A stretch of 37,236 nt of DNA, from IMG/VR virus record IMGVR_UViG_2778261175_000003. The stretch is one strand, 5' to 3'. Both the position numbers and the translations under genes were made by a program. The number at the start of each line of letters is the position of its first letter. The first letter of the stretch is position 1. The notes under the pieces were generated by a model. The model did not search any database. It worked only from the letters and a program-made list of their open reading frames with translations, and had not been told where the DNA came from. This DNA comes from a virus. Taxonomy: Duplodnaviria > Heunggongvirae > Uroviricota > Caudoviricetes. Below, in pieces: positions 1 to 37,236 of this stretch.

Positions 1-141
1 TTACTGCTTACACTGTAAGAACGCCGCAAACTCCGCTCCCCAGAATCTCATCCGTATTTCGCACAGCGAACCGTGCAACATCCAGATGATGAGGATTGCC
101 GTCACGCAGAACGTGATGGCCGTAAGCGATTTTTGCGACAT
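1..141 (-). CDS. Hok/Gef/PndA-family type I toxin, 46 aa (MSQKSLTAITFCVTAILIIWMLHGSLCEIRMRFWGAEFAAFLQCKQ)
   Basis: Hand translation of the minus strand from ATG (rc of 139-141) to TAA (rc of 1-3). One N-terminal TM helix then SLCEIR...E.AAFL.CK, matching the conserved C-terminal motif of Hok and PndA as recalled. Too short for the ORF track. Confidence 0.65.
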   Translation of the reverse strand: MSQKSLTAITFCVTAILIIWMLHGSLCEIRMRFWGAEFAAFLQCKQ

Positions 142-271
142 AGCACTTGCTCCTTTTCCGGAGAGGCGCTAACCTTTCACTTGTCAAGGTAATGCGGTTA
201 GGGCCTCGGTTAAACAGAAACGTTTTCCGGGGCCTTTCCACATCTGGCCTTCGGGTATTCCCTCCGACCAT
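8..271 (-). CDS. Mok-like overlapping leader frame (87 codons) spanning the hok-like ORF in another frame
   Basis: ORF track entry; starts upstream of and overlaps the toxin ORF in a different frame, as mok does for hok in plasmid R1. No protein similarity recognised; probably regulatory rather than a functional protein. Confidence 0.3.
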   Translation of the reverse strand: MVGGNTRRPDVERPRKTFLFNRGPNRITLTSERLAPLRKRSKCYVAKIAYGHHVLRDGNPHHLDVARFAVRNTDEILGSGVCGVLTV

Positions 272-331
272 CAGCCGAAAGGCACCCGCGCGTAATCTAT
301 CTCTTTTTTGTTACTCCGGCAATTCTGCCTG

Positions 332-592
332 TTAATTTTGAGGTAAGGGCAAACTCATCTGATTGTTTCCTTTGTGTGAAGCTGGCAGTTCATGCCACGG
401 GATACCTTCTGAAGAGTGAGCGCCGGAGGCGTGTTTCGATGTGAATTTATGGAAAGCTTCCAGTGTTGAGAAGCATACACCGCATTCTAGGTTGTTACAT
501 TGGTAATACTTTTGCCGCACGGTGTTTGAATCATTTTCCGGACGACTGGTGCGGATTCGGGCAGATGCGCCACAAAGCGGACAACGGAACAT
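332..592 (-). CDS. ogr: Ogr/Delta-family zinc-finger late transcription activator
   Basis: N-terminus MFRCPLCGASARIRTS...YYQCNNLEC matches the P2 Ogr C4 zinc-finger pattern (CPLC...C..C); location next to D as in P2. Confidence 0.85.
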   Translation of the reverse strand: MFRCPLCGASARIRTSRPENDSNTVRQKYYQCNNLECGVCFSTLEAFHKFTSKHASGAHSSEGIPWHELPASHKGNNQMSLPLPQN

Positions 593-802
593 AGCGACCT
601 CCCTTACTGTGGTGCTTCCGCTATTCTAAGTTGTACTGATACAGATTCCAATTAACAGCTTGTCTTGTGTGAAAAGTGGAAGTTCACAATTGTGATAGCC
701 ATTACTAACGTTGTGATGTATTAGTCAACGGGAAACAAGGCATCTGTAACATATCTATGGATATGTTATATTATTGTTGCCATAGGAAAAACCCGCTTTA
801 AA
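593..802. promoter_or_regulatory. AT-rich divergent intergenic region between ogr and the hxs cassette with two palindromes (TCACAATTGTGA at 684-695; ACATATC-N4-GATATGT at 749-766)
   Basis: Perfect inverted repeats read directly from the sequence; the second lies about 37 bp upstream of the first hxs start. Function as operator or promoter is inferred. Confidence 0.3.
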
Positions 803-1117
803 GTGGTTGCTGATCATGAATATTTGTATTGGAAGATAATTGCAATGAGCGAAAGAGTGTTTGAGAAAGAACTATATTCTGAATGGGTTATACGCAATAG
901 TCTATATTGGATGACTCCGCTTACTCGATGGAAACTCCATGAAGACGTTTCCCACTGGATAATCTCTTTTGAAAACGATAATCCCAAATTCCTTTATGAA
1001 TTCGATAGGCTGCTTAATGATTACTCTTTGCGAGAAAAGCTACAGCATAAAACAGGGGCGTTGAGAGACTCTATTGTCCATAAAGTGCTTCGCAGTGTTG
1101 ATGAGAGGCTTTCATAA
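803..1117 (+). CDS. hxsD: Small protein at the head of the Hxs cassette, HxsD-like by position
   Basis: ORF track (GTG start at 803; alternative ATG at 845). Stop overlaps the start of the next gene (TAATGG). Assignment by operon context only. Confidence 0.45.
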   Translation: MVADHEYLYWKIIAMSERVFEKELYSEWVIRNSLYWMTPLTRWKLHEDVSHWIISFENDNPKFLYEFDRLLNDYSLREKLQHKTGALRDSIVHKVLRSVDERLS

Positions 1118-2505
1118 TGGAATTGATGCCATTTAATTTTGACAGATTGCCTAATGGACAGGTGTTTATAAGCAACCTTGCAGGTTTTCATCATTTCATT
1201 GGTGAGCAAGACCTTATTGATCTTTCTGATGAGCGAATTAGTTCGGAGCAATCAAACGTGCTAGAAAGTAAGCTTTTCATAACCAGTGAAAGCTCATCTG
1301 CTATAACTCCCTATGCTTTAAGTTCTGCTTTTGCAAAACGATTGATGAATGAACTGGCTGTCAGGCCAATTTTCATGATTGTACCCACATTACGTTGTGA
1401 CCATACATGCAAGTATTGCCAGGTTAGTAGAGCTTCTGTTAATGCCTCAGGTTACGACCTAAATCCTGAGCTCATCCCCGATATTATTTCGGCTATTAAA
1501 AAACTATCAACGCCACCTTACAAAATAGAGATACAGGGTGGGGAGCCTCTCTTGCGGTTTGATTTAATTCAGAACATCTATGATCAATGTGCTGAAACGC
1601 TGGGAAGAACCAATTTTGAGATGGTGGTGGCATCAAGTCTGTCTGTCTTGAATGAGGATATGATTGAATGGTCGAGAGACCGGAACATAACGTTCTCTGT
1701 GTCGCTTGATGGTGAGGAAGTTGTTCACAACAGTAATCGAATTCTTGGTCGTGGGCTTGCGTACAGTAGAACAGTGTCAGGGGTAGAGGCTATCAAACAC
1801 TCTTTAGGTGCTGGCCGCGTTGCAACGGTTACTACAGTTACTAAAGAGCTTATCAGACGTCCTGAATCGATTGTTCAGGCTCACTTGTCTCTTGGGCTCA
1901 AGGACATGTTTATCCGACCTGTTAGTCCCTATGGGTTTGCACAAAAAGCTTCTTTCACCTTTTCTATGGACGAATACTTCAGCTTCTATGCCTCGTTGAT
2001 AGATGAAATCCTTAAGATTAATAATGAAGGGATAAGGGTTGTGGAACATTCGGCCTCCATTCATCTGAAAAGGATCTTCAATCCCGGTTTTAGTGGCTAT
2101 GCGGATTTAAAGTCTCCAAGTGGAGTCGTGCTTAACAGTATTCTTTTCAATTATGACGGTCGAGTATATGGTAGCGATGAGAGCCGTATGTTGCAGAAGG
2201 TGAATCCTGAAACGGAGTTCAGTGCGGGTGAAGTTAAGACGCTATCATTTTCTGATAGTCCTTACTATAACGCAGTATTGACTTCATCGTTCAATTTTGC
2301 TCTGCCAGGTTGTGATACATGTGCATATCAACCATTTTGTGGTTCAGATCCATGCCAGAACATAAGTGTACAGGGTGAGCCTGTCGGCGATAGGAGTCGT
2401 TCAACGTTTTGTCAATATCACAAGGGGATGTTCAGGTATCTGATGAACTGCATCTCAGAGGGTGGTTCGAAGGCTGAGATGCTAAAAGGATGGGCATATG
2501 TCTGA
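1117..2505 (+). CDS. hxsB: Radical SAM/SPASM-type maturase, HxsB-like (462 aa)
   Basis: CxxxCxxC motif (CDHTCKYC) about 95 aa from the N-terminus, C-terminal Cys cluster (CDTCAYQPFCGSDPCQ) typical of SPASM/twitch domains; GGEPLL motif; translationally coupled to neighbours. B versus C naming is by size and order, from memory of the TIGRFAMs Hxs families. Confidence 0.75.
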   Translation: MELMPFNFDRLPNGQVFISNLAGFHHFIGEQDLIDLSDERISSEQSNVLESKLFITSESSSAITPYALSSAFAKRLMNELAVRPIFMIVPTLRCDHTCKYCQVSRASVNASGYDLNPELIPDIISAIKKLSTPPYKIEIQGGEPLLRFDLIQNIYDQCAETLGRTNFEMVVASSLSVLNEDMIEWSRDRNITFSVSLDGEEVVHNSNRILGRGLAYSRTVSGVEAIKHSLGAGRVATVTTVTKELIRRPESIVQAHLSLGLKDMFIRPVSPYGFAQKASFTFSMDEYFSFYASLIDEILKINNEGIRVVEHSASIHLKRIFNPGFSGYADLKSPSGVVLNSILFNYDGRVYGSDESRMLQKVNPETEFSAGEVKTLSFSDSPYYNAVLTSSFNFALPGCDTCAYQPFCGSDPCQNISVQGEPVGDRSRSTFCQYHKGMFRYLMNCISEGGSKAEMLKGWAYV

Positions 2506-3610
2506 GGTTATCAGGAACGATATCTTTCATTTTGCTTCTACAGAGAACGTGCCCACGGGGTTCTATCGGTTATGCAAACAAAAACCAGTGAACCCTTTAT
2601 TCTTTTTGCCCAATTTGCTAGTAGTTGCTGAGGGCAATAATGATGCCATTCCACCATGCTTTGATTTCTCTGTTATTAGCACTGAATTATTTGAGTCAAT
2701 TGAAGATGGAGATATTGGGATAATCAACAATGGCAATATGATACGCGTTATTCTGTCACGCAAAGCCAACCATAATACTGTCTTAGTTACGGAACGCTGC
2801 AATAACTTGTGTCTGTTTTGTTCGCAGCCACCAAAGAAAATAAATGATGACTGGCTACTTACCCAATCAGCTCTTGCTATAGCTTCATTTGGCTTGAACG
2901 GAGTTGTTGGGGTCAGCGGTGGTGAACCTTTGCTATATGGGGATGACTTCCTTCACTTCATTGATTTTATCATCGAGAATTCACCAGATACTGCTTTACA
3001 TGTTTTAACAAACGGACGCAAATTTGCTGATACCAACTTTACACAGGAAATGGCAAAGCGAAGCAAAAAGATCAAAATCACCTTTGGTATCCCGCTCTAC
3101 TCATCAAGACCACTTGTGCATGATCATCTGGTAGGGAGTGATGGCGCATTTAATGAAACGGTTAAAGGGTTAATCAATGCAGGAAACTTGGGGATTAATA
3201 TCGAACTTAGAGTTATTCCTACACTGGCTAACTATACCGAATTGGATGATATCGTAGAATTCGCTGGCCGTGTGTTCTCCAACATCAATCAGATTTCCCT
3301 TATGGGGTTGGAGCCTATCGGTTGGGCACGAAAAAACTGGTCCACCATCTTCATTGATCACAGTAGTTATAGTGAGAAAATAATCTCTGCCATAGACGCT
3401 GCATACAGGTCAGGCATACCTCTGACAATTTTTAATTATCCTTTGTGTTATCTTCCTGAAAGGGCTAGGGAGCTTGCTGTTCAGTCGATCTCTGATTGGA
3501 AAAATTACTATCCAAAAGAATGTGATGAATGTACTCAGAAGCCTTCCTGTGCTGGCTATTTCAGTTCCTCAAAAGGCCGTTTTCATCAATCACCGAGACC
3601 AATTTTATGA
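2498..3610 (+). CDS. hxsC: Second radical SAM/SPASM-type maturase, HxsC-like (370 aa)
   Basis: CxxxCxxC (CNNLCLFC), GGEPLL motif, C-terminal Cys cluster (CDECTQKPSC). Start ATGTCTGA overlaps the hxsB stop; its stop overlaps the hxsA start (ATGA). Confidence 0.75.
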   Translation: MSEVIRNDIFHFASTENVPTGFYRLCKQKPVNPLFFLPNLLVVAEGNNDAIPPCFDFSVISTELFESIEDGDIGIINNGNMIRVILSRKANHNTVLVTERCNNLCLFCSQPPKKINDDWLLTQSALAIASFGLNGVVGVSGGEPLLYGDDFLHFIDFIIENSPDTALHVLTNGRKFADTNFTQEMAKRSKKIKITFGIPLYSSRPLVHDHLVGSDGAFNETVKGLINAGNLGINIELRVIPTLANYTELDDIVEFAGRVFSNINQISLMGLEPIGWARKNWSTIFIDHSSYSEKIISAIDAAYRSGIPLTIFNYPLCYLPERARELAVQSISDWKNYYPKECDECTQKPSCAGYFSSSKGRFHQSPRPIL

Positions 3611-4242
3611 AAAAGTTTAATTTTGCTGCTCTACTTCCGGGATTTTTGGCTCTCAACAATTCTGTATGGGCAAGCGATTCATCTACAGGAGCGAGTGATT
3701 TACCTGGTATGACTCTTAATGAGCATGATTTAGTGATAGCTCCACTTAACACGGAAGTCCCATTTTATATCGCAGGGCATCGAAGCCATAGTTCTCATAG
3801 GAGCCATAGCTCTCATAGATCCTCATCAGGTGGTGGATACTATGGTGGAAGTACCCCCTATTATCCAAAAACATACAGCTCACCAAGTTCATCTGGTTCT
3901 TCAAGTTCAGGTGCAAGTTCCTCATCGTCCTCTTCCTCGGTGCGTGCACTTCGTTCTAACGATAATAATAGAACCACTAACACGAGTTCTGTTGGAACTT
4001 CAGAGGTTAACCGTACGAGTAATGGGCTTGCTTCTGATGCAGAGAAACGTAAGCGATTGATTATGCGAGTTCAGTTCGCATTGCTGGACAGGGGATTTTA
4101 TAACGGAAATATTGACGGCATAATGGGGCCATCCACAAGGCTGTCTGTGAAAAATTACCGCATTGCGAATGGATTACCGATTCCTGCAACTGAAACACTC
4201 GACACACAATTGTTAAATTCTTTGAATATATTAGCTCGCTAA
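3607..4242 (+). CDS. hxsA: His-Xaa-Ser repeat protein HxsA-like: signal peptide, (HxS)x5, Ser-rich linker, C-terminal peptidoglycan-binding-like domain
   Basis: Start taken at MKKFNFAALLPGFLALNNSVWA (ATG 3607) rather than the track start 3529. Contains HRSHSSHRSHSSHRS, a poly-Ser tract and a C-terminal segment (RVQFALLDRGFYNGNIDGIMGPSTRLSVKNYRIANGLP) resembling PG_binding_1 domains. Confidence 0.75.
   Translation: MKKFNFAALLPGFLALNNSVWASDSSTGASDLPGMTLNEHDLVIAPLNTEVPFYIAGHRSHSSHRSHSSHRSSSGGGYYGGSTPYYPKTYSSPSSSGSSSSGASSSSSSSSVRALRSNDNNRTTNTSSVGTSEVNRTSNGLASDAEKRKRLIMRVQFALLDRGFYNGNIDGIMGPSTRLSVKNYRIANGLPIPATETLDTQLLNSLNILAR
3778..3822 (+). repeat. Coding tandem repeat encoding five His-Xaa-Ser units
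   Basis: DNA reads cat-cga-agc-cat-agt-tct-cat-agg-agc-cat-agc-tct-cat-aga-tcc; position derived from codon arithmetic in the hxsA frame. Confidence 0.8.
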
Positions 4243-4406
4243 ATCTCAGTGAGGTATAAATAAAAAGCAATAAATTATATTAGTCGCGCGTCCATTATTG
4301 GTGGGTAAGTTCAAGGACCGTCTGCTCTGTGTCAGGGGCAGATGGTCAGATAAGACTGTGCCGTTTAGCCCGCTAGTACGTGTCTGGACTAATACATTTA
4401 AGAGTC

Positions 4407-5516
4407 TCATTCTGCTATCCATTCCGGGATTTTTGCCTCAAGCTCAAGCTGTGTGGTAAAGCCGCTGTTATCAATGGTGTGCTCGGCTTTTGCAATAATC
4501 CAGTCCTGATTATCAATCTCGCTTTTAAATCCTGTTACCGTGCCATGCATTTCGGGGTAGAGTTCTGCACGCCCACGTGCCAGCGTGATGGAAAATGATG
4601 CGGCTCCGCGTTGTAGCTGCTGCCACTTTGCCGCCGCTGCGCGTCTTGCTGCCTGCTCGTTTTTAAACGTTTTGCGCATGACGTATACATTGCCGTCTGC
4701 GCCCTCCATGTAATCCCCCTCGCGGCTGCTGCTTTTCTCCTTTTTTGTTTTTTGGGCAGAACCACGTTTCGTCACGCTGACTTTTTTCTTTTTGCCATAG
4801 TCCAGGTCCAGCCAGTAAGCGCGTACCCCCGTGTACGCCTGCCGGTCTGCAATGCGGAAGTGATGGCTGTCACCGCTGCTGCGGGTGATGGCGAATGAGG
4901 GCAGCGGCTTTCCGCTGGCGCTCACCCCCTGTCCGGGCACGATGAAAAGCAGTGCGCCGTTCTTGACGGTGGCTATGGCTCCCAGCATGTCTGCCATACG
5001 CGTGAGAAACGAGATGTCACTTTCCTCCGTCTGGTCGGCGTGGTCGATTTCCACCTCTGCCAGCGAGGCGCTGATTTGCGCCTTCAGCCCGTAGCGGTAC
5101 GCGATGGCAGAAACAACCTGCCCCACCGTCACGTCATGCCAGGACACTTCACGCTTCACGTTGAACTCCTGCCGGAAGTCTGCGCTGCTGGCCGTGATGG
5201 TGAGCCTGTCCGGTGGTCCCTCATGTGTCACCTCGTCAACGATGAAGGTTCCTTTGTCCATCAGTGCCTCACCTTTCCAGCCCAGCGCCAGACCCAGCGT
5301 CTGTCCGCGCTTCGGGAGCTGCACGCTGCCGTCGCAGTCGTCAATCGTGAGGGTTAACTGGTCTGCCTCAAATCCCCGGTTGTCGGTCATCGCCAGCGAG
5401 ATGACCCGTCGGGTCAGCGCCGCGTTTTCCGTGCCCTTAACCGTGATGGAAAAATCAGGGATCTTCACGCACTCTGACAGACCGTTCAGGTATCCGCTTA
5501 CGTCCGCAGGGTTCAT
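4407..5516 (-). CDS. D: Tail protein D (late control gene D family)
   Basis: Protein resembles P2 gpD. Start placed at MNPADVSG (ATG at 5514-5516, GGAGA RBS upstream) rather than the track GTG at 5699. Confidence 0.85.
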   Translation of the reverse strand: MNPADVSGYLNGLSECVKIPDFSITVKGTENAALTRRVISLAMTDNRGFEADQLTLTIDDCDGSVQLPKRGQTLGLALGWKGEALMDKGTFIVDEVTHEGPPDRLTITASSADFRQEFNVKREVSWHDVTVGQVVSAIAYRYGLKAQISASLAEVEIDHADQTEESDISFLTRMADMLGAIATVKNGALLFIVPGQGVSASGKPLPSFAITRSSGDSHHFRIADRQAYTGVRAYWLDLDYGKKKKVSVTKRGSAQKTKKEKSSSREGDYMEGADGNVYVMRKTFKNEQAARRAAAAKWQQLQRGAASFSITLARGRAELYPEMHGTVTGFKSEIDNQDWIIAKAEHTIDNSGFTTQLELEAKIPEWIAE

Positions 5517-5588
5517 CGCAATTTCTCCGTCTGTGTCTTCGTACGGCGAAATACTCCCACGCGCACGGAGGCGCTGTAATCCTGCGTA

Positions 5589-5614
5589 TGTTGTCGGAGA
5601 GCGGCGAGAACAGG
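5589..5614 (+). promoter_or_regulatory. Candidate late-promoter activator element TGTTGTCGGAGAGCGGCGAGAACAGG upstream of FI
   Basis: Near-identical 26-nt element recurs upstream of P (24183-24208); each lies about 60-80 bp upstream of a late-gene start and carries TGT...ACA ends reminiscent of the Ogr-dependent P2 late promoter motif. Spacing differs from the canonical TGT-N12-ACA. Confidence 0.4.
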
Positions 5615-5678
5615 CAGCGCGTGAATGCGGGGCTGTTTTTCGGGAGGATGTCGCCACACAAAACACCAGGAGGTGCTC

Positions 5679-6860
5679 ATGAGTGAAACACGCTTTCACG
5701 GTGCACGCGTCAAAGAAAACACCGACCTCGTGACCGCGATTAATGACATTGATTCCAGTGTCATCGGTATCGTGGCCACGGCGGACGATGCAGACAGCGA
5801 CGCGTTCCCGTTAAACAAGCCCGTATTGATCACCCGCGTGGCGAATGTGCTGGGTAAGGCAGGCACAACAGGCACGCTGTACAAAACGCTCAAGGCGATT
5901 TCCGACCAGACCAGCCCGAAGGTTATCGTGGTGCGTGTGGCAGAAGCCGGAGAGGAAGGTGAGACACAGGATCAGCTTGTCATTGGTGGCTCGCAGGCTG
6001 ACGGCAGCTACACGGGCATGTATGCCCTGCTGGTTGCTGAACAGGACGAGAGCATTGGTTACCGCCCGCGCATTCTGGCGGCTCCCGGCCTGGATACCGA
6101 AGCAGTCACATCCGCCCTGTGCGTCATTGCGGACAAGCTCCGCGCCTTTGTGTACGCCGGATGTAACGGGTGCGACACGATGGCGGAGGCAATCACTTAC
6201 CGTGCGAAGTTCTCCGCGCGTGAGCTGATGCTGCTGTGGCCTGACTTCATTGCCTACAACCCGGTGAGCGGAAATAACGAAACATTTCCGGCAGCGGCGT
6301 ATGCGTGCGGGTTGCGTGCGCGGATTGACAGTGAACAGGGCTGGCACAAGTCACTGTCCAACGTGGCGCTGAAAAATGTTCTCGGTATGTCGCAGCAGGT
6401 GTTCTGGTCGTTGCAGGCCGAAGACAGTGATGCGAACAACCTGAACAACAAGGAAATCACCACGATTATTCGCCGTAACGGCTTCCGCTTCTGGGGGAAC
6501 CGTACTGCCGAAACCAGCGACTACATCTTTGAGGTGTACACGCGCACAGCGCAGATTCTGGCAGATACCATCGCTGAGGCGCAGTTCGAAACCATTGACG
6601 AACCGCTGACCCCGGCGAACGTGAAGGACGTGATTAGCGCCATCCGCGCAAAACTCAACGCCCTGGTGACGGCCGGGAAACTCATCGGTGCGGAGTGCTG
6701 GTATGACGTGCTGGACAACGGCACGACGGATTTGCGTCAGGGGCGCGTGCGCATCCGTTATAAGTACACGCCAGTGCCGCCGATGGAAGATCTGACGCTG
6801 TATCAGACCTTCACGGATGAGTATTTCGACTCCGCTTTTGCAACGCTGGGAGGTGCGTAA
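5679..6860 (+). CDS. FI: Contractile tail sheath protein
   Basis: Strong similarity to P2 gpFI (e.g. FPLNKPVLIT, ELMLLWPDF, RRNGFRFWGNRT, YKYTPVPPMEDLTL). Start at ATG 5679 with AGGAGG RBS. Confidence 0.9.
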   Translation: MSETRFHGARVKENTDLVTAINDIDSSVIGIVATADDADSDAFPLNKPVLITRVANVLGKAGTTGTLYKTLKAISDQTSPKVIVVRVAEAGEEGETQDQLVIGGSQADGSYTGMYALLVAEQDESIGYRPRILAAPGLDTEAVTSALCVIADKLRAFVYAGCNGCDTMAEAITYRAKFSARELMLLWPDFIAYNPVSGNNETFPAAAYACGLRARIDSEQGWHKSLSNVALKNVLGMSQQVFWSLQAEDSDANNLNNKEITTIIRRNGFRFWGNRTAETSDYIFEVYTRTAQILADTIAEAQFETIDEPLTPANVKDVISAIRAKLNALVTAGKLIGAECWYDVLDNGTTDLRQGRVRIRYKYTPVPPMEDLTLYQTFTDEYFDSAFATLGGA

Positions 6861-7376
6861 ATGGCTGTACCACGTTACGTTCGCCAGTTCACGCTGTTTG
6901 TGAACGGCAAAAACAAAATCGGCACGGTGACAGGCATCACTCTGCCCAAGCTGACCCGAAAAACCGAAGCCTATCGCGGTGGCGGGATGCTGGGTGCGGT
7001 GCATATTGACCTCGGACTGGATGACGGCGCACTGGATGCCTCGTTCACCACCGGTGGGGTTGAAAAAGAGCTGCTCCAGGAATACGCCACTGACATTAAC
7101 GAAGTGGCGCTGCGCTTTGTGGGTGAGCTGTTCACCGATGGTGAGGAAAGTCAGCTCCTTGAGGTGGAGATGCGCGGACGCATCACGGAAATCGACCGTG
7201 GCGAAACCAAACAGGGCGACACCACGCAGTACACCTTCGCCGTCAAAAACACCTACTACAAGGAGTCGGTGGATGACAGCGATGTGACAGAAATCGACCT
7301 GCTGAACTTCATCTACAAAAAAGACGGCCAGAACGTCTTTGGTGACCGCGTGAGTTCGGCGCTCGGTCTGAACTGA
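6861..7376 (+). CDS. FII: Tail tube protein
   Basis: Position directly after FI, size (171 aa) and similarity to P2 gpFII. Confidence 0.85.
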   Translation: MAVPRYVRQFTLFVNGKNKIGTVTGITLPKLTRKTEAYRGGGMLGAVHIDLGLDDGALDASFTTGGVEKELLQEYATDINEVALRFVGELFTDGEESQLLEVEMRGRITEIDRGETKQGDTTQYTFAVKNTYYKESVDDSDVTEIDLLNFIYKKDGQNVFGDRVSSALGLN

Positions 7377-7422
7377 CAGCATTAACAGGGCGGCACATTG
7401 TGCCGCCACAGGAGAAAGAAAA

Positions 7423-7839
7423 ATGGCAGCAAAGAAAGATGACATCATGAACAGCGAAATCGTCGCAGGTGACACCACCACTGAAAACATCGATGTGGCA
7501 GAGGAAAACACTGCGGATAACGCAGAAGCCGCAGAGGAAAAAACGGGGGTGAAGTTATCCTGCCCGGTGGTGCGTGGCGAACGCGTTATTGACTACGTGG
7601 AGATTGGCGAGGAAATCCGTCAGGCAGGCTCGTTGCGCGGGCTGTCTCTGATTGAGGTGCTGAACCTCAAAACGGATCCGATGATGACGCTGCTTTCGCG
7701 CGTGACCGCACCACGCCTGAAACTGGCAGAAATTCAGTCACTGTCCACCGGTGATTTCGTGGCGCTGGCGACTATGGCTGCGAATTTTTTTGCTCCCACG
7801 GAGTCTGCGAAACCGTCCGTGGCGGTGATGGAAGCGTAA
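7423..7839 (+). CDS. E: Tail assembly chaperone E
   Basis: Position between FII and the tape measure gene; acidic N-terminus; ends shortly after a T7 slippery run. Confidence 0.8.
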   Translation: MAAKKDDIMNSEIVAGDTTTENIDVAEENTADNAEAAEEKTGVKLSCPVVRGERVIDYVEIGEEIRQAGSLRGLSLIEVLNLKTDPMMTLLSRVTAPRLKLAEIQSLSTGDFVALATMAANFFAPTESAKPSVAVMEA

Positions 7840-8003
7840 TCACGCTGGCGAAGTTCGACAACGTTGAAGAACTGGTCGCTGATATAGCAGTCGTGTTTAA
7901 CTGGTCGCCCGGCGAGATATTCTCAATGCCTCTCGTCGAGGTGATGAGCTGGCGTGAGCGGGCGGCGCAACGTAGCGGAGTCCGCAACAGTGAAATCCCT
8001 TGA
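7423..8003 (+). CDS. E+E' fusion produced by programmed -1 frameshift at T_TTT_TTT (7785-7791)
   Basis: Hand translation of the -1 frame from 7791 gives an open 70-codon extension (..ITLAKFDNVEELVADIAVVFNWSPGEIFSMPLVEVMSWRERAAQRSG..) ending at TGA 8001-8003 and overlapping the T start, as in P2 E/E'. Confidence 0.7.
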
Positions 8004-11000
8004 TATTCGTGTCAGCTTTGGCGCAATTGACCGGCTGACACGCCCGACCGAAAACGCCCGCCGTCAGGTGGGCGCTCTCACTGAATCCCTTCAGAAGACG
8101 CAGAACAACATACAGGCGCTCGACAGACAGTCGAAGGTGTTCGATCGTGCCGCCGGAAATCTCAGTAAATACCGCGAACAGATTGCCCGCGCGGAGCAGA
8201 GGCTCGCCGGGCTGCGAAAGGCAGAGCAGGACGGTAACACTCTCTCCGAAAAGCAGCGGGAGATGATGACGGCGCTGTCTGCACGTCTTGAGCGCCTGAA
8301 CGAGCTGCGCACGCGCGAGCGCGAAAAACTCCAGGCGGCGGCAGGCGAAATGCGCAAACACGGCATTCTGCTTTCCGGCAGCAGCCGCACCATCGAAAGT
8401 GCCGTTCGCCGTACACAGCAGTACAACGAGCAGCTCGAGCGCGAACGGCAGGCACTGGCTCGCGTGACGCAGGCACAGAGCCGCTATGAGGCCGCGAAGG
8501 CACAGGCGGAAAAACTGCGCAACACAGGGGCTGTGGCGATGGCGGCGGGTACAGGCGGCCTGTATGCGGCGCAGCGCATGATGGTTCCGGCGATGGAGTC
8601 CGAACAGCACGGCGCGGTCATTGCTGCCGGTTCAGGGGAAGCCCCACAGGATGGCGCACGTTACACCCACATCATCCGTAACATACAGGCTGACAGTCTC
8701 GCTGATTTTGCCGGTGCTGCGGAGGCTGTGAGTGCGGTACGCAGTACGCTCGGCGCGCTGGGCGACACCGGCGACCGGGAACTGGAGCGCATCAGCCGTC
8801 GTGCGCTGGATATGCGGACCGTCTTTGGTGTTGATGTGCCGCAGAGCATTCAGGCCGCAGCCATCATGATGAAGAACGGGCTGGCCGCCAGCAGTGACGA
8901 GGCTACTAACCTGATGACGGCAGGGATGCAGCGCATGTCCGCTGAAATGCGCGATGAACTGCCGGAAATTCTGCATGAGTATTCCACCCACTTCCGCAAC
9001 ATGGGCTTCACCGGCAGCGAGACAATGAGTCTGCTGGTTGAGATGGCAAAGCAGGGCAAGTTTGCGCTGGACAAAACCGGCGATGCCGTGAAGGAGTTCA
9101 GTATCCGTGGTTCGGATATGTCGAAATCCAGTGTTTCAGCGTATGAGACACTCGGCCTGAATGCCGAACGGGTGTCTGCTGCCATTGCTCAGGGGGGCAG
9201 TACCGCACGCCAGGCGATGCAGGTGACCGCCCGTGCACTGCTGGCCATCCGTGACCCGGCAGAGCGGGCGAACACGGCCATTGCGTTATTCGGCACCCCC
9301 GTTGAAGACCTTTCCGTTGACCAGATCCCGCAGTTCCTGAGGGCGCTGGCTGATGTTCGTGACAATCTGGGCGATGTCACCGGTGTGGCAGACCGCATGG
9401 GGCAGACGCTGCGCGGTAATCTCTCCGGCGATATTCAGGCGCTGAGTGGTGCGTTCTCAGGGCTACGCACGGACATCTTCGGTACTGTGACCGAGGATTT
9501 GCGCGGGCTGGTTCAGACGGTGAGCGCGTGGGTGACCCGGATGCGCGAATGGGTCGGAGAGCATCAGGCGCTGGTCAGAGTCCTGGTGCTGACCGGCGGG
9601 AGTGTTCTGGCGCTGTCTTCCACGTTCGGTGCGCTGTCACTGACGCTCGGGCTGATTGCGGGGCCGCTGGCAAAACTGCAACTGGGGCTGGGGCTGCTGA
9701 CGGGGGGCGGCGGCATTGGTGGTGCTGTCCGGCTTGTGTCTGCGATGGCACTGCGCCTGACGGGGCTGCCTGCGCTGTGGGGGCTGGTCACGGGGGCGGT
9801 GTCGGTACTGGGTGGCGCACTGGGGGCGCTGTTCAGTCCGGTCGGGCTGATTGTTGCCGCCCTGGTGGGCGGCGCGGTTCTGGTGTGGAAATACTGGGAT
9901 CAGATCAGCGCGTTTTTTTCCGGCTTTTTTGCCGGAGTGTGGGAGGCGCTGCAACCGCTGCGGGAAGCCTTTGCATCGCTGGCTCCGGTGTTCGGGTTGA
10001 TTGGTGACGGCATCAAAGCTGTGTGGGAGTGGTTCACCCGCCTGCTTGAACCTGCGAACGCCTCAAAAGAGACGCTCGACAAATGCACCAGTGCCGGGGA
10101 GTCGTTCGGCAAAACGCTGGGGTGGGTCATTCAGAACATTGTGCTGGGGCCGCTGATGCTGCTCCTTGATGGTCTCGGTACCGTGCTGAAGTGGCTGGGT
10201 GTCATCCCGGACGGCATCAAAAAGGCACAGAAGGAGACGCAAAAACTCCAGGTGAGCGCCGCAAAACAGGCCACACAAAAAGCGCCGGTTGCGTGGGAGT
10301 GGGATCCTGCACAGAAAAAAATGGTGCAGAAAACATGGTCGTGGTCATCAGATGCAGAGGAAAACAACGGTGACAATAAACCCGCAATACCTGCCCCTGC
10401 GGTTCCCGGAGAGGTGAAGGGAACGTCAGACAATCCGGTCAGCAAACCCGGTAGTAAATCCCCGCTGGATGAGGCATGGTTCCGGCAGGGGATACAGAAA
10501 ACCGCCAGCAACACCGGCGGGCTGCTTGAGGAAACCAAAAAACGTACTGGTCCCGGCGATATTGTTTTCAAAAACCTGCCCGGACCCGAAATCATTCACG
10601 GCGAGTGGAAAGCACCGCAGGTTATCCGGACAGTGCAGGCGGTATCGGCGGGCGGAGGACTGGCGGATGCGCTGACAACGCTCTGGCAGAAACTCACCGG
10701 AAGACAGACTGCTTCACCCGTTCCGGTCGTGAATATTCCTGCGCCAGTGGAGAGAGTGGCACGTCAGGTATCCACGCTGCCGCAGCACAACGAGGCAAAT
10801 ACAGAACTGGTTGCCGGTATTCAGCGTGTGCATGAGGCGGTGAACAGTCCGGGTGGAGAGGGCACTTTGCCTTCCCCCGTGGTTAACGTTCTGATGCCAG
10901 CAGTGAATGTTCCTGCGCCAGTGGTGAGCGTGGCCCGTCAGGTGTCCACGCTGTCACAGCCGCAGCACAACGAGGCAAATACAGAACTGGTTGCCGGTAT

Positions 11001-11454
11001 TCAGCGCGTGCATGAGGCGGTGAACAGTCCGGGGGGAGAGACGGTATCGCCTCCACCTGTGGTGAACGCTCTGATGCCAGCAGTGATTGTTCCTGCGCCA
11101 GTGGTGAGCGTGGCGCGTCAGGTATCCACGCTGCCGCAGCACAACGAGGCAAATACAGAGCTGGCTGCCGATATTCAGCGCGTGCGTGAGGCTGTAAACG
11201 GCCCGGGCGGAGATGTGGCTTTATCTGTTCCTGTTGCGGAGGTTATCCGTCCACCGCTGCGACCGGAGTCCGTCAAAAAAGAAACCGCGCCACAAACGCA
11301 GGCTGCGGCATTTTCCGGTGAAATACACGTACATCTGCACAACGTCAACACGCAGAATCCGCGTGAACTGGCAAAACTGGTTGGCGAGGCTGTCCGCGAA
11401 GAGATGCGCAGACAGGCGCGTACAGGCATGAACAGCTTCTGTGACAGGGACTAA
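7954..11454 (+). CDS. T: Tail tape measure protein
   Basis: Very long ORF after E/E' with coiled-coil N-terminus, Gly/Ala-rich hydrophobic middle and internal repeats. Track start is GTG 7954; an alternative GTG near 7990 is possible. Confidence 0.85.
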   Translation: MSGRRNVAESATVKSLDIRVSFGAIDRLTRPTENARRQVGALTESLQKTQNNIQALDRQSKVFDRAAGNLSKYREQIARAEQRLAGLRKAEQDGNTLSEKQREMMTALSARLERLNELRTREREKLQAAAGEMRKHGILLSGSSRTIESAVRRTQQYNEQLERERQALARVTQAQSRYEAAKAQAEKLRNTGAVAMAAGTGGLYAAQRMMVPAMESEQHGAVIAAGSGEAPQDGARYTHIIRNIQADSLADFAGAAEAVSAVRSTLGALGDTGDRELERISRRALDMRTVFGVDVPQSIQAAAIMMKNGLAASSDEATNLMTAGMQRMSAEMRDELPEILHEYSTHFRNMGFTGSETMSLLVEMAKQGKFALDKTGDAVKEFSIRGSDMSKSSVSAYETLGLNAERVSAAIAQGGSTARQAMQVTARALLAIRDPAERANTAIALFGTPVEDLSVDQIPQFLRALADVRDNLGDVTGVADRMGQTLRGNLSGDIQALSGAFSGLRTDIFGTVTEDLRGLVQTVSAWVTRMREWVGEHQALVRVLVLTGGSVLALSSTFGALSLTLGLIAGPLAKLQLGLGLLTGGGGIGGAVRLVSAMALRLTGLPALWGLVTGAVSVLGGALGALFSPVGLIVAALVGGAVLVWKYWDQISAFFSGFFAGVWEALQPLREAFASLAPVFGLIGDGIKAVWEWFTRLLEPANASKETLDKCTSAGESFGKTLGWVIQNIVLGPLMLLLDGLGTVLKWLGVIPDGIKKAQKETQKLQVSAAKQATQKAPVAWEWDPAQKKMVQKTWSWSSDAEENNGDNKPAIPAPAVPGEVKGTSDNPVSKPGSKSPLDEAWFRQGIQKTASNTGGLLEETKKRTGPGDIVFKNLPGPEIIHGEWKAPQVIRTVQAVSAGGGLADALTTLWQKLTGRQTASPVPVVNIPAPVERVARQVSTLPQHNEANTELVAGIQRVHEAVNSPGGEGTLPSPVVNVLMPAVNVPAPVVSVARQVSTLSQPQHNEANTELVAGIQRVHEAVNSPGGETVSPPPVVNALMPAVIVPAPVVSVARQVSTLPQHNEANTELAADIQRVREAVNGPGGDVALSVPVAEVIRPPLRPESVKKETAPQTQAAAFSGEIHVHLHNVNTQNPRELAKLVGEAVREEMRRQARTGMNSFCDRD
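10729..11220 (+). repeat. Three tandem coding repeats (about 174-180 bp, about 58-60 aa each) inside the tape measure gene
   Basis: Copies begin near 10729, 10903 and 11083; protein unit PVVN.PAPV..VARQVSTLPQHNEANTELVAGIQRVHEAVNSPGGE. Confidence 0.8.
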
Positions 11455-11467
11455 AGGAGACACAATT

Positions 11468-11926
11468 ATGATGATGATTTTTGGCATGTTTGTGTTTGAA
11501 CTGAAAACGCTGCCGCATCAACAGATTCAACAAAACAAAACGTGGCGGCATGTGAAAAATGAGCGCATTAACCGCTCTGCGGCCTGGCAGTATATCGGTG
11601 CAGGTGATGAGCAGATCACGCTGTCTGGTCAGCTGTACCCGGAAATTACCGGTGGTGAGGTGTCGCTGACACTACTGAACACCCAGGCCTACACCGGATG
11701 TCCCTGGCCGCTGATTGATGGCACGGGGCAGATTTACGGAATGTACGTGATTACGGGATTACAGACCACCCGCTCCGAGCTGGATCGTTACGGAAAGGCA
11801 AAAAAGATTGAGTTCTCCATCAGCTTTCAGCGGTGTGATGAGGATATGAGGGAGAAACTCCAGTCTGCTTCTGCGGGTGAATTACTGAACACGCTTAAAG
11901 ACAAAATGGCTGAGGCTGCATTCTGA
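11468..11926 (+). CDS. U: Tail protein U
   Basis: Similarity to P2 gpU; start at ATG 11468 preceded by AGGAG RBS (track start 11441 overlaps T). Confidence 0.8.
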   Translation: MMMIFGMFVFELKTLPHQQIQQNKTWRHVKNERINRSAAWQYIGAGDEQITLSGQLYPEITGGEVSLTLLNTQAYTGCPWPLIDGTGQIYGMYVITGLQTTRSELDRYGKAKKIEFSISFQRCDEDMREKLQSASAGELLNTLKDKMAEAAF

Positions 11927-11934
11927 ATAAAAAA

Positions 11935-11959
11935 GAGGGAGTGTAAAAAGCACTCCCTT
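11935..11959 (-). terminator. Hairpin (GAGGGAGTG-loop-CACTCCCTT) with A-run on plus strand, i.e. U-run on minus strand
   Basis: Read directly; functions as an intrinsic terminator for leftward transcription and possibly marks the end of the U operon. Confidence 0.4.
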
Positions 11960-12055
11960 ATGGCCTTCATGGAAAAGAAGCAAATGTTGTCAATACATTC
12001 TGACTATATATAAATCGCCTGATGATGGCAATGGTGATATTCGGGAAATAAAAAA

Positions 12056-12072
12056 GCCCTCGCAAAGAGGGC
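12056..12072 (-). terminator. Hairpin GCCCTC-GCAAA-GAGGGC preceded on plus strand by an A-run (minus-strand intrinsic terminator)
   Basis: Read directly from the sequence. Confidence 0.45.
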
Positions 12073-12245
12073 AACATGCATTGTGTGAAGATTTAATTTT
12101 TCTGGTTGCAGGGGGGATTATATTGAACTGTATTCATTTAATGCAATATTTTTAATTGTCATCATCATTGATGAAAATATTTCTTGTGTTTTTGTTGCCC
12201 TGATTACAATTTCACTCATTACTGTGTCTTTGCGGCAAAAAAAAA

Positions 12246-12262
12246 GCCCGCACGGGGCGGGC
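12246..12262 (-). terminator. Hairpin GCCCGC-ACGGG-GCGGGC preceded on plus strand by nine A (strong minus-strand intrinsic terminator)
   Basis: Read directly from the sequence. Confidence 0.55.
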
Positions 12263-12963
12263 AAGGAATGTTTGCATGTGTATAACACTGCGGGATTATA
12301 AATAAATTACGCGTTCTGTAAAATCCCCTTTGATGGAGATTCAGGCCATACCAGCGCATTATAACAATCTTCGTCCTTCACGGAAGTGAAAGTCACCTGC
12401 TGAAGTTCTTTAATGTATTCAATTCACGCAGCCAACCTTCCTTTGTCTTGATCGCTGATGGTGCCGGGCAATAACTCAGATTGCCAGATTCTGATCCTCT
12501 CTTTTGCCTCCGGCAGCAGGGGATTTCGTTGTCATTCTGCTTTAGCCTGCCACTTTTCAGGTGGCAGCACATGACGAACAATATTTTCATCATCAAATAT
12601 CCAGTTACCTGAGTCATCAGCACGTTGGTTAGCGTTAATATCAGAAGTATTAACAACACTAAAACCGACATGATTAAGTGTTGATGCCTCTCTGGTAATG
12701 GTGACAATAATATTATTTCGTTGTAAATCATTTTGATTTTATCTGGTCGAAAGGTCCCTGCATCGTTATGCCGGTTTTTATTTCCTTCAGAGGAAATATG
12801 ATTACTTTGTGCTTCTTTTTTAACACATACAGTCTGGAGTTAATGTTGCCTGTTTTATGTTCTTGAGTGCGTCATATTAATCTCTTACATATTATATCTG
12901 GTACAATTTATAGTTTTCTGAAGCTTGCCTGAAAGAATTGAGTTTCCTGCAGGCTTTCAAGGG

Positions 12964-13062
12964 GGTGATGATGATATGCGGGAGAAACTTCAGCCTGCAT
13001 CTGTGTGGGGAATCACTGAATACGCTTAAAGACAAATCGTCGTCGCTGAACGCATTCCCTTA
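12964..13062 (+). pseudogene. Degraded duplicate of the 3' end of tail gene U
   Basis: About 75 nt align at roughly 85 percent identity (by eye) with the true U 3' end at 11840-11915 (GATGA.GATATG.GGGAGAAACT.CAG.CTGC.TCTG...CTGAA.ACGCTTAAAGACAAA), with a 1-nt deletion breaking the frame. Confidence 0.6.
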
Positions 13063-13108
13063 ACCTGACGCCACCACCTCATACAGATAACGAGGTGGTA
13101 GCGTGATT

Positions 13109-13402
13109 TCACCAGTAACTAACCGACAGCCAGAACAACAGGCATGTTGCCACCGGTACAGCAAAATCCATCAGGCTTCCGGCATCCCACACGCGCGGAT
13201 CAAAACCACCCCACCATGGCATGTTAATTCGTTTCCCTTTCCCGAATTTTTCAATCCAGCGATATTCTGCCTGGGTGTGTTCACGTGCAATGAAGAACGT
13301 ACAGCCAGCTACCGCACCATAAGTCCAGTTTCCGGTGAAAAGCCCGGCCAGAAGCTGAGCAGCCACAGCACAAAGTGCATGAAGCAAGGGGCTTATATCC
13401 AT
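13109..13402 (-). CDS. Hypothetical small membrane protein (97 aa, two hydrophobic segments) downstream of the tail-fibre module
   Basis: ORF track; hydrophobic N- and C-terminal stretches; no family recognised. The antisense 13103-13756 ORF is judged a shadow. Confidence 0.4.
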   Translation of the reverse strand: MDISPLLHALCAVAAQLLAGLFTGNWTYGAVAGCTFFIAREHTQAEYRWIEKFGKGKRINMPWWGGFDPRVWDAGSLMDFAVPVATCLLFWLSVSYW

Positions 13403-13414
13403 TGTTTTCTCCCT

Positions 13415-13693
13415 TCAGCTCCATTCCCGAAGCGGTGTTTCCAGCTCCACCACATAATCAGAGAACACAGAAATATCAAACGCATCATCAAGAATGCGGA
13501 TGTTGACAAAATAACCGTCATTCCGGATACAGACAGCTTCCCCCTCTTCAGTTACCCCTGTTTCTGTGTAGGTGAAACCAATTTCATTGACCAGAAGTTT
13601 GTTCTGGAGGTCTTCGTTTTCCTCCCAGTCAAGAGACGACAGGAATGCTTTAAACTGCTGTTTATCATGAAATTTCAGGGTCAGATCTTTCAT
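13415..13693 (-). CDS. Hypothetical acidic protein (92 aa) translationally coupled to H; possible tail-fibre accessory/assembly factor
   Basis: ATGA overlap with the H stop; occupies the position of P2 gene G but no sequence similarity recognised. Confidence 0.4.
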   Translation of the reverse strand: MKDLTLKFHDKQQFKAFLSSLDWEENEDLQNKLLVNEIGFTYTETGVTEEGEAVCIRNDGYFVNIRILDDAFDISVFSDYVVELETPLREWS

Positions 13694-15456
13694 ACCGCCT
13701 CCTTGATTTGTCTGTCGTTTAATTCTTTATGCCATAGGCGGAAATTACGAATATGACCAAACAAATGACGCGTTCCTGCTGCTGTCTGCCCACCAAAGCG
13801 GCATAAATTTGCTGTAACACCAAATGTTTTCCCTTCAGCGGTTACCGCATAATTACCATTGCATATTGCATTTATCGCCAGGTCGGCTCCTGCCCTCAGC
13901 CCCATAATGAATTTATCTCCATCGGCGAGGATTTTTGCGTTGATCATTCCCACTCCAGCAACTATTGTTCCCGCCGAGGAAAAATTAAGCGACATATAAT
14001 CGTTATCAATGCTGTATCCTCCGGTGTCAAATACCCTTGGCGCAATATTGGGGGGAGTATTCCAGTTTTTGTTCACTTCGCACAATACGGTAAAAGGTCG
14101 TGCTGACAGGTTATTTTTCGCAGGGATTGTTACCACATCACTGGCTCTTGTCGTTGCGCTGGCTCCCGAAACAATAAATGATGATACACAAGCACCATCC
14201 TCAACTTGTGGAGTAGCAAGATAAATATAATCACCGGATGCAATTGTTCCACCCCATTTAGGTGAACACTGGATCTGAGAGCCTATTTTTAACTCACCCT
14301 CAATTGCCTCAATTGTTGCCTCGGCAAAAATCCAGCCAGTAGTCTCATCTTTTCTGGCTCTGGCTGAAATTCTGTCTGAGGCATCTCCGGTCGTATTAAT
14401 TTCAAACGTCTGTGTATCAATGTACGCATCACCAAGAAAAGTTGTTGCACTGCCGTCATATTTATCAAACCGGATGCGGAGCCTTAGCTGTAATTCTGTT
14501 TTAAATCGGCATGAGGTTGTCACGTACTTGTTATCGCCAGAGACATCAACCGCCTCTGTTGCAGCAACTGATGCCATATTTACAGCGGAGGTCTGCCCAA
14601 TCAGAGAATCGTTGCAGACAAACTTCCCATAAGTAAAACCAAAACTATCCGTCCCGGTTTCGGGTACATCCATACTTACTGACTTGCCCCAGTTGGCCGG
14701 GGTTTCCGAATTGAGCATGTAGTTTGTTCTTTGCCCTTCAATCAGCAGACCTTCGCGCTCAAATCGTGGCTCATTAATTTCCGCCGTTTTCAGTTCACCC
14801 GATTTATTGATATAGGTTGCCGTTGATGCGCGCGTGAAACTAACCTGTTTATCACTGGCAACCTGAACCACATCATCACCAATGGTGATTTTTTTATAGC
14901 CCGGAGCGAACCCCGTAAGCATATCCAGTGAATCGTTAAACGGTATCCATACATCAGGCAGCGGCGGTACAGAGTCCTTTTCCTGTGCAACATATTCTTC
15001 AACATAGGCGCGGGTGGCGAGCACGACAGAGGGATCAACTTTCAGCTCGACGGATGAAGCACTGGAAACCACAACAATCATGCGAATTGTCTGCGTGCGC
15101 CCGCTTCCCTCGGCGAGTACGGGCTTGTAGGTTTCGGGGCAGTTCGCCACGGCAATCATCACGCCGTCGCTGTCAAAAAGCCCAATCTCGCGGATCCAGA
15201 ACCCCCCTTTGTCTTCCGGGATAATCATCTCGGCGACAAGCTGGCTGGCATCGGACGCGCTGACGCTCAGTTGATTCAACGGGGCGCTGTATACCGTGTT
15301 CACCAGCTTTTCCATGGACGCCGCCGGTTCCGGCAGGCTGCCGCCGCCATCTCCCAGTTTCATGGTGGTGATGGATATTTTTGAGCCGCTGGCCACCGCC
15401 TTTGCCAGACGGGCAGCACCTTTGTCAGTCAGAACAGAAAAATATTTTACAGTCAT
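13690..15456 (-). CDS. H: Tail fibre protein with P2 H-like N-terminus and a divergent, LamG/ConA-like C-terminal receptor-binding region
   Basis: N-terminal about 150 aa closely match P2 gpH (MT.K...V.T..GAA.LA.A...G.K..ITTM..GDGGG.LP.P...). C-terminus ends GHIRNFRLWHKELNDRQIKEAV, a pattern recalled from LamG-type jellyroll domains. Confidence 0.8.
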   Translation of the reverse strand: MTVKYFSVLTDKGAARLAKAVASGSKISITTMKLGDGGGSLPEPAASMEKLVNTVYSAPLNQLSVSASDASQLVAEMIIPEDKGGFWIREIGLFDSDGVMIAVANCPETYKPVLAEGSGRTQTIRMIVVVSSASSVELKVDPSVVLATRAYVEEYVAQEKDSVPPLPDVWIPFNDSLDMLTGFAPGYKKITIGDDVVQVASDKQVSFTRASTATYINKSGELKTAEINEPRFEREGLLIEGQRTNYMLNSETPANWGKSVSMDVPETGTDSFGFTYGKFVCNDSLIGQTSAVNMASVAATEAVDVSGDNKYVTTSCRFKTELQLRLRIRFDKYDGSATTFLGDAYIDTQTFEINTTGDASDRISARARKDETTGWIFAEATIEAIEGELKIGSQIQCSPKWGGTIASGDYIYLATPQVEDGACVSSFIVSGASATTRASDVVTIPAKNNLSARPFTVLCEVNKNWNTPPNIAPRVFDTGGYSIDNDYMSLNFSSAGTIVAGVGMINAKILADGDKFIMGLRAGADLAINAICNGNYAVTAEGKTFGVTANLCRFGGQTAAGTRHLFGHIRNFRLWHKELNDRQIKEAV

Positions 15457-16229
15457 GAAAAAATCCTCAAAGAATCCTCCAGAAATACCACTGATGCTGT
15501 CAGGGTTCCGGTTGTGGCGGTCAGTTGCATCACTGCCTGTGGCTCCACGGTCACCGCATCATCGCCCGTAACCCGTAATCCCATGACAATCCCCGCATCG
15601 ACAGATACCGACGGTGTCGGCGGGTAAATGGTGAGCATGTCGCCGTCAAAGAAAGTCGGAGATGCCCGGAACACCGAAACAGTCTCAACACCGGCAGAAG
15701 CGGCTGGCCAGATTGTTGTTTCACTGCCGTCGTGCATGCCGGAAAACACACGTGCGACTCCCTGCGTATCCAGCATAATGTTCAGCGAGGCAAGGTGGCG
15801 GCTGACCGGACGGGCATCGTCGATCAGTCGTGTCAGCTCGGAGTACGTTTCCTCTGTGATACCCGCGTCCTGCACGCCAATATCAATGCGGAACGTGCCG
15901 CGCGGGTCGCCGTTCTGCCACCACTCCGTCACGTTAATGACATAGCCAAAGGGTTCAACCACACGCCTGATGGCGCTGATGGTTCCCTTATGGCGGTGGA
16001 TTGCCCAGGCATCACGGATCACCTGGCGCTTTGTTTCTTCCGTCCAGTCACGATCCCACCTGTCCACGGACAGCGCCCACGCCAGATAAGGCAGCAGGGC
16101 CACCGGACAGGTGTCAGGATCCCAGAGCTGGTTAAGGCTGACAGGCAGTGCTGACAACCGGCTTGTTCCCCGCTCCACGCAGCGCATGAAATCGCTGGCT
16201 GAAGGGGGGAGAAGTGATGGCTCACTCAT
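15453..16229 (-). CDS. I: Baseplate assembly protein I
   Basis: Similarity to P2 gpI; start placed at MSEPSLLPP (M22 of the track ORF). Confidence 0.8.
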   Translation of the reverse strand: MSEPSLLPPSASDFMRCVERGTSRLSALPVSLNQLWDPDTCPVALLPYLAWALSVDRWDRDWTEETKRQVIRDAWAIHRHKGTISAIRRVVEPFGYVINVTEWWQNGDPRGTFRIDIGVQDAGITEETYSELTRLIDDARPVSRHLASLNIMLDTQGVARVFSGMHDGSETTIWPAASAGVETVSVFRASPTFFDGDMLTIYPPTPSVSVDAGIVMGLRVTGDDAVTVEPQAVMQLTATTGTLTASVVFLEDSLRIFS

Positions 16230-17118
16230 TGGTTCCCCCTGCGCTGACTGTGAACGATGTGCAGTACGCTGACTGCACATCGCTGATAACAATATTCTGT
16301 GCGGGGCTGGTCAGTTCCACGCGCTGAACGCCCTGAACATGCAGCGCGGCCATGATGGCGGAAAGCGCCACATCGCGACCGATTTTGCCCTGTTCAGCAA
16401 GCCAGGCCTCCAGATTGTTTCTGGCTGCATTCAGGATGGGTTCCGACTCCGGCCCCGGATAAAAGTAAAGCCGGGCATCAATCTGATACCGGATGATTTC
16501 TGCACTCTGCACCGTCAGGCGGTCACCGACCGGGCGAACGTCTTCGGCATTCAGCGCATTTCTGACCGTCGTCAGGAGTGCTTCGGTCGCCGTACCGTCG
16601 CCTTCCGTGGACAGCACCGCCACCACCACTTCCGCCGGTGCTGGGCTGGTAGCGCGCGCGTCCGCCACCTGACCGCTGGCACTGCGGGCAAAATACTCAT
16701 ACGCTCCGGTGGGACCGGCCACGCTGAGGCCATCAAATGCAGACTGCGCACGCAGCCGCAGGGCCGTGTCGCTTTCCATGACGGCCTCCGTGGTGTCCGT
16801 GGCCGGAGTGATGACCAGCCGCGTGGTGTTCATGTTGGCGGCGAGGTTATCCAGGTTGCTGCCCGAGGAGTGGCTCAGCATACAGGCCGCTGCCCCTTCA
16901 TTAATTCGCTGGCGAAGCAGCAACTCACGCAGTGCAAATGCCTGAGCGATGACCGTGAGCGGTTCGGACTCCAGCGCCATGGCTGACCGGACGGCAGCCT
17001 GTTGTGTCTGTGGAAATGACGTAATGATGTCTTCTTTCACTTCCGCCAGGATGACTTCAAAATCCGGCGTTTCAATAATCTGTGGTGTCGGCAGTTCCGA
17101 CAGGTCAACGGCTGGCAT
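16222..17118 (-). CDS. J: Baseplate protein J
   Basis: Similarity to P2 gpJ; P2 order W-J-I preserved. Confidence 0.85.
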   Translation of the reverse strand: MPAVDLSELPTPQIIETPDFEVILAEVKEDIITSFPQTQQAAVRSAMALESEPLTVIAQAFALRELLLRQRINEGAAACMLSHSSGSNLDNLAANMNTTRLVITPATDTTEAVMESDTALRLRAQSAFDGLSVAGPTGAYEYFARSASGQVADARATSPAPAEVVVAVLSTEGDGTATEALLTTVRNALNAEDVRPVGDRLTVQSAEIIRYQIDARLYFYPGPESEPILNAARNNLEAWLAEQGKIGRDVALSAIMAALHVQGVQRVELTSPAQNIVISDVQSAYCTSFTVSAGGTNE

Positions 17119-17470
17119 TGTCGCTCCTGAGTGTCAGTGTGTTCTGTACGGTTTCCAGGCTTTCTGTCAGCGTGCCGGTGAGGGTGATAACGGCTTTTCC
17201 GCCCGCCTCCCACTGAATGTCAACGGCATTCAGGGCGATGCGTGGCTCCCACTGTGTCAGGGCAATCACCACGGCACTCATGCACTGAAGGCGGGTTGTG
17301 GCATTCATCGGTGCATCCAGCAAATCCGGCAGCAGGCTGCCGTATTCCCGGCGCATCACCCGGCTGGTGAGCGGTGTCAGCAGAATATCCCTCACGCTGT
17401 TCCACAGATGGTCCGTATCGCTGAGCGTGCCGGTGGCCTCGGGGTTCATCCCCAGAAAACGTGCACTCAC
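17105..17470 (-). CDS. W: Baseplate protein W (gp25-like)
   Basis: Size and position; similarity to P2 gpW. Confidence 0.8.
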   Translation of the reverse strand: MSARFLGMNPEATGTLSDTDHLWNSVRDILLTPLTSRVMRREYGSLLPDLLDAPMNATTRLQCMSAVVIALTQWEPRIALNAVDIQWEAGGKAVITLTGTLTESLETVQNTLTLRSDNASR

Positions 17471-18048
17471 TGCGGGCCTCCTGTGGTGTCGCCGCCGCTC
17501 TTCACGCCACTGTGTTTGTGCGTGTGCAGCGTCACACCGTTGGAGGTGAAATCACCGCCGCTGTGCGAGATATTGCCACTCAGGGTTCCGCCTTCTGTCA
17601 CCTCAAACGTTGCCGCTTTCAGATGGTTTGTGCAGGTGACGGTGGGGGTGTCCAGCGTCACGCCCGTTCCGGCCTGAATGGTGGCTGTTCTGATTCCGCT
17701 GGCGCTCAGTGCACCTGCGTCCGCATCGTAGCGGAACACCGCGCCGTCAGGCGCTGTGACCACGATTTCCGTCAGGCTGCTGCCGGGCGCAGGATGTTCG
17801 CTGCTCCAGAGACTGCCGATGACGGTGGCGGTTGCGGGGTCGCCATTGATACAGGCAATCATGACCTGTTCGCCCACGGCAGGCGGCAGCCATACGCTGA
17901 ACGCGCCCGCGCGTGGTGTGTTCCAGCGCAGCCAGTCGGTTTCCAGCTCTCCGCTGCGCACACGAACGCGCCACGTGGTTTCGTCCACGGCAAAAATCAC
18001 GCCCGTGCGGATGGTGTTTGCAAGCAGTCGCATGATTTCCGCTGTCAT
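17467..18048 (-). CDS. V: Baseplate spike/hub protein V
   Basis: Similarity to P2 gpV; position. Confidence 0.8.
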   Translation of the reverse strand: MTAEIMRLLANTIRTGVIFAVDETTWRVRVRSGELETDWLRWNTPRAGAFSVWLPPAVGEQVMIACINGDPATATVIGSLWSSEHPAPGSSLTEIVVTAPDGAVFRYDADAGALSASGIRTATIQAGTGVTLDTPTVTCTNHLKAATFEVTEGGTLSGNISHSGGDFTSNGVTLHTHKHSGVKSGGDTTGGPQ

Positions 18049-18683
18049 CGTGCCGCACTCCTCAGGGAGCGGATAATCGTGTCGTGTACCAGGCGTTCGT
18101 CGGCTGCCGTGATACCCAGCAGTTCACGCACCGGGTAGGTGGTCATCACGCCCGGAGCCACCTCGTCGCGTAACCCTGCCTGATGCACGCGGGCAATCCG
18201 TGCCGCCAGGCCATCGAAGCCCACAACAGCGCCTTCCGCATCTGAGCGCATTTTTAACCAGCGGTATGTGCGAAGACGCGCGAACATCGGCGTGCTTTTT
18301 TTGCTGGTCTGGCGGGCAGACATGGACGATACCGCGATGTATCGCTCAATATCATCACGGTAAAACGTCCTCAGCGCACCGCCACGGTCAGGGTCGCGCC
18401 CGATAATGGCGCGGCCTTTCCGGTAACGCTTGTGGCCCCACTGGCGTAACGTGCGCACTTCACCGTTCCATACAAATTTCACTTCACGGCGGGTGTGCAT
18501 CACCTGCCGTTTTCGTGCCGGATACGGCGAGCCGTCTGCGTTCTTCTGTGCGCGGATGCGCGCCTGCTGGCTCCGGCGCAGCGCCTGCCCGACAGCCCGC
18601 GCCGTGCGTGCCCGTCCGGCGGCGGAAAGCCCGCTCAGGATGTCGCGAAAAACCGCGTCCGTTTCATGCGTCGTCGTGTTCAT
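18045..18683 (-). CDS. S: Virion morphogenesis / tail completion protein in the gpS position
   Basis: Position between R and V as in P2; basic protein. Similarity to P2 gpS itself not confidently recognised. Confidence 0.55.
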   Translation of the reverse strand: MNTTTHETDAVFRDILSGLSAAGRARTARAVGQALRRSQQARIRAQKNADGSPYPARKRQVMHTRREVKFVWNGEVRTLRQWGHKRYRKGRAIIGRDPDRGGALRTFYRDDIERYIAVSSMSARQTSKKSTPMFARLRTYRWLKMRSDAEGAVVGFDGLAARIARVHQAGLRDEVAPGVMTTYPVRELLGITAADERLVHDTIIRSLRSAAR

Positions 18684-19146
18684 CCGTCAAATCCTTAAAG
18701 GTCACATCCTCAACAATCAGCTCCCCCCATGTGCCCGTCAGTGCGGCAGGCGGGCGGGGTTCCGGCAGGTGCACCGGATACAGTTCACCCCGTTCATTGC
18801 GGCAGACTTTCACGCGCTCGCGCACGGGAATTTCCAGTAACAGGTCGGTGCTGTCGTCGTCATTGACGGCAACGGAAAACTTAACGTCCTGGTTTTTTTC
18901 CGGGTTAAGCAGCAAATCCGGCTGGTTGTGCATGAGCCAGACAATCAGCGGCAGCATCAGCTCGTCGATGTGCCCCGGAAAATCCATGACGAAGGCCACG
19001 AGTGTGTAACGGTAGACAAACGTCGGGGTTTCACCGGTGGTCTCAATACTTCCGCTTTCTGCAAACACGGTGAGTTTTTCCGGATTCGCGCGACACCACC
19101 GGGATGAGGCGGTGAGGGCTTCGCGCAGACGGTTCATTTTCAGCAT
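18664..19146 (-). CDS. R: Tail completion protein R
   Basis: Similarity to P2 gpR (MLK...LR.ALT......NP..L..F...GSI, RYTL). Confidence 0.75.
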   Translation of the reverse strand: MLKMNRLREALTASSRWCRANPEKLTVFAESGSIETTGETPTFVYRYTLVAFVMDFPGHIDELMLPLIVWLMHNQPDLLLNPEKNQDVKFSVAVNDDDSTDLLLEIPVRERVKVCRNERGELYPVHLPEPRPPAALTGTWGELIVEDVTFKDLTDEHDDA

Positions 19147-19155
19147 GACTTCTCC

Positions 19156-19449
19156 TTACGGTCGCATCCGGCGTTGTTGTTCGGTTGCTTTAATGGCTGC
19201 CTTGTCGGCGTTGCAGCTCTCCAGCGCGTCCAGCAGCCGGTCACTCCAGACGGCCAGTCCGCCCCACGTCAGCGGTCGGGGCAGGGATGGTGCTGGCGTT
19301 GGCTGTGTCAGGCTTTCCGGCAGCGGTGCGTGCTGCGTCTGGGTGACCACGACGGGGCGCGGTGCGCTGCTGCAGGCGGTCAGCAACAGCGGCAGGCACA
19401 GCAGCAGCCGCGCACGGATTTTCCCGGAGTGCGTTGCGTATCTCTTCAC
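19156..19449 (-). CDS. lysC: o-spanin (Rz1/LysC-like lipoprotein) embedded in the +1 frame of lysB
   Basis: Frame contains VKRYATHSGKIRARLLLCLPLLLTACSS (lipobox LTAC) and a Pro-rich mature region. Start inferred at GTG (codon 73 of track ORF 19156-19665). Confidence 0.55.
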   Translation of the reverse strand: MKRYATHSGKIRARLLLCLPLLLTACSSAPRPVVVTQTQHAPLPESLTQPTPAPSLPRPLTWGGLAVWSDRLLDALESCNADKAAIKATEQQRRMRP

Positions 19450-19687
19450 GGCGTTTTTCTCCCTCCTGATTCCGGTGCTGCTCTGCGGCGCGGACCTGCG
19501 CCAGCAGGCCGCTGATGCCCCGGAGTTCTGCATGAAGTGCATCCACGGCGGCATTCGTTCCCGCCAGCGCCTGTTCGTGATATTCACGACGTGCCCGTTC
19601 ATGCCCTGCCTGCCAGGCCAGACGCAGCGACACCAGATACAGCGCCCCTGAAAACAGGGCGACAATGGCGGCGGTGGTCAGTCTCAT
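19241..19687 (-). CDS. lysB: i-spanin (Rz/LysB-like)
   Basis: Start at MRLTTAAIVALFSGALYLV (N-terminal TM) followed by a coiled-coil region; position after the endolysin. Confidence 0.7.
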   Translation of the reverse strand: MRLTTAAIVALFSGALYLVSLRLAWQAGHERARREYHEQALAGTNAAVDALHAELRGISGLLAQVRAAEQHRNQEGEKRREEIRNALRENPCAAAAVPAAVADRLQQRTAPRRGHPDAARTAAGKPDTANASTIPAPTADVGRTGRLE

Positions 19688-20226
19688 TTCTGTTTCTCCG
19701 CATCCCGCAGACACCAGGTGCGAAAATCGCTGCGGCGGTTAACCAGTCCCTGACTGCGCTTCCCGCCCGCATTCACAAAATCCGTGAGGCGGGTGCACAT
19801 CAGCGCCCAGTTATGCGTCTGTGCCTGTTTCCAGATGGTGGTGCGCTGGCGCTTTCCGTTGCGGTCCTTAAACCACATCAGACCGGAGCACCCCAGATTG
19901 AAGGCCGCATCCGTCATCGCCTCGAAGGCCGACTGCGGCATGGCTGCCCCCTGAAAATTCTGGTTAATACAGTTCTCCGCCCGCTGCATGTCATTCACCC
20001 AGCGACGGGCCACCTCCTGCTCGCTGTACAGGTGTTTCTGTACGTTTCCCGTGGAGCCGCAGCCCACGGTGGCAACACCCGCGATGTCCGTGTAGGGTGT
20101 GGCGCGGCAGTCTTCCCACGTGGCAATTTTTATCTGTGCCTCCTGTGAGGTGCGCAGTGCTTCGGGAGCCAGCGAGACACCCAGCGCCACAATCACGGCG
20201 GCGGCATATCGCTTAATGTTTTTCAT
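19684..20226 (-). CDS. K: Endolysin, GH24 lysozyme with probable signal-anchor-release (SAR) N-terminus
   Basis: Start at MKNIKRYAAAVIVALGVSLA; catalytic E-x8-D-x5-T pattern (EDCRATPYTDIAGVAT) as in T4/P1-type lysozymes. Confidence 0.8.
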   Translation of the reverse strand: MKNIKRYAAAVIVALGVSLAPEALRTSQEAQIKIATWEDCRATPYTDIAGVATVGCGSTGNVQKHLYSEQEVARRWVNDMQRAENCINQNFQGAAMPQSAFEAMTDAAFNLGCSGLMWFKDRNGKRQRTTIWKQAQTHNWALMCTRLTDFVNAGGKRSQGLVNRRSDFRTWCLRDAEKQK

Positions 20227-20506
20227 CGTTATCCCGTTGCAGTGCGGCAAGCGCCCGTTGTTCACTTTCATGAAGCCCGCGCGTTCCGGCCTGCGCCAGA
20301 ATCTGTGCAATCAGCGCATTGCGGCGTACCTGTGCACGCTCCATGCGGCGGCGGTGAAGCCAGCCCTGAAAGAGTGAAAGCGCACCCAGCAGCAGCCCGG
20401 CCAGTGCGATTTTTTCGCTGATGGTCATCGCGCCAATCGTGACCGCAGAGACGGAGGCGGCGAAGGCGATGTGGTCGTAAATACTGCGAAAAAAACCTAA
20501 TCCCAT
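20213..20506 (-). CDS. Y: Holin
   Basis: Small membrane protein (start MGLGFFRSIY.., hydrophobic segments, charged C-terminus) immediately upstream of the endolysin. Confidence 0.7.
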   Translation of the reverse strand: MGLGFFRSIYDHIAFAASVSAVTIGAMTISEKIALAGLLLGALSLFQGWLHRRRMERAQVRRNALIAQILAQAGTRGLHESEQRALAALQRDNDEKH

Positions 20507-20703
20507 AACTGCACCGTCTCCCGTGTTTTTTTCTCTTCCTGCTCCGGTAATTCCACTTCCTGTCCGGCTTCCAGAAAAATCTGTCCGCACAGCCCCGGAT
20601 TGGCGGCCAGCACCTTTTCAGTCACGCCCTGCGTTGTGCCGTAGTGCCGGAAGCACAGCAGGTCAACGGTGTCGCCCTGTAATGCCTTCACCTTCATCAG
20701 CAC
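20497..20703 (-). CDS. X: Tail protein X
   Basis: 68 aa; matches P2 gpX (..ALQGDT.D..C.R.YG.T.GV.E.VLAANPGL..). Confidence 0.85.
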   Translation of the reverse strand: MLMKVKALQGDTVDLLCFRHYGTTQGVTEKVLAANPGLCGQIFLEAGQEVELPEQEEKKTRETVQLWD

Positions 20704-21191
20704 AGCCTCGCAAAGATGCGTGGTGCGCCCTGTATATCGGCAATGGCCCAGCGCACGTCGCGCCAGAGGTCACCGGTCTGGGCTTCCAGTGCGTCCGCTT
20801 TCCGGTCGCCCTGTTCGGTGGTGTCCACATCGCGCACGCGCTCCAGTATCAGGGCGCGGGTGGCGGCATACACCGCAAGGCGGAAGCGGTGCACATTGAC
20901 GCTTTCGCCGTTCACGCGGGAGGCCGGAACGTCCGCCAGCGTGTGGTATCCGTCATTCATCTGCTGCGTCTGCCAGTTGCGCAGCTCACCGGTGACGTGT
21001 GCCACGGCTTCGGTTGCCGCGTGCATCAGACGCGACGTGGTGGTGCGACCGGGCAGGCGAACGGCAAGGCGCAGCGCGCGCAGTTCTGTCTCCGGCCAGA
21101 AGTCGTCCGTGGTGATGCGTGCATCACCGTCGTCCGTGTCCGCGACATCCTCCGTCGCGGCAGTGATACCGGGTTTTGCAATCATGCTCAT
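20697..21191 (-). CDS. L: Head completion/stabilisation protein L
   Basis: Size and position between X and M as in P2. Confidence 0.7.
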   Translation of the reverse strand: MSMIAKPGITAATEDVADTDDGDARITTDDFWPETELRALRLAVRLPGRTTTSRLMHAATEAVAHVTGELRNWQTQQMNDGYHTLADVPASRVNGESVNVHRFRLAVYAATRALILERVRDVDTTEQGDRKADALEAQTGDLWRDVRWAIADIQGAPRIFARLC

Positions 21192-21314
21192 GACGAGCCT
21201 CCGTAAAAAAATCAGGCGGTGGGCGAACGGTCAGAAGGTCGCAGAGTTAAAAACCAGGTGACCGTCCGCGCCGCCTGTCGCCGGGGCGAAGTCGTTATGC
21301 GTGAAAGCTGAATT

Positions 21315-22127
21315 TCACGCGGATTTTTTGCTTTTCCGTGTGGCAGTGGCTTTTGTGGCGCTCTTTTTGCCTGCCTTTTTCGTCACGGTTTTTGTGGTGG
21401 CGGTTTTCGCGGTGCTTTGGCTTTCCGCGTTGTTCTCCCCGCCATCACTGCTGGTCAGCTTTTTCACCGCACGGGACAGTGTGGCAATCTCGCGCTTCAC
21501 GCCCGCGTTCGGGTTCAGGTGCATCGCTTCGCGCAGCAGTTTCAGCGACAGAGTCACACTGTCTGCATCTGTCAGAGCACGACGGGAAAACGCGCGCGCC
21601 TTGCAGAGTTTGGCGCGAACCTCGTCCGGCATGTCCCGGCCGGCGACAATTTCCTGTAGCGTGTCCAGCGGGGCGATGTATCCGGACAAATCCTCGTCCT
21701 GGTCAGTGCCTGCCAGCGTCAGCACCGGGTTACAGATTTCCTCTGTCAGCAGCGTGGCGGCATCGCGCCCGAAGCTGTCCGGTGTGCTGAGGTTATGACG
21801 CACCACGTACTCACCGATACGCAGCGCCAGCGGCAAATCACCACAGTCAACGGCCCAGACCATGAGGGTGACAATCACCTCATCCTGGCGTCCGCTGTCG
21901 CTCTCCAGCGTGCCGTCAATCCAGCCGGAAAAATCCGGCAGCAGTGTCTTTTTCAGTTCTGCTTTCGCCGCCTTTGACTGAATGCCTTTCAGTCGTGCCT
22001 GTGCCAGTCGCAGGCGATGCAGGATTTGTTCGTGAGCCGTGCGCACTGTCTGTGACTGACTGTCATCGGTCAGTCCGGCGCGTTGTGCCATCGTGCGCTG
22101 AAAATGCGCCTGTGCCGGTGTCAGCAT
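21315..22127 (-). CDS. M: Terminase endonuclease (small) subunit M
   Basis: Position between N and L; Lys/Ala/Thr-rich basic C-terminal tail; similarity to P2 gpM. Confidence 0.75.
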   Translation of the reverse strand: MLTPAQAHFQRTMAQRAGLTDDSQSQTVRTAHEQILHRLRLAQARLKGIQSKAAKAELKKTLLPDFSGWIDGTLESDSGRQDEVIVTLMVWAVDCGDLPLALRIGEYVVRHNLSTPDSFGRDAATLLTEEICNPVLTLAGTDQDEDLSGYIAPLDTLQEIVAGRDMPDEVRAKLCKARAFSRRALTDADSVTLSLKLLREAMHLNPNAGVKREIATLSRAVKKLTSSDGGENNAESQSTAKTATTKTVTKKAGKKSATKATATRKSKKSA

Positions 22128-22176
22128 TGTTCTCTCCTCTTACGGGCGGTCAGCGCCTGCCCGTGGCTCAGATAAA

Positions 22177-23238
22177 TCAGTCTTCGTGATTACTTTCATC
22201 AGCCAGTTTCAGCCCCGTGATAAGGGCGCACTTGCCGAAGTCTTCCACCACCCAGGCATCGTTGGAGGACTGATAGGTTGCGATGCGGTTGTAGTCCGGC
22301 TCTTCGCGCATCAGGCGACGCAATGCCCCCACCTGGTAGTAGACGGACAGGTTGTCGAACGAGGTGATGAGCAGTGCATCTGCCGGGAAGAACGGCGCGA
22401 GATATACCGGCAGACCACCAATCAGGCGGGAGGAGGTAATCAACTGACCGGCCATCAGTTCCGTGTTCGGCGCGGCGGCACTCATGGCGTTAATGAGCGG
22501 CAGGCGCAGCGTGTTGAACAGGTCACGCCCCATCATGACCACAAGGTCGGAGGAATCCTTGTACCACTCATCCAGCAGGGATGAGCGCGCATCCTGTACC
22601 AGCGCGTCCGGGTTGTTGTACTTGCCTTTGTGGGTGACGGCGTTGTTCATATCGCGTGCCGTAATGGTGACATCAGACATCACGCGCTGGGCTGCATTCT
22701 GGCGGATGCTTTCCAGCCAGCCCACGGCGCAGTCCTGCAACAGCGGGTTACTGCTGCGGTCGGACTTCACGGCGCGGGACGTGCCGTTGAAACCAATCAT
22801 GATGCGGTCAAGGGCGACACGGCGGGCAATCTGCGCACTGACCCGTGCCTGAAAATCCGGGTGTGCGGACCACGCGTCCAGTTGCGCGTAGCTGATGAAC
22901 GTGTCGTAGTTGATTTGCTCGCAGGCGTACTGGCGTGCCGTCAGCTCGTGGAGTGATGCCGGCTCGCGGCGCTCGCTTGTACTGGTGTTCACACTGGCGG
23001 ACGGACCGTTGATGCCGATCAGGACTTTTTCGCCCTTCTGGTCGGTCACGCCGATGACGTTGATTCTTTGCAGCAGCTCGTCGCTCAGCTGAATGGCGTT
23101 TTCCATGCGCTGCTGCACGGCAGGCTGAACGTTAAAACGCTGAGCAAGCGCAGCGGGAGAAACATTGTTCATGCCCGCCTGCTGCTGCATGTACATCGCC
23201 AGAGCGCCGCGGGTGGTGGATGAAAGAGTCAGGTTCAT
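22177..23238 (-). CDS. N: Major capsid protein N
   Basis: Size (353 aa) and position; similarity to P2 gpN. Confidence 0.85.
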   Translation of the reverse strand: MNLTLSSTTRGALAMYMQQQAGMNNVSPAALAQRFNVQPAVQQRMENAIQLSDELLQRINVIGVTDQKGEKVLIGINGPSASVNTSTSERREPASLHELTARQYACEQINYDTFISYAQLDAWSAHPDFQARVSAQIARRVALDRIMIGFNGTSRAVKSDRSSNPLLQDCAVGWLESIRQNAAQRVMSDVTITARDMNNAVTHKGKYNNPDALVQDARSSLLDEWYKDSSDLVVMMGRDLFNTLRLPLINAMSAAAPNTELMAGQLITSSRLIGGLPVYLAPFFPADALLITSFDNLSVYYQVGALRRLMREEPDYNRIATYQSSNDAWVVEDFGKCALITGLKLADESNHED

Positions 23239-23247
23239 GGTTAATCC

Positions 23248-24117
23248 TCAGAAATCACAGGCGGTGTAAGCAATACCGCCGCCGGTTACGCCAGGGTGAG
23301 CAGGTGCGTCAGTGCCCGTTGCGGAGAAACGCTGATGCGGGTCGCCGTCCTGTGCCTGTAGCTGTGTACGCAGCGTGGTCAGTTCCCGGGTCAGACGGGT
23401 GATTTGTGCGCGGTCTTCGTCGCGCTGGCGTTCCTGTGCGTTGAAACGGTCAAGCAGGTCAGCGTGCGCAGAGGCCACGCGCTCCACAACGTCACGCATC
23501 TGCGCAAACTGTTCGCTGTCCGTTTTACGGCTGCCGCTGATGAGGTTCATGACACGCGCGAACCACTGAACGCCTTCGTCGTTCTGGCGCTGGTTCAGGG
23601 CAATGACGCCGGCCTCAATGGCATCGGTGAAAAACGGCGGCTCACACTGCTGATTGTTAAACGCCATCGCCTGCGCGCGCTGCTGTGCGGCAAACTGCAG
23701 ACGCTCAGTGCCAAGACTTGCCGGGCTGTCGGTCATCGCCAGTCCCTGAAGATACGGACCGCCCGTGATGAATGACTGCGGGTAAAGCTCGATGCTGGCA
23801 TAAATCTTTTTGCCGTCATCCAGCAGTTTCTTCATGCGTCCGGTGGGTTCAATTTCGGCATACAGCGCCGTGCGTCCCGCCAGCGGCCCGTCAGTGATGT
23901 CTTCTGCGCTCAGTGCCACCACATCCCCCATCGCCGCGAAGGCGCTGTCCGGGTGCGGTGAAAGGATGTGCTCAACGTTCACACGTGCGCCGTAGACGGA
24001 CGGGTCATAACTGGCGGCGGCAGCTTTCAGCATGTCGCCACAGATTTCGCGCCCGTCTGAGGTCGTACCGGAAACGGCCACGCGGAATTTTTTTCGTTCA
24101 GGTTTCTTGTCTGCCAT
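23248..24117 (-). CDS. O: Capsid scaffolding protein O
   Basis: Start at MADKKPERKKFRVAVSGT (M52 of the track ORF); similarity to P2 gpO; divergent from P. Confidence 0.85.
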   Translation of the reverse strand: MADKKPERKKFRVAVSGTTSDGREICGDMLKAAAASYDPSVYGARVNVEHILSPHPDSAFAAMGDVVALSAEDITDGPLAGRTALYAEIEPTGRMKKLLDDGKKIYASIELYPQSFITGGPYLQGLAMTDSPASLGTERLQFAAQQRAQAMAFNNQQCEPPFFTDAIEAGVIALNQRQNDEGVQWFARVMNLISGSRKTDSEQFAQMRDVVERVASAHADLLDRFNAQERQRDEDRAQITRLTRELTTLRTQLQAQDGDPHQRFSATGTDAPAHPGVTGGGIAYTACDF

Positions 24118-24182
24118 ACGGCCTCCTCGAATATCGTTGTGCTCATGATGACGCGCCCTGCGGCCCGCGCTCAACGCGGCGT

Positions 24183-24208
24183 TGTTGTCGGAGAACCGCC
24201 AGAACAGG
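24183..24208 (+). promoter_or_regulatory. Second copy of the candidate late-promoter element (TGTTGTCGGAGAACCGCCAGAACAGG) upstream of P
   Basis: 23 of 26 positions identical to the element at 5589-5614. Confidence 0.4.
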
Positions 24209-24268
24209 AACAGGAAGCGCAGGCAGGACGCGCGCGGGTAGCCTGTATGACAGGAGGTGACAGACGGC

Positions 24269-26011
24269 ATGATTCAGGACGCATTCATCAGGCTGCGGGC
24301 AAAACAGCTTTACTGGCAGGGTTACCCGCCCGCTGAAATATCGCGGCTGATGGGTATCAGTCAGAACACGATTTATTCGTGGAAAAAACGCGACGCATGG
24401 GATGAAACGCCGCCCGTGGAGCGGGTTGCGCAGTCGATTGATGCGCGGCTGGTTCAGTTGACCTCAAAAGCTGAAAAGAGCGGCGGTGATTTTAAGGAAA
24501 TCGACCTGCTGACACGCCAGCTCGCAAAACTGCATGGCAACAGGGGCGGAGCGGAAAAAAGTCCGCGAAAACGAAAGCTGAAAAACCATTTTTCCGAATC
24601 GCAGGTTGCCGCACTACGTGAACACATCACCGGTCAACTGGCAGAGCATCAGCGACGCTGGTATGAGGCGCTGGAAGTCTGCCGTCGTGCCGGTGTTGAT
24701 ATTCGCATCATTGTGAAATCCCGACAGATAGGCGCGACCTGGTATTTTGCGCAGGAGGCACTGCTGCGTGCGCTGGATGAGAGCGTGAAATATCCGTACC
24801 AGCGAAACCAGATTTTTTTGTCAGCCTCGCGCCGTCAGGCTTTTCAGTTTAAAGGCGTGATTCAGAAGGCGGCACAGGCTGTAGACGTCGAGCTGAAAGG
24901 CGGTGACAAAATTGTGCTTTCTAACGGCGCGGAACTGCATTTTCTGGGGACATCCGCCGCGACTGCACAGTCATACACGGGCAATCTGTATTTTGACGAA
25001 TTTTTCTGGGTGTCGAACTTCATCACGCTGCGCAAGGTCGCAGGCGCGATGGCCACGCTGAATGGCCTGACGCAGACCTACTTTTCCACGCCGTCATCGG
25101 AGATGCACGAGGCGTTTCAGTTCTGGAACGGGGCGCGGTGGAATGCAGGGCGACCACGCAGTGAGCGCCGGGAGATTGATGTGTCCCATCACGCCCTGAA
25201 GAGTGGCGTGCTGTGCCCCGACAGTGCGTGGCGGCAAATCGTGACGATTCAGGATGCGGTGGACCTGGGCTGGACGCTCACCAGTATCGACAAAATCCGC
25301 AACATGAACACGCCGGATGAGTTCCGCAATCTCTACATGTGCGAATTTGTCAGCGACGGCGAATCCGCCTTCGACCTTAATGCCCTGCTGGGCTGTGGTG
25401 TGGACGGCTATGACGAGTGGAATGACTGGAAACCGTTCGCAGCACGTCCGGTGGGTAATCGTCCGGTGTGGATTGGCTACGACGCTAACGGCAGCAGCGG
25501 TAACGGCGACAGCGGGGCGCTGTCTGTTGTTGTTCCGCCTGCTGTCAGGGGCGGCAAATTCCGCACGGTGGAGACATTGCAGGTGCAGGGGCTGGAATTT
25601 GAAGAGCAGGCCCGTGTGATTGAGCAGTTCACGCACAAATACAACGTGCAGCACATCGGTATCGACGTGACCGGCGGTAACGGTGAGGCGGTGTACCAGA
25701 TAGTGCGGCGGTTCTGGCCTGCCGCCGTGCCGTACACGTTCACGCTGGCATCCAAACGCGCGCTTGTGCTGAAGATGCTGCAGATTATTCGTGCGGGGCG
25801 CTGGGAGTATGACCGGGGCGAACGTGAGCTGGTCAGGGCATTCAACGCCGTGCGCAAGGCGAAAACAGCGGGCGGGGCAATAACGTATGAAACAGACCGC
25901 ACACGCGGCGTGAACCACGGCGACCTCGCGTGGGCAACCATGCTTGCCGTCATTAACGAGCCGCTGGGCGATGAGGATGGAGCAACAGGAATGCGGGTGA
26001 TTGAGTTCTGA
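24269..26011 (+). CDS. P: Terminase ATPase (large) subunit P
   Basis: Strong similarity to P2 gpP. The track GTG start at 24257 overlaps the AGGAGG Shine-Dalgarno sequence, so the ATG at 24269 is preferred. Confidence 0.85.
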   Translation: MIQDAFIRLRAKQLYWQGYPPAEISRLMGISQNTIYSWKKRDAWDETPPVERVAQSIDARLVQLTSKAEKSGGDFKEIDLLTRQLAKLHGNRGGAEKSPRKRKLKNHFSESQVAALREHITGQLAEHQRRWYEALEVCRRAGVDIRIIVKSRQIGATWYFAQEALLRALDESVKYPYQRNQIFLSASRRQAFQFKGVIQKAAQAVDVELKGGDKIVLSNGAELHFLGTSAATAQSYTGNLYFDEFFWVSNFITLRKVAGAMATLNGLTQTYFSTPSSEMHEAFQFWNGARWNAGRPRSERREIDVSHHALKSGVLCPDSAWRQIVTIQDAVDLGWTLTSIDKIRNMNTPDEFRNLYMCEFVSDGESAFDLNALLGCGVDGYDEWNDWKPFAARPVGNRPVWIGYDANGSSGNGDSGALSVVVPPAVRGGKFRTVETLQVQGLEFEEQARVIEQFTHKYNVQHIGIDVTGGNGEAVYQIVRRFWPAAVPYTFTLASKRALVLKMLQIIRAGRWEYDRGERELVRAFNAVRKAKTAGGAITYETDRTRGVNHGDLAWATMLAVINEPLGDEDGATGMRVIEF

Positions 26012-27066
26012 TGAAAAAACAAAAACGAAAACAAACGTATTCCCGCCGGGATGACGGCGGGGATCTGGCAGATGCACTGCGTCATCAGCCATCGTTAAGC
26101 GCTTTCTCGTTTGACGGGCCTTATGATGCGCACGCGCTCGACCTGCTGGATAACGCATACTGCCTGAGTAACGGCAGGTACTACGAAACACCCGTTGACT
26201 GGTACGGGCTGGCGCGGGCATCCCGGCAGACCTCGTGGCATCAGTCGGCGCTGTACTTCAAACGAAATGCCATTCTGGGCTGCTTCATTCCGCACCGGCT
26301 GCTGTCCCGGCAGGCGTTCTCCGCCTTTGCGCTGGACTGGTTTGTCTTCGGGAATGCGTTTCTTGAACTGCGCACCAACAGGCTGGGCGGAAAACTGGAA
26401 CTGCGGCACGCACTGGCGAAGTACACCCGCCGTGGTGTGGAGCCGGATGTGTACTGGTTTGTGCAGACGGGCGAGCAGGATCACGAGTTCCGTCAGGGGC
26501 GCGTCTGTCATGTGCTGAACCCTGACATCAACCAGGAGATGTACGGAATGCCGGAATATCTCGGCGGCCTGTTGTCTGCCAGTCTGTCGCATTCGGCAGA
26601 TCGTTTTCGCAAACTCTACTATGACAACGGTTCACACGCAGGCTGCATTATTTACGTGGGAGCAGCACAGGTTGACCGCGAAAGCATGCAGGCGCTCGAA
26701 AGAGCGTTGCAGGGCGCAAGAGGCGGTGGGGCATTCAAAAACCTGCTGCTCCAGGCACCGAACGGCGGGAAGGACGGTGTGCAAATCCTGCCGTTCCAGC
26801 AGATCACCGCCCGGGATGAGTTTATGAACGTCAAGGCTGCCTCCCGCGATGATGTGCTGGCTGCTCACCGCGTACCACCACAACTGATGGGCGCAATGCC
26901 CAGCGGACAGGGGTCATTTGGTGATGTGGAGAAGGCGGCAAGAGTGTTTGCGATCAACGAACTGATGCCGGTGATGGAGGCGATGAAGCACGTTAATGAC
27001 TGGCTGGGCGAGGAGGTGATCCGCTTTAACCCTTACGCACTGCTGGATACCCCGCCCACATCCTGA
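26011..27066 (+). CDS. Q: Portal (capsid vertex) protein Q
   Basis: Similarity to P2 gpQ; coupled to P (ATGA overlap). Confidence 0.85.
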   Translation: MKKQKRKQTYSRRDDGGDLADALRHQPSLSAFSFDGPYDAHALDLLDNAYCLSNGRYYETPVDWYGLARASRQTSWHQSALYFKRNAILGCFIPHRLLSRQAFSAFALDWFVFGNAFLELRTNRLGGKLELRHALAKYTRRGVEPDVYWFVQTGEQDHEFRQGRVCHVLNPDINQEMYGMPEYLGGLLSASLSHSADRFRKLYYDNGSHAGCIIYVGAAQVDRESMQALERALQGARGGGAFKNLLLQAPNGGKDGVQILPFQQITARDEFMNVKAASRDDVLAAHRVPPQLMGAMPSGQGSFGDVEKAARVFAINELMPVMEAMKHVNDWLGEEVIRFNPYALLDTPPTS

Positions 27067-27084
27067 CGCGCTCCGCTTGTCTGC

Positions 27085-27125
27085 TGCTTCGTCGGGGCAT
27101 AAAAAATTTATGCCCCGACGAAGCA
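27085..27125. terminator. Perfect palindrome with 19-bp arms (TGCTTCGTCGGGGCATAAA / TTTATGCCCCGACGAAGCA) just downstream of Q
   Basis: Read directly; likely bidirectional terminator or structural element at the Q/cos boundary. Confidence 0.5.
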
Positions 27126-27506
27126 GCTCCGGTGTGTCACGCACCGGGCATCTCAGGGATCTACCAGGTCTGAATAACCTGTCAGCACACGCGCACCAAA
27201 GCGCATTACAGGGCATGTTATGTGTCAGCCCATATTTCATGCACAACCAATAAAACATCGCGTCAGGGGCGCAATCAGCCACATTTCTGGCGATTTCTGA
27301 GGATGCTTTCAGACCCCAAATTGCGGGCTGTTCCCCCGGCACCTGCGCGCAACAAAAACGCGTTTTTTTGTGCGCGCACGGATCCTTGACGGATCCAGCC
27401 GCCACGCGGGCCGGAAGGGCAAAAAGTCGTTCAAAAAAATTGTGCAAATTTGTGCACTATTGTGCAGCAGGGCGATGTGTGATTATCGCCCTGGTTTGTC
27501 GTGGAT
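27126..27506. other. Putative cos / packaging region (by synteny only)
   Basis: In P2 cos lies beside Q. Contains a second near-palindrome (27345-27377). The P2 cos sequence itself was not recognised. Confidence 0.25.
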
Positions 27507-28124
27507 CTAATTATCTTCTGTCTCCTGCCACGAGACTTTTCCGCCAGCCTTTATGATGGCTCGTTCAACATCTCTTTCGTACCGCAAAGGCTGGAATACT
27601 CCGTTAATGAAATACTCCTTTGGGTTCGGGATCTGCACTGTAAATGTGCCACGCTCTGATGTTGGGCGACGCACCTCTTTCTCAAAAGAAAGCGAGTTGT
27701 TATGCATTAACGCAGCATACTTTAGTGCATCCTGTGCTTTCTGAAATTTCAGTGCGTAGTCAGTAGCGATCTCTTCCAGTGCTGCGATGCGCTTACTTCC
27801 ATCCGCGATAACACCTTCGAAATACTCACGCTGCTCGTTGAGTTTTAATTTTACCGACTCCAGTTGTTTTGTTAGTTCTGCAATACGGCAAACATCGTTG
27901 ATACGCGTTTCTTCTAATGCGTTGCTCTCATCCAGTAGCGTCAGCACGGTTTCTGGTCCGGCCAGAAATTTGAAGGCGTTGAGCGCATCAATATCAACAC
28001 CGCTATCTTTAAGTTCCTGTTCGCTTATCAGATCATCATCAACTGGCAACATTAACAGGCGGTCCATTGCCGGAATTGCACGCTCTGCCGCCTCACGCAG
28101 TGCCTGATAGTCAATCTTGCTCAT
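27507..28124 (-). CDS. Coiled-coil protein of unknown function, possibly Ead/Ea22-like
   Basis: N-terminus MSKIDYQALREAAERA resembles the conserved N-terminus I recall for Ead/Ea22-like prophage proteins; ATGA-coupled to the upstream gene. Confidence 0.4.
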   Translation of the reverse strand: MSKIDYQALREAAERAIPAMDRLLMLPVDDDLISEQELKDSGVDIDALNAFKFLAGPETVLTLLDESNALEETRINDVCRIAELTKQLESVKLKLNEQREYFEGVIADGSKRIAALEEIATDYALKFQKAQDALKYAALMHNNSLSFEKEVRRPTSERGTFTVQIPNPKEYFINGVFQPLRYERDVERAIIKAGGKVSWQETEDN

Positions 28125-28711
28125 GGGATAACTCCTTTGTGTTGCGTCAGCTCTTCCTGCGCCTGCATCATGCGATTGACCAGAACGTGCGTGCGTCGAA
28201 CGGAAAAAACAAACAGATTCAAAAGGCGGCGCATCTCTTTGTCCTCATGTCGCGCATGACGGAGAAAGGCAAGTCGGTAGAACTCGGATTCGGCAGCGCG
28301 TTGAATCAACGACAGATCAAAGTGAAGTGCTGGTCTGGTGCATTTTGCGCATCTGGCGGCAAGCTCTGGCATCAATCTCTTAACGAAGGTGTTTTGTACT
28401 GCTTTGTTGAGTTGTGTCTGCATCCAAATCGCAAATTTCAGCGAACGCATGAGCCGGATCGCGTCGGGCAACGGCAGATAGATCATGCTGGCGGTTTTGG
28501 GTAGCGGATGAATCATTTTCACGGAGACGCGATCGCGCAGTGTTCGAAAAATCGTGTTCCCGACAACAGACTCCACGGAGACAGGGCAGGGGGCCAGACC
28601 AACCCGCAACGCGTTCGTCATGAACAGATATTCATCTTTTTTCATCGTGTTTTCCTTAGTGCGGGGGCGACAGTGCGCCCCGATAAAATTAAAAGCCGTC
28701 AAATTCGTCAT
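28121..28711 (-). CDS. Hypothetical protein (174-196 aa depending on start)
   Basis: ORF track; alternative start at MKKDEYLF (28645) with AAGGAAA RBS; no family recognised. Confidence 0.4.
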   Translation of the reverse strand: MTNLTAFNFIGAHCRPRTKENTMKKDEYLFMTNALRVGLAPCPVSVESVVGNTIFRTLRDRVSVKMIHPLPKTASMIYLPLPDAIRLMRSLKFAIWMQTQLNKAVQNTFVKRLMPELAARCAKCTRPALHFDLSLIQRAAESEFYRLAFLRHARHEDKEMRRLLNLFVFSVRRTHVLVNRMMQAQEELTQHKGVIP

Positions 28712-29044
28712 TCATCTTCCTGCTCCCTGCGTTCCTTGTTCTTCTCGGATAACGCTGTTGCACACTTCCACACACTCGTCGCAGATGAAAACGTCGTCCC
28801 CGGAAAATAACTTTTTGACGGCGTGCTGTGGTTTCTTGCAGAAGCTGCAATAAAGCGTTCGCCTGACAGATACGGACGATGTGTAGGATGCCAGCCTCGT
28901 GATGTCGTCCTTGCGACGCAACATCACACGGCAGCACTCAACCAGTTTTTCCGGGGGGATTTCTTCCTCTGTGGCGAGCGCCTCCAGTCGTTCTATCAGA
29001 TGGAGTGCTTTTTCCGGGGGCATTGCAGAATATGCTGTGGTCAT
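28712..29044 (-). CDS. Small protein with C-terminal ClpX-type C4 zinc-binding domain (110 aa)
   Basis: C-terminus [39 protein letters not shown] closely matches the ClpX N-terminal zinc-binding domain ([39 protein letters not shown], from memory). No AAA+ module follows. Confidence 0.7.
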
Positions 29045-29056
29045 CTTCTTTCTCCT

Positions 29057-29257
29057 TCAAAGTTCAGTGTGTTGACAGAGCTGCCCTTTGCGACAGACCA
29101 GTACGCTCCCTTTGCTTGAGTCGGTGATTGTCACCGTGCCGTCATCGCACTGGACAGCGATGACTGTGTTGCTCTTTTCCGTTGTGCAGTTCGGTGTGGC
29201 CGAGTGCGCCAACGGAACGAAAAACAGCGAAAAAAGTAATGTCAGTCTTTTCGTCAT
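29057..29257 (-). CDS. Small secreted protein (66 aa) with signal peptide and four Cys
   Basis: Start at MTKRLTLLFSLFFVPLAHSA with AGGAGG RBS; mature part about 45 aa. Confidence 0.5.
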   Translation of the reverse strand: MTKRLTLLFSLFFVPLAHSATPNCTTEKSNTVIAVQCDDGTVTITDSSKGSVLVCRKGQLCQHTEL

Positions 29258-29332
29258 GGCTACCTCCTGCTTCCTGTTTCTGAGGCATGGCGCACCAGAT
29301 AAAAACTGTCCGCCATGCCTTATCACGTTGCC

Positions 29333-29644
29333 TTATTCTGGGAATAACGCCCTGATGTTTGCGGCCATCTGGCTGGTTGTCTGAGCCTCTGGCGCAGCCT
29401 GTGTTTTGGTTTTTTCTGCACTGACCTGTGTCACGGGTAATGGCTCATCGTCAGCCCATGCAGCCAGCCGGTAAGCCTCTGCCGGATTCTTCTTCAGAAG
29501 CGCCAGTCCGGCCAGAAAAGCCACACGCTGGCCGCTTTTGCGGGCTTCTGGTGTAAGGCTGTCCAGCCAGGCACATGCTTCGCTTTCGTTCTTGACTGCC
29601 GCAGGCTTCAGATAGAAACTTATCCGTCTGGTTGATGTCGTCAT
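29333..29644 (-). CDS. parR: ParR/StbB-like partition adaptor
   Basis: Pattern RRISFYLKP....LDSL.PE.R...RVAFLAGLAL parallels R1 ParR (RRTIAFKLNP....LDSIPQGERSRLNRAALTAGLAL); sits directly downstream of the parM-like gene. Confidence 0.7.
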   Translation of the reverse strand: MTTSTRRISFYLKPAAVKNESEACAWLDSLTPEARKSGQRVAFLAGLALLKKNPAEAYRLAAWADDEPLPVTQVSAEKTKTQAAPEAQTTSQMAANIRALFPE

Positions 29645-29647
29645 GAT

Positions 29648-30607
29648 CTATTCCCTGTTCATGGCGTGGAGACCATTAACCAGAGCAAACTGTGGCACCC
29701 CGTCCGCGATAAAAGTCGCATTAACTCCGCAGGCTTCGCGGACAGCGGGTGCCACAATCTCCGCCCCTCCACCGACAACCATCACCCGCCCGTAACCCGA
29801 AAAGCTCGCCAGCGCGCGGAGTACACGTTGTTTCAGTGTTTCTTCCTTTTCACGAATAACCGCCATCAGGCTGTTGTAATGTGCGTCATTGTGGATGTGC
29901 TGGCGCAGCCAGGCTTCATCATGGCGATGTTCGATAATGGTATTGGCGATGTGGTGACTGGTGCGCATACCGTTAGTGGCCATCACCGACAGTACGGCAT
30001 CGGCCATCAGAGAAACGCCTACGTGTGGATCGCAAAACACCTGGCTGATACCTGCCAGTTGTCCCTGAACCTTTGCCACATCCAGCGTGGTTCCGCCTAA
30101 ATCCACAATCAGCAGGGATTCAAACGGACTCATGTCAGCCAGCGCCTTAAAGCCAGCCGGAATGGATTCAGGCATAACCCGCACGTTACGGATAGTGAAT
30201 GCTTCGCCGTTCTGGTACTCCACCGGGCGCATAACGTTCGCTTTTTTGCGGTTGATGTTGGTCATATCCGGCTGGGCGTTTGTATCGAAATACTCGCTCA
30301 GTGGCAGGGTGACAACCACATCCACCTCCTGTGGTGTGATGCCTGATTTGACCAGCGCGTGATGAATGGCAATGACATTCACATCGCTGTACTGGTATTG
30401 CGTGTCGGTCGTCTGGACAAAGCGATCGCTGACCGGATCAAAACCATAGCGCACGCCATCAAGCATGTAGTTCGCGGGCTGCGTGCCACCGAACGGTGCA
30501 GACCATTCCGACTTGAAGCTGTTCGGGCTGATGGCGTTGCGGCGTTCGCCGTTCTCAGTCCAGGCCAGCTTGATGTTGGTGGAGCCGTCGTCGATACAAA
30601 TTTTCAT
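29648..30607 (-). CDS. parM: ParM/StbA-like actin-family segregation ATPase
   Basis: N-terminus MKICIDDGSTNIKLAW and internal motifs (YSDVNVIAIHHAL, MPESIPAG, LIVDLGGTTLD, MVVGGGAE) match plasmid R1 ParM as recalled. Confidence 0.85.
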   Translation of the reverse strand: MKICIDDGSTNIKLAWTENGERRNAISPNSFKSEWSAPFGGTQPANYMLDGVRYGFDPVSDRFVQTTDTQYQYSDVNVIAIHHALVKSGITPQEVDVVVTLPLSEYFDTNAQPDMTNINRKKANVMRPVEYQNGEAFTIRNVRVMPESIPAGFKALADMSPFESLLIVDLGGTTLDVAKVQGQLAGISQVFCDPHVGVSLMADAVLSVMATNGMRTSHHIANTIIEHRHDEAWLRQHIHNDAHYNSLMAVIREKEETLKQRVLRALASFSGYGRVMVVGGGAEIVAPAVREACGVNATFIADGVPQFALVNGLHAMNRE

Positions 30608-30643
30608 GTCGATTTTCCTTATATTGATGAATTAATCGTTTAT

Positions 30644-30747
30644 GGGATTTTTAAATCCTGTTTTTGCCTGTTTTATGCGCGCTTTATATTTCGCGGCGCG
30701 TTTTTTGCTCATTTACGGGATTTGTGAATCCCGTTTCTGTCTGTTTT
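30644..30747. repeat. Two 31-bp imperfect direct repeats, each with an internal inverted repeat (GGGATTT-N3-AAATCC..GTTT.TG.CTGTTTT), upstream of parM and overlapping the 3' end of A
   Basis: Copies at about 30644-30674 and 30717-30747, separated by an AT-rich spacer; candidate parC-like centromere/operator or part of the replication origin. Confidence 0.45.
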
Positions 30748-33524
30748 TTGTTTCCACTGGTCAGGCCACCCCGCAGCAGGTCTGCTTTGCGGCGGGCGCG
30801 TTCAGTGGTTTCACTGATTCTCTGTGCGTGCTCCGCGTCACGGATGGCGCGCAGCATGTCAGAAAGCACGGTAACGGGGGTTTTCATGGTGTTCTGGTCC
30901 TGCTGAAGTGTGGATGCCAGGCGTGCGGCGGCTTCGGGGTCTGATGCCCCCAGCTGTTCCAGATAGCTGGCGACCGGGTTATGGCGGATCTCCGTGCTAC
31001 TTACGCCGTGATTACGGCTCAGGCGCTGCCAGAGCTGCGTGATTCGGCTGTCCGGGCGGGTATCCGGTTTGCGTACAATTTCAAATCCCTGCGGTGCAAT
31101 GATGCTGCCGTCAACGTACAGACTGCCGCCCCGTAACAGGTGCTGCATCTGTTGTTCACCGATATGCAGGCCGAGAGATTCAGCAGACTCACGCCATTCT
31201 TTAGCGAGTAATTCGTGGTTATCAGGCAAAGGCCGCTGCTGTTTGCAGCTCTGTGTCCAGCTCTGCATTTCATCACTGCTGTTTTTTGCCTGTTTGTCAC
31301 GAAGCGAACGCATCAGCGCCCGGCGTTCGTGCCGTTTCAGTGAGCGTATCCATTCGTTCACTTCAACGCCGTCAGGGAGCTGCGGCCACGGTGCTGACCG
31401 TTCTTCCGGCTGTTCTGTCCCGTTGTTGTCCGTTTCCTGTACACGGGGACAGTTATTGCCACGAGTCCAAGGGGCGGCAGGGCCGCCCTGAAGGTCAAAA
31501 CCATTTTCGCGGGCGCTGTCTTCCGCTTCCGGTTTGCGTCTTACCAGCTTCCAGCTATCCGGATGCGTGCACACACGGGAGGATTCCCCGATGAGTGGTG
31601 ACCAGATCCCGTAAATCTGTACGCTCTGTTCGCCGTAATCGTTCAGCTCATCTGCGAGGTTGTAGGCGGTGCGAATCAGGTAGTCTTTGCGTGGAACAAG
31701 TACGCCACCCTGTTTCTCAATGTAGGTGGCAAAACACCCGGCATCAGCGGCAGCGAGTACCGCATCCATTGCGTCATTTTCCAGACGTTGTGGACCTTCC
31801 GGGTTGCGGGCCATCTGACTGGCAAGGCGGCGGAGTTCACGCCATACCTGACGGGAGGGGATACCAAAGAACTGGAACTGGCGGACGCGGTGAAGACGCG
31901 CCCAGCCGATGGCGCGTTCCACGCTCTCGGCCATTGATTTTCCGGTTTCGTGGTCCACGCGTGGCTTGCCCGTTTTCGGGTCGATGCCATCCACGGCGCG
32001 GCTGTCCAGGTTCTTTCCGATGTAGGTGGCGATGTAGCTGGTTGGCGTGCCTTTTGAGCCGTCGACGTACTCCGCCTTAAAACGCGGAGTTATGTCATCG
32101 CCCAGCTCGTGGCGGTCTTCCAGAATGGCAATATCGCAGACGTGGGACACGATGGTTTCAATCTCGTCAGGATGAGCAAAAACCATCATGTGCCAGTGCA
32201 CCGTGCCGTCATGATGAGGCTCCACCGTGCGGATGCCATACCAGCGCAGGCCGTCGCGGTTCAGTTTTTTGCGGACCGCCGCAAAAAACGTGTTAACCAG
32301 GTAATCGCTGGAGTCGCGCATAGTGGCCCCGTTCCATTTGGGATTCGGATGACCGTTCTCCGTTGTTGCGTGGTATTTTGACGGGCAGGTGACAGTCAGA
32401 AACACCGCTCTGTCGCCACGGGCTTCGGCCAGAAGTTCCAGCCCCTTCATGGTGGCCATCATTTCTGCCTTACGGTGAACCGGGTTACTTACTCCCGCGT
32501 AATACACTGTCTCGAGATCAATCGTGAACCCGTCTTCATTTTCCAGCATGAAACTTTTCAGGAAATCGCGTGTTTTCTCGCGCTGTGCGCGAAACTCGCT
32601 TAACGCGTCCTGGCTCAGATAGGGTGATGTTTTTCTGGAAACCAGACAGGCGGCGCGGAGTTGTTCTTCTCTCCACTCGCAACGTAACAGCCACAGTTTG
32701 CGTTTCCACCATTCCGCACAGGTCAGGCGAAGGATTGCGCCCGGCAGCAGCTCCGTGTCCGGTTCGTTCCTCCGGTCTTTGTCTGTTGTCAGTGCGTCAT
32801 AATGTGGAGGCGTGGCGTGCAGGTGTAACGCCATGCGGGCCAGCATCTGATACGCCTTCAGCGTTACATCCATGGTCAGTTCGCCATCAGTCGCGCCAAA
32901 GCCATCGCAGAGTTTTTCGAAGGTGCTGCTGAACATCGCCGCCGTCATGGTGGCCAGCGTCTGTATCTGGTGTTTGTTGAGCTGCGGCAGGTAAAGCAAA
33001 TCGTCCAGGCGTTCGCGTCCGGCAAGGGAGCGATAACCCGGTGTCAGCCAGCGGTGATCGGTGCGGTCCAGACGTTCGAATATTTTGCGCAGGGTTCCGC
33101 GCGCGTAGCGTTCAGCCTGCCAGCTCTTTTTGCCTTTCTGGCGATCGGCTTCCTGTTTTTTGCGCAGGAAAGAGAGGTGGCGGCTCAGTGGTTCACGCAG
33201 ATAAACAGGTAGTGCCTTTAGTATGGCAAAGGCACGGGCTACCGGGTCTTGTTCTGTTGCCCGGCGCTTACTGATGATGCTCTGTGCCAGCTTTTCACGC
33301 TGTCCGGCTTCCTCAAGGGATGCCATGAGTTTTTTACCCATGGCAGATTGTGCGAAAAAGGCTTCTTCCTTCGCTTCCTGTTCTTCCTGTGCCCTTTTGT
33401 CCGCCTCAAGGTAGTAACGGATGGCGCGTTGCAGGTCGGTTTCAGTTTCCTGCCTGCGCTCCGTAAATCTGGCCGGATCAATGGCTGGTCGTGGTTCATT
33501 CCAGCTCCATGCAAACTCACTCAT
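30684..33524 (-). CDS. A: Replication initiation endonuclease A (rolling-circle, HUH-type)
   Basis: Very long ORF with HUH motif (TVHWHMMVFAHP) and tyrosine pair (YIATYIGKN). Start at MSEFAWSW (ATGA overlap with the upstream gene). Longer than P2 A as I recall it. Confidence 0.8.
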   Translation of the reverse strand: MSEFAWSWNEPRPAIDPARFTERRQETETDLQRAIRYYLEADKRAQEEQEAKEEAFFAQSAMGKKLMASLEEAGQREKLAQSIISKRRATEQDPVARAFAILKALPVYLREPLSRHLSFLRKKQEADRQKGKKSWQAERYARGTLRKIFERLDRTDHRWLTPGYRSLAGRERLDDLLYLPQLNKHQIQTLATMTAAMFSSTFEKLCDGFGATDGELTMDVTLKAYQMLARMALHLHATPPHYDALTTDKDRRNEPDTELLPGAILRLTCAEWWKRKLWLLRCEWREEQLRAACLVSRKTSPYLSQDALSEFRAQREKTRDFLKSFMLENEDGFTIDLETVYYAGVSNPVHRKAEMMATMKGLELLAEARGDRAVFLTVTCPSKYHATTENGHPNPKWNGATMRDSSDYLVNTFFAAVRKKLNRDGLRWYGIRTVEPHHDGTVHWHMMVFAHPDEIETIVSHVCDIAILEDRHELGDDITPRFKAEYVDGSKGTPTSYIATYIGKNLDSRAVDGIDPKTGKPRVDHETGKSMAESVERAIGWARLHRVRQFQFFGIPSRQVWRELRRLASQMARNPEGPQRLENDAMDAVLAAADAGCFATYIEKQGGVLVPRKDYLIRTAYNLADELNDYGEQSVQIYGIWSPLIGESSRVCTHPDSWKLVRRKPEAEDSARENGFDLQGGPAAPWTRGNNCPRVQETDNNGTEQPEERSAPWPQLPDGVEVNEWIRSLKRHERRALMRSLRDKQAKNSSDEMQSWTQSCKQQRPLPDNHELLAKEWRESAESLGLHIGEQQMQHLLRGGSLYVDGSIIAPQGFEIVRKPDTRPDSRITQLWQRLSRNHGVSSTEIRHNPVASYLEQLGASDPEAAARLASTLQQDQNTMKTPVTVLSDMLRAIRDAEHAQRISETTERARRKADLLRGGLTSGNKKQTETGFTNPVNEQKTRREI

Positions 33525-33910
33525 GGCTGGTATCCCGTCACGCGCTGCCACTCCTGCAAGAAGATGGTGGAAAGGCGGTTAAATTCAGCGGTGTATTCAC
33601 TCAGCGAGACACACCCGCCAGCAGTGCGATGCGCCAGCATTGCCGCAAATACGGAGGCCGGGGAGTCGTAATACGCCAGCAGTGATTCGCCGTGCGGTGT
33701 CAGGCAGTGCAACGCCAGTCCGTGTGGTGTGAAGTCCACGCGGTAGCAGTCGTCTACTGTGAAATAAAGGGTATCCACATTCTCCGGTTTTGTGGTGCGT
33801 GCTCTGTTGTCACGACCACGAATGTAGAGATCAAATAATCCCCGAAGAATGGGAGCCAGACGGGTGTCCTGTGTGCGCACCCATCTTGTGAAGTCATGAG
33901 CGTCAATCAT
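33521..33910 (-). CDS. Hypothetical early-region protein (129 aa)
   Basis: ORF track; translationally coupled to A; no family recognised. Confidence 0.45.
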   Translation of the reverse strand: MIDAHDFTRWVRTQDTRLAPILRGLFDLYIRGRDNRARTTKPENVDTLYFTVDDCYRVDFTPHGLALHCLTPHGESLLAYYDSPASVFAAMLAHRTAGGCVSLSEYTAEFNRLSTIFLQEWQRVTGYQP

Positions 33911-34000
33911 GCTGCAATTCTCTCTACTAAGGATGTGCGAAGGCTTCCTGCCAAAAAACTCAGAAGCGGTCGGTTACAGAAATTGGCGTTCTACGAGTAG

Positions 34001-34237
34001 TTATTGCTGGCTTGAGGTTCGTTTCTGTTTAATTCCGTGCATGCTGTAGAAGAAATCAAAAGTGTTATCTATGCGTATCATGAGCTCACGCTGCATCGCT
34101 TCTGGTGTTTCTGGTTCACCTGGTGAGCCAACTCCCGCGAAGAAATCACCGATCTCGCTTTGAATAAGTGCCTTTAGCGTTGCTGAGGAATTCAGGTGTG
34201 TGCGGTGATGTCTGCGAGTGATTCTTCTCCTGCTCAT
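34001..34237 (-). CDS. Hypothetical early-region protein (78 aa)
   Basis: ORF track; ATGA-coupled to the upstream gene. Confidence 0.4.
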   Translation of the reverse strand: MSRRRITRRHHRTHLNSSATLKALIQSEIGDFFAGVGSPGEPETPEAMQRELMIRIDNTFDFFYSMHGIKQKRTSSQQ

Positions 34238-34437
34238 TTGCGTGGATCCTGTACCTGTCGGATAAGATTCACCCGCGCCACATTAGTGGCGCAGAAGTAA
34301 GTACCGTCAGTGAGATAGATGTGGTGTGCATCCTTTTCTGAGCGGTGTTTGTCGATTGTGGTAATCAGGCGTTCGTCGACTTCGTATTCACGTCCTCTGG
34401 AAGTGAAACGAACGACAGGAAAATGCTTAATTGCCAT
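34234..34437 (-). CDS. Hypothetical early-region protein (67 aa)
   Basis: ORF track; no family recognised. Confidence 0.4.
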   Translation of the reverse strand: MAIKHFPVVRFTSRGREYEVDERLITTIDKHRSEKDAHHIYLTDGTYFCATNVARVNLIRQVQDPRK

Positions 34438-34524
34438 TACGCCTCCTGGGCGTGTGCGAATACCTCCGCGAATGCGGATTGTTTTTACATTTTCTTATTT
34501 AACCAAGGGTTTTTATTTGCGCTG

Positions 34525-34638
34525 TTATTCGCCAGTGAAAATACGTTCAATCTTTTTTACTGAATGAATAATTTGCATAATCCCAATGGCGCAGACCACC
34601 GAAATAATCAGGACAAGCCATGAGATAAATATACTCAT
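34525..34638 (-). CDS. Small hydrophobic peptide (37 aa, MSIFISWLVLIISVVCAIGIMQIIHSVKKIERIFTGE)
   Basis: Hand translation; start overlaps the stop of the upstream gene (ATGA), suggesting translational coupling; one predicted TM helix. Below the ORF-track size cutoff. Confidence 0.35.
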   Translation of the reverse strand: MSIFISWLVLIISVVCAIGIMQIIHSVKKIERIFTGE

Positions 34639-34877
34639 GCAATATTCCCCAGCTTATACGGTTCAATATGCTCCCCGCATTCTGCGGCACAGATCAGCTC
34701 AGAAAGTTCGTTAAGTGCATCCAGATCATCAGCGTAAAAAGCCACGTCATACAGACTCCGGATTGCCCTGGTCAATGAGTCACGGGCTGCACGTTCAGCA
34801 TGAGCACCTGATGCACTTAAGCGAAAATAAAAACGCTCAAGTGCTTTGTTAATGAGAGTTTTATATTCTTTGCCCAT
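34635..34877 (-). CDS. Hypothetical early-region protein (80 aa)
   Basis: ORF track; no family recognised. Confidence 0.4.
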   Translation of the reverse strand: MGKEYKTLINKALERFYFRLSASGAHAERAARDSLTRAIRSLYDVAFYADDLDALNELSELICAAECGEHIEPYKLGNIA

Positions 34878-34888
34878 CGCAACGCCCT

Positions 34889-35167
34889 TTAATCTGCTTT
34901 CTGAATTTCAGCTTCTGAATCCATACAAATAATTTCGATATAGGGTTCATCGCCATTAATCTTACGTGCTTTTTCAGCTTCGCTAATGATTCCGTGTACA
35001 GTCTGGTACGGAAGTTCTACGGTCAGGCGCGTGCCGTTCAGATAAACGTAAGTAGCTGCATTTTTTTCTGATGGGACAACTCCATCAATAGCTGATGCGC
35101 GCAATAACAGTTCACCGCGAAAATCAATAAAACGGATAAATACACCTTGTGCATGCTCTTTGGTCAT
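34889..35167 (-). CDS. Hypothetical early-region protein (92 aa from MTKEHAQG)
   Basis: ORF track with start moved to M34 to avoid overlap with the upstream gene. Confidence 0.4.
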   Translation of the reverse strand: MTKEHAQGVFIRFIDFRGELLLRASAIDGVVPSEKNAATYVYLNGTRLTVELPYQTVHGIISEAEKARKINGDEPYIEIICMDSEAEIQKAD

Positions 35168-35177
35168 AACGCACCTG

Positions 35178-35516
35178 TTATAAATCAGTCTGTTTAATAA
35201 AACTTTGCCCGCGAAGCAGACGATCAACCGTGCGAAGTGCTTCGTACAATGTGAAATCCTGTCCAAACTGATTGTCGCCGTTGCTCAGAGCAAAAATGCG
35301 GTTTCCGGTAAATGGGTTGCGTTGGCATCTGTGAACCACGATTCCAGCTTTTTCAATCAGCCAGGTGTGTTCGCCAATTTGTTTTACTGTATGGCCATCT
35401 GGCGTTGCGTGTGTCTCGCTCAGGCTGTAGCGGATGTTGCTGCGTGATGCGCTGGTAGCGAAACGGTTAGCTTGGCGTTCCGTTTCGGTGCGAAAATTAC
35501 GGCGTTGCTTCAGCAT
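35178..35516 (-). CDS. Hypothetical early-region protein (112 aa)
   Basis: ORF track; first gene after cox; no family recognised. Confidence 0.4.
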   Translation of the reverse strand: MLKQRRNFRTETERQANRFATSASRSNIRYSLSETHATPDGHTVKQIGEHTWLIEKAGIVVHRCQRNPFTGNRIFALSNGDNQFGQDFTLYEALRTVDRLLRGQSFIKQTDL

Positions 35517-35530
35517 AAAATGACACCTCG

Positions 35531-35809
35531 TTATTTTGTCATCTGCACGTATTTCTCTGCGTTTCTGATGGTTTTCAGGAAAATTGCGAAGAGATTTACT
35601 GTACGTTTTGAGTTTTTTTCTTCTTGGTTGATGGGAAGGGCTGCTCTGTCAGCCTGCCTTTTCACTGCATTAACAGTTTGATTGGTACGCTTCGCGTAAT
35701 CTTTCAGGCTTTCTTCGAGTACCGGTAATCCATGCTCATCGCGGTATGGGTAGAACGCCGCCAAACGCTCAAAATCCGCTTGCTCGTATGTGTTCAAGAG
35801 CTTTGTCAT
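35531..35809 (-). CDS. cox: Cox-like excisionase/early repressor
   Basis: Divergent from the C repressor; HTH segment DYAKRTNQTVNAVKRQADRAALPI parallels P2 Cox (EFAKLIGKSTGAVRRMIDKGKLPVI). Confidence 0.6.
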   Translation of the reverse strand: MTKLLNTYEQADFERLAAFYPYRDEHGLPVLEESLKDYAKRTNQTVNAVKRQADRAALPINQEEKNSKRTVNLFAIFLKTIRNAEKYVQMTK

Positions 35810-35900
35810 GATGTGATAACCTGTTCAGTCTGTGGTTATTTGTTGCTAAAAGTCGTCTATAGGCGACTTTTAGGGTTAATTTAGTCGTCTGGAGACCACC
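35810..35900. promoter_or_regulatory. Immunity-region divergent promoter/operator with direct repeats AGTCGTCT (35851-35858, 35883-35890) and an AGTCG...CGACT inverted repeat
   Basis: Repeats read directly; position between cox and C as for P2 Pe/Pc and the C operators. Confidence 0.45.
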
Positions 35901-36212
35901 ATGTCAAGTGGGTATGAAAAAAAACTGAAAGAGATACGGAAAAGTGAAGGGTTAACTCAAGCTGAGTTTGCTGATGTTACTGGGATAAATCTCGGAACTA
36001 TAAAGAATTATGAGAGCGGTAAAAGAGAGGTTGGTTTAAGCGTTGTTGATCGCGTAATTAATTCTAAGGATTTCGAAAAATACACTATATGGCTTATGAC
36101 GGGAAAAACAAATGAGGCTGCTGGGCAGATCAGTCCCTCTCTCTCCCCTGATGGGCCAGAAAACACATCGTCTTCTCAAAAATCCCGCAAGACTGGTACA
36201 CAGCCCGGCTAA
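35901..36212 (+). CDS. C: Immunity repressor C (HTH-XRE)
   Basis: Matches P2 C along its length (e.g. KYTIWLMTGKTNEAAGQISPSLSPDG vs KYTLWFMTNQIAPESGQIAPALAHFG from memory). Confidence 0.8.
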   Translation: MSSGYEKKLKEIRKSEGLTQAEFADVTGINLGTIKNYESGKREVGLSVVDRVINSKDFEKYTIWLMTGKTNEAAGQISPSLSPDGPENTSSSQKSRKTGTQPG

Positions 36213-36261
36213 TCATGGAACGCTGGGGGCATGGTGGTCTTGTAACGCTGGGGTTTCACGA

Positions 36262-37236
36262 ATGAGCATAAAATCAATTCCGGGAGGGTATCTTCTTGAC
36301 ATGCGCCCTGAGGGGCGTAAAGGCAAACGCATTCGCAAAAAATTTAAAACGAAATCGGATGCAGTTTTATATGAGCGGTGGGTGCTGGCGCAACAGCATA
36401 ACAATGAGTGGAAAGGAAACTCCATTGATCGCCGTCCGCTGTCGGTGCTTATTGACTTGTGGTGGAAATACCACGGCCAGCTAATGAAGTCAGGGCATAA
36501 CACGCGCCTTAAATTGCTGCGCTTGAGTGAGGCAATGGATGACCCGTGTGTGCATAAACTTAATACAACGATGCTCACCGAGCTACGTGTGTCCAGGATA
36601 GAGCAGGGGATACAGCCCAGCACCATTAATCGAGAGATTGGGGCGTTAAGCGCGATGTTTACCGCACTCATCTCATCCGGCCATTTTCTTAACGATAACC
36701 CCGTTCAAGGCCTTAAAGGAATGAAGGTTAACGAGCGCGAAATGGGATATCTGAGTAAGTCTGAATGTGTTCAGTTGCTGGATGCACTGGCTGAAAATCC
36801 CGATGAACGGCTGGCTGTCGAAATCCTTCTGTCGACCGGGGCGCGATGGGGCGAGGTAGCGGCACTGGAGCAGCGCCGTGTTCTTCATTGTCGAATCACT
36901 TTTTCAAAAACGAAGAACAGCAAAAACCGTACCGTTCCTATTTCTGAAAGCCTGTTTGAAAAGATCAAAAAACGGGGCGGGAAACTGGTGTTTCCGACGC
37001 TGGATTATCCATTAGTTCGCGATGTCATCAAAACGGTCGCACCTGATGTTCCTGACGGCCAGGCTGTTCATGCGCTGCGCCACACCTTCGCCAGTCATTT
37101 CATGATGAACGGCGGCAATATTCTGACGCTCCAGAAAATTCTGGGGCACGCAAAGATTCAGACAACGATGATTTATGCCCATCTTGCGCCGGATTACTTG
37201 CAGGATGCGGTGAGATTTAATCCTATTGCTGGGTAA
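36262..37236 (+). CDS. int: Tyrosine integrase
   Basis: Catalytic R...HxxR...Y signature (TGARWGE, HALRHTFAS, TMIYAHL); start at MSIKSIPGG (M51 of the track ORF); downstream of C as in P2. Confidence 0.85.
   Translation: MSIKSIPGGYLLDMRPEGRKGKRIRKKFKTKSDAVLYERWVLAQQHNNEWKGNSIDRRPLSVLIDLWWKYHGQLMKSGHNTRLKLLRLSEAMDDPCVHKLNTTMLTELRVSRIEQGIQPSTINREIGALSAMFTALISSGHFLNDNPVQGLKGMKVNEREMGYLSKSECVQLLDALAENPDERLAVEILLSTGARWGEVAALEQRRVLHCRITFSKTKNSKNRTVPISESLFEKIKKRGGKLVFPTLDYPLVRDVIKTVAPDVPDGQAVHALRHTFASHFMMNGGNILTLQKILGHAKIQTTMIYAHLAPDYLQDAVRFNPIAG

Follow-up and report, generated by a model that had tools for sequence, protein, structure and literature searches.

The window, by which we mean the whole stretch of 37,236 nucleotides that was analysed (IMG/VR virus record IMGVR_UViG_2778261175_000003, Caudoviricetes), begins at its left edge with a small gene on the minus strand, hok, which encodes a Hok/Gef-family type I toxin of 46 amino acids. 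Its upstream neighbour is ogr, which encodes an Ogr/Delta zinc-finger protein, and the distance from the end of ogr to the start of hok is 190 bp, the spacing that the initial annotation of this DNA had estimated. Between the two genes we place the predicted promoter and leader of the hok mRNA and, on the other strand, the predicted promoter and RNA of an antisense gene, sok. The window runs from the hok stop codon to the integrase stop codon, and the hok 3' untranslated region (3' UTR) and both copies of the attachment (att) site lie outside it. Strain H22, whose sequence agrees with the window at every position of the first 791 nt, supplied the data on the 3' UTR and the att site; they do not come from the window itself. 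The features are collected in Table 1.

Table 1. Features of the hok/sok locus in window coordinates; promoters, transcripts and RNA elements are predicted.
Feature	Position	Strand	Details	Basis
hok CDS	1..141	-	46 aa + stop, Hok/Gef toxin MSQKSLTAITFCVTAILIIWMLHGSLCEIRMRFWGAEFAAFLQCKQ	cluster 72 of the Hok catalogue
hok AUG	141	-		sequence
hok stop	3-1	-	window starts exactly here	sequence
hok Shine-Dalgarno	150..153	-	GGAG, 8 nt upstream of hok AUG	sequence reading, conserved
Predicted hok promoter	294..322	-	-35 TTGCCG (322-317), 17-nt spacer, -10 TAGATT (299-294)	sequence; inferred
hok mRNA, part in window	1..287	-	predicted 5' end G287 (GGGUGCC...)	Rfam, shared end-points, fold
tac element	273..287	-	GGGUGCCUUUCGGCU	pairs with fbi (3' UTR) or ucb
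ucb-like box	229..239	-	GGAAAGGCCCC	invariant in 57 copies
GAGG	204..207	-	counterpart of R1 mok Shine-Dalgarno	invariant or near-invariant columns; R1 positions from PMC9841398
Sok-recognition stretch (sokT-like loop)	176..196	-	loop of GAGG/dcb hairpin	hypervariable
dcb	167-163	-	GCCUC	pairs with GAGG in consensus fold
GC-rich 3' hairpin, fbi, terminator	outside window	-	after hok stop	
sok promoter	147..175	+	-35 TTGCTC (147-152), 17-nt spacer, -10 TAACCT (170-175)	R1 layout, conservation
Predicted Sok RNA	about 183-240	+	~60 nt	fold, R1 layout homology
87-codon overlapping ORF ("mok-like" frame)	8..271	-	87 aa from ATG; -1 frame relative to hok	
ogr (late-gene activator)	332..592	-	upstream neighbour, context only	Pfam Ogr_Delta, 52.3 bits

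The 46-residue product matches the Pfam family HOK_GEF (PF01848) over profile positions 5-42 of 42 with 32.3 bits (gathering cutoff 22, E 7.7e-8) and PHROG 251 with 82.7 bits (E 2.7e-23), and BLASTP aligns it with Hok of plasmid R1 at 42% identity over 31 amino acids (E 9e-8), a stretch that covers the core from the transmembrane (TM) segment through SLCEIR to AAF. These matches bear out the Hok hallmarks that the initial annotation had seen in this frame, and the Hok_Gef alignment that it had proposed as a check scores above the gathering threshold and far beyond chance. The protein also has the build of the family, which combines a length of about 50 amino acids with one N-terminal TM helix and a periplasmic part of the pattern C-E-[IVF]-R ... 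AAF: its single hydrophobic segment is AITFCVTAILIIWML (Kyte-Doolittle 2.55 over 15 amino acids), and SLCEIR and EFAAFLQCK are both present. We conclude that the frame is a Hok/Gef-family type I toxin gene. The NCBIfam models stay below their curated cutoffs for this protein (HokA, 36.1 against 89; Hok family, 24.7 against 73), and it is a divergent branch of Hok/Gef, which PGAP names only "Hok/Gef family protein" (WP_001416438.1). The identical protein is found on 720 contigs.

Two more specific identities were considered and rejected. HokA is excluded by the score of 36 bits, far under the 89-bit equivalog cutoff. HokW was at first assumed from a "MokW-like" label, and was rejected on the basis of Takada et al. 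(2021) and Table S2 of a recent preprint on the Hok family (Escalera-Maurer et al., 2026). The label "MokW-like host killing" is only the name of PHROG 251, and it is misleading here, as the protein is not HokW and the annotated product is Hok, not Mok.

For comparison within the family, viral contigs were scanned with an exact 15-mer pattern, which gave 128 copies, about 17 chance matches being discarded; 72 copies are unique and intact, and 57 are unique over +1 to +360. The Hok reading frame is intact at 46 amino acids in the 72 unique copies. Among codons with a single difference, 53% of the changes are synonymous in the hok frame, compared with 18% and 29% in the other frames, so that the signature of coding and purifying selection is seen in the hok frame only.

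The predicted -35 element of the hok promoter starts 10 nt beyond the stop codon of ogr. The -35/-10 pair stands at the same distance from GGGTGCC in phage P88, in a copy on an IncC plasmid, in a Stx phage, in an IncI1 plasmid and in STEC639, despite divergent flanks. A strict scan for sigma-70 promoters and terminators passed over both the hok and the sok promoter, which are sub-consensus; the hok promoter was missed because only 8 of its 12 positions agree with the consensus. Both promoters were located instead by homology to R1 and by conservation. The transcript from the hok promoter is predicted to run about 115 nt beyond window position 1. Its leader matches the Rfam model RF01794 "sok" from 287 to 128 on the minus strand over the full model length, with 47.3 bits (E 8.5e-9), a score that does not reach the gathering threshold of 59. 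On an R1-type locus used as control, the same model gives 87.2 bits on the hok strand and is hence written in the sense of the hok leader, so the minus-strand match has the expected orientation.

The RNA has the elements of the R1 switch. A hok RNA of 350 nt folds at -155.6 kcal/mol (z -7.7), and the minimum free energy structure contains a 13-bp helix between tac and fbi. The latter, AAGGCACCC, lies about 48-56 nt after the hok stop and outside the window, and its long-range pairing with tac closes the full-length mRNA as in R1. In the 57 copies, 95.8% of the cells in this closure are paired, a figure in which tac is invariant by design, because copies were retrieved with the exact 5' 15-mer and covariation in tac is beyond the reach of the sample. 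The tac and fbi sequences differ between R1 (GGCGCUU/AAGCGCC) and the window locus (GGGUGCCUU/AAGGCACCC), yet each pair is complementary. The closed structure as a whole has 92.5% of its cells paired in the 57 copies, compared with about 40% in slid controls. Compensatory changes support three pairs of a long-range helix that connects the target region with the 3' UTR and four of the nine pairs of the protective stem-loop that directly follows the hok stop, outside the window; this stem-loop, too, belongs to the R1 paradigm, and it is paired in 100% of cells.

The ucb-like box has a partner in each form, the GAGG region when the RNA is closed and tac when it is open. The RNAalifold consensus of the 57 copies shows the open form, with tac/ucb columns 5-11 paired with 52-58 and GAGG/dcb columns 87-99 paired with 122-133. 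As in R1, a tac/ucb stem is thereby combined with a GAGG/dcb stem that presents the Sok target. This target is represented by 25 distinct variants of 22 nt among the 57 unique copies, and its flanks are invariant.

At the level of sequence, the strand opposite the leader carries a cis-antisense sok gene, whose own promoter is placed like that of R1-type sok (TTGCGC/17/TATCCT). The sok -10 element is invariant in all 57 copies, the -35 element reads TTGnnn throughout, with a spacer of 17 or 18 nt; on the opposite strand, the -35 element overlaps the hok Shine-Dalgarno sequence GGAG. The predicted Sok RNA would have about 9 unpaired nucleotides at its 5' end, followed by a long hairpin (about 200-235) and by UUUCC. 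It folds at -24.8 kcal/mol (z -3.4) and is perfectly complementary in cis to the hok leader. The initial annotation had expected a sok-like antisense RNA on the plus strand around 150-280 and had proposed a promoter search there, and the predictions given here agree with that expectation: with R1 as the guide, the search returned TTGCTC/17/TAACCT, the promoter that the strict scan had missed.

The cassette lies inside a prophage. In H22, a 25-bp direct repeat, GGCCGCTCTGCGGCCTTTTTTCTTT, flanks the element (contig L002, 447-471 and 36796-36820), which is inserted between ihfA and btuC. One copy of the repeat starts 18 bp after the ihfA stop (18-42 bp), and the other is 59 bp before btuC; the att core looks like the ihfA transcription terminator. 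In K-12, ihfA and btuC are adjacent, with one copy of the repeat and no hok. Since the repeats flank the element and the K-12 site is empty, hok is part of an att-bounded, P88-like prophage inserted at the ihfA terminator, and neither host DNA nor the att site itself. The opposite reading, that the toxin frame is conserved host DNA beside the prophage, or part of the att region, could appeal to hok being the outermost frame of the window and to ihfA being just 305 bp away from it. We give it practically no credence and rejected it, because one repeat lies outward of hok and the other past the integrase gene, with the K-12 site as described, and because the cassette occurs in records of packaged phage genomes and one plasmid has the order ogr-hok-integrase, which is that of a circular junction. 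The initial annotation, which had itself named host sequence outside the element as the finding that would overturn it, was right to put the toxin at the phage edge, hok being the outermost prophage gene and next to ogr. It had also placed the locus at or inside the attachment-site region, and this has to be corrected, as the 25-bp att core is 263 bp past the hok stop and outside the window. Between the integrase gene and the att core, H22 has a frame for a hypothetical protein of 131 amino acids.

In relation to the window, fbi, the terminator and the att core lie up to about 290 bp past position 1. Many IMG/VR prophage calls likewise start at the hok stop (among them contigs L017, L027, L046, L064, L070, L072 and L081, with the pattern match at 273-287 on the minus strand). 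Because such calls are trimmed at gene boundaries, the hok 3' UTR, with fbi and the terminator, and the att site are systematically lost. Prophage callers that end at gene boundaries thus make the hok cassette look incomplete.

The cassette is widespread. Several complete E. coli chromosomes are 100% identical to the first 700 nt of the window, and some version of the cassette occurs in 1550 of 5426 complete E. coli genomes, with up to seven matching places in some of them. The hypervariability of the target loop and this multiplicity together suggest diversification into separate Sok specificity groups. The P2-like Xuanwuvirus phages P88, P884B11, 500465-2, Chuche, PhiR44_2 and Shae_phiSM carry the same cassette with 93-98% identity (93% for P88), and copies with about 81% identity are found in many Stx phages; several plasmids have it as well. 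The end-points of the cassette are constant across phages and plasmids, at about window -70 to 299, consistent with transfer of the cassette in one piece between plasmids, Stx phages and P2-like phages. A blastn search against plasmids with the cassette did not reach R1-type hok/sok. An Ogr frame lies directly upstream on the same strand in 76 of the 104 viral contigs with the cassette, in 72 of these at one fixed distance, and hok directly after ogr is thus the standard layout in a large group of P2-like prophages. Some replicons show erosion of the cassette: in the copy on the E. albertii plasmid pEA5_1 (L008, 301-585), the hok frame is broken directly behind its AUG, and the copy has lost an internal segment as well as fbi.

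Three other regions of the prophage deserve mention. A complete hxsD-hxsB-hxsC-hxsA (His-Xaa-Ser radical-SAM) operon occupies 845-4242 on the plus strand, with all four proteins above the NCBIfam equivalog cutoffs. A 2026 paper describes HXS as an anti-phage system that stops phage DNA from entering, and states that 77% of E. coli hxs operons lie outside predicted prophages (PMC13128918); the operon described here is situated about 700 bp from hok/sok, between ogr and gene D, as cargo of the att-bounded, P2-like prophage. At 4407-11926, gene D (minus strand) diverges from the sheath-tube-E-T-U block (plus strand), an order of gene D and the tail block that differs from that of phage P2. We considered whether the tail genes FI-U had been inverted with respect to gene D and rejected this, as P88, P884B11 and other Xuanwuvirus phages have the same arrangement, which is normal for the genus and no rearrangement. 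PGAP annotates the gene D homologue of H22 as a shortened VgrG/Pvc8-family protein. Finally, a pair of frames at 29333-30607 (minus strand) adjoins the replication endonuclease gene; the H22 counterparts are annotated as ParM and as a plasmid partitioning/stability protein, and the pair has no NCBIfam match at E<=1e-5.

[quoted passage not shown] If it works like R1, the weak promoter at 322-294 would give a stable hok mRNA of about 400 nt, in which the 5' tac element pairs with the 3' fbi element and keeps the molecule closed and untranslatable. Slow trimming of the 3' end would remove fbi, upon which tac could switch to ucb and the leader would open. The short-lived Sok RNA from the promoter at 147-175 on the plus strand would then bind the exposed variable loop, and the duplex would be destroyed. 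Should the supply of Sok stop, the 46-residue Hok would be made and would damage the inner membrane. The comparisons show the anatomy and how it is conserved, and it is by analogy with R1 that we expect the transcripts, their processing, dependence on RNase III and toxicity of this exact allele. For the phage, the cassette may serve in prophage retention, in helping lysis or in the exclusion of other phages.

One component of the R1 paradigm, a mok leader frame that starts just after GAGG and reaches the hok Shine-Dalgarno sequence, has no counterpart here. In R1, the mok AUG is 8 nt after GAGG, and translation of mok up to the hok Shine-Dalgarno sequence is required for Hok synthesis (PMC9841398). 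The initial annotation had described an 87-codon frame overlapping hok and positioned like mok; the frame is real, at the position given in Table 1, and its equivalence to mok does not hold, given its variable starts and the lack of a start after GAGG. No start codon follows GAGG at the R1 spacing. All mok candidates of the window allele (AUG at +17, GUG at +47, UUG at +101) are distant, the most mok-like start being the in-frame UUG at 187-185. The window frame owes part of its length to a synonymous TGT>TGC change in a Cys codon of hok, which removes the usual TGA of the family. Neither alternative leader frames, in any of the three frames, nor a non-canonical start at the R1 spacing turned out to be conserved. 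An AUA at this spacing in P88-type alleles was rejected as a candidate, as it opens a frame of only six codons that ends before the hok Shine-Dalgarno sequence. The R1-type locus used for comparison, pMTY1886_IncFII (L010, 344-559), was fetched by tblastn with R1 Hok, and the framework of R1 elements was taken from PMC9841398. At this locus, the AUG 8 nt after GAGG is in frame with hok and gives a 71-codon Mok-Hok fusion frame, not an overlapping -1 frame; PGAP annotates only a 33-residue "Hok" there.

Could the -1 frame nevertheless be a real mok, either in its 87-codon form or in a shorter one from the UUG at 187-185, and be required for hok translation as in a canonical hok/mok/sok locus? 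It has the same phase relative to hok as R1 mok (PMC9841398), in the window it reads without a stop from the 5' end until 7 nt short of the hok stop, GAGG is strictly conserved, and in 21 of the 72 unique alleles the Sok-target loop contains the in-frame UUG (+101-103). When the Hok coding sequence is recoded at random with synonymous codons, 15% of the recodings leave the -1 frame open throughout, and 10% of shuffled leaders are open, which gives a joint chance of about 1.6%; this is low but not compelling, given how variable the frame is across the family. We consider a real mok unlikely, for several reasons. Nearly half of the unique alleles (35 of 72) lack, in any frame, a leader frame with an ATG, GTG or TTG start that reaches the hok Shine-Dalgarno sequence, and the 31 alleles that do have a -1 frame start it inconsistently, at +17, +45, +47, +72 or +101-103. 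About half of the unique alleles, that of P88 among them, have the 87-codon frame closed or lack its start, and the copies in P88, the Stx phage and the IncI1 plasmid have stops on both sides of the -1 frame. In the window allele, AUG271 lies in the tac stem at a distance of 16 nt from the start of the mRNA and has no Shine-Dalgarno sequence, and the UUG is too far from GAGG at 16 nt. Only 18% of the changes are synonymous in this frame (although the sequence of R1 Mok is also unconstrained), and no family in Pfam or PHROG matches its 87-residue product. The census of leader frames does pick up the AUG 8 nt after GAGG when it is run on the R1-type control. The 87-codon frame is thus probably an accident of this allele rather than a gene or a functional mok.

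Because about half of the alleles lack the leader frame that R1 needs, translation control may differ from that of R1, or some alleles may be silent. The latter idea, carried to its end, would make the cassette an inactive relic whose hok became untranslatable after the loss of mok, as in decayed chromosomal hok loci, and which hitch-hikes with the prophage. It would fit with the missing conserved mok start, the weakness of both promoters and the existence of decayed copies such as the truncated hok of the E. albertii plasmid. We hold it to be quite improbable, as the intact Hok in 72 unique alleles with its signature of purifying selection, the conservation of the RNA switches and of the sok promoter while the target loop diversifies, and the mobility of the whole cassette across phages and plasmids all speak against decay. 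Moreover, hok has a good Shine-Dalgarno sequence of its own (GGAG, 8-nt spacing), and a near-identical peptide is absent from the constructs reported as non-toxic. The former idea suggests a working model in which the phage-borne Hok lineage of cluster 72 has dispensed with mok while retaining Sok and the switch formed by GAGG, ucb and dcb: hok would be translated from its own GGAG once the leader opens, Sok would act through the formation and decay of the duplex, or through structure, and not by blocking a leader frame, and the loop variants would be groups that do not cross-react among co-resident prophages. We put this model forward tentatively, at somewhat less than even odds. In any case, the missing conserved mok poses a small and testable question about the reach of the R1 model of translational coupling.

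Among known systems, the hok/mok/sok (parB) locus of plasmid R1 is the natural reference. Its Hok has the same single TM segment and the same SLCEIR...AAF core as the window Hok. The two loci also share the complementarity of tac and fbi, the ucb, GAGG and dcb elements, the protective 3' hairpin, and a cis-antisense sok with the promoter placement TTGCnC/17/TAnCCT and an RNA made of a tail and a hairpin. Unlike R1, the window locus has a shorter leader, with the hok AUG at +147 instead of about +174, other tac and fbi sequences, no AUG after GAGG and no conserved mok frame. Its Hok has 46 instead of 52 amino acids, it is phage-borne and not plasmid-borne, and its Rfam score is below the gathering threshold.

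The cassette as such is already known and is a routine moron of P2-like prophages. In a catalogue of Hok proteins (Escalera-Maurer et al., 2026, bioRxiv 10.1101/2025.08.07.668861), hok was found to be enriched in prophages, and 42 of 45 tested constructs were toxic, the three non-toxic ones being named. Construct 72_1621 of cluster 72 is identical to the window Hok except for S32 in place of R32, and construct 72_1589 of the same cluster is the Stx-phage allele of the cassette; both were tested for toxicity and neither is one of the three. With the gene in RefSeq, the family catalogued, a near-identical peptide tested and the prophage enrichment reported, the locus has little discovery value. 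The preprint covers the Hok coding sequences only, leaves Mok, Sok and the mRNA elements aside and calls the prediction of Mok "not trivial"; nor does it describe the position of the cluster 72 hok between ogr and attP.

A second phage-borne hok/sok type I system is hokW-sokW of the Stx2 prophage Sp5/933W (Takada et al., 2021, PMC8621323). [quoted passage not shown] HokW differs from the window Hok in having 51 amino acids, in beginning with MKQQKAM... and in belonging to the HokD-like cluster 35 rather than to cluster 72, so that the two are not orthologs; Stx phages carry in addition a true homologue of the window cassette, the copy with about 81% identity. The NCBIfam model that matches best is that of chromosomal HokA of K-12 (HokA equivalog, E 4.7e-9), which has a C-terminal tail of the AAFL.CK type in common with the window Hok.

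What the first reader, a model, noticed from the sequence alone, without database searches (positions are those of the whole stretch)
1..37236. Plasmid-style maintenance modules (hok-like toxin plus parMR) on a phage with integrase
A Hok-family post-segregational killing toxin and a ParMR partition system are both hallmark stability loci of plasmid R1; their co-occurrence on one P2-like element suggests recombination with a plasmid and possibly a phage-plasmid lifestyle.
Basis: inference. Interest (0 to 1): 0.5.

Follow-up and report, generated by a model that had tools for sequence, protein, structure and literature searches.

The report
Integrated P88-like prophage with hok, parMR
The window is an ordinary chromosomally integrated P88-like (P2-family) E. 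coli prophage whose hok-type toxin and ParM/ParR genes are real, intact and typical of that phage lineage, so they do not show a recent plasmid fusion or a plasmid lifestyle.

Summary
Observation confirmed, interpretation mostly not. A Hok/Gef toxin (1-141, minus strand) sits behind a hok-type mRNA leader. An intact ParM (29648-30607) and ParR (29333-29644) lie directly downstream of the rolling-circle replication gene gpA. A tyrosine integrase is at 36262-37236. The element is a P88-like (Xuanwuvirus) prophage. A 271-kb E. coli contig is 100% identical to the window over 17.9 kb and continues into an att core and btuCED. Relatives are integrated between ihfA and btuC, with hok about 264 nt inside the att repeat. 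This parMR DNA occurs in 1304 of 5426 complete E. coli genomes, at 1442 chromosomal places and 2 plasmid places. Genuine plasmid ParMs are at most about 53% identical, so any plasmid origin is old. parM and parR are under purifying selection (dN/dS about 0.1 and 0.15-0.35). A pair of 42-nt repeats with palindromic cores upstream of parM is found only where parMR is present, and is a candidate centromere. It is not an R1-type iteron array. Inferred function: the modules stabilise the transient excised or infecting circular genome, as srpMRC plus hipAB do in SXT/R391 elements. These genes are already annotated in public P88-like records, so interest is low to moderate.

The parts
1..141 (-). hok: 46-aa Hok/Gef-family membrane toxin
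   Evidence: PF01848 at 32.3 bits against a cut-off of 22. phrog_251 at E 2.7e-23. The identical protein is listed in 1219 blocks of the assembly collection; all 10 contigs shown carry it next to ogr, and in 9 of the 10 ogr was called as a gene.
8..271 (-). mok-like reading frame overlapping hok (true start codon uncertain)
   Evidence: ORF list. It stays open across the hok start, as mok does in R1 hok/sok. No family hit.
128..287 (-). hok mRNA 5' leader; the 5' end GGGUGCCUU (287-279) is complementary to a 3' fold-back element that lies outside the window
   Evidence: Rfam RF01794 at 47.3 bits, E 2.3e-9, below the gathering score of 59. A full-length mRNA built with the 3' end of relative L012 folds with the 5' end paired to AAGGCACCC, z -6.8.
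294..322 (-). candidate hok promoter (-35 TTGCCG, 17 nt spacer, -10 TAGATT)
   Evidence: Read by eye. It matches 8 of 12 positions, below the scan threshold, so one search did not report it. Inference only.
332..592 (-). ogr/delta late-gene activator
   Evidence: PF04606 at 52.3 bits.
29333..29644 (-). parR: centromere-binding adaptor (StbB/ParR family)
   Evidence: PF10784 at 80.9 bits. phrog_2515 at E 1.5e-54. N-terminal domain and C-terminal tail conserved, linker variable, dN/dS 0.15-0.35. The tail motif is shared with a plasmid ParR.
29648..30607 (-). parM: actin-like segregation ATPase
   Evidence: StbA_N plus ParM C-terminal domain. E 7.9e-93 to R1 ParM 1mwk with the nucleotide-binding motifs intact. 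dN/dS 0.09-0.18.
30636..30677 (-). candidate parC/operator repeat 2 (intergenic, just upstream of parM), palindromic core 30642-30661
   Evidence: 42-nt direct repeat. The palindrome motif occurs only twice in the window against 0.15 expected. It is present in every parMR-bearing locus and absent from L006, which lacks parMR.
30709..30750 (-). candidate parC/operator repeat 1 (inside the 3' end of gpA), palindrome ACGGGATTTGTGAATCCCGT at 30715-30734
   Evidence: It lies 73 nt from repeat 2.
30684..33551 (-). gpA rolling-circle replication endonuclease, immediately upstream of parM
   Evidence: PF05840 at 428.7 bits. No consensus promoter or minus-strand terminator was found between it and parM.
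35531..35809 (-). first gene of the early operon (the position cox holds in P2)
   Evidence: ORF. Annotated as a DNA-binding protein in O26. No Pfam hit.
35901..36212 (+). immunity repressor (HTH)
   Evidence: PF01381 and PF12844.
36262..37236 (+). tyrosine integrase; att core lies 513 nt beyond its stop, outside the window
   Evidence: Int_N plus Phage_integrase. The identical protein is listed in 1890 blocks of the assembly collection; all 8 contigs shown are chromosomal and carry it at ihfA/btuC. att core located.

Best explanation
The window is nearly all of a P88-like (genus Xuanwuvirus, P2 family) temperate phage, integrated by its tyrosine integrase into the ihfA terminator between ihfA and btuC of an E. 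coli chromosome.

It carries two accessory stability modules that are typical of this phage lineage. The first is a hok-type type I toxin locus at the ogr end. The second is a type II partition cassette (candidate parC, parM, parR) fused to the 3' end of the replication gene gpA.

Proposed working (inferred). parMR has no recognisable promoter of its own and no terminator separates it from gpA. It would therefore be made together with the early replication operon, when the genome is an extrachromosomal circle: after infection, or after derepression and excision. ParR would bind the two palindrome-containing repeats and ParM filaments would push sister circles apart. Both daughter cells would then keep a copy until the phage integrates again or lyses the cell. 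Cells that still lose the element would be killed by Hok translated from its stable mRNA once the unstable antisense RNA decays.

Together the modules would act as insurance against loss of a transiently plasmid-like phage, not as evidence of a plasmid prophage.
For: Identity and context (shown):
- The window shares DNA and gene order with P88, phiSM and related phages.
- It is 100% identical over 17,904 nt to a 271.5-kb contig that continues into the att core and btuCED.
- A 25-bp att core flanks the element in all 18 relatives examined, 264 nt beyond hok and 513 nt beyond int.
- This parMR sits on chromosomes 1442 times and on plasmids twice in 5426 complete E. coli genomes.

Modules intact (shown):
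- Family scores.
- ParM motifs conserved against R1 ParM.
- dN/dS 0.09-0.18 for parM and 0.15-0.35 for parR, with all 12 ORF pairs intact.
- The ParR C-terminal tail NIRALFPE is conserved and resembles the plasmid ParR tail NIKNLFPD.
- The palindrome pair is present exactly where parMR is present: 18 loci plus the window. It is absent from L006 (same integrase, no parMR) and occurs only twice in a whole 34-kb phage genome.
- The hok mRNA shows 5'/3' fold-back pairing, z -6.8, and a leader match at E 2e-9.

Timing (inferred): no consensus promoter or minus-strand terminator lies between gpA and parM.

Precedents:
- SXT/R391 elements use rolling-circle replication, srpMRC and hipAB to keep the excised circle (PMC4489591).
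- P88 and phiSM are inducible chromosomal prophages (PMC5285337, PMC6456863).
Against: - No experiment on ParMR or hok in any P88-like phage was found in the library.
- The candidate centromere has only two sites and no significant 11-nt periodicity (z 1.7), unlike the ten iterons of R1 parC.
- In this window the second palindrome carries two arm substitutions.
- The Sok antisense promoter was not found.
- The hok leader scores below Rfam's gathering threshold.
- The hok 3' fold-back element was taken from relatives, because the window ends at the hok stop codon.
- Co-transcription with gpA rests on the absence of consensus signals, which is weak evidence.
- parMR is dispensable: L006 lacks it.
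- P2-type phages are not known to need partition.
Confidence: 0.5

Rival explanations
1. Lytic-cycle helpers. ParM/ParR position or move replicating phage DNA for efficient replication or packaging, as the actin-like AlpC with its adaptor AlpA does for the Corynebacterium prophage CGP3. Hok helps lysis at the end of the cycle, as hokW-sokW does for the Sp5 prophage.
For: - parMR directly follows gpA with no promoter or terminator between them, so it probably belongs to the replication operon.
- AlpAC is required for efficient CGP3 DNA replication (PMC4446434, PMC5539076).
- hokW-sokW raises Sp5 phage release about twofold after mitomycin C (PMC8621323).
- Purifying selection on parMR fits any active role.
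Against: - Of 50,697 phage records, only 14 P88-like records and 2 of phage-plasmid D6 encode a ParM homologue, so other sequenced P2-family phages replicate without one.
- L006 shows this lineage can do without it too.
- The ParM here is a close structural homologue of the plasmid-pushing R1 ParM, not of AlpC.
- The hok locus has the stable-mRNA fold-back design typical of post-segregational killing.
Confidence: 0.25
2. Host-benefit or competition genes. Hok acts as an abortive-infection defence against other phages. The prophage parMR/parC interferes with plasmids or related phages that use a similar centromere (incompatibility). Both would sit alongside the HXS defence operon as cargo.
For: - hok lies at the prophage edge beside a variable cargo slot that here holds the HXS antiphage system (PMC13128918).
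- The slot next to parMR carries defence-like genes (AAA ATPase plus S8 peptidase) in L006 and L009.
Against: - That preprint found no enrichment of hok next to defence systems.
- parMR has no promoter of its own, which argues against expression in the lysogen.
- The one plasmid ParR compared is only 21% identical, so cross-reaction with plasmid centromeres is unlikely.
- PADLOC has no match for the neighbouring genes.
Confidence: 0.12
3. The element is, or is becoming, a phage-plasmid that is maintained extrachromosomally in lysogens after a recent recombination with an R1-like plasmid.
For: - One 34,461-bp circular E. coli record labelled a plasmid is a complete P88-like genome with hok, parMR, cox and int.
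- The phage-plasmid D6 carries a ParM homologue (48% identity) with an adjacent annotated partition protein.
Against: - The source-identical contig is chromosomal.
- The count is 1442 chromosomal against 2 plasmid places.
- A 2.9-kb immunity/integrase stretch of the circular record is integrated in other strains at 99.7-99.9% identity.
- The integrase and att repeats are intact.
- No plasmid-type replication initiator is present.
- Plasmid ParMs are at most about 53% identical.
Confidence: 0.05
4. The modules are decaying relics without function.
For: - parMR is absent from some relatives (L006).
- IS elements interrupt the hok upstream region in L034 and L036.
- The second palindrome is degenerate in this window.
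Against: - All 12 parM/parR pairs are intact, with dN/dS well below 1.
- The catalytic motifs are conserved.
- The identical Hok protein is listed in 1219 blocks of the assembly collection.
- The module is present in 24% of complete E. coli genomes.
Confidence: 0.03

Closest known systems
Escherichia phage P88 and Citrobacter phage phiSM (Peduoviridae, genus Xuanwuvirus)
   Same: They share the backbone and gene order. The order gpA-parM-parR is the same, with ParM 97.5-97.8% identical. P88-like records carry a hok-family gene annotated 'MokW-like host killing' next to ogr. Both are inducible chromosomal prophages (PMC5285337, PMC6456863).
   Different: This element has a different integrase and att site: ihfA/btuC with a 25-bp core, against the 14-bp attP reported for P88. 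It has a divergent parR allele (83-86% DNA identity). Its cargo differs too: HXS operon, Ead/Ea22, ClpX zinc-finger protein.
parMRC (stbAB) of plasmid R1/NR1, type II partition
   Same: The ParM fold and all nucleotide-binding motifs are conserved (E 7.9e-93). A ParR-family adaptor lies immediately downstream. Repeats lie upstream of parM.
   Different: ParM identity is only about 50%. No solved ParR matches by sequence. The candidate centromere is two 42-nt repeats with palindromic cores, not 2 x 5 direct 11-bp iterons (the R1 layout is from my own knowledge). No promoter was recognised inside it. It sits on an integrating phage behind a rolling-circle initiator, not on a low-copy theta plasmid.
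hok/sok of plasmid R1 and prophage hokW-sokW (Sp5)
   Same: A small Hok/Gef toxin, an overlapping mok-like frame, a structured leader, and 5'/3' fold-back pairing followed by a terminator. Prophage location is common for hok (bioRxiv 10.1101/2025.08.07.668861).
   Different: The antisense gene was not identified here. The leader scores below the Rfam threshold. The locus is the last gene before the att site of a P2-family phage, whereas hokW lies in the Sp5 prophage (PMC8621323).
srpMRC plus hipAB of SXT/R391 integrative conjugative elements
   Same: An integrating element that replicates as a circle from an HUH-type rolling-circle initiator and combines a ParMRC-like partition system with a toxin-antitoxin to avoid loss of the excised form (PMC4489591). 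This is the closest functional analogy.
   Different: It is a conjugative element, not a phage. SrpM is only distantly related to ParM. Its toxin system is type II. Function is shown there and only inferred here.
AlpAC of Corynebacterium prophage CGP3
   Same: An actin-like protein plus a DNA-binding adaptor encoded by an integrated prophage and acting on phage DNA (PMC4446434, PMC5539076).
   Different: It belongs to a different actin-like family and host phylum. Its role is in replication and transport, not in a shown segregation function.

Membership tests
[quoted passage not shown] | Small (about 50 aa) Hok/Gef membrane toxin | tested here: met
   PF01848 at 32.3 bits against a cut-off of 22. 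phrog_251 at E 2.7e-23.
[quoted passage not shown] | Structured hok mRNA leader | tested here: inconclusive
   RF01794 matches full length at 47.3 bits and E 2.3e-9, but below the gathering score of 59.
[quoted passage not shown] | 5' end pairs with a 3' fold-back element in the full-length mRNA | tested here: met
   GGGUGCCUU (287-279) pairs with AAGGCACCC about 70 nt past the stop codon, MFE z -6.8. The 3' sequence comes from relative L012 because the window ends at the stop codon.
[quoted passage not shown] | Overlapping mok reading frame needed for hok translation | tested here: met
   ORF 8-271 overlaps the hok start in another frame. The start codon actually used is unknown.
[quoted passage not shown] | Antisense Sok RNA with its own promoter | tested here: inconclusive
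   No consensus promoter on the plus strand of 1-700. None was convincing by eye.
[quoted passage not shown] | Toxicity and post-segregational killing | not testable with these tools
   Needs cloning and plasmid-loss assays.
ParMRC type II partition system | Full-length ParM actin-like ATPase with intact nucleotide-binding motifs | tested here: met
   StbA_N plus ParM C-terminal domain. Alignment to 1mwk over residues 2-316 with the motifs conserved.
ParMRC type II partition system | ParR adaptor encoded directly downstream, with a C-terminal ParM-binding tail | tested here: met
   PF10784 at 80.9 bits. The tail is conserved in 12 of 12 relatives and resembles a plasmid ParR tail. Actual binding was not tested.
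ParMRC type II partition system | parC centromere: an array of direct iterons around the par promoter | tested here: inconclusive
   Only two 42-nt repeats with palindromic cores, 73 nt apart. No 11-nt periodicity, z 1.7. No promoter. The pair does strictly co-occur with parMR.
ParMRC type II partition system | Carried by a low-copy plasmid replicon | tested here: not met
   Chromosomal prophage.
Phage-plasmid | Prophage maintained extrachromosomally | tested here: not met
   The source-identical contig continues into btuCED. The count is 1442 chromosomal against 2 plasmid places.
Phage-plasmid | Plasmid-type replication initiator | tested here: not met
   gpA (PF05840) is the only replication initiator recognised. 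No early gene matches a plasmid replication family.
P88-like P2-family temperate phage (Xuanwuvirus) | P2-type structural, lysis, ogr, gpA, repressor and integrase genes in the order seen in P88 | tested here: met
   DNA matches to P88, phiSM, Chuche and 520873. Gene content shown.
P88-like P2-family temperate phage (Xuanwuvirus) | Site-specific integration with direct att repeats | tested here: met
   A 25-bp core on both sides in relatives, and on the int side of the source-identical contig. The window itself holds neither copy.

The most novel reading that the evidence does not exclude
P88-like phages are present in about a quarter of complete E. coli genomes. They may pass through a genuinely plasmid-like carrier phase. 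In that phase gpA-replicated circles would be actively segregated by a phage-specific ParMR acting on a minimal two-site centromere, with hok killing segregants. That would make them an integrative tailed-phage counterpart of SXT/R391 elements, and a widespread, unstudied intermediate between integrative phages and phage-plasmids.
Probability: 0.3. Interest if true: 0.55.

Novelty: already known. Interest (0 to 1): 0.27.

Why it matters
As an observation it changes nothing. hok and parM/parR are already annotated in P88, phiSM and over a thousand E. coli prophages, and phage protein-family catalogues list them.

The worthwhile point is that nobody appears to have tested why an integrating P2-family phage keeps a selected partition system right behind its rolling-circle initiator. 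If it stabilises excised or newly infecting circles, that would explain part of the persistence of this very common prophage lineage. It would also extend the 'excision insurance' idea from conjugative elements to tailed phages.

The result is also a warning for automated phage-plasmid calls: partition genes plus a toxin on a phage do not imply a plasmid lifestyle.

Tried and rejected
- Rfam at gathering thresholds found nothing in the window. Only a relaxed scan found the hok leader.
- No tRNA gene is present as an att target.
- The att core was searched in the window and is absent, so the ends had to be taken from relatives.
- The first attempts to compare the flanks by script failed because one locus file was missing. 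The sequences were read directly instead.
- An R1-type iteron array upstream of parM was tested by autocorrelation and rejected (lag 11 z 1.7).
- Repeats upstream of two plasmid parM genes and the phage D6 parM showed no shared motif with this locus.
- A consensus promoter for parM and for Sok was sought and not found.
- ParR has no sequence match among solved structures.
- PADLOC gave no hit for the cargo genes next to parMR, and only weak radical-SAM matches for HxsB and HxsC.
- Literature searches for P88, Xuanwuvirus and ParM found only annotation-level mentions. A ParM mention in an O157 proteome paper turned out to be an author's name. The phage-plasmid paper does not treat this lineage.
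- The look-up with HxsA did not return the source contig itself, so the hok-side junction of the exact source was not seen.
- Structure prediction and the large protein searches were not used, because about 50% identity to a solved ParM made them unnecessary.


Full report
**What is in the window**

The 37,236 bases are a nearly complete P2-family prophage of the P88 type (genus Xuanwuvirus). DNA searches match Escherichia phages P88, Chuche, 520873 and PhiR44_2, and Citrobacter phage phiSM, over the tail, head, replication and early regions.

Gene order in window coordinates:
- hok 1-141 (minus strand)
- ogr 332-592 (minus strand)
- hxsDBCA 845-4242 (plus strand)
- D 4407-5699 (minus strand), followed by the sheath, tube and tape-measure genes
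- baseplate, fibre, lysis and head genes
- terminase 24257-26011 and portal 26011-27066 (plus strand)
- a minus-strand block: Ead/Ea22 protein, a 196-aa ORF, a ClpX zinc-finger protein, an 89-aa ORF, parR 29333-29644, parM 29648-30607, gpA 30684-33551 and small early genes
- an HTH repressor 35901-36212 and the integrase 36262-37236 (plus strand)

**Check of the observation**

- The 46-aa product of 1-141 is a Hok/Gef protein: PF01848 at 32.3 bits against a cut-off of 22, and phrog_251 at E 2.7e-23.
- ParM is full length. It matches both ParM Pfam domains and aligns over residues 2-316 with R1 ParM (1mwk, E 7.9e-93). The DDGSTNIK, MPESIPAG, DLGGTTLD and GGGAE motifs are kept.
- ParR matches PF10784 at 80.9 bits.
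- The integrase has both expected domains.

**The hok locus**

- The leader at 128-287 (minus strand) matches Rfam RF01794 over the whole model, at 47.3 bits and E 2.3e-9. That is under the gathering score of 59.
- A mok-like frame at 8-271 overlaps the hok start.
- The window ends at the hok stop codon, so the 3' part of the mRNA is missing.
- In relatives that are identical to the window over the shared part, the next 130 nt contain AAGGCACCC. This is the exact complement of the predicted 5' end GGGUGCCUU (window 287-279). An intrinsic terminator follows.
- The assembled 408-nt RNA folds with these ends paired. The energy is -176 kcal/mol against a shuffle mean of -133, z -6.8. This is the fold-back design of hok mRNAs.
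- I could not find a Sok promoter, so the antitoxin is inferred from the family architecture only.
- A weak hok promoter can be read by eye: TTGCCG, 17 nt, TAGATT, at 322-294.

**The par locus**

- parM starts 76 nt after the gpA stop, and parR follows parM after 3 nt.
- Upstream of parM lie two 42-nt direct repeats, 73 nt apart (30636-30677 and 30709-30750). Each has a palindromic core of the type ACGGGATT-N4-AATCCCGT.
- That motif occurs twice in the window against 0.15 expected.
- Across all fetched loci, the pair is present next to parM in every locus that has parMR. It is absent from L006, which has the same integrase and a gpA gene but no parMR. It occurs nowhere else in a whole 34-kb relative.
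- The pair is therefore tied to parMR and is the best candidate for the centromere and operator.
- It is not an R1-type array. There are only two sites and lag-11 autocorrelation is not significant, z 1.7.
- In this window the second palindrome carries two arm substitutions.
- No consensus promoter and no minus-strand terminator separate gpA from parM. I infer that parMR is read through from the early replication operon.

**Are the par genes alive?**

- Against 11 relatives, parM has dS 0.09-0.14 and dN about 0.01, giving dN/dS 0.09-0.18.
- parR has dN/dS 0.15-0.35.
- All 12 ORF pairs are intact.
- ParR variation is concentrated in residues 67-92. The N-terminal DNA-binding part and the C-terminal tail MAxNIRALFPE are conserved.
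- A plasmid ParR that is only 21% identical ends in NIKNLFPD. That fits a conserved ParM-binding tail.

**Replicon context**

- The integrase protein is listed in 1890 blocks of the assembly collection. All 8 contigs shown are chromosomes or megabase chromosomal contigs with the order int, a 131-aa ORF, btuC, btuE, btuD.
- The Hok protein is listed in 1219 blocks. All 10 contigs shown have pheT, ihfA, hok, ogr in that order; in L020 ogr is not among the called genes.
- In O26:H11 strain 11368, a 25-bp direct repeat GGCCGCTCTGCGGCCTTTTTTCTTT (the ihfA terminator) lies about 264 nt beyond the hok stop and 513 nt beyond the int stop.
- The same core is found at those offsets in all 18 relatives and is absent from the window.
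- A look-up with this window's rarer ParR allele returned six contigs with the window's gene order and btuCED beyond int.
- One of them, NLOV01000001.1 (271.5 kb, GCA_002230535.1), is 100% identical to window 19333-37236. It carries the att core 513 nt after int, followed by sequence 98.8% identical to the O26 chromosome.
- The element in the window is therefore an integrated E. coli prophage, and hok lies inside it.

**Distribution and origin**

- The parMR segment matches 1304 of 5426 complete E. coli genomes, at 1442 places on chromosomes and 2 on plasmids. In the 40 records listed it lies next to a replication endonuclease gene.
- Among 50,697 phage records, ParM homologues occur only in 14 P88-like records (93-98% identity) and in the phage-plasmid D6 (48%).
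- Among plasmid records, six have a ParM at least 95% identical. Five are large replicons of 228 kb to 1.4 Mb whose matches carry P88-like phage genes, and one is a 34,461-bp circle. All the other records kept (the search stops at the 5000 best-scoring) are at most about 53% identical.
- That circle is a complete P88-like genome. A 2.9-kb stretch of it spanning the immunity region and integrase is integrated in other strains' chromosomes at 99.7-99.9% identity.
- There is thus no sign of a recent exchange with an R1-like plasmid or of a plasmid lifestyle. A plasmid origin in the distant past remains plausible.
- parMR is not universal in the lineage. L006 has an AAA ATPase and an S8 peptidase in its place, and L009 has both sets.
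- Phage 500465-2 is annotated with a hok-family gene but does not appear among the ParM hits. The two modules are therefore independent accessories.

**Mechanism**

Shown:
- an integrated P2-family phage;
- an intact hok locus with the fold-back design;
- an intact, selected ParM/ParR pair fused to the replication operon;
- a repeat pair specific to parMR.

Inferred:
- The cassette is expressed when the early operon is on, which is when the genome is a free circle replicated by gpA.
- ParR bound to the repeats and ParM filaments then separate the circles so that both daughter cells keep a copy until reintegration or lysis.
- Hok kills cells that lose the element.

The closest working precedent is the SXT/R391 family. 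There, rolling-circle replication, the ParMRC-like srpMRC and a toxin-antitoxin together keep the excised circle (PMC4489591).

The main rival is a role in the lytic cycle. Precedents are AlpAC of prophage CGP3 (PMC4446434) and hokW-sokW, which helps Sp5 release (PMC8621323). I rate the stabiliser model at about 0.5 and the lytic-helper model at about 0.25.

**Comparison with what is known, and novelty**

- parM and the partition protein are annotated in the P88 and phiSM records, and P88-like records annotate the hok-family gene as 'MokW-like host killing'.
- The phiSM paper lists the partition protein only as a 'fitness' gene.
- PHROGs has families for all three proteins.
- A recent preprint reports that hok is enriched in prophages and that 9.3% of Escherichia phages encode one.

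The finding is therefore already known as an annotation. What seems untested is the function of ParMR in an integrating P2-family phage.

**Verdict**

Interest is low to moderate.

Noticed in passing
window 845-4242 (+): hxsDBCA, the HXS antiphage system that blocks phage DNA entry (PMC13128918), sits as cargo between ogr and gene D. All 10 contigs shown that carry the identical HxsA, and 44 complete E. coli genomes, have it inside this prophage next to the ihfA-side att. That paper states that 77% of E. coli hxs operons lie outside predicted prophages, which may be a prophage-boundary effect. A copy about 90% identical is common on Klebsiella plasmids.
   Followed up: partly
L034 1498-2586 and L036 1542-2770 (relatives; corresponds to window about 142-331): An IS element is inserted between hok and ogr, in the hok promoter/leader region. 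This resembles the IS-inactivated chromosomal hok loci of E. coli K-12 (from my own knowledge) and suggests the toxin locus is sometimes selected against.
   Followed up: no
L006 891-4261 and L009 1-2652 (relatives; corresponds to window about 27100-29300): The slot between the par region and the portal gene is variable cargo. L006 has an AAA ATPase plus an S8 peptidase instead of parMR. L009 has those two genes in addition to parMR. This window has Ead/Ea22, a 196-aa ORF, a ClpX zinc-finger protein and an 89-aa ORF with an apparent signal peptide.
   Followed up: partly
window 11927-13760: A low-GC island (39% against 55-62% around it) holds two ORFs, 12393-12731 (minus strand) and 13103-13756 (plus strand). 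Neither has a Pfam, PHROG or PADLOC match. Part of the adjacent region (13120-14970) is 86% identical to side-tail-fibre regions of lambdoid phages.
   Followed up: partly
window 1 and 37236; L029 1-2408: The window begins exactly at the hok stop codon and ends exactly at the int stop codon. About 264 nt (hok mRNA 3' end and terminator) and 513 nt (a 131-aa ORF between int and the att core) of the prophage are therefore cut off. Any boundary-based test on the window alone would fail.
   Followed up: yes
window 29333-29644: This window's parR is a minority allele: 83-86% DNA identity to the common one, against 96-97% for parM. The exact protein is listed in only 41 blocks of the assembly collection. 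It coincides with two substitutions in the arms of the second upstream palindrome, a possible co-change of adaptor and binding site.
   Followed up: partly
L021 (NZ_CP148288.1, 34,461 bp): A complete P88-like genome is deposited as a circular E. coli 'plasmid'. It has a different integrase plus a Com/DNA-methyltransferase pair between int and hok. It is probably an excised or replicating circle captured by assembly.
   Followed up: partly

Follow-up and report, generated by a model that had tools for sequence, protein, structure and literature searches.

A complete hxsD-B-C-A operon as cargo between ogr and gpD of a P2-like prophage, and the dyads of its promoter region

The hxs operon and its place in the prophage

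Positions 634 to 4409 of the 37,236-nt window (the whole stretch of DNA that was analysed) make up a cargo island, which occupies a slot of variable content flanked by ogr and gpD in a P2-like (Peduoviridae) prophage (Table 1). It carries a complete hxsD-B-C-A operon, i.e. the already published HXS anti-phage system. Its four ORFs lie on one strand and overlap or abut, and all four predicted proteins score above the NCBIfam equivalog cutoffs. HxsB and HxsC, which both match Pfam Radical_SAM, each contain a CxxxCxxC motif (Cys 94/98/101 in HxsB and 101/105/108 in HxsC) and a second cysteine cluster (399/402 and 342/345, respectively). HxsA starts with the N-terminal hydrophobic leader MKKFNFAALLPGFLALNNSVWA, judged by eye to be a signal peptide, carries five H-x-S repeats at residues 58-72 and has a peptidoglycan-binding-like C-terminus (PG_binding_1, E 1.5e-4, 22.3 bits, slightly below the cutoff of 23). 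HxsD displays the motifs LYW at residue 20 and LLNDYSLRE at residue 56; LYW and LLNDYxLRE are invariant or nearly so among 49 homologues.

Table 1. Features of the ogr-hxs-gpD region, with positions in the window.
Feature	Position	Strand	Description	Support
ogr	332..592	-	late-gene activator, Ogr/Delta zinc finger; left backbone	Pfam PF04606, E 5e-14
Putative ogr promoter	623..651	-	-10 TAGAAT (628-623) in backbone; -35 TTGGAA (651-646) in left end of island	consensus scan, 9/12 positions
Cargo island	634..4409			borders set against empty-site relative L001
Left hotspot frame	634..683		common to islands with other cargo	closest relative L049
Palindrome 1, TCACAATTGTGA	684..695		perfect, 12 bp; at join of hotspot frame and imported hxs DNA
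Predicted hxs promoter	746..774	+	-35 GTAACA (746-751), 17-nt spacer, -10 TATTAT (769-774)	promoter scan
Inverted repeat 2, TAACATATC-tatg-GATATGTTA	747..768		9-bp arms, 4-nt spacer; overlaps -35 and fills promoter spacer
5'UTR hairpin, CCGCUUUAAAGUGG	793..806	+	conserved palindrome
hxsD	845..1117	+	90 aa	TIGR03976, 91 bits (cutoff 50)
hxsB	1117..2505	+	radical SAM/SPASM maturase	TIGR03978, 558 bits (cutoff 370)
hxsC	2498..3610	+	radical SAM maturase	TIGR03977, 398 bits (cutoff 268)
hxsA	3607..4242	+	effector	TIGR03979, 161 bits (cutoff 122)
Imported 3' flank	4243..4315		common to Hafnia and Klebsiella-plasmid copies
Hairpin with 13-bp stem	4316..4347	+	hotspot frame; without U-tract
gpD-proximal block, GTCTGGACTAATACATTTAAG	4382..4402		conserved, hotspot frame; ends in degenerate copy of TCTAAGTTG repeat
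gpD	4407..5699	-	baseplate hub / late control D; right backbone	Pfam PF05954, E 2e-17

HXS was described as a broad anti-phage defence that blocks phage DNA entry and requires all four genes (Li et al., Nat Commun 2026, PMC13128918). The defence was assayed on an operon from E. coli MEM and obtained from an operon described as expressed from its endogenous promoter, and 77% of the E. coli hxs operons lie outside predicted prophages (PMC13128918). The present copy is like that system in its four genes and their order D-B-C-A, in the cysteine motifs of HxsB and HxsC, found at the very residue numbers that were mutated in that study, in the five HxS repeats, leader and peptidoglycan-binding-like domain of HxsA, and in the LYW/LLNDYxLRE motifs of HxsD. 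It differs in lying inside a P2-like prophage, and in an HxsD annotated here as 90 aa, relative to which the motif numbering of the paper is offset by +2. By analogy, the prophage copy would be expected to confer the same defence. As such the finding is largely an ordinary one, a known HXS operon serving as swappable prophage cargo.

The borders of the island were set against a related prophage with an empty site (L001), whose ogr is 97.7% identical. Window positions 1-633 align to L001 1198-1831 and positions 4410-5389 to L001 1842-2818; in L001, about 10 bp separate the two flanking homology blocks and only 42 bp lie between the start of ogr and the stop codon of gpD. The island had initially been annotated as extending from 593 to 4406. 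The alignment places its borders at about 634 and 4409 instead, since 593-633 is the native ogr leader, present in the empty-site prophage as well. In about 1200 E. coli genomes the match is confined to the flanks, and the ogr-hxs-gpD arrangement was found in 47 of 5426 E. coli genomes. The same slot also holds other cargo, namely a DUF3800 protein, a SEC-C/YecA protein, a weakly HEPN-like protein and one unknown protein. It is likewise filled in sequenced members of two phage genera, Gemsvirus and Xuanwuvirus. Together, these observations support the reading of the island as foreign cargo of variable presence, lodged between two conserved phage genes that are neighbours in relatives.

The consensus scan places a putative ogr promoter across the left border of the island. 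Its arrangement, GTTGGAATC-17-TAGAAT, is retained in all five occupied-site variants, whereas the -35 position of the empty site reads ATAGCGGAA. The short direct repeat TCTAAGTTG is found at 625-633, and its degenerate copy closes the conserved block next to gpD.

Composition and origin of the cassette

The initial annotation had judged by eye that the island is markedly AT-richer than the genes on either side and compositionally foreign, and calculation bears this out. The island has a GC content of 41.6% compared to 55.2% for the remaining window, and sliding-window GC ranges from 0.37 to 0.45 over 600-4400 and from 0.55 to 0.66 over 4600-11000. Codon usage deviates from the backbone too: GC at third codon positions (GC3) is 38% in the island and 66% in the backbone, with 0.33-0.40 for individual hxs genes and 0.57-0.76 for 14 backbone genes, ogr being the single low outlier of the backbone at 0.45. 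In codon usage, hxsB and hxsC stand 1.7-1.8 away from the backbone, roughly double the distance seen for backbone genes of similar lengths (0.6-1.3). The hxs genes (845-4242) are transcribed from the plus strand, opposite to ogr and gpD, as had also been noted.

AT-richness is a property of the hxs cassette family, as Enterobacterales hxs cassettes mostly have 42-46% GC regardless of their surroundings. Between ogr and gpD, hxs was found in near-identical copies only; 34 loci of other species sit elsewhere. Homology with the ~90%-identical cassettes of other genera spans 741/744 to 4243/4245, its right end being the hxsA stop, and the copies of a Klebsiella plasmid (L050) and of Hafnia (L006) share more, from 671/678 to about 4315. 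The upstream breakpoints of hxs cassettes vary between contexts. The cassette was probably imported with short flanks (approximately 671/684 to 4315), the likely source being a pool of hxs cassettes of ~42% GC that circulates among Klebsiella plasmids and Enterobacterales genomic islands.

The hxs promoter and the two dyads

The first DNA of the unit common to other genera is a predicted sigma-70-type promoter, of which the motifs TGTAACAT, TG and TAT..T are invariant in nine divergent loci. It agrees with the consensus at 9 of 12 positions, matches of that level being no commoner in the region than in shuffled sequences. The conservation of these motifs supports the presence in the hxs cassette of its own sigma-70-type promoter, right where the shared unit begins on the left. 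Transcription of hxs in the lysogen would most likely start from this GTAACA-17-TATTAT element, which diverges from the predicted ogr promoter. An Ogr-dependent late promoter was also considered and rejected: the TGT-N12-ACA dyad centred near -55 in such P2 promoters is absent from 593-845, and the whole window contains 4 matches versus 9.7 expected by chance.

The initial annotation also reported two perfect palindromes in this region, at 684-695 and 749-766, and proposed them as operators. The former is indeed perfect over 12 bp, while the latter is not a perfect palindrome and forms part of the interrupted inverted repeat at 747-768. Only this inverted repeat 2 brings dyad symmetry over the core promoter; palindrome 1 sits 51 bp upstream of the -35. 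There are four perfect palindromes of at least 12 bp and seven distinct inverted repeats with arms of at least 9 in the whole 37-kb window, in which neither dyad has a second copy. The two repeats exceed chance: among 2000 dinucleotide shuffles of 593-844, a test run after the repeats had been noticed, 7.7% contained a 12-bp palindrome, 0.85% such an inverted repeat and 0.15% both. The proposal that they are operators is not supported, as the dyads are largely unconserved among homologous islands, do not recur elsewhere in the prophage and come without a DNA-binding protein in the cassette. A Pfam-type profile search detected no DNA-binding domain in HxsA-D; HxsD has neither an HTH nor an RHH fold, and its structural model (pLDDT 94.6) gave no significant PDB match and contained no HTH.

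We consider it unlikely that inverted repeat 2 is a true operator at which a dimeric repressor, from the host or encoded elsewhere, would bind between the -35 and the -10 and keep HXS very low until a signal arrives. The repeat is a perfect 9+4+9 dyad; it takes in part of the -35 and ends next to the -10, exactly the place for a repressor to block RNA polymerase. Divergent cassettes have its outer AACA/TGTT bases too, the Klebsiella plasmid copy retains 8 of 11 pairs, and HxsB, HxsC and HxsD produced from the native promoter were below western-blot detection (PMC13128918). However, these outer bases are the only ones widely retained in relatives, and they coincide with the -35 hexamer and the conserved TG, for which promoter function alone suffices. 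The inner symmetry is no higher than the shuffled expectation in 11 of 13 promoters, and in most of the ~90%-identical cassettes the promoter spacer is 1 nt shorter and of different sequence. Nor does this single-copy repeat resemble the repeats of the prophage's immunity region. Its perfect symmetry is lineage-specific. Because the dyads are strong (both in 0.15% of shuffles), the position is one at which a repressor would block and the Klebsiella copy preserves most pairs, inverted repeat 2 may nevertheless have some regulatory role.

The same repeat can be read as 11-6-11 (CTGTAACATAT-CTATGG-ATATGTTATAT), in the manner of a dif-like Xer site marking the mobile boundary of the cassette. Its right arm agrees with TTATGTTAAAT, the XerD arm of E. 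coli, in 9 of 11 positions, and the left border of the cassette at 741-744 coincides with its left arm. Yet just 4 of 11 positions of the left arm agree with the XerC arm, the central region would be 5 nt long in most relatives, the hxsA end lacks a partner site and the upstream breakpoints vary between contexts, all of which makes a Xer site highly implausible.

Palindrome 1 is located at a recombination join. It lies outside the conserved cassette, as the homology of the ~90%-identical copies begins at 741-744, and is absent from those copies. In the sole two relatives that share the DNA around it, the Klebsiella plasmid and Hafnia copies, it reads TCACAATTGGTGA and TCACTGTTGGTGA, both imperfect, and its segment is the least conserved one (75-78% identity versus 88-92% for coding sequence). 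Rather than an hxs operator, it might be a regulatory site of the divergent ogr promoter or a cargo-swap site. Its centre lies some 73 bp upstream of the start predicted for ogr, and it lies about 33 bp past the island-supplied ogr -35, at the changeover from the segment shared with an island carrying other cargo (L049, 634-683) to the DNA shared with Klebsiella and Hafnia (671/678 onwards); L049 itself has a small dyad, TTGAACTTTCAA, at the aligned position. Such a role is nonetheless very unlikely, given that a 12-bp palindrome turns up in 7.7% of shuffles, that its perfection is due to a 1-nt difference from both relatives in this poorly conserved segment and that the other three cargo variants have no such dyad there. 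None of the factor sites compared with it fits: the spacing is wrong for CRP and there is no Ogr-type TGT-N12-ACA.

On balance, we lean towards both dyads having arisen incidentally from AT-rich intergenic sequence and from recombination joins, with function limited to the promoter elements that they overlap. Neither is conserved as a dyad, neither has a cognate regulator, and their matches outside hxs loci are chance ones, all inside coding sequence. The low joint frequency in shuffled sequences counts against this reading, though the region was picked for its dyads.

Transcript hairpins, proposed model and known systems

A third palindrome, at 793-806, had been missed by the initial annotation. 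It behaves as an RNA hairpin in the 5'UTR: all of its pairs form in 11 distinct sequences, with wobble pairs present, and two pairs show compensatory double changes from C:G to U:A. At the other end of the island, the plus strand of 4236-4415 folds with -54.5 kcal/mol (z -3.0), and three islands (L047-L049) have hairpins with altered stems at the same place as the one at 4316-4347. This hairpin could form the 3' end of cargo transcripts or stabilise them; the scan found no canonical intrinsic terminator 3' of hxsA.

The best explanation, in which we have considerable confidence, is that the HXS anti-phage operon is imported cargo in the ogr-gpD slot, equipped with its own predicted promoter and accompanied by dyads that are not demonstrated operators. 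The hxs transcript would open with the conserved 5'UTR hairpin. By homology with the system of Li et al. (2026), HxsB, HxsC and HxsD would mature HxsA, which would then act in the periplasm and stop incoming phage DNA. Action at the step of DNA entry would protect the lysogen against superinfection.

Phage morons are extra genes that have their own promoter and terminator and are expressed from the prophage. The island resembles them in its presence or absence between adjacent conserved genes, its deviant composition, its own promoter-like element and its orientation opposite to the neighbouring genes; it differs in being a four-gene operon, not a single gene, and in having no canonical intrinsic terminator. 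Of the earlier description of the island as an autonomously regulated moron, we retain the moron with a promoter of its own and drop the palindromic operators.

The island is also like the defence hotspots of P2-like phages, as presented in the main text of two studies (Rousset et al. 2022, PMC9122126; NAR 2026, PMC13586616), where variable, AT-rich and mostly defence-like cargo lies between core genes, with alternative cargos in one slot and empty sites too. The hotspots named there are gpA-gpQ, downstream of gpL within the tail genes, int-att and int-primase, and the main text of neither study mentions ogr or gpD; the ogr-gpD slot may or may not be among the hotspots that they catalogue. A difference is that the ends of the ogr-gpD islands form a conserved frame composed of the ogr -35, the hairpin and the direct repeat.

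A more elaborate reading, which strikes us as doubtful, holds that the slot is a framed exchange site and that HXS has a control layer of its own, made of the promoter dyad and the covarying 5'UTR hairpin. Each occupied variant would keep the 3' hairpin, the direct repeat and a -35 supplied by the island to restore the ogr promoter, in which case cargo could be exchanged or deleted while late-gene control stays intact. The control layer might include a helix covering the start codon and hold the maturases very low; if so, HXS expression would be regulated, not simply constitutive.

Identity and borders of the hxs island

All four open reading frames of the cargo between ogr and gpD, which code for HxsD, HxsB, HxsC and HxsA, exceed the curated NCBIfam equivalog cutoffs. 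HxsB and HxsC carry CxxxCxxC motifs and second cysteine clusters with residue numbers identical to those mutated by Li et al. (2026; PMC13128918), HxsD contains the LYW and LLNDYSLRE motifs, and HxsA combines an N-terminal leader and five H-x-S repeats with a C-terminal region scoring slightly under the threshold for a peptidoglycan-binding domain. GTG 803 was ruled out as the start of hxsD; ATG 845 agrees with the family model, with the RefSeq annotations and with the pattern of conservation upstream. HXS, a broad anti-phage defence published in 2026, needs all four genes, HxsA being matured by HxsB, HxsC and HxsD into a periplasmic effector that stops phage DNA entry (PMC13128918). PADLOC, whose 2023 models include none for HXS, returned just weak radical-SAM matches to pVip, and an Rfam scan gave no match within the island, its sole hit being the sub-threshold sok-like RNA listed in the table. 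The island is an HXS defence operon carried as cargo by a P2-like prophage, a new instance in which both the system and the type of location are already known. This DNA-entry-blocking defence moves as prophage cargo, which would give a P2-like lysogen broad superinfection exclusion. From the sequence and PMC13128918, we infer that this copy is expressed in the lysogen and protects it.

The initial annotation had described the island as AT-richer than its flanks and as transcribed opposite to ogr and gpD, and both observations hold: the two flanking genes are minus-strand and all four hxs genes plus-strand, and GC content is 41.6% in the island compared to 55.2% in the remaining window (0.37-0.45 over 600-4400 versus 0.55-0.66 over 4600-11000, in 400-bp windows). 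GC3 is 0.33-0.40 in the four hxs genes and 0.57-0.76 in 14 backbone genes, ogr being the single low outlier at 0.45, and the codon-usage distance of hxsB and hxsC to the backbone is about twice that found among backbone genes of similar length. The AT-rich island thus exists, but its borders, previously placed at 593 and 4406, shift to approximately 634 and 4409 because only 10 bp separate the matches to window 1-633 and 4410-5389 in L001, an empty-site prophage of E. coli. The same comparison indicates that 593-633 is the native ogr leader.

Features of the hxs island, of its slot and of the surrounding prophage, in window coordinates
Feature	Position	Strand	Sequence or remark
Hok-like ORF	1-141	-	46 aa; NCBIfam HokA match under cutoff
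sok-like RNA	128-287	-	47 bits versus gathering score 59; E 1e-8
ogr	332-592	-	
Predicted ogr promoter	623-651	-	-10 TAGAAT in backbone, -35 TTGGAA from island; split across border
Direct repeat	625-633 and 4397-4405		TCTAAGTTG; both slot junctions; single copy in empty site L001
hxs island	634-4409	+	hxsD-hxsB-hxsC-hxsA
Palindrome 1	684-695		TCACAATTGTGA; perfect
Second dyad	747-768		TAACATATC-tatg-GATATGTTA; interrupted inverted repeat
Rejected promoter candidate	777-804	+	TTGCCA-16-TAAAGT
Candidate 5′UTR hairpin	793-806	+	CCGCTTTAAAGTGG
Rejected upstream reading frame	816-839	+	seven codons; unconserved in relatives
Hairpin between hxsA and gpD	4316-4347	+	13-bp stem, no U-tract
gpD	4407-5699	-	
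ORF in second AT-rich patch	12393-12731	-	112 aa; no Pfam match
Longest perfect inverted repeat of the window	27083-27127		GCTGCTTCGTCGGGGCATAAAAAATTTATGCCCCGACGAAGCAGC; 21-bp arms, 3-nt centre
Alternative cargo of the slot, other strains			DUF3800 protein
Alternative cargo of the slot			SEC-C motif protein, annotated YecA-family
Alternative cargo of the slot			340-aa protein, weak HEPN-like match
Alternative cargo of the slot			465-aa protein, function unknown

The ogr-gpD slot and the origin of the cassette

A search of 5426 complete E. coli genomes gave about 1290 records matching the ogr and gpD flanks and 47 with the full ogr-hxs-gpD arrangement, a placement found in 47 of the 153 E. coli genomes having an hxsD match. 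The slot is also occupied in sequenced phages of two Peduoviridae genera, Gemsvirus and Xuanwuvirus, and four of the five cargos found in E. coli prophages have the same orientation as hxs, pointing away from ogr. The main texts of two papers on P2-like defence hotspots (PMC9122126, PMC13586616) name other slots and mention neither ogr nor gpD.

All occupied variants of the slot share short conserved island ends. The ogr-side end, GATTCCAACTrAC, places TTGGAA on the minus strand 17 nt upstream of the backbone TAGAAT, and the donor of this -35 is a conserved end of about 30 bp present in every occupied variant (loci L001 and L046-L049 compared). TTGGAA-17-TAGAAT is thus predicted to be a good ogr promoter in occupied sites; empty sites have a poor ogr -35 located within the 3′ end of gpD, with only ATAGCGGAA at that position. 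A search of the literature on the P2 ogr promoter yielded nothing usable. The gpD-side end consists of a GC-rich hairpin followed by GTCTGnACTAATACATyTAAG. At the position of the hairpin between hxsA and gpD, whose G·U pairs form on the plus strand alone, islands with other cargo have hairpins of differing stem sequence. The direct repeat at the junctions is perfect in L049, which holds another cargo, and degenerate at the gpD side of the window, suggesting that cargo may be gained and lost through recombination between its copies.

The hxs loci recovered comprised 34 from other species and 8 from viral contigs; among them, the ogr-gpD location is limited to near-identical copies. Cassettes of about 90% identity occur in Enterobacter, Brenneria, Raoultella, Klebsiella oxytoca, Kluyvera, Buttiauxella and Serratia, and their homology to the window is confined to a unit running from 741-744, 2-5 nt ahead of the -35 hexamer, through 4243-4245, at the hxsA stop codon. 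Hafnia and more than 300 Klebsiella plasmid copies share slightly longer homology, from 671/678 to about 4315. Enterobacterales cassettes are mostly 42-46% GC irrespective of their surroundings, which are often AT-richer still; the low GC content is therefore a property of the cassette family. The closest extended relatives, including the DNA around palindrome 1, reside on large conjugative IncF Klebsiella plasmids (about 310 plasmids, L050 among them). In L050, an IS110-family transposase immediately precedes the cassette, and a klebsidin lasso-peptide cluster is close by. In a variant of the same prophage from E. coli W13-16 (L063), the IS66-family element ISCro1 is inserted in gpD just past the island; because gpD is interrupted, this prophage is probably defective, with hxs intact.

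The predicted hxs promoter, the upstream dyads and a probable 5′UTR hairpin

Across nine divergent loci, the invariant upstream bases are TGTAACAT (745-752), TG (764-765) and TAT..T (769-774), which fit a sigma-70-type promoter, GTAACA-17-TATTAT, also returned by a promoter scan. Judging from the sequence and from PMC13128918, the promoter would be active. A second candidate (777-804) was rejected since relatives do not conserve its -35 and its -10 falls within the hairpin at 793-806.

The initial annotation had read 684-695 and 749-766 as two perfect palindromes acting as operators. The first is indeed perfect, but the second is the inner portion of an interrupted inverted repeat. The whole 37-kb window contains only four perfect palindromes of at least 12 bp, and only seven different inverted repeats have arms of at least 9. 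When 593-844 was dinucleotide-shuffled (n = 2000), having already been singled out for its dyads, 7.7% of the shuffles contained a 12-bp palindrome and 0.85% an inverted repeat of this kind, the two together occurring in 0.15%. The two dyads are unusual.

Palindrome 1 lies outside the unit common to most relatives, at the switch from hotspot-frame DNA, shared with L049, to the imported cassette. Its segment is the least conserved (75-78% identity versus 88-92% in coding DNA), and its equivalents read TCACAATTGGTGA in the Klebsiella plasmid copy and TCACTGTTGGTGA in Hafnia. The second dyad overlaps the -35 and fills the spacer, a repressor-type position. Upon shuffling of the spacer interior, however, its inner symmetry stood out only in the window (P = 0.02) and, marginally, in the Klebsiella plasmid copy (P = 0.06). 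The other eleven promoters gave P = 0.09-0.76, the spacer is 1 nt shorter and differs in sequence in most relatives of about 90% identity, and the conserved outer bases of the dyad occupy the same positions as the promoter elements. With low probability, the second dyad could still be a lineage-specific operator.

No further copy of either palindrome was found in the prophage, and IMG/VR scans with both returned, besides hxs prophages, only unrelated matches inside coding sequence. The repeats of the immunity region at 35.5-35.9 kb (AGTCGTCT and the inverted repeat 35846-35873) resemble neither palindrome, the hxs upstream region lacks an Ogr-type TGT-N12-ACA box, and comparison by eye with the sites of CRP, FNR, LexA, TyrR, Fur, PhoP, IHF and HipB gave no convincing match. 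None of HxsA-D contains a DNA-binding domain. HxsD was rejected as an autoregulator, its confident model (pLDDT 94.6) having neither HTH nor RHH; the model adopts a beta-alpha-beta-beta-long-helix fold with no significant structural neighbour, the best PDB matches (E 0.02) being designed proteins and KH-like folds. The operator reading of both palindromes thus fails on conservation in homologous islands and has no candidate regulator, a warning that these two eye-catching palindromes are not what is conserved. A moron with its own promoter remains a reasonable description; palindromic operators as its means of regulation are not supported.

A third dyad, 793-806, overlooked in the initial annotation, forms a perfect palindrome of 14 bp in most relatives, and all 11 distinct sequences keep the stem paired. 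Double changes from C:G to U:A affect two different pairs, one of them in the Klebsiella plasmid copy and the other in Serratia, and wobble pairing (G·U or U·G) is seen in the window, in Hafnia and in Serratia oryzae. Because wobble pairs are tolerated, 793-806 is better read as an RNA hairpin, beginning about 12 nt into the predicted 5′UTR, than as a protein-binding DNA site; the evidence is moderate, coming from few and related sequences. The hairpin is not kept in the more distant E. coli B19-type cassettes. RNAalifold proposed a further helix between 808-818 and the start-codon region, with slight covariation. The gain is modest: exact borders for the island and for the mobile cassette (744-4244), and a conserved promoter and 5′UTR hairpin as targets for expression studies.

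Plasmid pTW14425_123.7k (L051) carries, at about 3001-3047, an isolated 47-bp stretch with 98% identity to window 720-766, which ends within the right arm of the second dyad and has IS remnants around it. It looks like the remnant of an hxs promoter destroyed through IS insertion.

Other features of the prophage

A hok/sok-type toxin-antitoxin (1-287) adjoins ogr, and a Hok-like gene lies beside ogr in every related prophage examined. Between gpU and the tail-fibre genes, a second AT-rich patch (12000-13100, GC 0.39) could represent a further cargo slot. The longest perfect inverted repeat of the window, situated shortly past an ORF ending at 27066, looks like a bidirectional terminator. On the P2 map, gpD, ogr and the sheath, tube, tape-measure and gpU genes all run in the same direction. 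Here, gpD and ogr lie on the strand opposite to the sheath, tube, tape-measure and gpU genes (5600-11926). Late read-through from gpD, before reaching ogr, would be antisense across the whole hxs operon.

Follow-up and report, generated by a model that had tools for sequence, protein, structure and literature searches.

The window, a stretch of 37,236 nt holding a complete P2-family (Peduoviridae) prophage, carries a complete hxsD-hxsB-hxsC-hxsA cassette on the plus strand at 845-4242, as defined by open reading frame calls and NCBIfam profiles (Table 1). None of the four genes is disrupted, and this copy keeps all of their catalytic and motif residues. Membership of the Hxs families was judged by the curated NCBIfam equivalog cut-offs, which all four proteins exceeded with E-values from 6e-26 to 1e-167, so that the matches are not due to chance, and the four same-strand Hxs genes of the initial annotation were found at the place it had named. 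The start at 803 given there is the GTG of the longest open reading frame, whereas RefSeq copies (99.9% identical) begin hxsD at the ATG at 845; the RefSeq annotation of 99.9%-identical copies also places the hxsA start at the ATG at 3607, not at 3529. Neighboring genes overlap by 1 nt at hxsD/hxsB (TAATG), 8 nt at hxsB/hxsC (ATGTCTGA) and 4 nt at hxsC/hxsA (ATGA), consistent with the translational coupling that had been proposed. The order of the genes is that reported for 99.6% of HXS systems (Li et al., Nat Commun 2026, PMC13128918). The GC content is ~41% in the cassette vs ~57% in the phage, with values of 0.37-0.45 across 600-4400 and 0.55-0.62 beyond 4600.

Table 1. Features of the HXS cassette and of the flanking phage genes in the window.
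Feature	Position	Strand	Description
hok/gef-family toxin gene	1-141	-	46-aa ORF at the prophage edge, outside the cassette; Hok/Gef in 99.9%-identical locus L001; PF01848 on identical neighbors
ogr	332-592	-	late-gene activator, zinc finger, left slot anchor; PF04606 Ogr_Delta 52.3 bits vs 26.3; RefSeq annotation
ogr upstream region and left edge of variable slot	593-740		homology to phages with other cargo (L007, L008) ends at 651-684 (blastn)
5' end of mobile HXS module	741-844	+	island and plasmid homology begins at 741; predicted promoter, inverted repeats
hxsD	845-1117	+	90 aa, adaptor; LYW 20-22, LLNDYSLRE 56-64; TIGR03976 90.6 bits vs cut-off 50
hxsB	1117-2505	+	462 aa, radical SAM maturase; TIGR03978 558.2 bits vs 370; PF04055
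hxsC	2498-3610	+	370 aa, radical SAM maturase; TIGR03977 398.4 bits vs 267.9; PF04055
hxsA	3607-4242	+	211 aa, effector precursor; TIGR03979 161.1 bits vs 121.65
3' spacer hxsA-D	4243-4406		specific to phage-borne copies; right edge of slot ~4409/4410
tail gene D (baseplate hub)	4407-5516	-	right slot anchor; PF05954 63.8 bits; start codon inferred from 369-aa call in L106
tail sheath gene	5679-6860	+	divergent from D; exact 393-aa protein in public assemblies with PF04984/PF17482

The CxxxCxxC motif is formed by C94/C98/C101 in HxsB and by C101/C105/C108 in HxsC. HxsB further contains a C-terminal Cys cluster (C399/C402/C408/C413/C432/C445) with the pattern CX2CX5CX4C plus further Cys, and HxsC a second cluster (C342/C345/C351) giving only CX2CX5C, the SPASM reference pattern being a C-terminal seven-Cys arrangement with a CX2CX5CX3C core. 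The earlier reading of both proteins as SPASM-type enzymes finds partial support, for HxsB, in this C-terminal pattern and in full-length alignment to SPASM maturase families (PapB, 10-319/330; anSME, 9-355/363; scores below the family cut-offs); Pfam SPASM gave no match at E<0.01 to either protein in the local Pfam copy. The closest solved chains were both distant, CteB (5wgg, E 8e-6) for HxsB and SkfB (6efn, E 6e-4) for HxsC; HxsD had no match among solved structures, and no close solved structure was found for any cassette protein. HxsD was also without a match in the local Pfam copy, the newer label PF27806:HxsD being present in precomputed annotations. Its LYW and LLNDYxLRE motifs, both needed for HxsA processing and defense (PMC13128918), are offset in the window copy by 2 residues from the published numbering, and nearly all the loss-of-function sites of the same study occur here at the same numbers, among them those in HxsB (C98/C101, C399/C402) and HxsC (C105/C108, C342/C345). 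PADLOC-DB v2.0.0 (2023), which holds no HXS model, returned weak viperin matches to the radical SAM core of HxsB and HxsC and none for HxsA or HxsD. These matches were partial (23-29 bits, E ~1e-7), with 21.2 bits vs 180 for NF038283, and an identity as prokaryotic viperin (pVip) was rejected. The PADLOC outcome counts neither for nor against an HXS assignment, since the library is older than the 2026 HXS paper.

The HxsA precursor begins with a putative signal peptide read from the sequence at residues 1-22 (MKKFNFAALLPGFLALNNSVWA), with cleavage predicted before SD (…SVWA/SD), followed by five HxS repeats at 58-72 (HRSHSSHRSHSSHRS), SHRSS at 69-73 and a Ser-rich linker. The putative C-terminal peptidoglycan-binding domain (~152-217) scored 22.0 bits with PG_binding_1, 1 below the Pfam gathering score of 23, and showed a distant match to the corresponding domain of SleB (6tci, E 0.0018). 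The signal peptide and peptidoglycan-binding features agree with the description of HxsA in PMC13128918, and the HxsA sites of that study are present, namely the signal peptide 1-22, the five HxS repeats, SHRSS and the segment 48-78 ending at Y78, in a comparison that covers the mutated sites other than the peptidoglycan-binding-domain substitutions, which are unspecified there. Residues 1-100 are nearly invariant across the E. coli classes, and a collection of public assemblies has the exact protein in 3285 of its blocks.

The prophage encodes a GPA replication protein, an integrase, Ogr and GPD, and its relatives belong to the Peduoviridae (Xuanwuvirus/Gemsvirus) and carry homologues of P2 GpU/GpE, so that the label P2-like was right at the family level, although the gene order differs from P2 in that the sheath-tube-tape-measure operon of the window is divergent from D. 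The cassette does lie at the ogr-D junction, as had been stated; in phage P2 these two genes are 81 bp apart, with the ogr promoter in the spacer. A recombination breakpoint was located near 4552, at the 3' end of D: positions 1-4552 of the window are 99.9% identical to locus L001 and positions 4544-5243 only 79%, and from 4410 onward the window is 91-96% identical to another lineage. The gpA-portal hotspot of the window holds a ParM/StbB partition module. In INPHARED, no phage genome had a close HxsB, the matches being only to Leptospira phage LE1 (30.5% aa identity) and a gut contig.

Homology with islands and plasmids ends at 4245, and homology with empty-site phages begins at 4410; the unit 741-4245, with its conserved promoter, recurs in islands and on plasmids. 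A promoter scan gave a putative sigma-70-like promoter at 746-774 (GTAACA, 17 nt, TATTAT), and a 9-bp inverted repeat (747-768) and a small palindrome (793-806) are also found upstream of hxsD. The promoter is a consensus-level match of a kind that shuffled sequence yields at least as often; the pattern GTAACAT...TAT..T is kept in 6/6 aligned upstream regions, and the predicted promoter is kept across classes that are 75-91% identical. It is inferred that the cassette would be expressed in the lysogen from its own promoter. Terminator scans gave nothing convincing after hxsA, an inverted-repeat search of 4200-4460 found none, and Rfam had no match in the window at gathering thresholds.

A survey of relatives showed that the D-ogr junction is variable. 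With ogr ~50 bp from D, the site is empty in strains 135, 2-1 and no107 and likewise in six loci that encode exactly the sheath protein of the window (100% identity); the cassette is therefore cargo, as first proposed, and these empty sites rule out that it is part of a structural core conserved in the phage lineage. Among 80 related viral contigs, 74 D-ogr junctions were resolved, 47 of them empty and 27 filled with low-GC cargo of at least 18 different kinds. The cargos include Thoeris (ThsA/ThsB), Shedu (SduA), SIR2-HerA, bSEFIR, PifA-like, GmrSD-like, PIN and HEPN proteins, and the exchange of so many cargos, Thoeris, Shedu, SIR2-HerA and bSEFIR among them, indicates that the slot is a defense hotspot. 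As expected of a P2-family cargo hotspot, its flanks are conserved and close relatives have the site empty or otherwise filled. At least ten cargo families had no PADLOC match (a 229-aa TM protein, proteins of 478, 471, 274, 1039, 188/134 and 148 aa, the 132-aa L008 cargo, PIN-domain proteins and others). The cassette probably entered the phage by recombination via the flanking ogr and D.

At the same ogr-D site, the cassette is ≥99% identical (99.5-99.9%) in 46 RefSeq E. coli genomes, in which PGAP already labels hxsD/B/C/A, compared with ~80-96% identity for the adjoining phage DNA. These represent ~30% of E. coli hxs loci (46/156 genomes with a match); 23% of E. coli hxs operons were reported to overlap predicted prophages (PMC13128918). 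All six of the non-phage E. coli copies examined sit on integrative mobilizable islands with integrase/relaxase genes, one with a frameshifted hxsC, and the promoter and four-gene module is present on 347 mostly conjugative Klebsiella plasmids. The occurrence in the prophage slot, in islands and on Klebsiella plasmids marks HXS as a weapon of mobile elements and not as a fixed trait of the chromosome. IS elements interrupt the cassette in at least 6 of the 46 copies at the ogr-D site, so that its maintenance is not universal.

The initial annotation regarded the Hxs families as having no known function and the cassette as the strongest candidate for an undescribed system, both of which are outdated. 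HXS defense was reported in January 2026 as a preprint and in March 2026 in Nature Communications (PMC13128918), so that the discovery lead has been overtaken: the observation is real, but the system and its defense role, the requirement for four genes and the occasional prophage location are already published. The phage-exclusion role that had been guessed has since been demonstrated by experiment for the family. In the published work, hxsDBCA restricts 110 of 113 coliphages at DNA entry, the only escapers of the panel being T4, a second Tequatrovirus and P1, and all four genes are required (PMC13128918). Adsorption is unchanged and there is no abortive-infection phenotype; T7 DNA entry is slowed from ~10 min to 30-50 min, and T7 mutants that escape are altered in the ejectosome proteins gp15 and gp16 (PMC13128918). 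HxsB, HxsC and HxsD mature HxsA, a periplasmic, peptidoglycan-binding effector, and a clone with the native promoter is active (PMC13128918). The published evidence for DNA binding as the effector mechanism is a gel shift in vitro, and the authors list alternative mechanisms (PMC13128918).

Taken together, the analysis makes it very probable that the cassette is a functional HXS member, a self-promoted cargo of the D-ogr hotspot that would give the lysogen broad protection against superinfecting phages. Transcription would start at the conserved promoter of the module, antisense to the phage late genes. In the cytoplasm, the HxsA precursor would be processed by HxsB and by HxsC in complex with the adaptor HxsD: its N-terminal part would be cut within residues 23-47, and the last repeat, SHRSS, would acquire a covalent modification of +8 Da, as in homologue data. 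Mature HxsA would be exported via its signal peptide and held at the wall by the C-terminal peptidoglycan-binding domain, where a periplasmic array of five basic HxS repeats may delay or block incoming phage DNA with no cell killing, as seen for a homologue with T7 and one other phage. Electrostatic capture of DNA by the HxS repeats is the least secure step. An anti-phage HXS in which HxsA instead disturbs the trans-envelope ejection channel or the interface of wall and inner membrane is a less likely but serious alternative, since T7 escapes in gp15/gp16 rather than in DNA features, a protein conduit normally carries phage DNA across the periplasm and HxsA is a peptidoglycan-anchored protein. 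Channel blockade or an infection-triggered conformational change is listed by the authors themselves, but their pull-downs revealed no interaction of HxsA with gp15/gp16 and periplasmic HxsA shifted DNA in vitro (PMC13128918). The very broad phage range also speaks against specific protein recognition.

That the prophage carries the cassette as a silent or decaying passenger, acquired by recombination and unexpressed or of no benefit here, appears improbable. Several E. coli copies do have hxsB or hxsC broken by IS elements, many carrier prophages are defective, with ISCro1 in D, an island hxsC is frameshifted and the promoter is only a consensus match; against this stand the four intact window genes with all their catalytic and motif residues, a cassette better conserved than the phage DNA around it, the many exact copies of HxsA, a promoter kept across divergent classes and the activity of the native-promoter clone (PMC13128918). 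A His/Ser-rich, RiPP-like product with a role in host physiology, such as metal binding or envelope remodelling, and thus a lysogenic conversion unrelated to defense, is more improbable still. It would fit the way in which bioinformatics first interpreted the Hxs families, namely as radical SAM peptide maturases that work in pairs, as quoted in PMC9062424, the capacity of His-rich repeats to bind metals and the weak similarity of HxsB to PapB, CteB and cyclophane synthases, but direct experiments show defense that needs all four genes (PMC13128918), the slot is otherwise filled with recognized defense genes, and the substrate, at 211 aa and anchored to the wall, is no short secreted peptide.

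The present analysis makes a modest addition, that one module is shared among a P2-family prophage slot, integrative mobilizable islands and mostly conjugative plasmids, and the D-ogr junction offers many unannotated cargos that can be mined. The presence of a DNA-entry blocker on a temperate phage and on conjugative plasmids raises the question of which incoming DNA is spared (kin phage, satellites, conjugation). The three phages that escape HXS are contractile-tailed, like P2-family phages. It is conceivable, though rather unlikely, that phage-borne HXS acts as a broad superinfection exclusion that spares its own carrier lineage and that D-ogr is an uncatalogued hotspot with new defense candidates among the PADLOC-negative cargos. 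If true, the module would selectively remove the competitors of the prophage, contradicting the published view of HXS as “intrinsic bacterial” and distinct from phage Sie.

Among known systems, pVip shares with HXS the use of a radical SAM enzyme in anti-phage defense. Viperins produce chain-terminating nucleotides, whereas HXS modifies a protein effector. SPASM RiPP maturases (CteB, PapB, anSME and the cyclophane synthases HaaB/HtkB) have in common with the cassette enzymes the CxxxCxxC core and a C-terminal auxiliary Cys cluster, and they too act on a short motif that recurs within a ribosomally made substrate; three-residue motifs of the type His-x-x are known cyclophane substrates. However, their family scores for the window enzymes are far under the cut-offs (e.g. 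70.7 bits vs 340 for PapB), the HXS substrate is a full-length exported protein and the reported mass change is +8 Da vs -2 Da for a simple cross-link. The P2-family hotspots old/tin (gpA-portal) and Z/fun (tail genes) are likewise short (0.7-4 kb), low-GC, fast-swapped and defense-rich regions between two conserved genes, whereas the slot described here lies between D and ogr and is not named in the reports on those hotspots (Rousset et al. 2022, PMC9122126; Moura de Sousa et al. 2026 preprint; iLund4u preprint). The closest experimental counterpart is the HXS of E. coli MEM (CP012378), with the same four families, D-B-C-A order, Cys and motif residues and an HxsA predicted to be built alike (signal peptide, five HxS repeats, SHRSS and peptidoglycan-binding domain), differing in an HxsA of 214 aa vs 211 aa here and an HxsD numbering of +2. 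On the basis of this residue numbering and HxsA length, the MEM operon is probably of the class found on islands or plasmids, whose proteins share 80-94% identity with those of the window. The window copy is prophage cargo, whereas HXS was framed as “typically chromosomally encoded” (PMC13128918). It resembles phage superinfection-exclusion proteins such as Imm and Sp of T4 (discussed in PMC13128918), which are also phage-encoded, act at the envelope and block DNA delivery by a second phage while the cell survives; Imm and Sp are, however, single small membrane or periplasmic proteins of narrow range, whereas HXS uses two radical SAM enzymes and an adaptor to mature an effector of broad range (110/113).

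Each of the four plus-strand ORFs at 803–4242 scored above the NCBIfam curated cut-off as an equivalog of one Hxs family (see table), confirming both the four-gene Hxs cassette proposed in the initial annotation and its family assignments. The hxs gene junctions are overlaps of 1, 8 and 4 nt, and the hxsD and hxsA starts adopted here (845 and 3607) follow the RefSeq annotation of 99.9%-identical copies, the longest-ORF starts being 803 and 3529. The designation of HxsB and HxsC as radical SAM/SPASM enzymes held in its first part, since both match PF04055 and carry CxxxCxxC (HxsB C94/98/101; HxsC C101/105/108), and only partly in its second: both have a C-terminal Cys cluster, but neither returned a Pfam SPASM domain match. 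HxsB gave full-length alignments with several NCBIfam families of SPASM maturases, with scores far under their cut-offs; a SPASM-type assignment is plausible for HxsB, while for HxsC it is unproven. HxsA contains a predicted Sec-type signal sequence (residues 1–22), five contiguous His-Xaa-Ser repeats ending in SHRSS (58–72), a Ser-rich linker and, at the C terminus, a putative peptidoglycan-binding domain that scores 22.0 bits for PG_binding_1 (threshold 23) and matches the SleB domain at E 0.0018.

The phage-exclusion role guessed for the cassette proved right, as defence has been demonstrated for the homologous hxsDBCA of E. coli MEM (CP012378), cloned with its native promoter (Li et al., Nat Commun 2026, PMC13128918; preprint January 2026); with that publication, the system can no longer count as undescribed, and the interest that remains, low to moderate, lies in the hotspot and mobile-element framing rather than in the cassette. 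The MEM operon restricts 110 of 113 coliphages, mostly by ≥10^3-fold, the exceptions being T4, another Tequatrovirus and P1, and defence needs all four genes; adsorption is unchanged and there is no abortive-infection collapse (PMC13128918). T7 escapes through mutations in two ejectosome proteins, gp15 and gp16, and T7 DNA entry is prolonged from about 10 min to 30–50 min (PMC13128918). The periplasmic effector is HxsA, whose signal peptide and peptidoglycan-binding domain are essential and whose N-terminal cleavage requires each of HxsB, HxsC and HxsD; HxsD is bound by HxsC, and a +8 Da change in HxsA peptide 48–78 was mapped to SHRSS (PMC13128918). Counterparts of the mutated residues occur under the same numbers in the window (HxsB C98/C101/C399/C402; HxsC C105/C108/C342/C345), and in the paper's numbering the window HxsA retains signal peptide 1–22, the five repeats, SHRSS and the 48–78 segment ending at Y78. 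The HxsD motifs are also present, numbered 2 lower than in PMC13128918, and island-type hxsD has an in-frame ATG two codons upstream. This suggests that the MEM operon probably belongs to the island-type class, with proteins 80–94% identical to those of the window.

For the window cassette itself it was established that it belongs to the HXS family, is intact, keeps the motifs and sits as cargo in a hotspot; defence, the maturation requirement and the DNA-entry delay were shown on its homologue (PMC13128918); the cassette would presumably benefit the lysogen. Periplasmic HxsA shifts DNA in vitro (PMC13128918), and HxsA could capture incoming DNA electrostatically, to which the authors of that study propose alternatives. 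As for the chemistry, HxsB is weakly similar to cyclophane-forming maturases (NCBIfam), and three-residue His-x-x cross-links are known. The HXS mass change of +C−4H (PMC13128918) does not match the −2 Da of a simple cross-link. By arithmetic only, it could correspond to a single methylene bridge together with two cross-links of −2H each.

The hxs genes would be expressed from a predicted promoter, GTAACA-17-TATTAT, conserved among hxs upstream regions. Its −35/−10 spacer is overlapped by a perfect 9-bp inverted repeat, TAACATATC/GATATGTTA, found in the phage-borne class only. A small palindrome in the 5′ UTR, CCGCTTTAAAGTGG, is kept by the window-type and ~91% classes (the window and the hxs copies L002, L089 and L090) and is not shared by the copies L091 and L092. 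Both elements may be regulatory sites.

The ogr and D flanks, hok/gef, a sheath–tube–tape-measure operon divergent from D and, farther along, a P2-type GPA replication protein, a CI-like HTH repressor and an integrase ending at the last base identify the window as a whole P2-family prophage, with classified relatives in Xuanwuvirus and Gemsvirus (Peduoviridae). The GC content is 0.37–0.45 across 600–4400 against 0.55–0.62 in the phage. The classical gpA–portal (old/tin) hotspot (27507–30607, minus strand) holds five genes including an unannotated 196-aa ORF, none with a PADLOC match; ParM/StbA and StbB-like proteins are among them, and this phage may additionally persist as a plasmid. The segment 12393–13756, which lies between tail gene U and the genes for the tail fibre, is the counterpart of the Z/fun-type variable region in the P2 family and contains ORFs of 112 aa (minus strand) and 217 aa (plus strand), neither matched in Pfam or PADLOC.

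Features of the window and, where a locus is given, of compared E. coli and IMG/VR loci
Feature	Position	Strand	Match or context
hok/gef	1-141
ogr	332-592	-	PF04606; left flank of cassette
Predicted promoter	746-774
Inverted repeat	747-768
5′ UTR palindrome	793-806
hxsD (90 aa)	845 (start)	+	TIGR03976, 90.6 bits (cut-off 50)
hxsB, radical SAM enzyme		+	TIGR03978, 558.2 bits (cut-off 370); PF04055
hxsC, radical SAM enzyme		+	TIGR03977, 398.4 bits (cut-off 267.9); PF04055
hxsA (211 aa)	3607 (start)	+	TIGR03979, 161.1 bits (cut-off 121.65)
Tail gene D	4407-5516	-	PF05954; right flank of cassette
Ead/Ea22-like protein	27507-28124	-	gpA–portal hotspot
ClpX-type zinc-finger protein	28712-29044	-	gpA–portal hotspot
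StbB-like stability protein	29333-29644	-	gpA–portal hotspot
ParM/StbA actin-like segregation protein	29648-30607	-	gpA–portal hotspot
TIGR04141/DUF6119 gene	L002:11571-13202; L003:10447-12054; L089:10511-12323; L091:10439-12043; L092:9447-11054		non-phage E. coli copies
Example D–ogr cargo	L020:9236-9925; L019:3149-4585; L025:9275-10690; L018:8640-9464; L045:3633-6752; L061:9303-10805; L026:9230-10300		IMG/VR loci

Searching 5,426 complete E. coli genomes with the cassette region gave matches in 156, at ≥99% identity in 46, at 90–95% in about 35 and at 60–80% in 58. All 46 near-identical copies, including that of O26:H11 str. 11368, had ogr and D flanks and lay next to ihfA; this share at the prophage site (29%) agrees with the 23% of operons reported in predicted prophages (PMC13128918). 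At least six of the 46 genomes had hxsB or hxsC broken by IS elements (IS2/IS3, ISVsa5, IS600), and in many porcine ETEC strains ISCro1 (IS66 family) lies in gene D (L001:11984-14599, a P88-type prophage locus; L105), leaving the prophage defective and HXS intact (E. coli genome rows H59-H63, H66, H68, H82-H97). All six non-phage contexts inspected were integrase-plus-relaxase islands, four at ssrA, often with other defence genes. In five of these six, a gene for a TIGR04141/DUF6119 'sporadically distributed' protein (535–543 aa) follows hxsA after 18–70 bp in the same orientation. The phage-borne copy lacks this gene, which has no PADLOC match and might be either an accessory gene or an independent defence gene.

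The module of promoter and four genes (741–4245) was further found full-length at ~90.8% identity on 347 PLSDB plasmids (H148-H162), 342 from Klebsiella and 287 predicted conjugative, a probable reason for the high frequency of HXS reported in Klebsiella. Taken with the island and prophage copies, this indicates that 'typically chromosomally encoded' (PMC13128918) understates HXS mobility. A DNA-entry blocker carried on such plasmids might also act on conjugation. INPHARED contained no phage genome with a close HxsB; its sole full-length relative was in Leptospira phage LE1 (H146, KF114877.1 80102-81502), annotated hxsB, with 30.5% aa identity over 99% of HxsB.

From its pattern of sequence identity, the window is a recombinant of two prophage lineages. 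Over positions 1–4552, which take in hok–ogr–HXS and the final ~145 bp of D, it matches the P88-type prophage of ETEC4067 at 99.9% identity, whereas from 4410 onwards the window is 91–96% identical to another lineage and only ~79% to ETEC4067; the other lineage's ogr was not alignable by blastn (regions 1–299 and 4410–4552). One breakpoint thus falls within the 3′ end of D, and ogr and HXS moved together between phage lineages by recombination. A public-assembly locus, L106, has the same mosaic (99.83% over 10.2 kb); L094 was also compared.

The reading of the cassette as cargo between ogr and D was borne out by empty sites in close relatives. In phage P2, 81 bp containing the ogr promoter separate the two genes; in E. 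coli prophages of strains 135, 2-1 and no107, with a backbone 88–91% identical over 4410–6500, ogr lies ~50 bp from D, and the junction is also empty in six public loci with a sheath protein 100% identical to that of the window. Homology to the empty-site phages starts at 4410 and homology to phages with other cargo ends at 651–684, delimiting a variable segment of about 685–4409. The survey of P2-like prophages suggested in the initial annotation, here of 80 IMG/VR loci (L009–L088) carrying a relative of D, found the D–ogr gap, downstream of D, empty (45–62 bp) in 47, filled by 0.7–4.05 kb of low-GC DNA (0.32–0.42) in 27 and unresolved in six, with at least 18 cargo types. These include the defence genes Thoeris ThsA+ThsB, Shedu SduA, SIR2+HerA, bSEFIR and a PifA-like KAP NTPase, as well as GmrSD-like, PIN and SEC-C proteins, several proteins without any match, and HXS itself (L069; partly L080). 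In this slot the deposited phages 500465-2 and 520873 carry further cargo, a HEPN-like 340-aa protein (a weak match, under the Pfam gathering score) and a 132-aa protein. Cargo without a PADLOC match includes a 229-aa membrane protein (five loci), a 500-aa PIN_4 protein (three), a 478-aa protein and a 356-aa PIN_12 protein (two each) and single-locus proteins of 471, 274 and 1039 aa, all candidates for undescribed defence genes. Unnamed in the P2-hotspot work of Rousset et al. 2022 (PMC9122126), the Moura de Sousa et al. 2026 preprint and the iLund4u preprint, the D–ogr slot behaves as the published P2-family hotspots do.

Follow-up and report, generated by a model that had tools for sequence, protein, structure and literature searches.

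The gene at 3607-4242 of the window (the whole 37,236-nucleotide stretch of viral DNA analysed here) is hxsA, and with a probability of roughly 85% it encodes the effector precursor of the HXS anti-phage system, which consists of hxsD, hxsB, hxsC and hxsA. In the window this system is carried by a prophage. The initial annotation of the gene had described an exported, wall-associated and radical-SAM-modified HxsA that acts in the periplasm. This reading is supported by our analysis, and the same picture was already published in 2026.

An intact hxsD-B-C-A operon

The operon hxsD-B-C-A (845-4242) is intact and ends with hxsA; the stops and starts of its neighbouring genes overlap (Table 1). The products score far above the cutoffs of the four NCBIfam equivalog models (HxsD, HxsB, HxsC and HxsA). 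HxsA itself reached 161.3 bits against TIGR03979 (cutoff 121.65) with model positions 4-189 of 190 covered, which assigns it to this family, and the neighbours expected for the family, hxsD, hxsB and hxsC, lie directly upstream. E. coli STEC384 and STEC379 carry hxsA genes whose DNA is 100% identical to it. A search of PHROGs (E <= 1e-5) returned no family matching HxsA. Hxs is said to have been described originally, in silico, by Haft and Basu in 2011.

The ATG of hxsA at 3607 is shared with the stop of hxsC as ATGA, and the TAA lies at 4240-4242. A longer in-frame ORF (start 3529, 237 aa) was rejected because all homologues begin with MKK and the start at 3607 overlaps the hxsC stop; PGAP uses 3607 as well. 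For hxsD, the start was taken from the PGAP annotation of a 99.9% identical E. coli locus. An alternative GTG start of hxsD is found at 803.

Table 1. Features of the hxs operon, its prophage flanks and the segments of HxsA in the window
Feature	Coordinates	Strand	Basis
ogr/Delta-like zinc-finger late activator, left edge of cargo	332..592	-	PHROG 603; PGAP at matching E. coli locus
hxsD, small accessory protein, 90 aa	845..1117	+	TIGR03976, 90.6 bits vs cutoff 50
hxsB, radical SAM/SPASM maturase, 462 aa	1117..2505	+	TIGR03978, 558 bits vs cutoff 370
hxsC, radical SAM maturase, 370 aa	2498..3610	+	TIGR03977, 398 bits vs cutoff 268
hxsA, His-Xaa-Ser repeat effector precursor, 211 aa	3607..4242	+	TIGR03979
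HxsA aa 1-22, signal peptide MKKFNFAALLPGFLALNNSVWA (then SD)	3607..3672	+	n/h/c-region features, -3/-1 rule
HxsA aa 23-44, acidic spacer	3673..3738	+	translation, homologue alignment
HxsA aa 45-57, conserved APLNxxxPxYIAG motif before the repeats	3739..3777	+	homologues
HxsA aa 58-72, five consecutive H-x-S units HRS HSS HRS HSS HRS	3778..3822	+	
HxsA aa 69-73, SHRSS motif, published +8 Da site	3811..3825	+	
HxsA aa 75-147, disordered linker, Gly/Tyr/Pro then Ser/Asn/Thr-rich	3829..4047	+	pLDDT
HxsA aa 148-211, three-helix PG_binding_1-type domain	4048..4239	+	Pfam, profile, AlphaFold/Foldseek
Phage tail gene D-like protein, right edge of cargo	4407..5699	-	PHROG 52, E 2e-154

The operon matches HXS in gene order and motif content. 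HxsB contains Cys94/98/101 (CxxxCxxC) and the C-terminal Cys399/402/408/413/432/445, HxsC contains Cys101/105/108 and Cys342/345/351, and HxsD carries LYW and LLNDYSLRE. Thus, the catalytic Cys triads, the auxiliary Cys and the motifs LYW, LLNDYxLRE and SHRSS are all intact, as in HXS. PADLOC v2 (2023), which has no Hxs model, gave weak, uninformative viperin-like matches on both radical-SAM proteins and nothing else, and an Rfam search of the window at gathering scores gave no match. In promoter and terminator scans the signal was at the level of shuffled sequence and did not locate the ends of the operon.

The HXS operon of E. coli strain MEM (CP012378) was characterised by Li et al. (Nat Commun 2026, 17:3910; PMC13128918). 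It has the same genes in the order D-B-C-A, and the Cys residues whose mutation caused loss of function in that study (HxsB Cys98/101 and Cys399/402; HxsC C105/C108 and C342/C345) have the same numbers in the window. The two HxsA proteins also share the signal peptide at 1-22, the five H-x-S repeats, the SHRSS site and the boundaries of peptide 48-78, whereas the MEM protein has 214 aa and the one described here 211 aa. The MEM HxsD numbering is shifted by 2 relative to ours, which fits the MAMCER start of defence-island alleles. Four further alleles of E. coli HxsA show 85-92% identity, and over aa 1-80 three of them are identical or nearly so to HxsA of the window. Judged from the residue numbering and these four alleles, MEM HxsA is probably 85-92% identical to HxsA of the window.

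The operon as prophage cargo

The hxs operon belongs to a P88-like (P2-type) prophage, where it is bordered by ogr on the left and gene D on the right. Its GC content is 0.40-0.43, compared with 0.56-0.62 in the adjoining tail genes. In phage P88 and its relatives hok and gene D lie close together (about 500 bases apart in P88) with no hxs genes between them, and the same hxs cassette occupies the same junction in diverged phages. Flanking core genes, deviant composition and absence from related phages at this junction mark hxs as a moron. The hxsA allele of the window occurs in about 30% of hxsA-carrying E. coli genomes. In strain K_EC180 an hxs operon lies in a P88-like prophage that has decayed. 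Elsewhere, the neighbours of hxs are defence genes (ABC-three-component, SIR2 and Kiwa-like). As AT-rich cargo between ogr and gene D, the operon would therefore act here as prophage-encoded exclusion and, by analogy, give the prophage a module for broad superinfection exclusion.

Envelope exclusion encoded by (pro)phages is known from prophage Sie proteins such as P22 SieA, which block DNA entry. T4 Imm and Sp are likewise comparable to the HXS copy described here, since all are phage-encoded, act in the envelope and stop the incoming genome after adsorption. However, Imm, Sp and Sie-type proteins are single small membrane proteins or lipoproteins of narrow range that undergo no enzymatic maturation. 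HXS, in contrast, depends on two radical-SAM enzymes, and its range extends to 110 of 113 coliphages (PMC13128918). HxsA, which matches no PHROG family, has no sequence relation to these proteins. The location also differs from that of the HXS operons of Li et al., which are typically chromosomal, with 77% of them outside predicted prophages (PMC13128918).

Repeats, motif and linker of HxsA

All parts of the domain architecture proposed for the gene product in the initial annotation, i.e. a signal peptide, H-x-S units, a poly-Ser linker and a PG_binding_1-like C-terminus, are present. The five consecutive H-x-S units that had been claimed (H58RS, H61SS, H64RS, H67SS and H70RS) form a tandem repeat at aa 58-72. 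Among 500,000 shuffles of the protein, none contained at least five consecutive units and 11 contained at least three. The DNA of this region consists of an 18-bp unit in 1.9 copies. Five units are found in 24 of 45 homologues and six in 12 of 45. H58, R59, S69, H70 and S72 are invariant in the 45 homologues, and the first and the last repeat are the most conserved positions of HxsA; this distribution fits a site-specific modification.

In the E. coli HXS operon, a +8 Da modification, corresponding to +C and -4H, was located on the last repeat, SHRSS, by MS/MS and alanine scan and attributed to the radical-SAM enzymes, and changing any single repeat to AAA abolished defence (PMC13128918). That HxsA is a radical-SAM-modified substrate, as had been predicted for the window, therefore agrees with this published work. 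In the window, residues 48-78 are bounded by L47 and Y78, matching the chymotryptic peptide that bears the +8 Da (PMC13128918).

The segment immediately before the repeats, with the motif APLNxxxPxYIAG, shows an identity of 0.61 and includes the invariant A56 and the nearly invariant L47 and N48. It is probably a recognition element for the maturases. The preceding acidic spacer is the least conserved part of HxsA, with an identity of 0.10 relative to homologues below 60% identity. This spacer falls inside segment 23-47, which went undetected by MS yet is needed for defence (PMC13128918).

Downstream of the repeats, the poly-Ser linker is recovered as a run at aa 91-111 (nt 3877-3939) in which 18 of 21 residues are Ser, and aa 76-136 are predicted to be disordered (pLDDT <50). 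The linker varies in length and sequence among HxsA homologues, and residues 114-139 are dispensable for defence (PMC13128918).

Radical-SAM maturation ahead of export to the periplasm has a precedent. In quinohemoprotein amine dehydrogenase, QhpC is a target of QhpD, an rSAM/SPASM enzyme of the cytoplasm, and is found in the periplasm after its modification. HXS resembles the QhpD/QhpC pair in this respect. Compared with the models of other radical-SAM maturases (PapB, CbpB, anSME-type), HxsB scored 70.7 bits for PapB, 54.3 for anSME and 34 for the QhpD family, all far below the family cutoffs. HXS differs from anSME, ranthipeptide PapB-type and QhpD maturation by the +8 Da on a Ser-His-Arg-Ser-Ser motif, the chemistry of which is unsolved. 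As HxsA has no Cys, thioether links are excluded.

The similarity of HxsB to these peptide-modifying maturases bears on a different reading, according to which HxsA is a RiPP-type precursor that releases a small active peptide, or a late blocker of lysis proteins. The HxsA precursor is indeed cleaved (PMC13128918), and a PG domain is common to endolysins. However, the cleaved, active HxsA retains the repeats and the PG domain, with MS coverage from 48 to the C-terminus, and the published DpnI/Southern and TEM entry assays largely refute this reading (PMC13128918). We give it hardly any credence.

Signal peptide and export

The N-terminus of HxsA has the features of a Sec-type signal peptide. 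The n-region is basic with a charge of +2 (K2, K3) and is followed by an h-region of 13 residues (F4-L16), the most hydrophobic stretch of HxsA, which contains the best 9-residue window (mean Kyte-Doolittle 2.18). The predicted signal peptidase I site lies between A22 and S23 (VWA/S), with the small residues V20 at -3 and A22 at -1; a lipobox Cys and a twin-Arg are both absent. A hydrophobic stretch and, near 17-24, a candidate cleavage site with small residues occur in all 45 homologues; the basic N-terminus is shared by most of them. HxsA was rejected as a lipoprotein because it has no Cys and as a Tat substrate because it has no twin-Arg. A covalent Lpp-type anchor was also rejected, the C-terminal residue being unconserved and Cys being absent.

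For E. coli HxsA, SignalP 6.0 places the signal peptide at residues 1-22 (Li et al. 2026, PMC13128918). When it was replaced, HxsA disappeared from the periplasm and defence was abolished (PMC13128918). The Sec-type signal peptide proposed in the initial annotation is thus borne out by the sequence features and their retention in homologues, and the proposed periplasmic location by the dependence of periplasmic HxsA on this signal in the E. coli operon. We infer that HxsA uses the Sec pathway and signal peptidase I.

Two observations concern the route of export. First, the N-terminal cleavage of HxsA depends on HxsB, HxsC and HxsD, and replacement of the signal peptide does not prevent it (PMC13128918). 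Therefore, the processing is not simply that of signal peptidase at A22/S23, and Li et al. suggest on the same grounds a non-canonical export route (PMC13128918). Second, among homologues below 60% identity the h-region (aa 7-17) has an identity of 0.65, against 0.61 for the repeat-adjacent motif and 0.48 for the PG domain. Such conservation is unusual for a signal peptide. The hydrophobic segment could thus be a dedicated recognition or targeting element that directs HxsA into a specialised, HxsB/C/D-dependent export and not (only) into plain Sec. An element of this kind is suggested by an h-region as conserved as the repeat-adjacent motif and more conserved than the PG domain. It is also suggested by the requirement of HxsB, HxsC and HxsD for periplasmic accumulation as well as cleavage, and by truncated HxsA carrying MalE or CueO signals, which was exported yet inactive (PMC13128918). 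We nevertheless consider specialised export improbable. The segment shows every feature of a Sec signal, and the candidate small-residue cleavage site is kept in homologues. The operon has no transporter gene, HxsB, HxsC and HxsD lack membrane and signal segments (PMC13128918), and the re-targeted truncations are explained as inactive because the modification is missing. Sec-dependent export remains our preferred reading.

The C-terminal domain

The peptidoglycan-binding domain proposed for the C-terminus fell just short in a direct Pfam search and was recovered by broader comparisons. PG_binding_1 (PF01471) matched aa 154-191 with E 1.5e-4 over 38 of the 57 model positions; the 22.3 bits miss the gathering score of 23 by 0.7 bit. 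Among the homologues, 39 of 45 matched PF01471 (E <= 0.001), the best with E 3.4e-14. The HxsA family profile retrieved solved PG_binding_1 domains with E 4e-6 to 5e-3 (6tci, 8da2, 5anz, 4c2c and 3bkh). These matches include SleB (6tci, E 4e-6), an L,D-transpeptidase, SltB3, CtpB and KZ144.

The AlphaFold model is confident over approximately aa 141-210, with block means of pLDDT of 85-98. Its helices (136-161, 175-188 and 200-205) form a three-helix bundle, and the DGxxGxxT motif is found as D170-G-I-M-G-P-S-T177. Each of the best ten Foldseek matches in the PDB is a PG-binding domain or a cell-wall enzyme, and the family profile reached them by sequence as well; the rmsd is 1.7-2.9 A over 54-59 alignment columns. 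With the whole, mostly disordered HxsA model as query, the E-values for the 55-residue domain are weak (0.05-2). The HxsA C-terminus is therefore similar to the SleB N-domain (6tci), SltB3 (5anz), CtpB (4c2c) and the KZ144/AP3 endolysins in its predicted three-helix fold, 25-29% identity and the DGxxGxxT motif. Unlike in those cell-wall enzymes, the domain is not joined to an enzyme in HxsA and tethers a disordered, modified repeat segment. At the level of sequence profiles and the predicted structure, the C-terminus is confirmed as a PG_binding_1-type domain despite the sub-threshold Pfam score.

A mutant in the PG-binding region of HxsA lost defence, and HxsA was recovered in the soluble periplasmic fraction (PMC13128918). 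HxsA would bind peptidoglycan, and "anchored" can only mean a non-covalent association with the wall.

Phage DNA entry and the target of HxsA

In the published experiments, HXS restricted 110 of 113 phages and all four genes were needed (PMC13128918). With HXS, adsorption was unchanged and cultures did not die rapidly at MOI 5 (PMC13128918). In entry assays (DpnI/Southern and TEM), T7 DNA entered at about 30-50 min instead of about 8-12 min, and phage capsids remained filled with DNA (PMC13128918). By analogy, the operon of the window would confer resistance by delaying DNA entry, as the MEM operon does. Of the functions that the initial annotation had put forward, the blocking of incoming phage DNA agrees with the T7 result. 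The blocking of lysis proteins is not supported: DNA entry is delayed and capsids stay full, so the block precedes any lysis step (PMC13128918).

Metal handling, the remaining option, also finds no support. Five His residues spaced by three, with Ser and Arg beside them, could act as a chelator of Ni, Zn or Cu, and HxsA would then be a periplasmic His-rich metallochaperone or sequestering protein with phage defence as a secondary effect. However, the whole protein has 6 His and there are no genes for metal transport or regulation nearby, the neighbours being phage genes here and defence genes elsewhere. The strong and broad defence phenotype, moreover, requires all four genes (PMC13128918). 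We regard a metal-binding role as very unlikely.

The target of mature HxsA was considered separately. Periplasmic HxsA shifts DNA in vitro (PMC13128918). The T7 escape mutations lie in ejectosome proteins, namely gp15, which forms the periplasmic tunnel, with two more in gp16, and no interaction of HxsA with gp15 or gp16 was seen in pull-downs (PMC13128918). Since DNA transits within a protein channel and escape mutations affect the channel proteins, DNA binding in vitro may not be the mechanism. Wall-located HxsA could instead block or destabilise the trans-envelope ejection channel of the phage, or its opening in the peptidoglycan. The authors concede that transiting DNA is shielded by the tunnel (PMC13128918), and the structural model suggests that a protein held on peptidoglycan and extending a long, flexible arm would be well placed against a structure crossing the wall. 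The negative pull-downs, the in vitro DNA shift and the restriction of 110 of 113 very different phages, which speaks against recognition of a single protein, argue the other way (PMC13128918). We consider an action on the channel and not on DNA unlikely, although it deserves real weight.

Discussion

Taken as a whole, the HXS model for hxsA, as the effector precursor of a prophage-carried system, is one we hold with high confidence, at the probability given at the outset. In this model the HxsA precursor would be made in the cytoplasm, where HxsB and HxsC, with HxsD, would add the +8 Da modification to the last repeat S69-H-R-S-S73. The same three proteins would also permit N-terminal processing within residues 23-47. 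Modification would thus precede export, and the signal peptide (aa 1-22) would carry HxsA over the inner membrane. In the periplasm, the three-helix PG_binding_1 domain would hold HxsA non-covalently on peptidoglycan, and the flexible linker of about 70 residues would bring the basic His/Arg repeat head within reach of the route taken by the infecting genome. The target would be the DNA or the ejection channel. Genome entry would be strongly delayed, and infection would fail without the cell being killed.

According to its discoverers, HXS is the first bacterial defence shown to hinder phage genome entry and also the first whose protein effector is matured by radical-SAM enzymes (PMC13128918). 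Because this biology was published in 2026, our finding adds no new principle. Three links of the published model are inferences, namely peptidoglycan binding, the route of export together with the actual mature N-terminus, and what HxsA really targets. The prophage-cargo context and the conservation of the hydrophobic core of the signal peptide go beyond the main text of that paper.

The window adds a clean example of HXS as cargo of a complete P2-type prophage, and a prophage-borne copy blurs the contrast drawn by Li et al. between "bacterial" HXS and phage-encoded exclusion. We tentatively combine the two additional observations in one proposal, which we think has a real but less than even chance of being right: HXS cargo exchanged between P88-like phages at the ogr/D junction serves as a broad weapon of superinfection exclusion, and the conserved signal core does double duty. 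As a recognition or holding element, the core would first retain the HxsA precursor in the cytoplasm for modification by the radical-SAM enzymes and would function as a Sec signal only afterwards. This would account for the need for HxsB, HxsC and HxsD in export and cleavage. A sizeable minority of HXS operons would then be mobile cassettes of P88-like temperate phages and not an "intrinsic bacterial" system.

The hxs operon and the start of hxsA

All four products of the operon scored above the cutoffs of their NCBIfam models, which for HxsA is the equivalog model TIGR03979. The window thus carries the His-Xaa-Ser operon in full, with its genes in the canonical D-B-C-A order. The hxs genes are already named by NCBI's annotation pipeline in all complete genomes examined. 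The ATG of hxsA overlaps the stop codon of the preceding gene as ATGA. A longer in-frame ORF from 3529 is also present, but all 44 aligned homologues begin at the MKK of 3607, and it was discarded. The PGAP start in an E. coli locus 99.9% identical to the window is likewise 3607.

Features of the window discussed in the text
Feature	Position	Strand	Remarks
hok	1-141	-	Hok/Gef-type toxin, 46 aa, SLCEIR motif; extreme left end, as in P88 ('MokW-like host killing')
ogr	332-592	-	left end of prophage
hxsD	845-1117	+	HxsD NCBIfam model, 90.6 bits (cutoff 50)
hxsB	1117-2505	+	HxsB NCBIfam model, 558 bits (cutoff 370)
hxsC	2498-3610	+	HxsC NCBIfam model, 398 bits (cutoff 268)
hxsA	3607-4242	+	single ORF, 211 codons; TIGR03979, 161.3 bits (cutoff 121.65)
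gene D	4407-5699	-	followed by sheath, tube, tape measure and gene U-like tail genes
sheath-tube-tape measure-U block, part facing gene D	5625-6860	+	
AT-rich stretch	11927-13100		GC 0.39-0.40; between gene U-like tail gene and tail-fibre module
fibre and head modules			right of the tail genes
replication gene A-like protein, repressor, integrase (36262-37236)			right end of window

Signal peptide, repeats and linker of HxsA

The initial annotation had proposed a Sec-type signal peptide, five consecutive H-x-S units, a poly-Ser linker and a C-terminal segment resembling a peptidoglycan (PG)-binding domain, and all four were recovered. Residues 1-22 (MKKFNFAALLPGFLALNNSVWA) have the features of a Sec-type signal peptide, which are kept in homologues. 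Two lysines in the n-region precede a 13-residue hydrophobic core, where hydrophobicity reaches its maximum for the whole protein (mean Kyte-Doolittle of 2.18 in the best window of 9 residues), and a candidate cleavage site with Val at -3, Ala at -1 and Ser next. Neither Cys nor twin-Arg was found in the signal peptide. A basic N-terminus is present in most of 45 HxsA family members, and a hydrophobic stretch with a small-residue candidate cleavage site at about residue 17-24 in all 45. For E. coli HxsA, SignalP 6.0 assigned the signal peptide to residues 1-22 (Li et al., 2026; PMC13128918).

Among homologues less than 60% identical, the core AALLPGFLALN (residues 7-17, window 3625-3657) shows an identity of 0.65, which is on a par with that of the repeat-adjacent motif (0.61) and exceeds that of the PG-binding domain (0.48). 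The following residues 23-44 are spacer-like and the least conserved segment in the alignment, with an identity of 0.10. Such strong conservation is atypical of an ordinary Sec signal; it hints at a second role of the core, which may be tied to the HxsBCD-dependent export reported by Li et al.

The five H-x-S units form an uninterrupted run from H58 to S72. When HxsA was shuffled 500,000 times, five consecutive units never occurred and three or more occurred 11 times. Five (24/45) or six units (12/45) are the norm in the family, and conservation among homologues peaks at the first repeat, the last repeat and the preceding motif APLNxxxPxYIAG. In the linker, 18 of the 21 residues at positions 91-111 are serines. 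The AlphaFold model predicts disorder throughout residues 76-136, and both length and sequence of the linker vary freely between homologues. From pH 7.5 to 5.5, residues 48-211 carry about +9 to +13 net charges.

The C-terminal domain

The Pfam PG_binding_1 model matched HxsA residues 154-191 with an E-value of 1.5e-4 and 22.3 bits, 0.7 bit under the gathering score, so that a strict use of standard tools would overlook the domain. The predicted PG-binding fold is nevertheless backed by several comparisons. PF01471 is matched by 39 of 45 homologues (best E 3.4e-14), and the family profile matches PG-binding domains of known structure from SleB (6tci, E 4e-6), an L,D-transpeptidase, SltB3, CtpB and endolysin KZ144. 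The AlphaFold model is confident over residues ~141-210 (block means of pLDDT 85-98) and contains three helices. Each of the best ten Foldseek matches in the PDB is either a PG-binding domain or a cell-wall enzyme and is matched in sequence by the family profile as well; the rmsd of these Foldseek matches is 1.7-2.9 Å across 54-59 alignment columns. A DGxxGxxT loop lies at D170-T177. Since the C-terminal residue is unconserved among homologues and HxsA can be extracted as a soluble periplasmic protein, any anchoring would be non-covalent.

Relation to the tested HXS system

A full-text search returned a single functional study of HXS (bioRxiv preprint, January 2026; Li et al., Nat Commun 17:3910, March 2026; PMC13128918). 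There, an hxsDBCA operon cloned from E. coli strain MEM restricted 110 of 113 coliphages, and hxsD, B, C and A were each needed. Adsorption was unaltered, and a phage dose of MOI 5 did not lead to rapid culture death. Entry of the T7 genome, followed by a DpnI/Southern assay, was delayed from ~8-12 min to ~30-50 min, and capsids were still full in electron microscopy. Defence was lost upon replacement of the HxsA signal peptide, mutation of the PG-binding region or substitution of any single repeat by AAA. A cleaved HxsA form was seen only with HxsB, HxsC and HxsD intact. A mass shift of +8.0 Da was detected on chymotryptic peptide 48-78 and mapped to SHRSS of the last repeat, and MS did not cover residues 23-47 (PMC13128918).

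The proposal of an exported, wall-associated, radical-SAM-modified protein that acts in the periplasm, perhaps on phage DNA as it enters, is essentially this published model. The feature is real and was interpreted correctly, and its function and localisation were already known from the 2026 publication. A block of phage lysis proteins, also suggested initially, is contradicted by the published entry assays (PMC13128918). Release of a small RiPP from HxsA is contradicted as well, as MS of the active species covers residue 48 to the C-terminus (PMC13128918).

Signal-peptide and PG-region dependence, periplasmic location, the +8 Da shift and delayed DNA entry were shown for a closely related allele (PMC13128918); the window itself has an intact operon and the motifs, domain layout and conservation peaks of HxsA. 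The mutated Cys residues of the MEM proteins have the same numbering in the window (HxsB 98/101 and 399/402, HxsC 105/108 and 342/345), and the signal peptide spans 1-22 in both. Residues 48-78 of the window's HxsA (NTEVPFYIAGHRSHSSHRSHSSHRSSSGGGY) are bounded by L47 and Y78, as expected of a chymotryptic peptide, and match the published 48-78, with SHRSS at S69-S73. However, the published HxsA has 214 aa instead of 211, and the HxsD numbering is two higher. In other E. coli alleles, HxsD can start two codons earlier (MAMCER...) and HxsA is 85-92% identical to the window's; three of four compared HxsA alleles show no or almost no difference from it across the first 80 residues. The 46 genomes whose hxsA is at least 99% identical do not include strain MEM, which is absent from the genome collections covered. 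Taken together, these sequence comparisons suggest that the tested operon is probably of the second, MAMCER-type allele.

hxs as prophage cargo

A complete P2-type prophage makes up the window. Among sequenced phages it is closest to P88 and other members of Xuanwuvirus (Peduoviridae), with ~82% DNA identity over the tail genes. In P88, a gap of ~500 bases that contains no hxs genes, and where the window's ogr region also aligns, lies between hok and gene D, whereas in the window 3.7 kb of AT-rich DNA separates ogr from D. The tail genes have a GC content of 0.56-0.62, this insert 0.40-0.43. In four IMG/VR contigs, the same ogr/gene D junction is occupied by the same hxsDBCA cassette (99-100% amino-acid identity), and their D, sheath and tube proteins are just 62-85% identical to the window's. 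The cassette is therefore common to diverged phages. In all 11 IMG/VR matches, the stored DNA around hxsA ends at the viral contig end.

hxsA occurs in 151 of 5,426 complete E. coli genomes, 46 of them with the window's allele. This share (46/151) roughly agrees with the 23% of hxs operons reported within predicted prophages (PMC13128918). In K_EC180, the one genome inspected with the window's allele, hxsA neighbours ihfA within a decayed prophage of the window's type. In the four genomes examined with other alleles, hxs resides in islands bounded by an integrase rather than in P2-type prophages; ssrA adjoins two of the islands, and the neighbours include ABC-three-component, SIR2 or Kiwa-like genes. 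A role of HxsA in metal handling, another early suggestion, is unsupported by this context: no metal genes lie near hxs, which has phage or defence genes as neighbours. Among the islands, hxsA was found to be followed immediately by a DUF6119/TIGR04141 gene. The hxsD of strain CT02 has lost its start to an IS3 element.

Many pig ETEC/STEC genomes carry a decayed prophage with the window's allele and an intact hxsDBCA (e.g. 15800-27800 of L001, the K_EC180 locus), with IS66/ISCro1 in gene D and truncated tape-measure and fibre genes. IS2 lies within the hxs operon in two strains, ETEC4068 and ETEC4075. Decayed hxs-bearing remnants may be scored as non-prophage by prophage predictors.

Other parts of the prophage were also inspected. 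Rfam gave no Sok-type antisense RNA for hok at the gathering score. The second AT-rich stretch contains no convincing ORF and has no match above 92% identity among complete E. coli genomes; in the decayed K_EC180 prophage the corresponding position is taken by a 'transferase' gene, and the stretch may be a second variable cargo site. Gene D diverges from the opposite-strand tail block, an arrangement common to P88-like phages; in P2, D lies downstream of U on the same strand.

Proposed mechanism and possible target

Modification of HxsA would precede export, because the radical-SAM enzymes have no signal peptides. HxsA would then be exported via Sec and signal peptidase I and bind peptidoglycan through its C-terminal domain, and the ~70-residue linker would give the basic head reach to the entry path. 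In the published model, HxsA is cleaved N-terminally in the cytoplasm and exported afterwards (PMC13128918). This order is a weak point, since the signal peptide would be gone before its use. A simpler reading is that the full-length precursor is modified, exported by Sec and cut at A22/S23, possibly with a second trim.

Periplasmic HxsA shifts DNA in vitro, a pull-down of gp15/gp16 was negative, and escape mutations map to these two ejectosome proteins (PMC13128918). Since the escape mutations affect channel proteins and the phage's channel encloses the DNA during its passage, HxsA may in fact target the channel or the surrounding wall rather than DNA.

Beyond the published work, interest rests with the putative binding of HxsA to peptidoglycan, its route of export and mature N-terminus, and the molecule it would target, and with the prophage-cargo context. 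Since the window's copy is prophage cargo, the published contrast of bacterial HXS with phage-encoded exclusion fails for it, and its HXS would provide the lysogen with a broad exclusion module.

Follow-up and report, generated by a model that had tools for sequence, protein, structure and literature searches.

The stretch of viral DNA analyzed here (the window, 37,236 nucleotides) carries the late tail genes FI-FII-E/E'-T-U in an orientation opposite to that of phage P2, and this orientation is the standard and fixed layout of a very common enterobacterial prophage lineage (P88 and its relatives), hence ordinary. Most probably the window represents a P88-like prophage with an old, fixed and lineage-wide inversion, and its D/FI spacer a two-way late promoter in the style of pP/pO of P2. 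The block carrying the F promoter together with FI-FII-E/E'-T-U would have been inverted in place relative to P2, and D, no longer on the F operon transcript, would have a divergent transcript of its own that starts in this same spacer of 162 bp.

PHROGs, Pfam and NCBIfam served to check which genes are present and on which strand they lie; as the question was one of gene orientation, no chance statistics were involved. The sheath-to-U block (5679-11926) lies on the plus strand, and D and ogr lie on the minus strand together with O...H:

4407-5516, minus strand: D (baseplate hub, "late control D"), 369 aa, ATG at 5516; phrog_52 (2e-154) and Pfam Phage_GPD
5517-5678, no strand: divergent D/FI spacer of 162 bp, putative two-way late promoter judged from its sequence
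5679-6860, plus strand: FI tail sheath, 393 aa; phrog_23 (2e-127)
6861-7376, plus strand: FII tail tube, 171 aa; phrog_55 (2e-51)
7423-7839, plus strand: E; phrog_103
7423-8003, plus strand: predicted E+E' frameshift product; slippery T7 run at 7785-7791, -1 frame open to 8003 and overlapping the T start
7954-11454, plus strand: T tape measure, 1166 aa; phrog_28 (2e-113)
11441-11926, plus strand: U tail protein, 161 aa; phrog_76 (1e-65)
11927-13108, no strand: convergent U/tail-fibre junction, an insert of 39% GC with a copy of the U 3' end on either side
24117 (O start) down to 13109, minus strand: tail fibre, baseplate, lysis and head genes
24269-27066, plus strand: P and Q

PHROG or Pfam matches were found for FI, FII, E, T, U, D, I, J, W, V, S, R, L and the lysis genes, and O, N, M, P and Q were named via megablast to annotated P88-like phages. 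This means that the late morphogenetic set of P2 is complete in the window (Q P O N M L, lysis, R S V W J I H, FI FII E T U D). D is 78% identical to its P88 counterpart and 47% to that of P2, and FI shows 85% and 47%, respectively. The label of phrog_55 is "head closure", which the record of P2 FII bears as well. The open reading frames suggest a programmed -1 frameshift device E/E' ahead of the tape measure, and Escherichia coli SCU-172 has a GpE family protein annotated in the corresponding place. Tandem Repeats Finder detected within T a 180-bp tandem repeat of 2.8 copies (10729-11213).

An earlier sequence-only reading of this DNA gave the strand layout of P2 correctly: in the P2 record V...G and the genes FI, FII, E, T, U, D and ogr all point the same way, and this layout sensu stricto (Peduovirus, Felsduovirus) is not that of the window. 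Its observation that FI through U lie on the plus strand, opposite to D and ogr, is correct to the base, its coordinates for the divergent D/FI spacer are exact, and the convergent junction of U with the fibre genes spans the gap 11927-13108. We also share its view that D, being divergent from FI, needs a promoter of its own. Its judgement that the arrangement is non-canonical or noteworthy is not supported. The window shows the P88-like trait, i.e. FI-U inverted and D divergent from FI over a spacer of about 150-165 bp, and this is the invariant layout of a large and catalogued P2-like subgroup, both in annotated phages and in all sampled relatives. The reading itself had named such an outcome, the orientation being the norm for a known subgroup, as its refutation. 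The same layout is annotated in four genera of Peduoviridae, namely Xuanwuvirus (P88, phiSM), Novemvirus (phiT5282H), Senquatrovirus (SEN4/5) and Reginaelenavirus (3LV2017). FI and U are opposite to D in all 80 of 80 IMG/VR loci (D 62-88% identical), and the 30 species-representative Enterobacterales genomes with an FI identity of 71% or more all (30 of 30) have D and J opposite to FI. More distant relatives among the species-representative genomes that still carry D have the P2 layout, and so does Fels-2.

The lineage is abundant: of 5426 complete E. coli genomes 1411, about a quarter, contain DNA related to positions 4300-8000 of the window. The closest sequences to the window are unclassified E. 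coli prophages. Megablast coverage by P88 amounts to 26% of 4300-13200 and 39% of 13100-37236, at 78-85% identity, the ICTV genus criterion being about 70% nucleotide identity over the whole genome. A search of the literature on P88, Xuanwuvirus, SEN4/5 and P2-like orientation yielded no comment on the inversion. On the strength of deposited annotated genomes and published genome maps the layout is nevertheless already known, albeit without explicit description. P2 is thus not the template for every P2-like prophage, and pipelines for annotation and prophage comparison should expect an inverted FI-U block in the P88-like lineage.

Among the individual relatives Escherichia phage P88 and Citrobacter phage phiSM (both Xuanwuvirus) resemble the window in having D on the minus strand, FI-FII-E-E'-T-U on the plus strand and fibre and baseplate genes on the minus strand. 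They differ in the region that separates U from the fibre genes, which holds a DNA invertase together with an invertible fibre segment in both phages and the low-GC insert in the window; the T protein of P88 comprises 935 aa versus 1166 aa in the window. The E. coli SCU-172 prophage located beside ihfA (NZ_CP054353) is 97% identical at the nucleotide level over 4414-8000 and has the same layout in its PGAP annotation. In Enterobacter phiT5282H, Salmonella SEN4/5, Klebsiella 3LV2017 and Serratia KSP20 FI-U is likewise inverted and divergent from D (D 63-73% identical), whereas their hosts, fibre modules and cargo are different. The F operon of P2 (FI FII E E' T U D) and ogr match the window in gene content, in the E/E' device and in how far the activator site lies from the FI start codon. 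In P2, however, D closes the F operon and is co-directional with V...G, whereas in the window FI-U is inverted and D separate, and protein identity is only 24-48%.

The D/FI spacer has a length of 147-164 bp in 24 diverse relatives, and conserved blocks are visible in their alignment. The features of interest in it and in the second divergent late spacer, O/P, are:

5589-5612, plus strand: candidate Ogr binding site TGTTGT-N12-AGAACA, central in the D/FI spacer; motif common to the two spacers
5644-5649, plus strand: predicted pF -10 hexamer GAGGAT, start predicted near 5656-5657
5551-5559, minus strand: predicted extended -10 of the D promoter, TGg GAGTAT, start predicted near 5544
24183-24206, plus strand: second candidate activator site, central in the O/P spacer (24118-24268); same motif
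24239-24244, plus strand: -10 candidate for P, TAGCCT
24150 to 24145, minus strand: -10 candidate for O, CATCAT

Within the window the 24-nt element TTGTCGGAGAnCnGCnAGAACAGG is found only in the D/FI and O/P spacers, in the latter at 24185-24208, with 0 occurrences expected. Both sites depart from the P2 formula TGT-N12-ACA and read TGT-N15-ACA instead; even in the P2 record the annotated sites deviate from an exact N12. An exact search for TGT-N12-ACA returned four matches, fewer than expected by chance and none in the late spacers, and the formula was replaced by the empirical motif common to both divergent spacers. Searches for further late promoters (e.g., upstream of V) with a relaxed motif and with plain TGTTGT gave nothing above chance, and an Rfam scan of the whole window had no matches. 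P88 has TGTTGT-N12-AGAACg in its D/FI spacer and TGTTGT-N12-AGAACA in its O/P spacer, the latter in the same place as in the window. Across the lineage the site is conserved in sequence and position: in 99 of 101 distinct relatives GTTGT precedes the FI ATG by 85-104 nt, and the pF site of P2 is located 93 nt upstream.

The hexamers are conserved in the same manner. On the FI side nAnnAT occurs at +55/56 from the candidate site in 92 of 99 distinct relatives, and on the D side TGn-nAnnAT occurs on the opposite strand at -32/-33 in 70 of 99, about a quarter of the relatives having no D-side hexamer at exactly this distance. In P2, where start sites are annotated, the record places one activator site, common to pO and pP, between the mapped starts of these promoters, with the -10 of pO at +55 and that of pP (TAGCCT) at -32. 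The predicted pF -10 of the window has the offset of P2 pO and is within 1 nt of that of P2 pF. The geometry of a P2-type late promoter, i.e. a dyad about 55 nt upstream of the start, a -10 and no good -35, thus appears to be present in the D/FI spacer, and the single central dyad of P2 pP/pO with -10s on opposite strands seems to be repeated between D and FI. The O/P spacers of the window and of P88 share this geometry. For Smp131 one site was described as serving both PP' and PO' (PMC3931495). A generic sigma70 scan called no promoter in 5517-5678; such scans are expected to miss activator-dependent promoters that have no -35.

One central dyad site (5589-5612) would therefore serve an Ogr-type activator, with the -10 at +55 on the FI side and the extended -10 at -33 on the D side. 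From this architecture, which equals the two-way pP/pO of P2, we infer that the site is bound by Ogr and drives both promoters, so that one bound activator would switch on FI...U and D together. In most relatives ogr follows directly after D and would be co-transcribed, whereas in the window an HXS cassette separates them. We lean, with some reserve, towards the idea that the inversion was tolerated and became fixed in this Enterobacterales-wide lineage because the opposite face of the dyad Ogr site of pF was also usable. The outcome would have been a second two-way late promoter of the pP/pO type, now driving D and, in most members, a D-ogr operon with positive feedback of the activator. No published description of such a reuse of the pF Ogr site to drive D was found. 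The putative two-way D/FI promoter would be a small addition to the model of P2 late regulation: one activator site and two operons, twice per genome.

Several other explanations have to be considered. That the inversion arose recently in this strain alone, or reflects a faulty assembly of this single sequence, has nothing in its favour beyond the difference from P2. More than 100 independent sequences from phages, prophages and metagenomes, with protein identities of 60-99%, have the same junctions, so the layout is no assembly artefact, and in several complete E. coli chromosomes one BLAST piece runs across the D/FI junction without a break; practically no weight is left for this explanation. 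The presence of a Cin/Gin-type invertase at the junction of fibre genes and tail operon in P88, phiSM and Fels-2 brings to mind that FI-U itself might be a programmed segment flipped by a site-specific invertase, with both orientations coexisting as in the tail-fibre switch adjoining U in P88. We regard this as extremely improbable. The window has no invertase, all 110 relatives show a single orientation, and flipping to the P2 orientation would deprive D of the conserved promoter geometry. An inverted-repeat search found none flanking FI-U that could act as recombination sites, and programmed inversion was rejected on that ground.

The remaining two concern the transcription of D only. Located downstream of the fibre genes on the same strand, D could be read through from the minus-strand tail-fibre operon, antisense over U...FI. 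This would require 7.6 kb of antisense transcription past three minus-strand terminator-like hairpins in 11936-12262, and D has a dedicated conserved -10 upstream, which makes read-through very unlikely. Extended -10 promoters work without a -35 or an activator, and of the 74 hexamers located at -32/-33 on the D side 70 have a TGn extension. D might accordingly be driven by an activator-independent (basal or early) promoter, with the central site serving pF only; where ogr follows D, as it does about 50 nt downstream in most relatives, such a promoter would mainly prime ogr. We consider this rather unlikely, as the D -10 is as far from the dyad as the -10 of the Ogr-dependent pP of P2, the spacing between -10 and site is kept across the lineage while the flanking sequence is not, and late expression is to be expected of a structural baseplate gene.

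The activator gene of the window was found some distance from D:

332-592, minus strand: ogr-type late activator gene, 86 aa; Pfam Ogr_Delta with 52.3 bits (cut-off 26.3)

The product is 38% identical to P2 Ogr and has a Cys4 zinc finger, C4-X2-C7-X24-C32-X4-C37, the Cys spacing of P2 Ogr being X2/X22/X4 versus X2/X24/X4 in the window (PMC3931495). An HXS anti-phage cassette, its Hxs identified via NCBIfam, sits between ogr and D. PADLOC 2023 did not recognize this cargo and gave only weak viperin-like radical-SAM matches. In P88 ogr adjoins D, and in the SCU-172 prophage it follows directly after D with no HXS cassette between them; the ogr of SCU-172 has no nucleotide match to that of the window. 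Immediately 5' of the window ogr a sigma70-like TTGGAA-N17-TAGAAT was read by eye, and the gene appears to have a separate promoter of sigma70 type.

In the U/tail-fibre junction the U 3' end is present as direct repeats at 11802-11905 and 12932-13036. The three hairpins, each with a T-run and detected by a terminator/promoter scan, are located on the minus strand at 12262 to 12246, 12072 to 12056 and 11958 to 11936.

The window is a complete P2-like prophage. The assignments of FI to U, D and ogr are based on family scans and the raw sequence. Its right end carries the integrase gene and its left end ogr together with a hok/gef remnant.

Gene layout of the window (coordinates, strand, gene)
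332-592, minus, ogr
803-1117, plus, HxsD
1117-2505, plus, HxsB
2498-3610, plus, HxsC
3529-4242, plus, HxsA
4407-5516, minus, D (ATG at 5516)
5679-6860, plus, FI (sheath)
6861-7376, plus, FII (tube)
7423-7839, plus, E (T7 slippery run at 7785-7791, -1 frame open to 8003)
7954-11454, plus, T (tape measure)
11441-11926, plus, U
24117 (start of O) down to 13109, minus, tail fibre, baseplate, tail completion, lysis and head genes
13690-15456, tail fibre gene H
plus strand, P and Q
36112-37236, plus, integrase

The opposite orientation of D and ogr (minus) and FI to U (plus), already noted in the sequence-only reading, is confirmed by family scans and sequence, and the positions given there for the divergent D/FI spacer (5517-5678) and for the convergent junction (11927-13108) hold exactly. 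Its description of P2 also agrees with the P2 record, where FI, FII, E/E', T, U, D and ogr are co-directional with O...G and the F operon ends with D as last gene. Compared with P2, one block comprising the F promoter and FI through U is inverted in place, while D and ogr still run in the same direction as the remaining late genes.

This layout is, however, ordinary for its lineage and not “non-canonical” as had been proposed; comparison with relatives shows it to be the norm for a well-described subgroup of P2-like phages, since it recurs across phages, IMG/VR relatives, species genomes and E. coli. In megablast searches with the region P88, phiSM and related phages align in one piece across D and FI, and Escherichia phage P88 and Citrobacter phage phiSM are annotated with the same strands, as are Enterobacter phage phiT5282H (Novemvirus), Salmonella phage SEN5 (Senquatrovirus) and Klebsiella phage 3LV2017 (Reginaelenavirus). 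FI is opposite to D in all 80 best D relatives in IMG/VR (D identity 62-88%), and so is U wherever the contig includes it. Among one-genome-per-species contigs, D and J are opposite to FI in 30 of 30 loci with FI at least 71% identical, from hosts including Salmonella, Citrobacter, Enterobacter, Kosakonia, Edwardsiella, Erwinia, Pantoea, Symbiopectobacterium, Klebsiella, Serratia and others; more distant relatives still carrying D show the P2 layout, as does Fels-2, unlike the window. Of 5426 complete E. coli genomes, 1411 contain DNA related to 4300-8000; strain SCU-172 matches best, and its ihfA-adjacent prophage (NZ_CP054353; 97% identity over 4414-8000) has the same annotated arrangement. 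We found no paper that explicitly discusses the FI-U inversion, but it is simply readable from deposited genomes and the arrangement is already known. Thus, the earlier observation stands and its interpretation is partly right, whereas the supposed unusualness is not supported.

One contig labelled Vagococcus sp. WN89Y (NZ_JBQPOM010000071.1, 226 kb) holds a P88-like enterobacterial prophage with a layout nearly identical to one in Salmonella enterica; this assembly is probably contaminated or mislabelled.

Both an orientation switch and an artefact were rejected: only a single orientation is present in about 110 relatives, and the window contains neither inverted repeats flanking the FI-U block nor an invertase gene. 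Therefore, the inversion is fixed and ancestral.

The window has exactly two copies of the 24-nt element TTGTCGGAGAnCnGCnAGAACAGG (0 expected), at 5591-5614 in the D/FI spacer and at 24185-24208 in the O/P spacer. With two more bases it forms the imperfect dyad TGTTGT-N12-AGAACA, a candidate late-activator (Ogr) site that is also found in the O/P spacer of P88. The P2 record describes one activator-binding site common to pP and pO, located between their mapped starts, with TGTTGT at its left edge. The P2 formula is quoted as TGT-N12-ACA (PMC3931495); it is not matched exactly at the window's sites, where the spacing is TGT-N15-ACA, and the window's Ogr has X24 between its Cys pairs versus X22 in the textbook model. 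Because no further copy was found upstream of V in the window and R, S and V overlap one another, the late genes on the minus strand may form a single long operon or depend on sites that have diverged.

Positions of -10 elements relative to the T of TGTTGT (plus strand; minus strand)
P2 pO/pP: pO GAAACT at +55; pP TAGCCT at -32
Window D/FI: GAGGAT at +55 (5644-5649); TGg-GAGTAT at -33 (5559-5551)
Window O/P: TAGCCT at +56; CATCAT at -33

In 99 distinct D/FI spacers of relatives, anchored on GTTGT, an nAnnAT hexamer is found at +55/56 in 92 and TGn-nAnnAT at -32/-33 on the opposite strand in 70, with hexamer counts near background at the remaining offsets. Spacer length (147-164 bp) and site-to-FI-ATG distance (90-100 nt; 93 in P2) are conserved. 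From this geometry and conservation we infer that the D/FI spacer is best read as a second late promoter that works in both directions in the manner of pP/pO, from which transcription of FI...U would start near 5656 and that of D near 5544. This putative promoter is the only, and mildly, new element. Its main rival, rather improbable in our view, relies on the same conserved extended -10, from which D (in relatives D-ogr) would be transcribed without activator. Read-through into D from the fibre operon is unlikely because three terminator-like hairpins lie on the minus strand within 11936-12262.

Between ogr and D a complete HXS anti-phage system is inserted as cargo (803-4242, plus, canonical order, 42% GC), all four proteins scoring above the NCBIfam equivalog cut-offs; PADLOC 2023 did not recognise it in the window. 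According to a 2026 report, HXS blocks the entry of phage DNA, and the majority of its copies in E. coli lie outside prophages (PMC13128918). In the closest E. coli relative, by contrast, ogr abuts D without cargo. Separated from D by this cassette, ogr plausibly has its own sigma70 promoter, the candidate seen by eye being TTGGAA-N17-TAGAAT about 25 nt upstream of the ATG (593-660, minus). Positions 1-299 match the hok/gef toxin locus flanking ogr in the SCU-172 prophage at 98% identity, and the end of that hok/gef CDS coincides exactly with the start of the window. Neither ogr of the window nor the region upstream of it has a nucleotide match to SCU-172 ogr, which indicates a mosaic left arm.

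The 3' end of U is present twice at the U/fibre junction (11802-11905 and 12932-13036, 76-90% identity). The two copies bracket a 1.13-kb insert (39% GC), which resembles the trace of a moron insertion; the same place is occupied by an invertase in P88 and by Z/fun in P2. Inside the insert (12240-12330, minus) a near-consensus sigma70 promoter (TTTACA-16-TATAAT, 12322->12295) lies no more than about 30 nt ahead of a strong terminator hairpin (12262->12246), and together they might encode a very short RNA. A scan with Rfam gave no hits. A 112-aa ORF in the insert (12393-12731, minus) has no family match and its sequence looks implausible. The tape measure gene contains a 180-bp (60-aa) tandem repeat at 10729-11213 (2.8 copies, 86% matches). 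Since T comprises 1166 aa versus 935 in P88 and 815 in P2, a longer tail than in both is predicted. No recognisable G-type fibre assembly protein is encoded downstream of H; its place (13109-13693, minus) is filled by two short ORFs (92 and 97 aa; phrog_1361 and phrog_1443, both of unknown function). E. coli SCU-172 has this pair too, annotated there as hypothetical.

Follow-up and report, generated by a model that had tools for sequence, protein, structure and literature searches.

Ogr of phage P2 acts on RNA polymerase through the α subunit, transcription from late promoters of the P2 type is rpoA109-sensitive, and P4 Delta, 186 B and the activators of PSP3 and phiR73 are related proteins. 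The P2 GenBank record carries one 'activator binding site; pO, pP promoters' at 3057–3087, which reads TGTTGT(3060–65)-GTCAGTGATAAG-CCA. The annotated starts are at 3016 (− strand, P operon) and 3127 (+ strand, O operon), and the centre of the dyad TGT(3063–65)-N12-CCA lies at 3071.5, 55.5 nt from each of them. The sites of PF (TTGT-GCTGTCGATTAG-CCA) and PV (TGTTGT-CTGGTAGTTCTA-CAA) align in the same register, with their centres 56.5–58.5 nt from the annotated starts. Compared with the late-promoter consensus TGT-N12-ACA, as it is quoted in PMC3931495, the annotated P2 sites match 4–5 of the six bases in this register (right triplets CCA, CCA and CAA).

A second close system is Smp131, a P2-like phage of Stenotrophomonas. 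One TGT-N12-ACA-like dyad has already been assigned there, by sequence inspection, to both PP′ and PO′, and the phage has an Ogr-like protein of the form CX2CX22CX4C (PMC3931495). The Smp131 promoters are putative too, and the phage differs from the DNA described here in host clade and gene rearrangements.

The 37,236-nt stretch of DNA analysed here (the window) contains two closely similar 26-nt elements. We estimate a probability of about 85% that these are binding sites of the prophage's own Ogr/Delta-family activator and would control its late promoters. The boxes are orthologues of the well-characterised P2 late-promoter sites in an uncharacterised prophage lineage, which is no surprise to a P2 specialist. 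The repeat, the ogr gene, the order of the genes, the pattern of conservation and the match in position to P2's annotated PP/PO site are seen directly; we infer the binding by Ogr, the transcription starts and the two-way use of each box.

Prophage layout, the repeated element and the activator

Pfam matches, the order of the genes and similarity at the nucleotide level identify the window as a P2-like (Peduoviridae) prophage. Among deposited phages it is nearest to the P88-like coliphages (Xuanwuvirus) and phage Chuche, with approximately 75% nucleotide identity, and the tail region is 94–97% identical in about ten complete E. coli genomes. The main features are listed in Table 1. The long − strand block consists of O, N, M, L, the lysis genes, R, S, V, W, J, I and H, and extends down to approximately 13415. 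P and Q are followed by the early region, which encodes a CI-like repressor, the integrase and the replication protein A. Relative to P2, the FI-U block is inverted in place and D and ogr keep the P2 orientation, and D and FI are therefore divergent neighbours. Both elements sit in divergent intergenic regions, one between D and FI and the other between O and P, each about midway between the two late units. The divergent D/FI layout is common to Xuanwuvirus, Reginaelenavirus, Novemvirus, Reipivirus, Senquatrovirus and Serratia phage KSP20. The P88-like coliphages, 3LV2017 (Reginaelenavirus), phiT5282H (Novemvirus), ST16-OXA48phi5.4 (Reipivirus), SEN5 (Senquatrovirus) and KSP20 resemble the window in gene order, in the two boxes and in symmetric −10 hexamers.

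Two further genes in the early region, at 29648–30607 (−) and 28712–29044 (−), encode a ParM/StbA-like actin and a small protein with a C-terminus like the ClpX-type zinc-binding domain. P88 has the same two early genes, annotated as ParM and ClpX-like protein.

Table 1. Positions of the genes, boxes and putative −10 hexamers in the window, and box sequences in related phages and contigs (distances are from the dyad centre).
Feature	Position	Strand	Details
ogr-like gene	332–592	−	PF04606
Low-GC cargo island	803–4242	+	
D (tail/baseplate hub)	4407–5516	−	PF05954; divergent from FI
Putative D −10, GAGTAT	5551–5556	−	44.5–49.5 nt; predicted start ~5544
Box between D and FI (copy 1)	5589–5614	+	TGTTGTCGGAGAGCGGCGAGAACAGG, also in L005; dyad 5589–5612, TGT 5592–5594, AGA 5607–5609, centre 5600.5
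Putative FI −10, GAGGAT	5644–5649	+	43.5–48.5 nt; predicted start ~5656
FI (tail sheath)	5679–6860	+	PF04984, PF17482, PF22671; first of FI-FII-E-T-U operon, to 11926
Second low-GC island	~11930–13700		Between FI-U and O-H operons
O (capsid scaffold/protease)	23248–24117	−	PF05929, E = 7e-83; heads long − strand late operon
Putative O-operon −10, CATCAT	24145–24150	−	44.5–49.5 nt; predicted start ~24138
Box between O and P (copy 2)	24183–24208	+	TGTTGTCGGAGAACCGCCAGAACAGG; dyad 24183–24206, TGT 24186–24188, AGA 24201–24203, centre 24194.5
Putative P-Q −10, TAGCCT	24239–24244	+	44.5–49.5 nt; predicted start ~24251
P (terminase large subunit)	24269–26011	+	PF03237, PF17289, PF06056
Q (portal)	26011–27066	+	After P
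FI-side box, L002–4			TGTTGTAGGAGAGCGGCGAGAAGGGG
FI-side box, P88-like			TGTTGTCGCCGTGGCGGGAGAACGGC; variants AGAATGG, AGAATAG, AGAACAG
FI-side box, KSP20			TGTTGTCGCCGGCGGATGACAACC
FI-side box, 3LV2017			TGTTGTGGCAGGCCGGTCACAACC
FI-side box, phiT5282H			TGTTGTCGCCGTCCGGCCAGACCC
FI-side box, ST16-OXA48phi5.4			TGTTGTCAGCGAACGGGCAGACCG
FI-side box, SEN5			ATTGTTGCAGGTTGCTGACAACC
P-side box, L082–84			TGTTGTCGGAGTGTTGCGACAAAGTG; P protein 98–99% identical
P-side box, P88-like			TGTTGTAAGAAAACGGCCAGAACAGG
P-side box, L086 and L093			...CAGAACTGA
P-side box, KSP20			...GCGACAGCC
P-side box, 3LV2017			...GCCACAACC
P-side box, phiT5282H			...CCAGACCA
P-side box, ST16			...CCAGACCT

The element has the consensus TGTTGTCGGAGA(G/A)C(G/C)GC(G/C)AGAACAGG, also written TGTTGTCGGAGARCSGCSAGAACAGG, and occurs twice in the window. 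A previous sequence-only reading had placed the two copies on the + strand upstream of FI and P and had described them as ending in TGT and ACA. Coordinates and strand proved correct, and TGT at positions 1–3 and ACA at positions 22–24 are present in both copies. The copies are identical at 23 of 26 positions (9 of 12 in the spacer), and their similarity does not clearly extend past 26 nt. The start codons of FI and P were placed after a frame check, and the end of the element lies 64 nt from the FI ATG and 60 nt from the P ATG. Allowing up to three mismatches on both strands of the whole window, we found no further match, and 100 dinucleotide-preserving shuffles yielded none. With a lineage-specific weight matrix built from 14 orthologous box sites, the two boxes scored 38.7 and 37.1 bits. 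The third-ranked match in the window scored 9.6 bits, which is inside the shuffled range (maximum 7.7 ± 2.4, highest 11.9). Lineage-specific bases in the spacer and the right half dominate the matrix, and it is unusable across genera; it fails to find P2's own annotated sites.

Such a repeat could in principle be non-transcriptional, either a recombination or inversion site or a coincidence, given the inversion of the FI-U block relative to P2 and the DNA invertase nearby in P88. The copies, however, are repeated in direct orientation at a distance of 18.6 kb, and they do not bound the inverted block (5.6–11.9 kb). The chance expectation is 0, and orthologous boxes sit at these promoters whether or not the phage has an invertase. 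We attach next to no weight to this explanation.

The activator predicted to act on the boxes is encoded near the left end of the window. The 86-residue product of the gene at 332–592 is an Ogr/Delta zinc-finger protein (E = 5.4e-14; 52.3 bits against a cutoff of 26.3), of the same family as P2 Ogr. Its cysteines at positions 4, 7, 32 and 37 give the pattern CX2C-X24-CX4C, in which the linker between the cysteine pairs has 24 residues, unlike the 22 of P2 Ogr. The two proteins are 38% identical over 73 residues, and with this divergence and the longer linker the DNA contacts of the window protein could differ in detail from those of P2 Ogr. Its identity to Ogr of P88-like (Xuanwuvirus) phages and contigs is 95–100%, and the window shares with P88 both this Ogr type and the right half-site AGAAC. 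It is unlike P88 in its structural genes (only ~75% nucleotide identity), in an FI-box spacer of the 'P-site type' and in a His-Xaa-Ser cargo between D and ogr. We presume that the 332–592 product binds both boxes. A sigma-70-like promoter, TTGGAA-17-TAGAAT, at 651–623 (−) is found shortly before the ogr start codon (592), and it is a candidate for ogr's own promoter, such as P2 ogr has.

Dyad register in the window and its relatives

Both boxes form the partial dyad TGTTGT-N12-AGAACA. At each of them the inner triplets, TGT (positions 4–6) and AGA (positions 19–21) separated by 12 nt, agree with the TGT-N12-ACA consensus at five of six bases. The left half TGTTGT and the register TGT-N12-NNA are as in P2. 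The right half is not: the window has AGAAC, P2 has CCA(A/T)C or CAA, and the family consensus is ACA. The AGA triplet counts as a caveat, and it is not unusual, since the P2 sites have CCA and CAA there. One centre, at position 12.5, is common to the outer TGT/ACA and the inner TGT/AGA. As aligned, the two pairs make up one extended dyad of 6+6 bases, TGTTGT/ACAACA, in which a single C has become G. The alignment puts the boxes in the canonical P2 register, and AGA is no worse a deviation than those of P2's own sites. The orientation of this asymmetric box relative to the genes is flipped, with TGTTGT proximal to O in the window and proximal to P in P2.

The boxes were compared in 160 IMG/VR loci, retrieved through the FI and P proteins, together with deposited phages of five further genera. 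Two alignments, A1 for the O/P and A2 for the D/FI intergenic region, cover nine lineages from at least five Peduoviridae genera. In both regions TTGT (positions 3–6) and the A's at positions 19 and 21 are invariant across the nine lineages (TTGT-N12-A.A), whereas the spacer and positions 22–24 vary freely. The nearest relatives at the P site, L082–84, have TGTTGT-N12-ACA there, and KSP20, 3LV2017 and SEN5 have ACA at positions 19–21. Positions 22–24 read ACG, ATG or ATA at the FI sites of P88-like phages, AGG in L002–4, AAG in L082–84, ACT in L086 and L093, CCA, CCT or CCC in phiT5282H and ST16, and ACC in 3LV2017, KSP20 and SEN5.

These columns bear on the claim, made in the sequence-only reading, that the half-sites are spaced more widely than in P2 and hint at an altered geometry of activator binding. 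The functional dyad would then be the outer one, TGT(1–3)-N18-ACA(22–24). It is present in both window copies, and the P sites of P88-like phages also read AGAACAGG. In the relatives, however, it is the outer ACA that varies, and the invariant columns are TTGT and A19/A21. The P2 sites align in the inner register. Outer and inner triplets have one centre, so no change of geometry is needed to accommodate the outer ones. We consider a longer spacing very improbable, and this part of the earlier description was not borne out.

Another possibility concerns the high identity of the two copies. It could reflect recent copying between the promoter regions, or descent from one module, with only TTGT and A.A being functional. 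The FI and P spacers differ in the P88-like phages (CGCCGTGGCGGG vs AAGAAAACGGCC). The window's FI spacer, CGGAGAGCGGCG, is like the P-type spacer of several genera (CGGAGAACGGCG/C) and closer to it than to other FI-box spacers, and the window is mosaic around both boxes. It is because of this 'P-site type' FI spacer that the copies look like a 26-nt repeat in the window and not in P88. The P-type spacer may reflect sequence exchange in a mosaic genome. On the other side, the similarity has no clear extension past 26 nt, and copying is compatible with the activator-box model rather than opposed to it. As a full account of the identity we regard copying as unlikely, though it deserves more weight than the other alternatives considered here.

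Predicted core promoters and the late regulon

A sigma-70 consensus scan of 5517–5678 and 24118–24268 returned no promoter, only a TTGAG-like motif on the O side; promoters that depend on an activator would be expected to look like this. Symmetrically placed −10-like hexamers flank both boxes instead: each of the four sides has one, 44–50 nt from the dyad centre, in essentially all nine lineages. On the FI side, GAnnAT is found at the same distance in nine of nine lineages, and its A, A and T are invariant in alignment A2. The P-side hexamer, TA(A/G)(T/C)CT, is likewise kept in all nine. P2 has an identical TAGCCT at 3028–3023, 7 nt upstream of the annotated PP start at 3016. CATCAT on the O side recurs at the same distance in eight of nine lineages (the ninth has GATGAT), with invariant columns in alignment A1. 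The D-side hexamer, (G/A)AnnAT at the same distance in eight of nine, is the least conserved of the four.

Starts were predicted with the usual distance of 7 nt from hexamer to start. The four predicted starts would lie 55.5–56.5 nt from the box centres, close to the 55.5–58.5 nt that separate the annotated P2 starts from their own site centres. All of them are upstream of Shine–Dalgarno sequences, and at least 68.5 nt separate every centre from the start codon. The likeness to P2 includes a predicted centre-to-start distance of ~55–57 nt, the lack of a −35 consensus, TAGCCT on the P side and one box between the divergent P and O operons. A GC-rich block (CGCGCGCGGG; CACGCGCG on the D side) at 24229–24238 and 5557–5566 directly abuts the −10-like hexamers and, across genera, is among the most conserved intergenic sequence in A1 and A2. 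Immediately left of the P/O box there is a small inverted repeat, CCGCG-CTCAA-CGCGG (24165–24179), of which CTCAACGCG is kept in most relatives. A possible weak −35 for PO, TTGAGC, can be read from it on the − strand, 18 nt upstream of CATCAT on the O side. The repeat was flagged as terminator-like in the scan, yet it is probably no terminator.

The boxes might nevertheless act in one direction only, towards FI and P. D would then be transcribed from another promoter or constitutively, and its hexamer would be fortuitous. The D-side hexamer is the most variable of the four (GAGTAT, AATGAT, GACCAT, AACCAT, GATCCT), and the D leader would be very short in P88-like phages, in which the hexamer would leave only 13 nt. 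Against this, the sharing of the O/P box is annotated in P2 with mapped starts, and (G/A)AnnAT keeps its fixed 44–50 nt distance on the D side in eight of nine lineages despite divergent flanks. There is no sigma-70 consensus promoter between D and FI. D is an essential late tail gene which in P2 is expressed from PF, and with FI-U inverted no other late promoter lies upstream of D. We judge one-directional use decidedly unlikely. Use of the FI box towards D as well is the likelier arrangement, although we hold it less firmly than the activator-box reading itself. The inversion of FI-U puts the FI box where it could also serve D, in the opposite direction, and in this the window differs from P2.

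In the activator-box model, the Ogr-like protein, after replication-dependent expression, would bind the dyads centred at 5600.5 and 24194.5. Positioned at about −55/−56, it would recruit RNA polymerase in both directions onto weak −10 elements without a usable −35, by analogy with P2 Ogr through the α subunit. Transcripts of FI-U, D, P-Q and O-H would be started in this way, so that four late transcription units would depend on two boxes.

We searched the window for a third box, at PV or anywhere else, with TGTTGT-N12-A[GC]A, with looser patterns and with the weight matrix, and only the two known copies were recovered. The sequence-only reading had regarded the elements as candidate activator-dependent late promoters and had called for a search for further copies, especially upstream of the O and V operons. 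Their absence formally counts against the promoter reading but does not overturn it. O would use the P box, as annotated in P2, and D the FI box. V overlaps S by 4 nt (18045–18048), which leaves no space for a PV region like that of P2, and the window, unlike P2, has no PV box. The O operon transcript probably runs through V to H. The promoter reading itself is very probable, given the encoded Ogr/Delta protein, the lack of a sigma-70 consensus and the conservation across Peduoviridae genera. Exact TGT-N12-ACA matches at 6118, 10952, 12808 and 20812 were rejected as promoters: approximately nine are expected by chance in 37 kb, and three of the four are inside coding sequence and one in a low-GC island. 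P88 also has two strong boxes by matrix scan. A weaker third match there, GTCGTGGTCGCTGGGCCGGGAGAACGCC (18.9 bits), at 18639–18666 (+) in the DUF2570 lysis-region gene upstream of R, has no counterpart in the window.

More broadly, we suggest with slightly less than even confidence that this branch of the Peduoviridae runs its entire late regulon from only two bidirectional Ogr boxes. The divergent D/FI region would have arisen from the FI-U inversion, a separate PV would be absent, and the right half-site would co-vary with the activator variant and define specificity classes. With FI-U inverted, two activator boxes would apparently be enough for all of the late regulon, which goes beyond P2. 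For annotation, four predicted late promoters are placed in widespread, little-studied P2-like prophages of Enterobacteriaceae, and a misread site geometry is corrected. In the literature searched we found no description of the bidirectional D/FI arrangement or of co-variation between half-site and activator, and no paper on these boxes in the P88-like group. Promoters, ogr and the inversion all go unmentioned in the P88 genome paper.

Half-site variants, mosaicism and low-GC islands

The right half-site differs among lineages and tends to be the same at both boxes of one phage. At the two boxes it is AGAAC and AGAAC in the window and P88, AGACC and AGACC in phiT5282H and Reipivirus, ACAAC and ACAAC in 3LV2017, and CCAAC and CCATC in P2. 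SEN5 and KSP20 have ACAAC. The L002-type phages are an exception to this concordance within a phage, with AGAAG and ACAAA. The right half-site appears to co-vary with the Ogr variant, concordantly at both boxes in most phages, in what is a small sample compared without phylogenetic correction. This variation hints at lineage-specific recognition by Ogr. If that is true, the right halves would define separate specificity classes within the Ogr family, and half-site variation would offer a natural panel for how small zinc-finger activators read DNA.

The genome is mosaic, as judged from its protein similarities, with a P88-type Ogr beside an FI of the L002–L005 type. The FI proteins of contigs L002–L005 are 98–99% identical to that of the window, and their Ogr proteins are only 58–65% identical. 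In the comparison with L002–L005 and L006–L081, several IMG/VR contigs have ogr at identical coordinates, 335–592, and therefore a common left boundary with the window.

At the P box, contigs L082–L084 (P protein 98–99% identical, flanks almost identical) differ from the window in a patch of ~45 nt at approximately 24197–24230. It takes in the right half of the box and the sequence immediately downstream (AACCGCCAGAACAGGAACAGG... vs TGTTGCGACAAAGTGCGGTG...). The window's version resembles P88's GCCAGAACAGG, which fits its P88-type Ogr, and has a tandem GAACAG-GAACAG at 24202–24213. Matching of half-site to Ogr, if real, could explain such patchwise replacement of the P-box right half in a mosaic prophage.

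A complete His-Xaa-Ser system makes up the low-GC (~42%) cargo at 803–4242 (+), between D and ogr. It encodes HxsD (TIGR03976, 6e-26), the His-Xaa-Ser repeat protein HxsA (TIGR03979, 3e-47) and the radical-SAM maturases HxsB (TIGR03978, 1e-167) and HxsC (TIGR03977, 1e-119). PADLOC gave only weak viperin-like radical-SAM matches on it. The operon is convergent with D. The cargo is absent from the close relative L005, where ogr directly adjoins D.

The second island (39–47% GC) lies between the converging FI-U and O-H operons and its ORFs are all small and questionable as genes. A near-consensus sigma-70 promoter is found there on the − strand (TTTACA-16-TATAAT, 12322–12295), along with strong − strand terminators at 12262–12246, 12072–12056 and 11958–11936. 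An exact TGT-N12-ACA at 12808–12825, of a kind expected by chance, is ~85 nt upstream of the ORF 12393–12731. P88 has a DNA invertase and alternative tail-fibre genes at the same position. Within the tape-measure gene T, a 180-nt unit is repeated in 2.8 tandem copies with 86% matches (10729–11213), and these encode three protein repeats of ~60 residues of the form ...VARQVSTLPQHNEANTELVAGIQRVHEAVNSPGGE....
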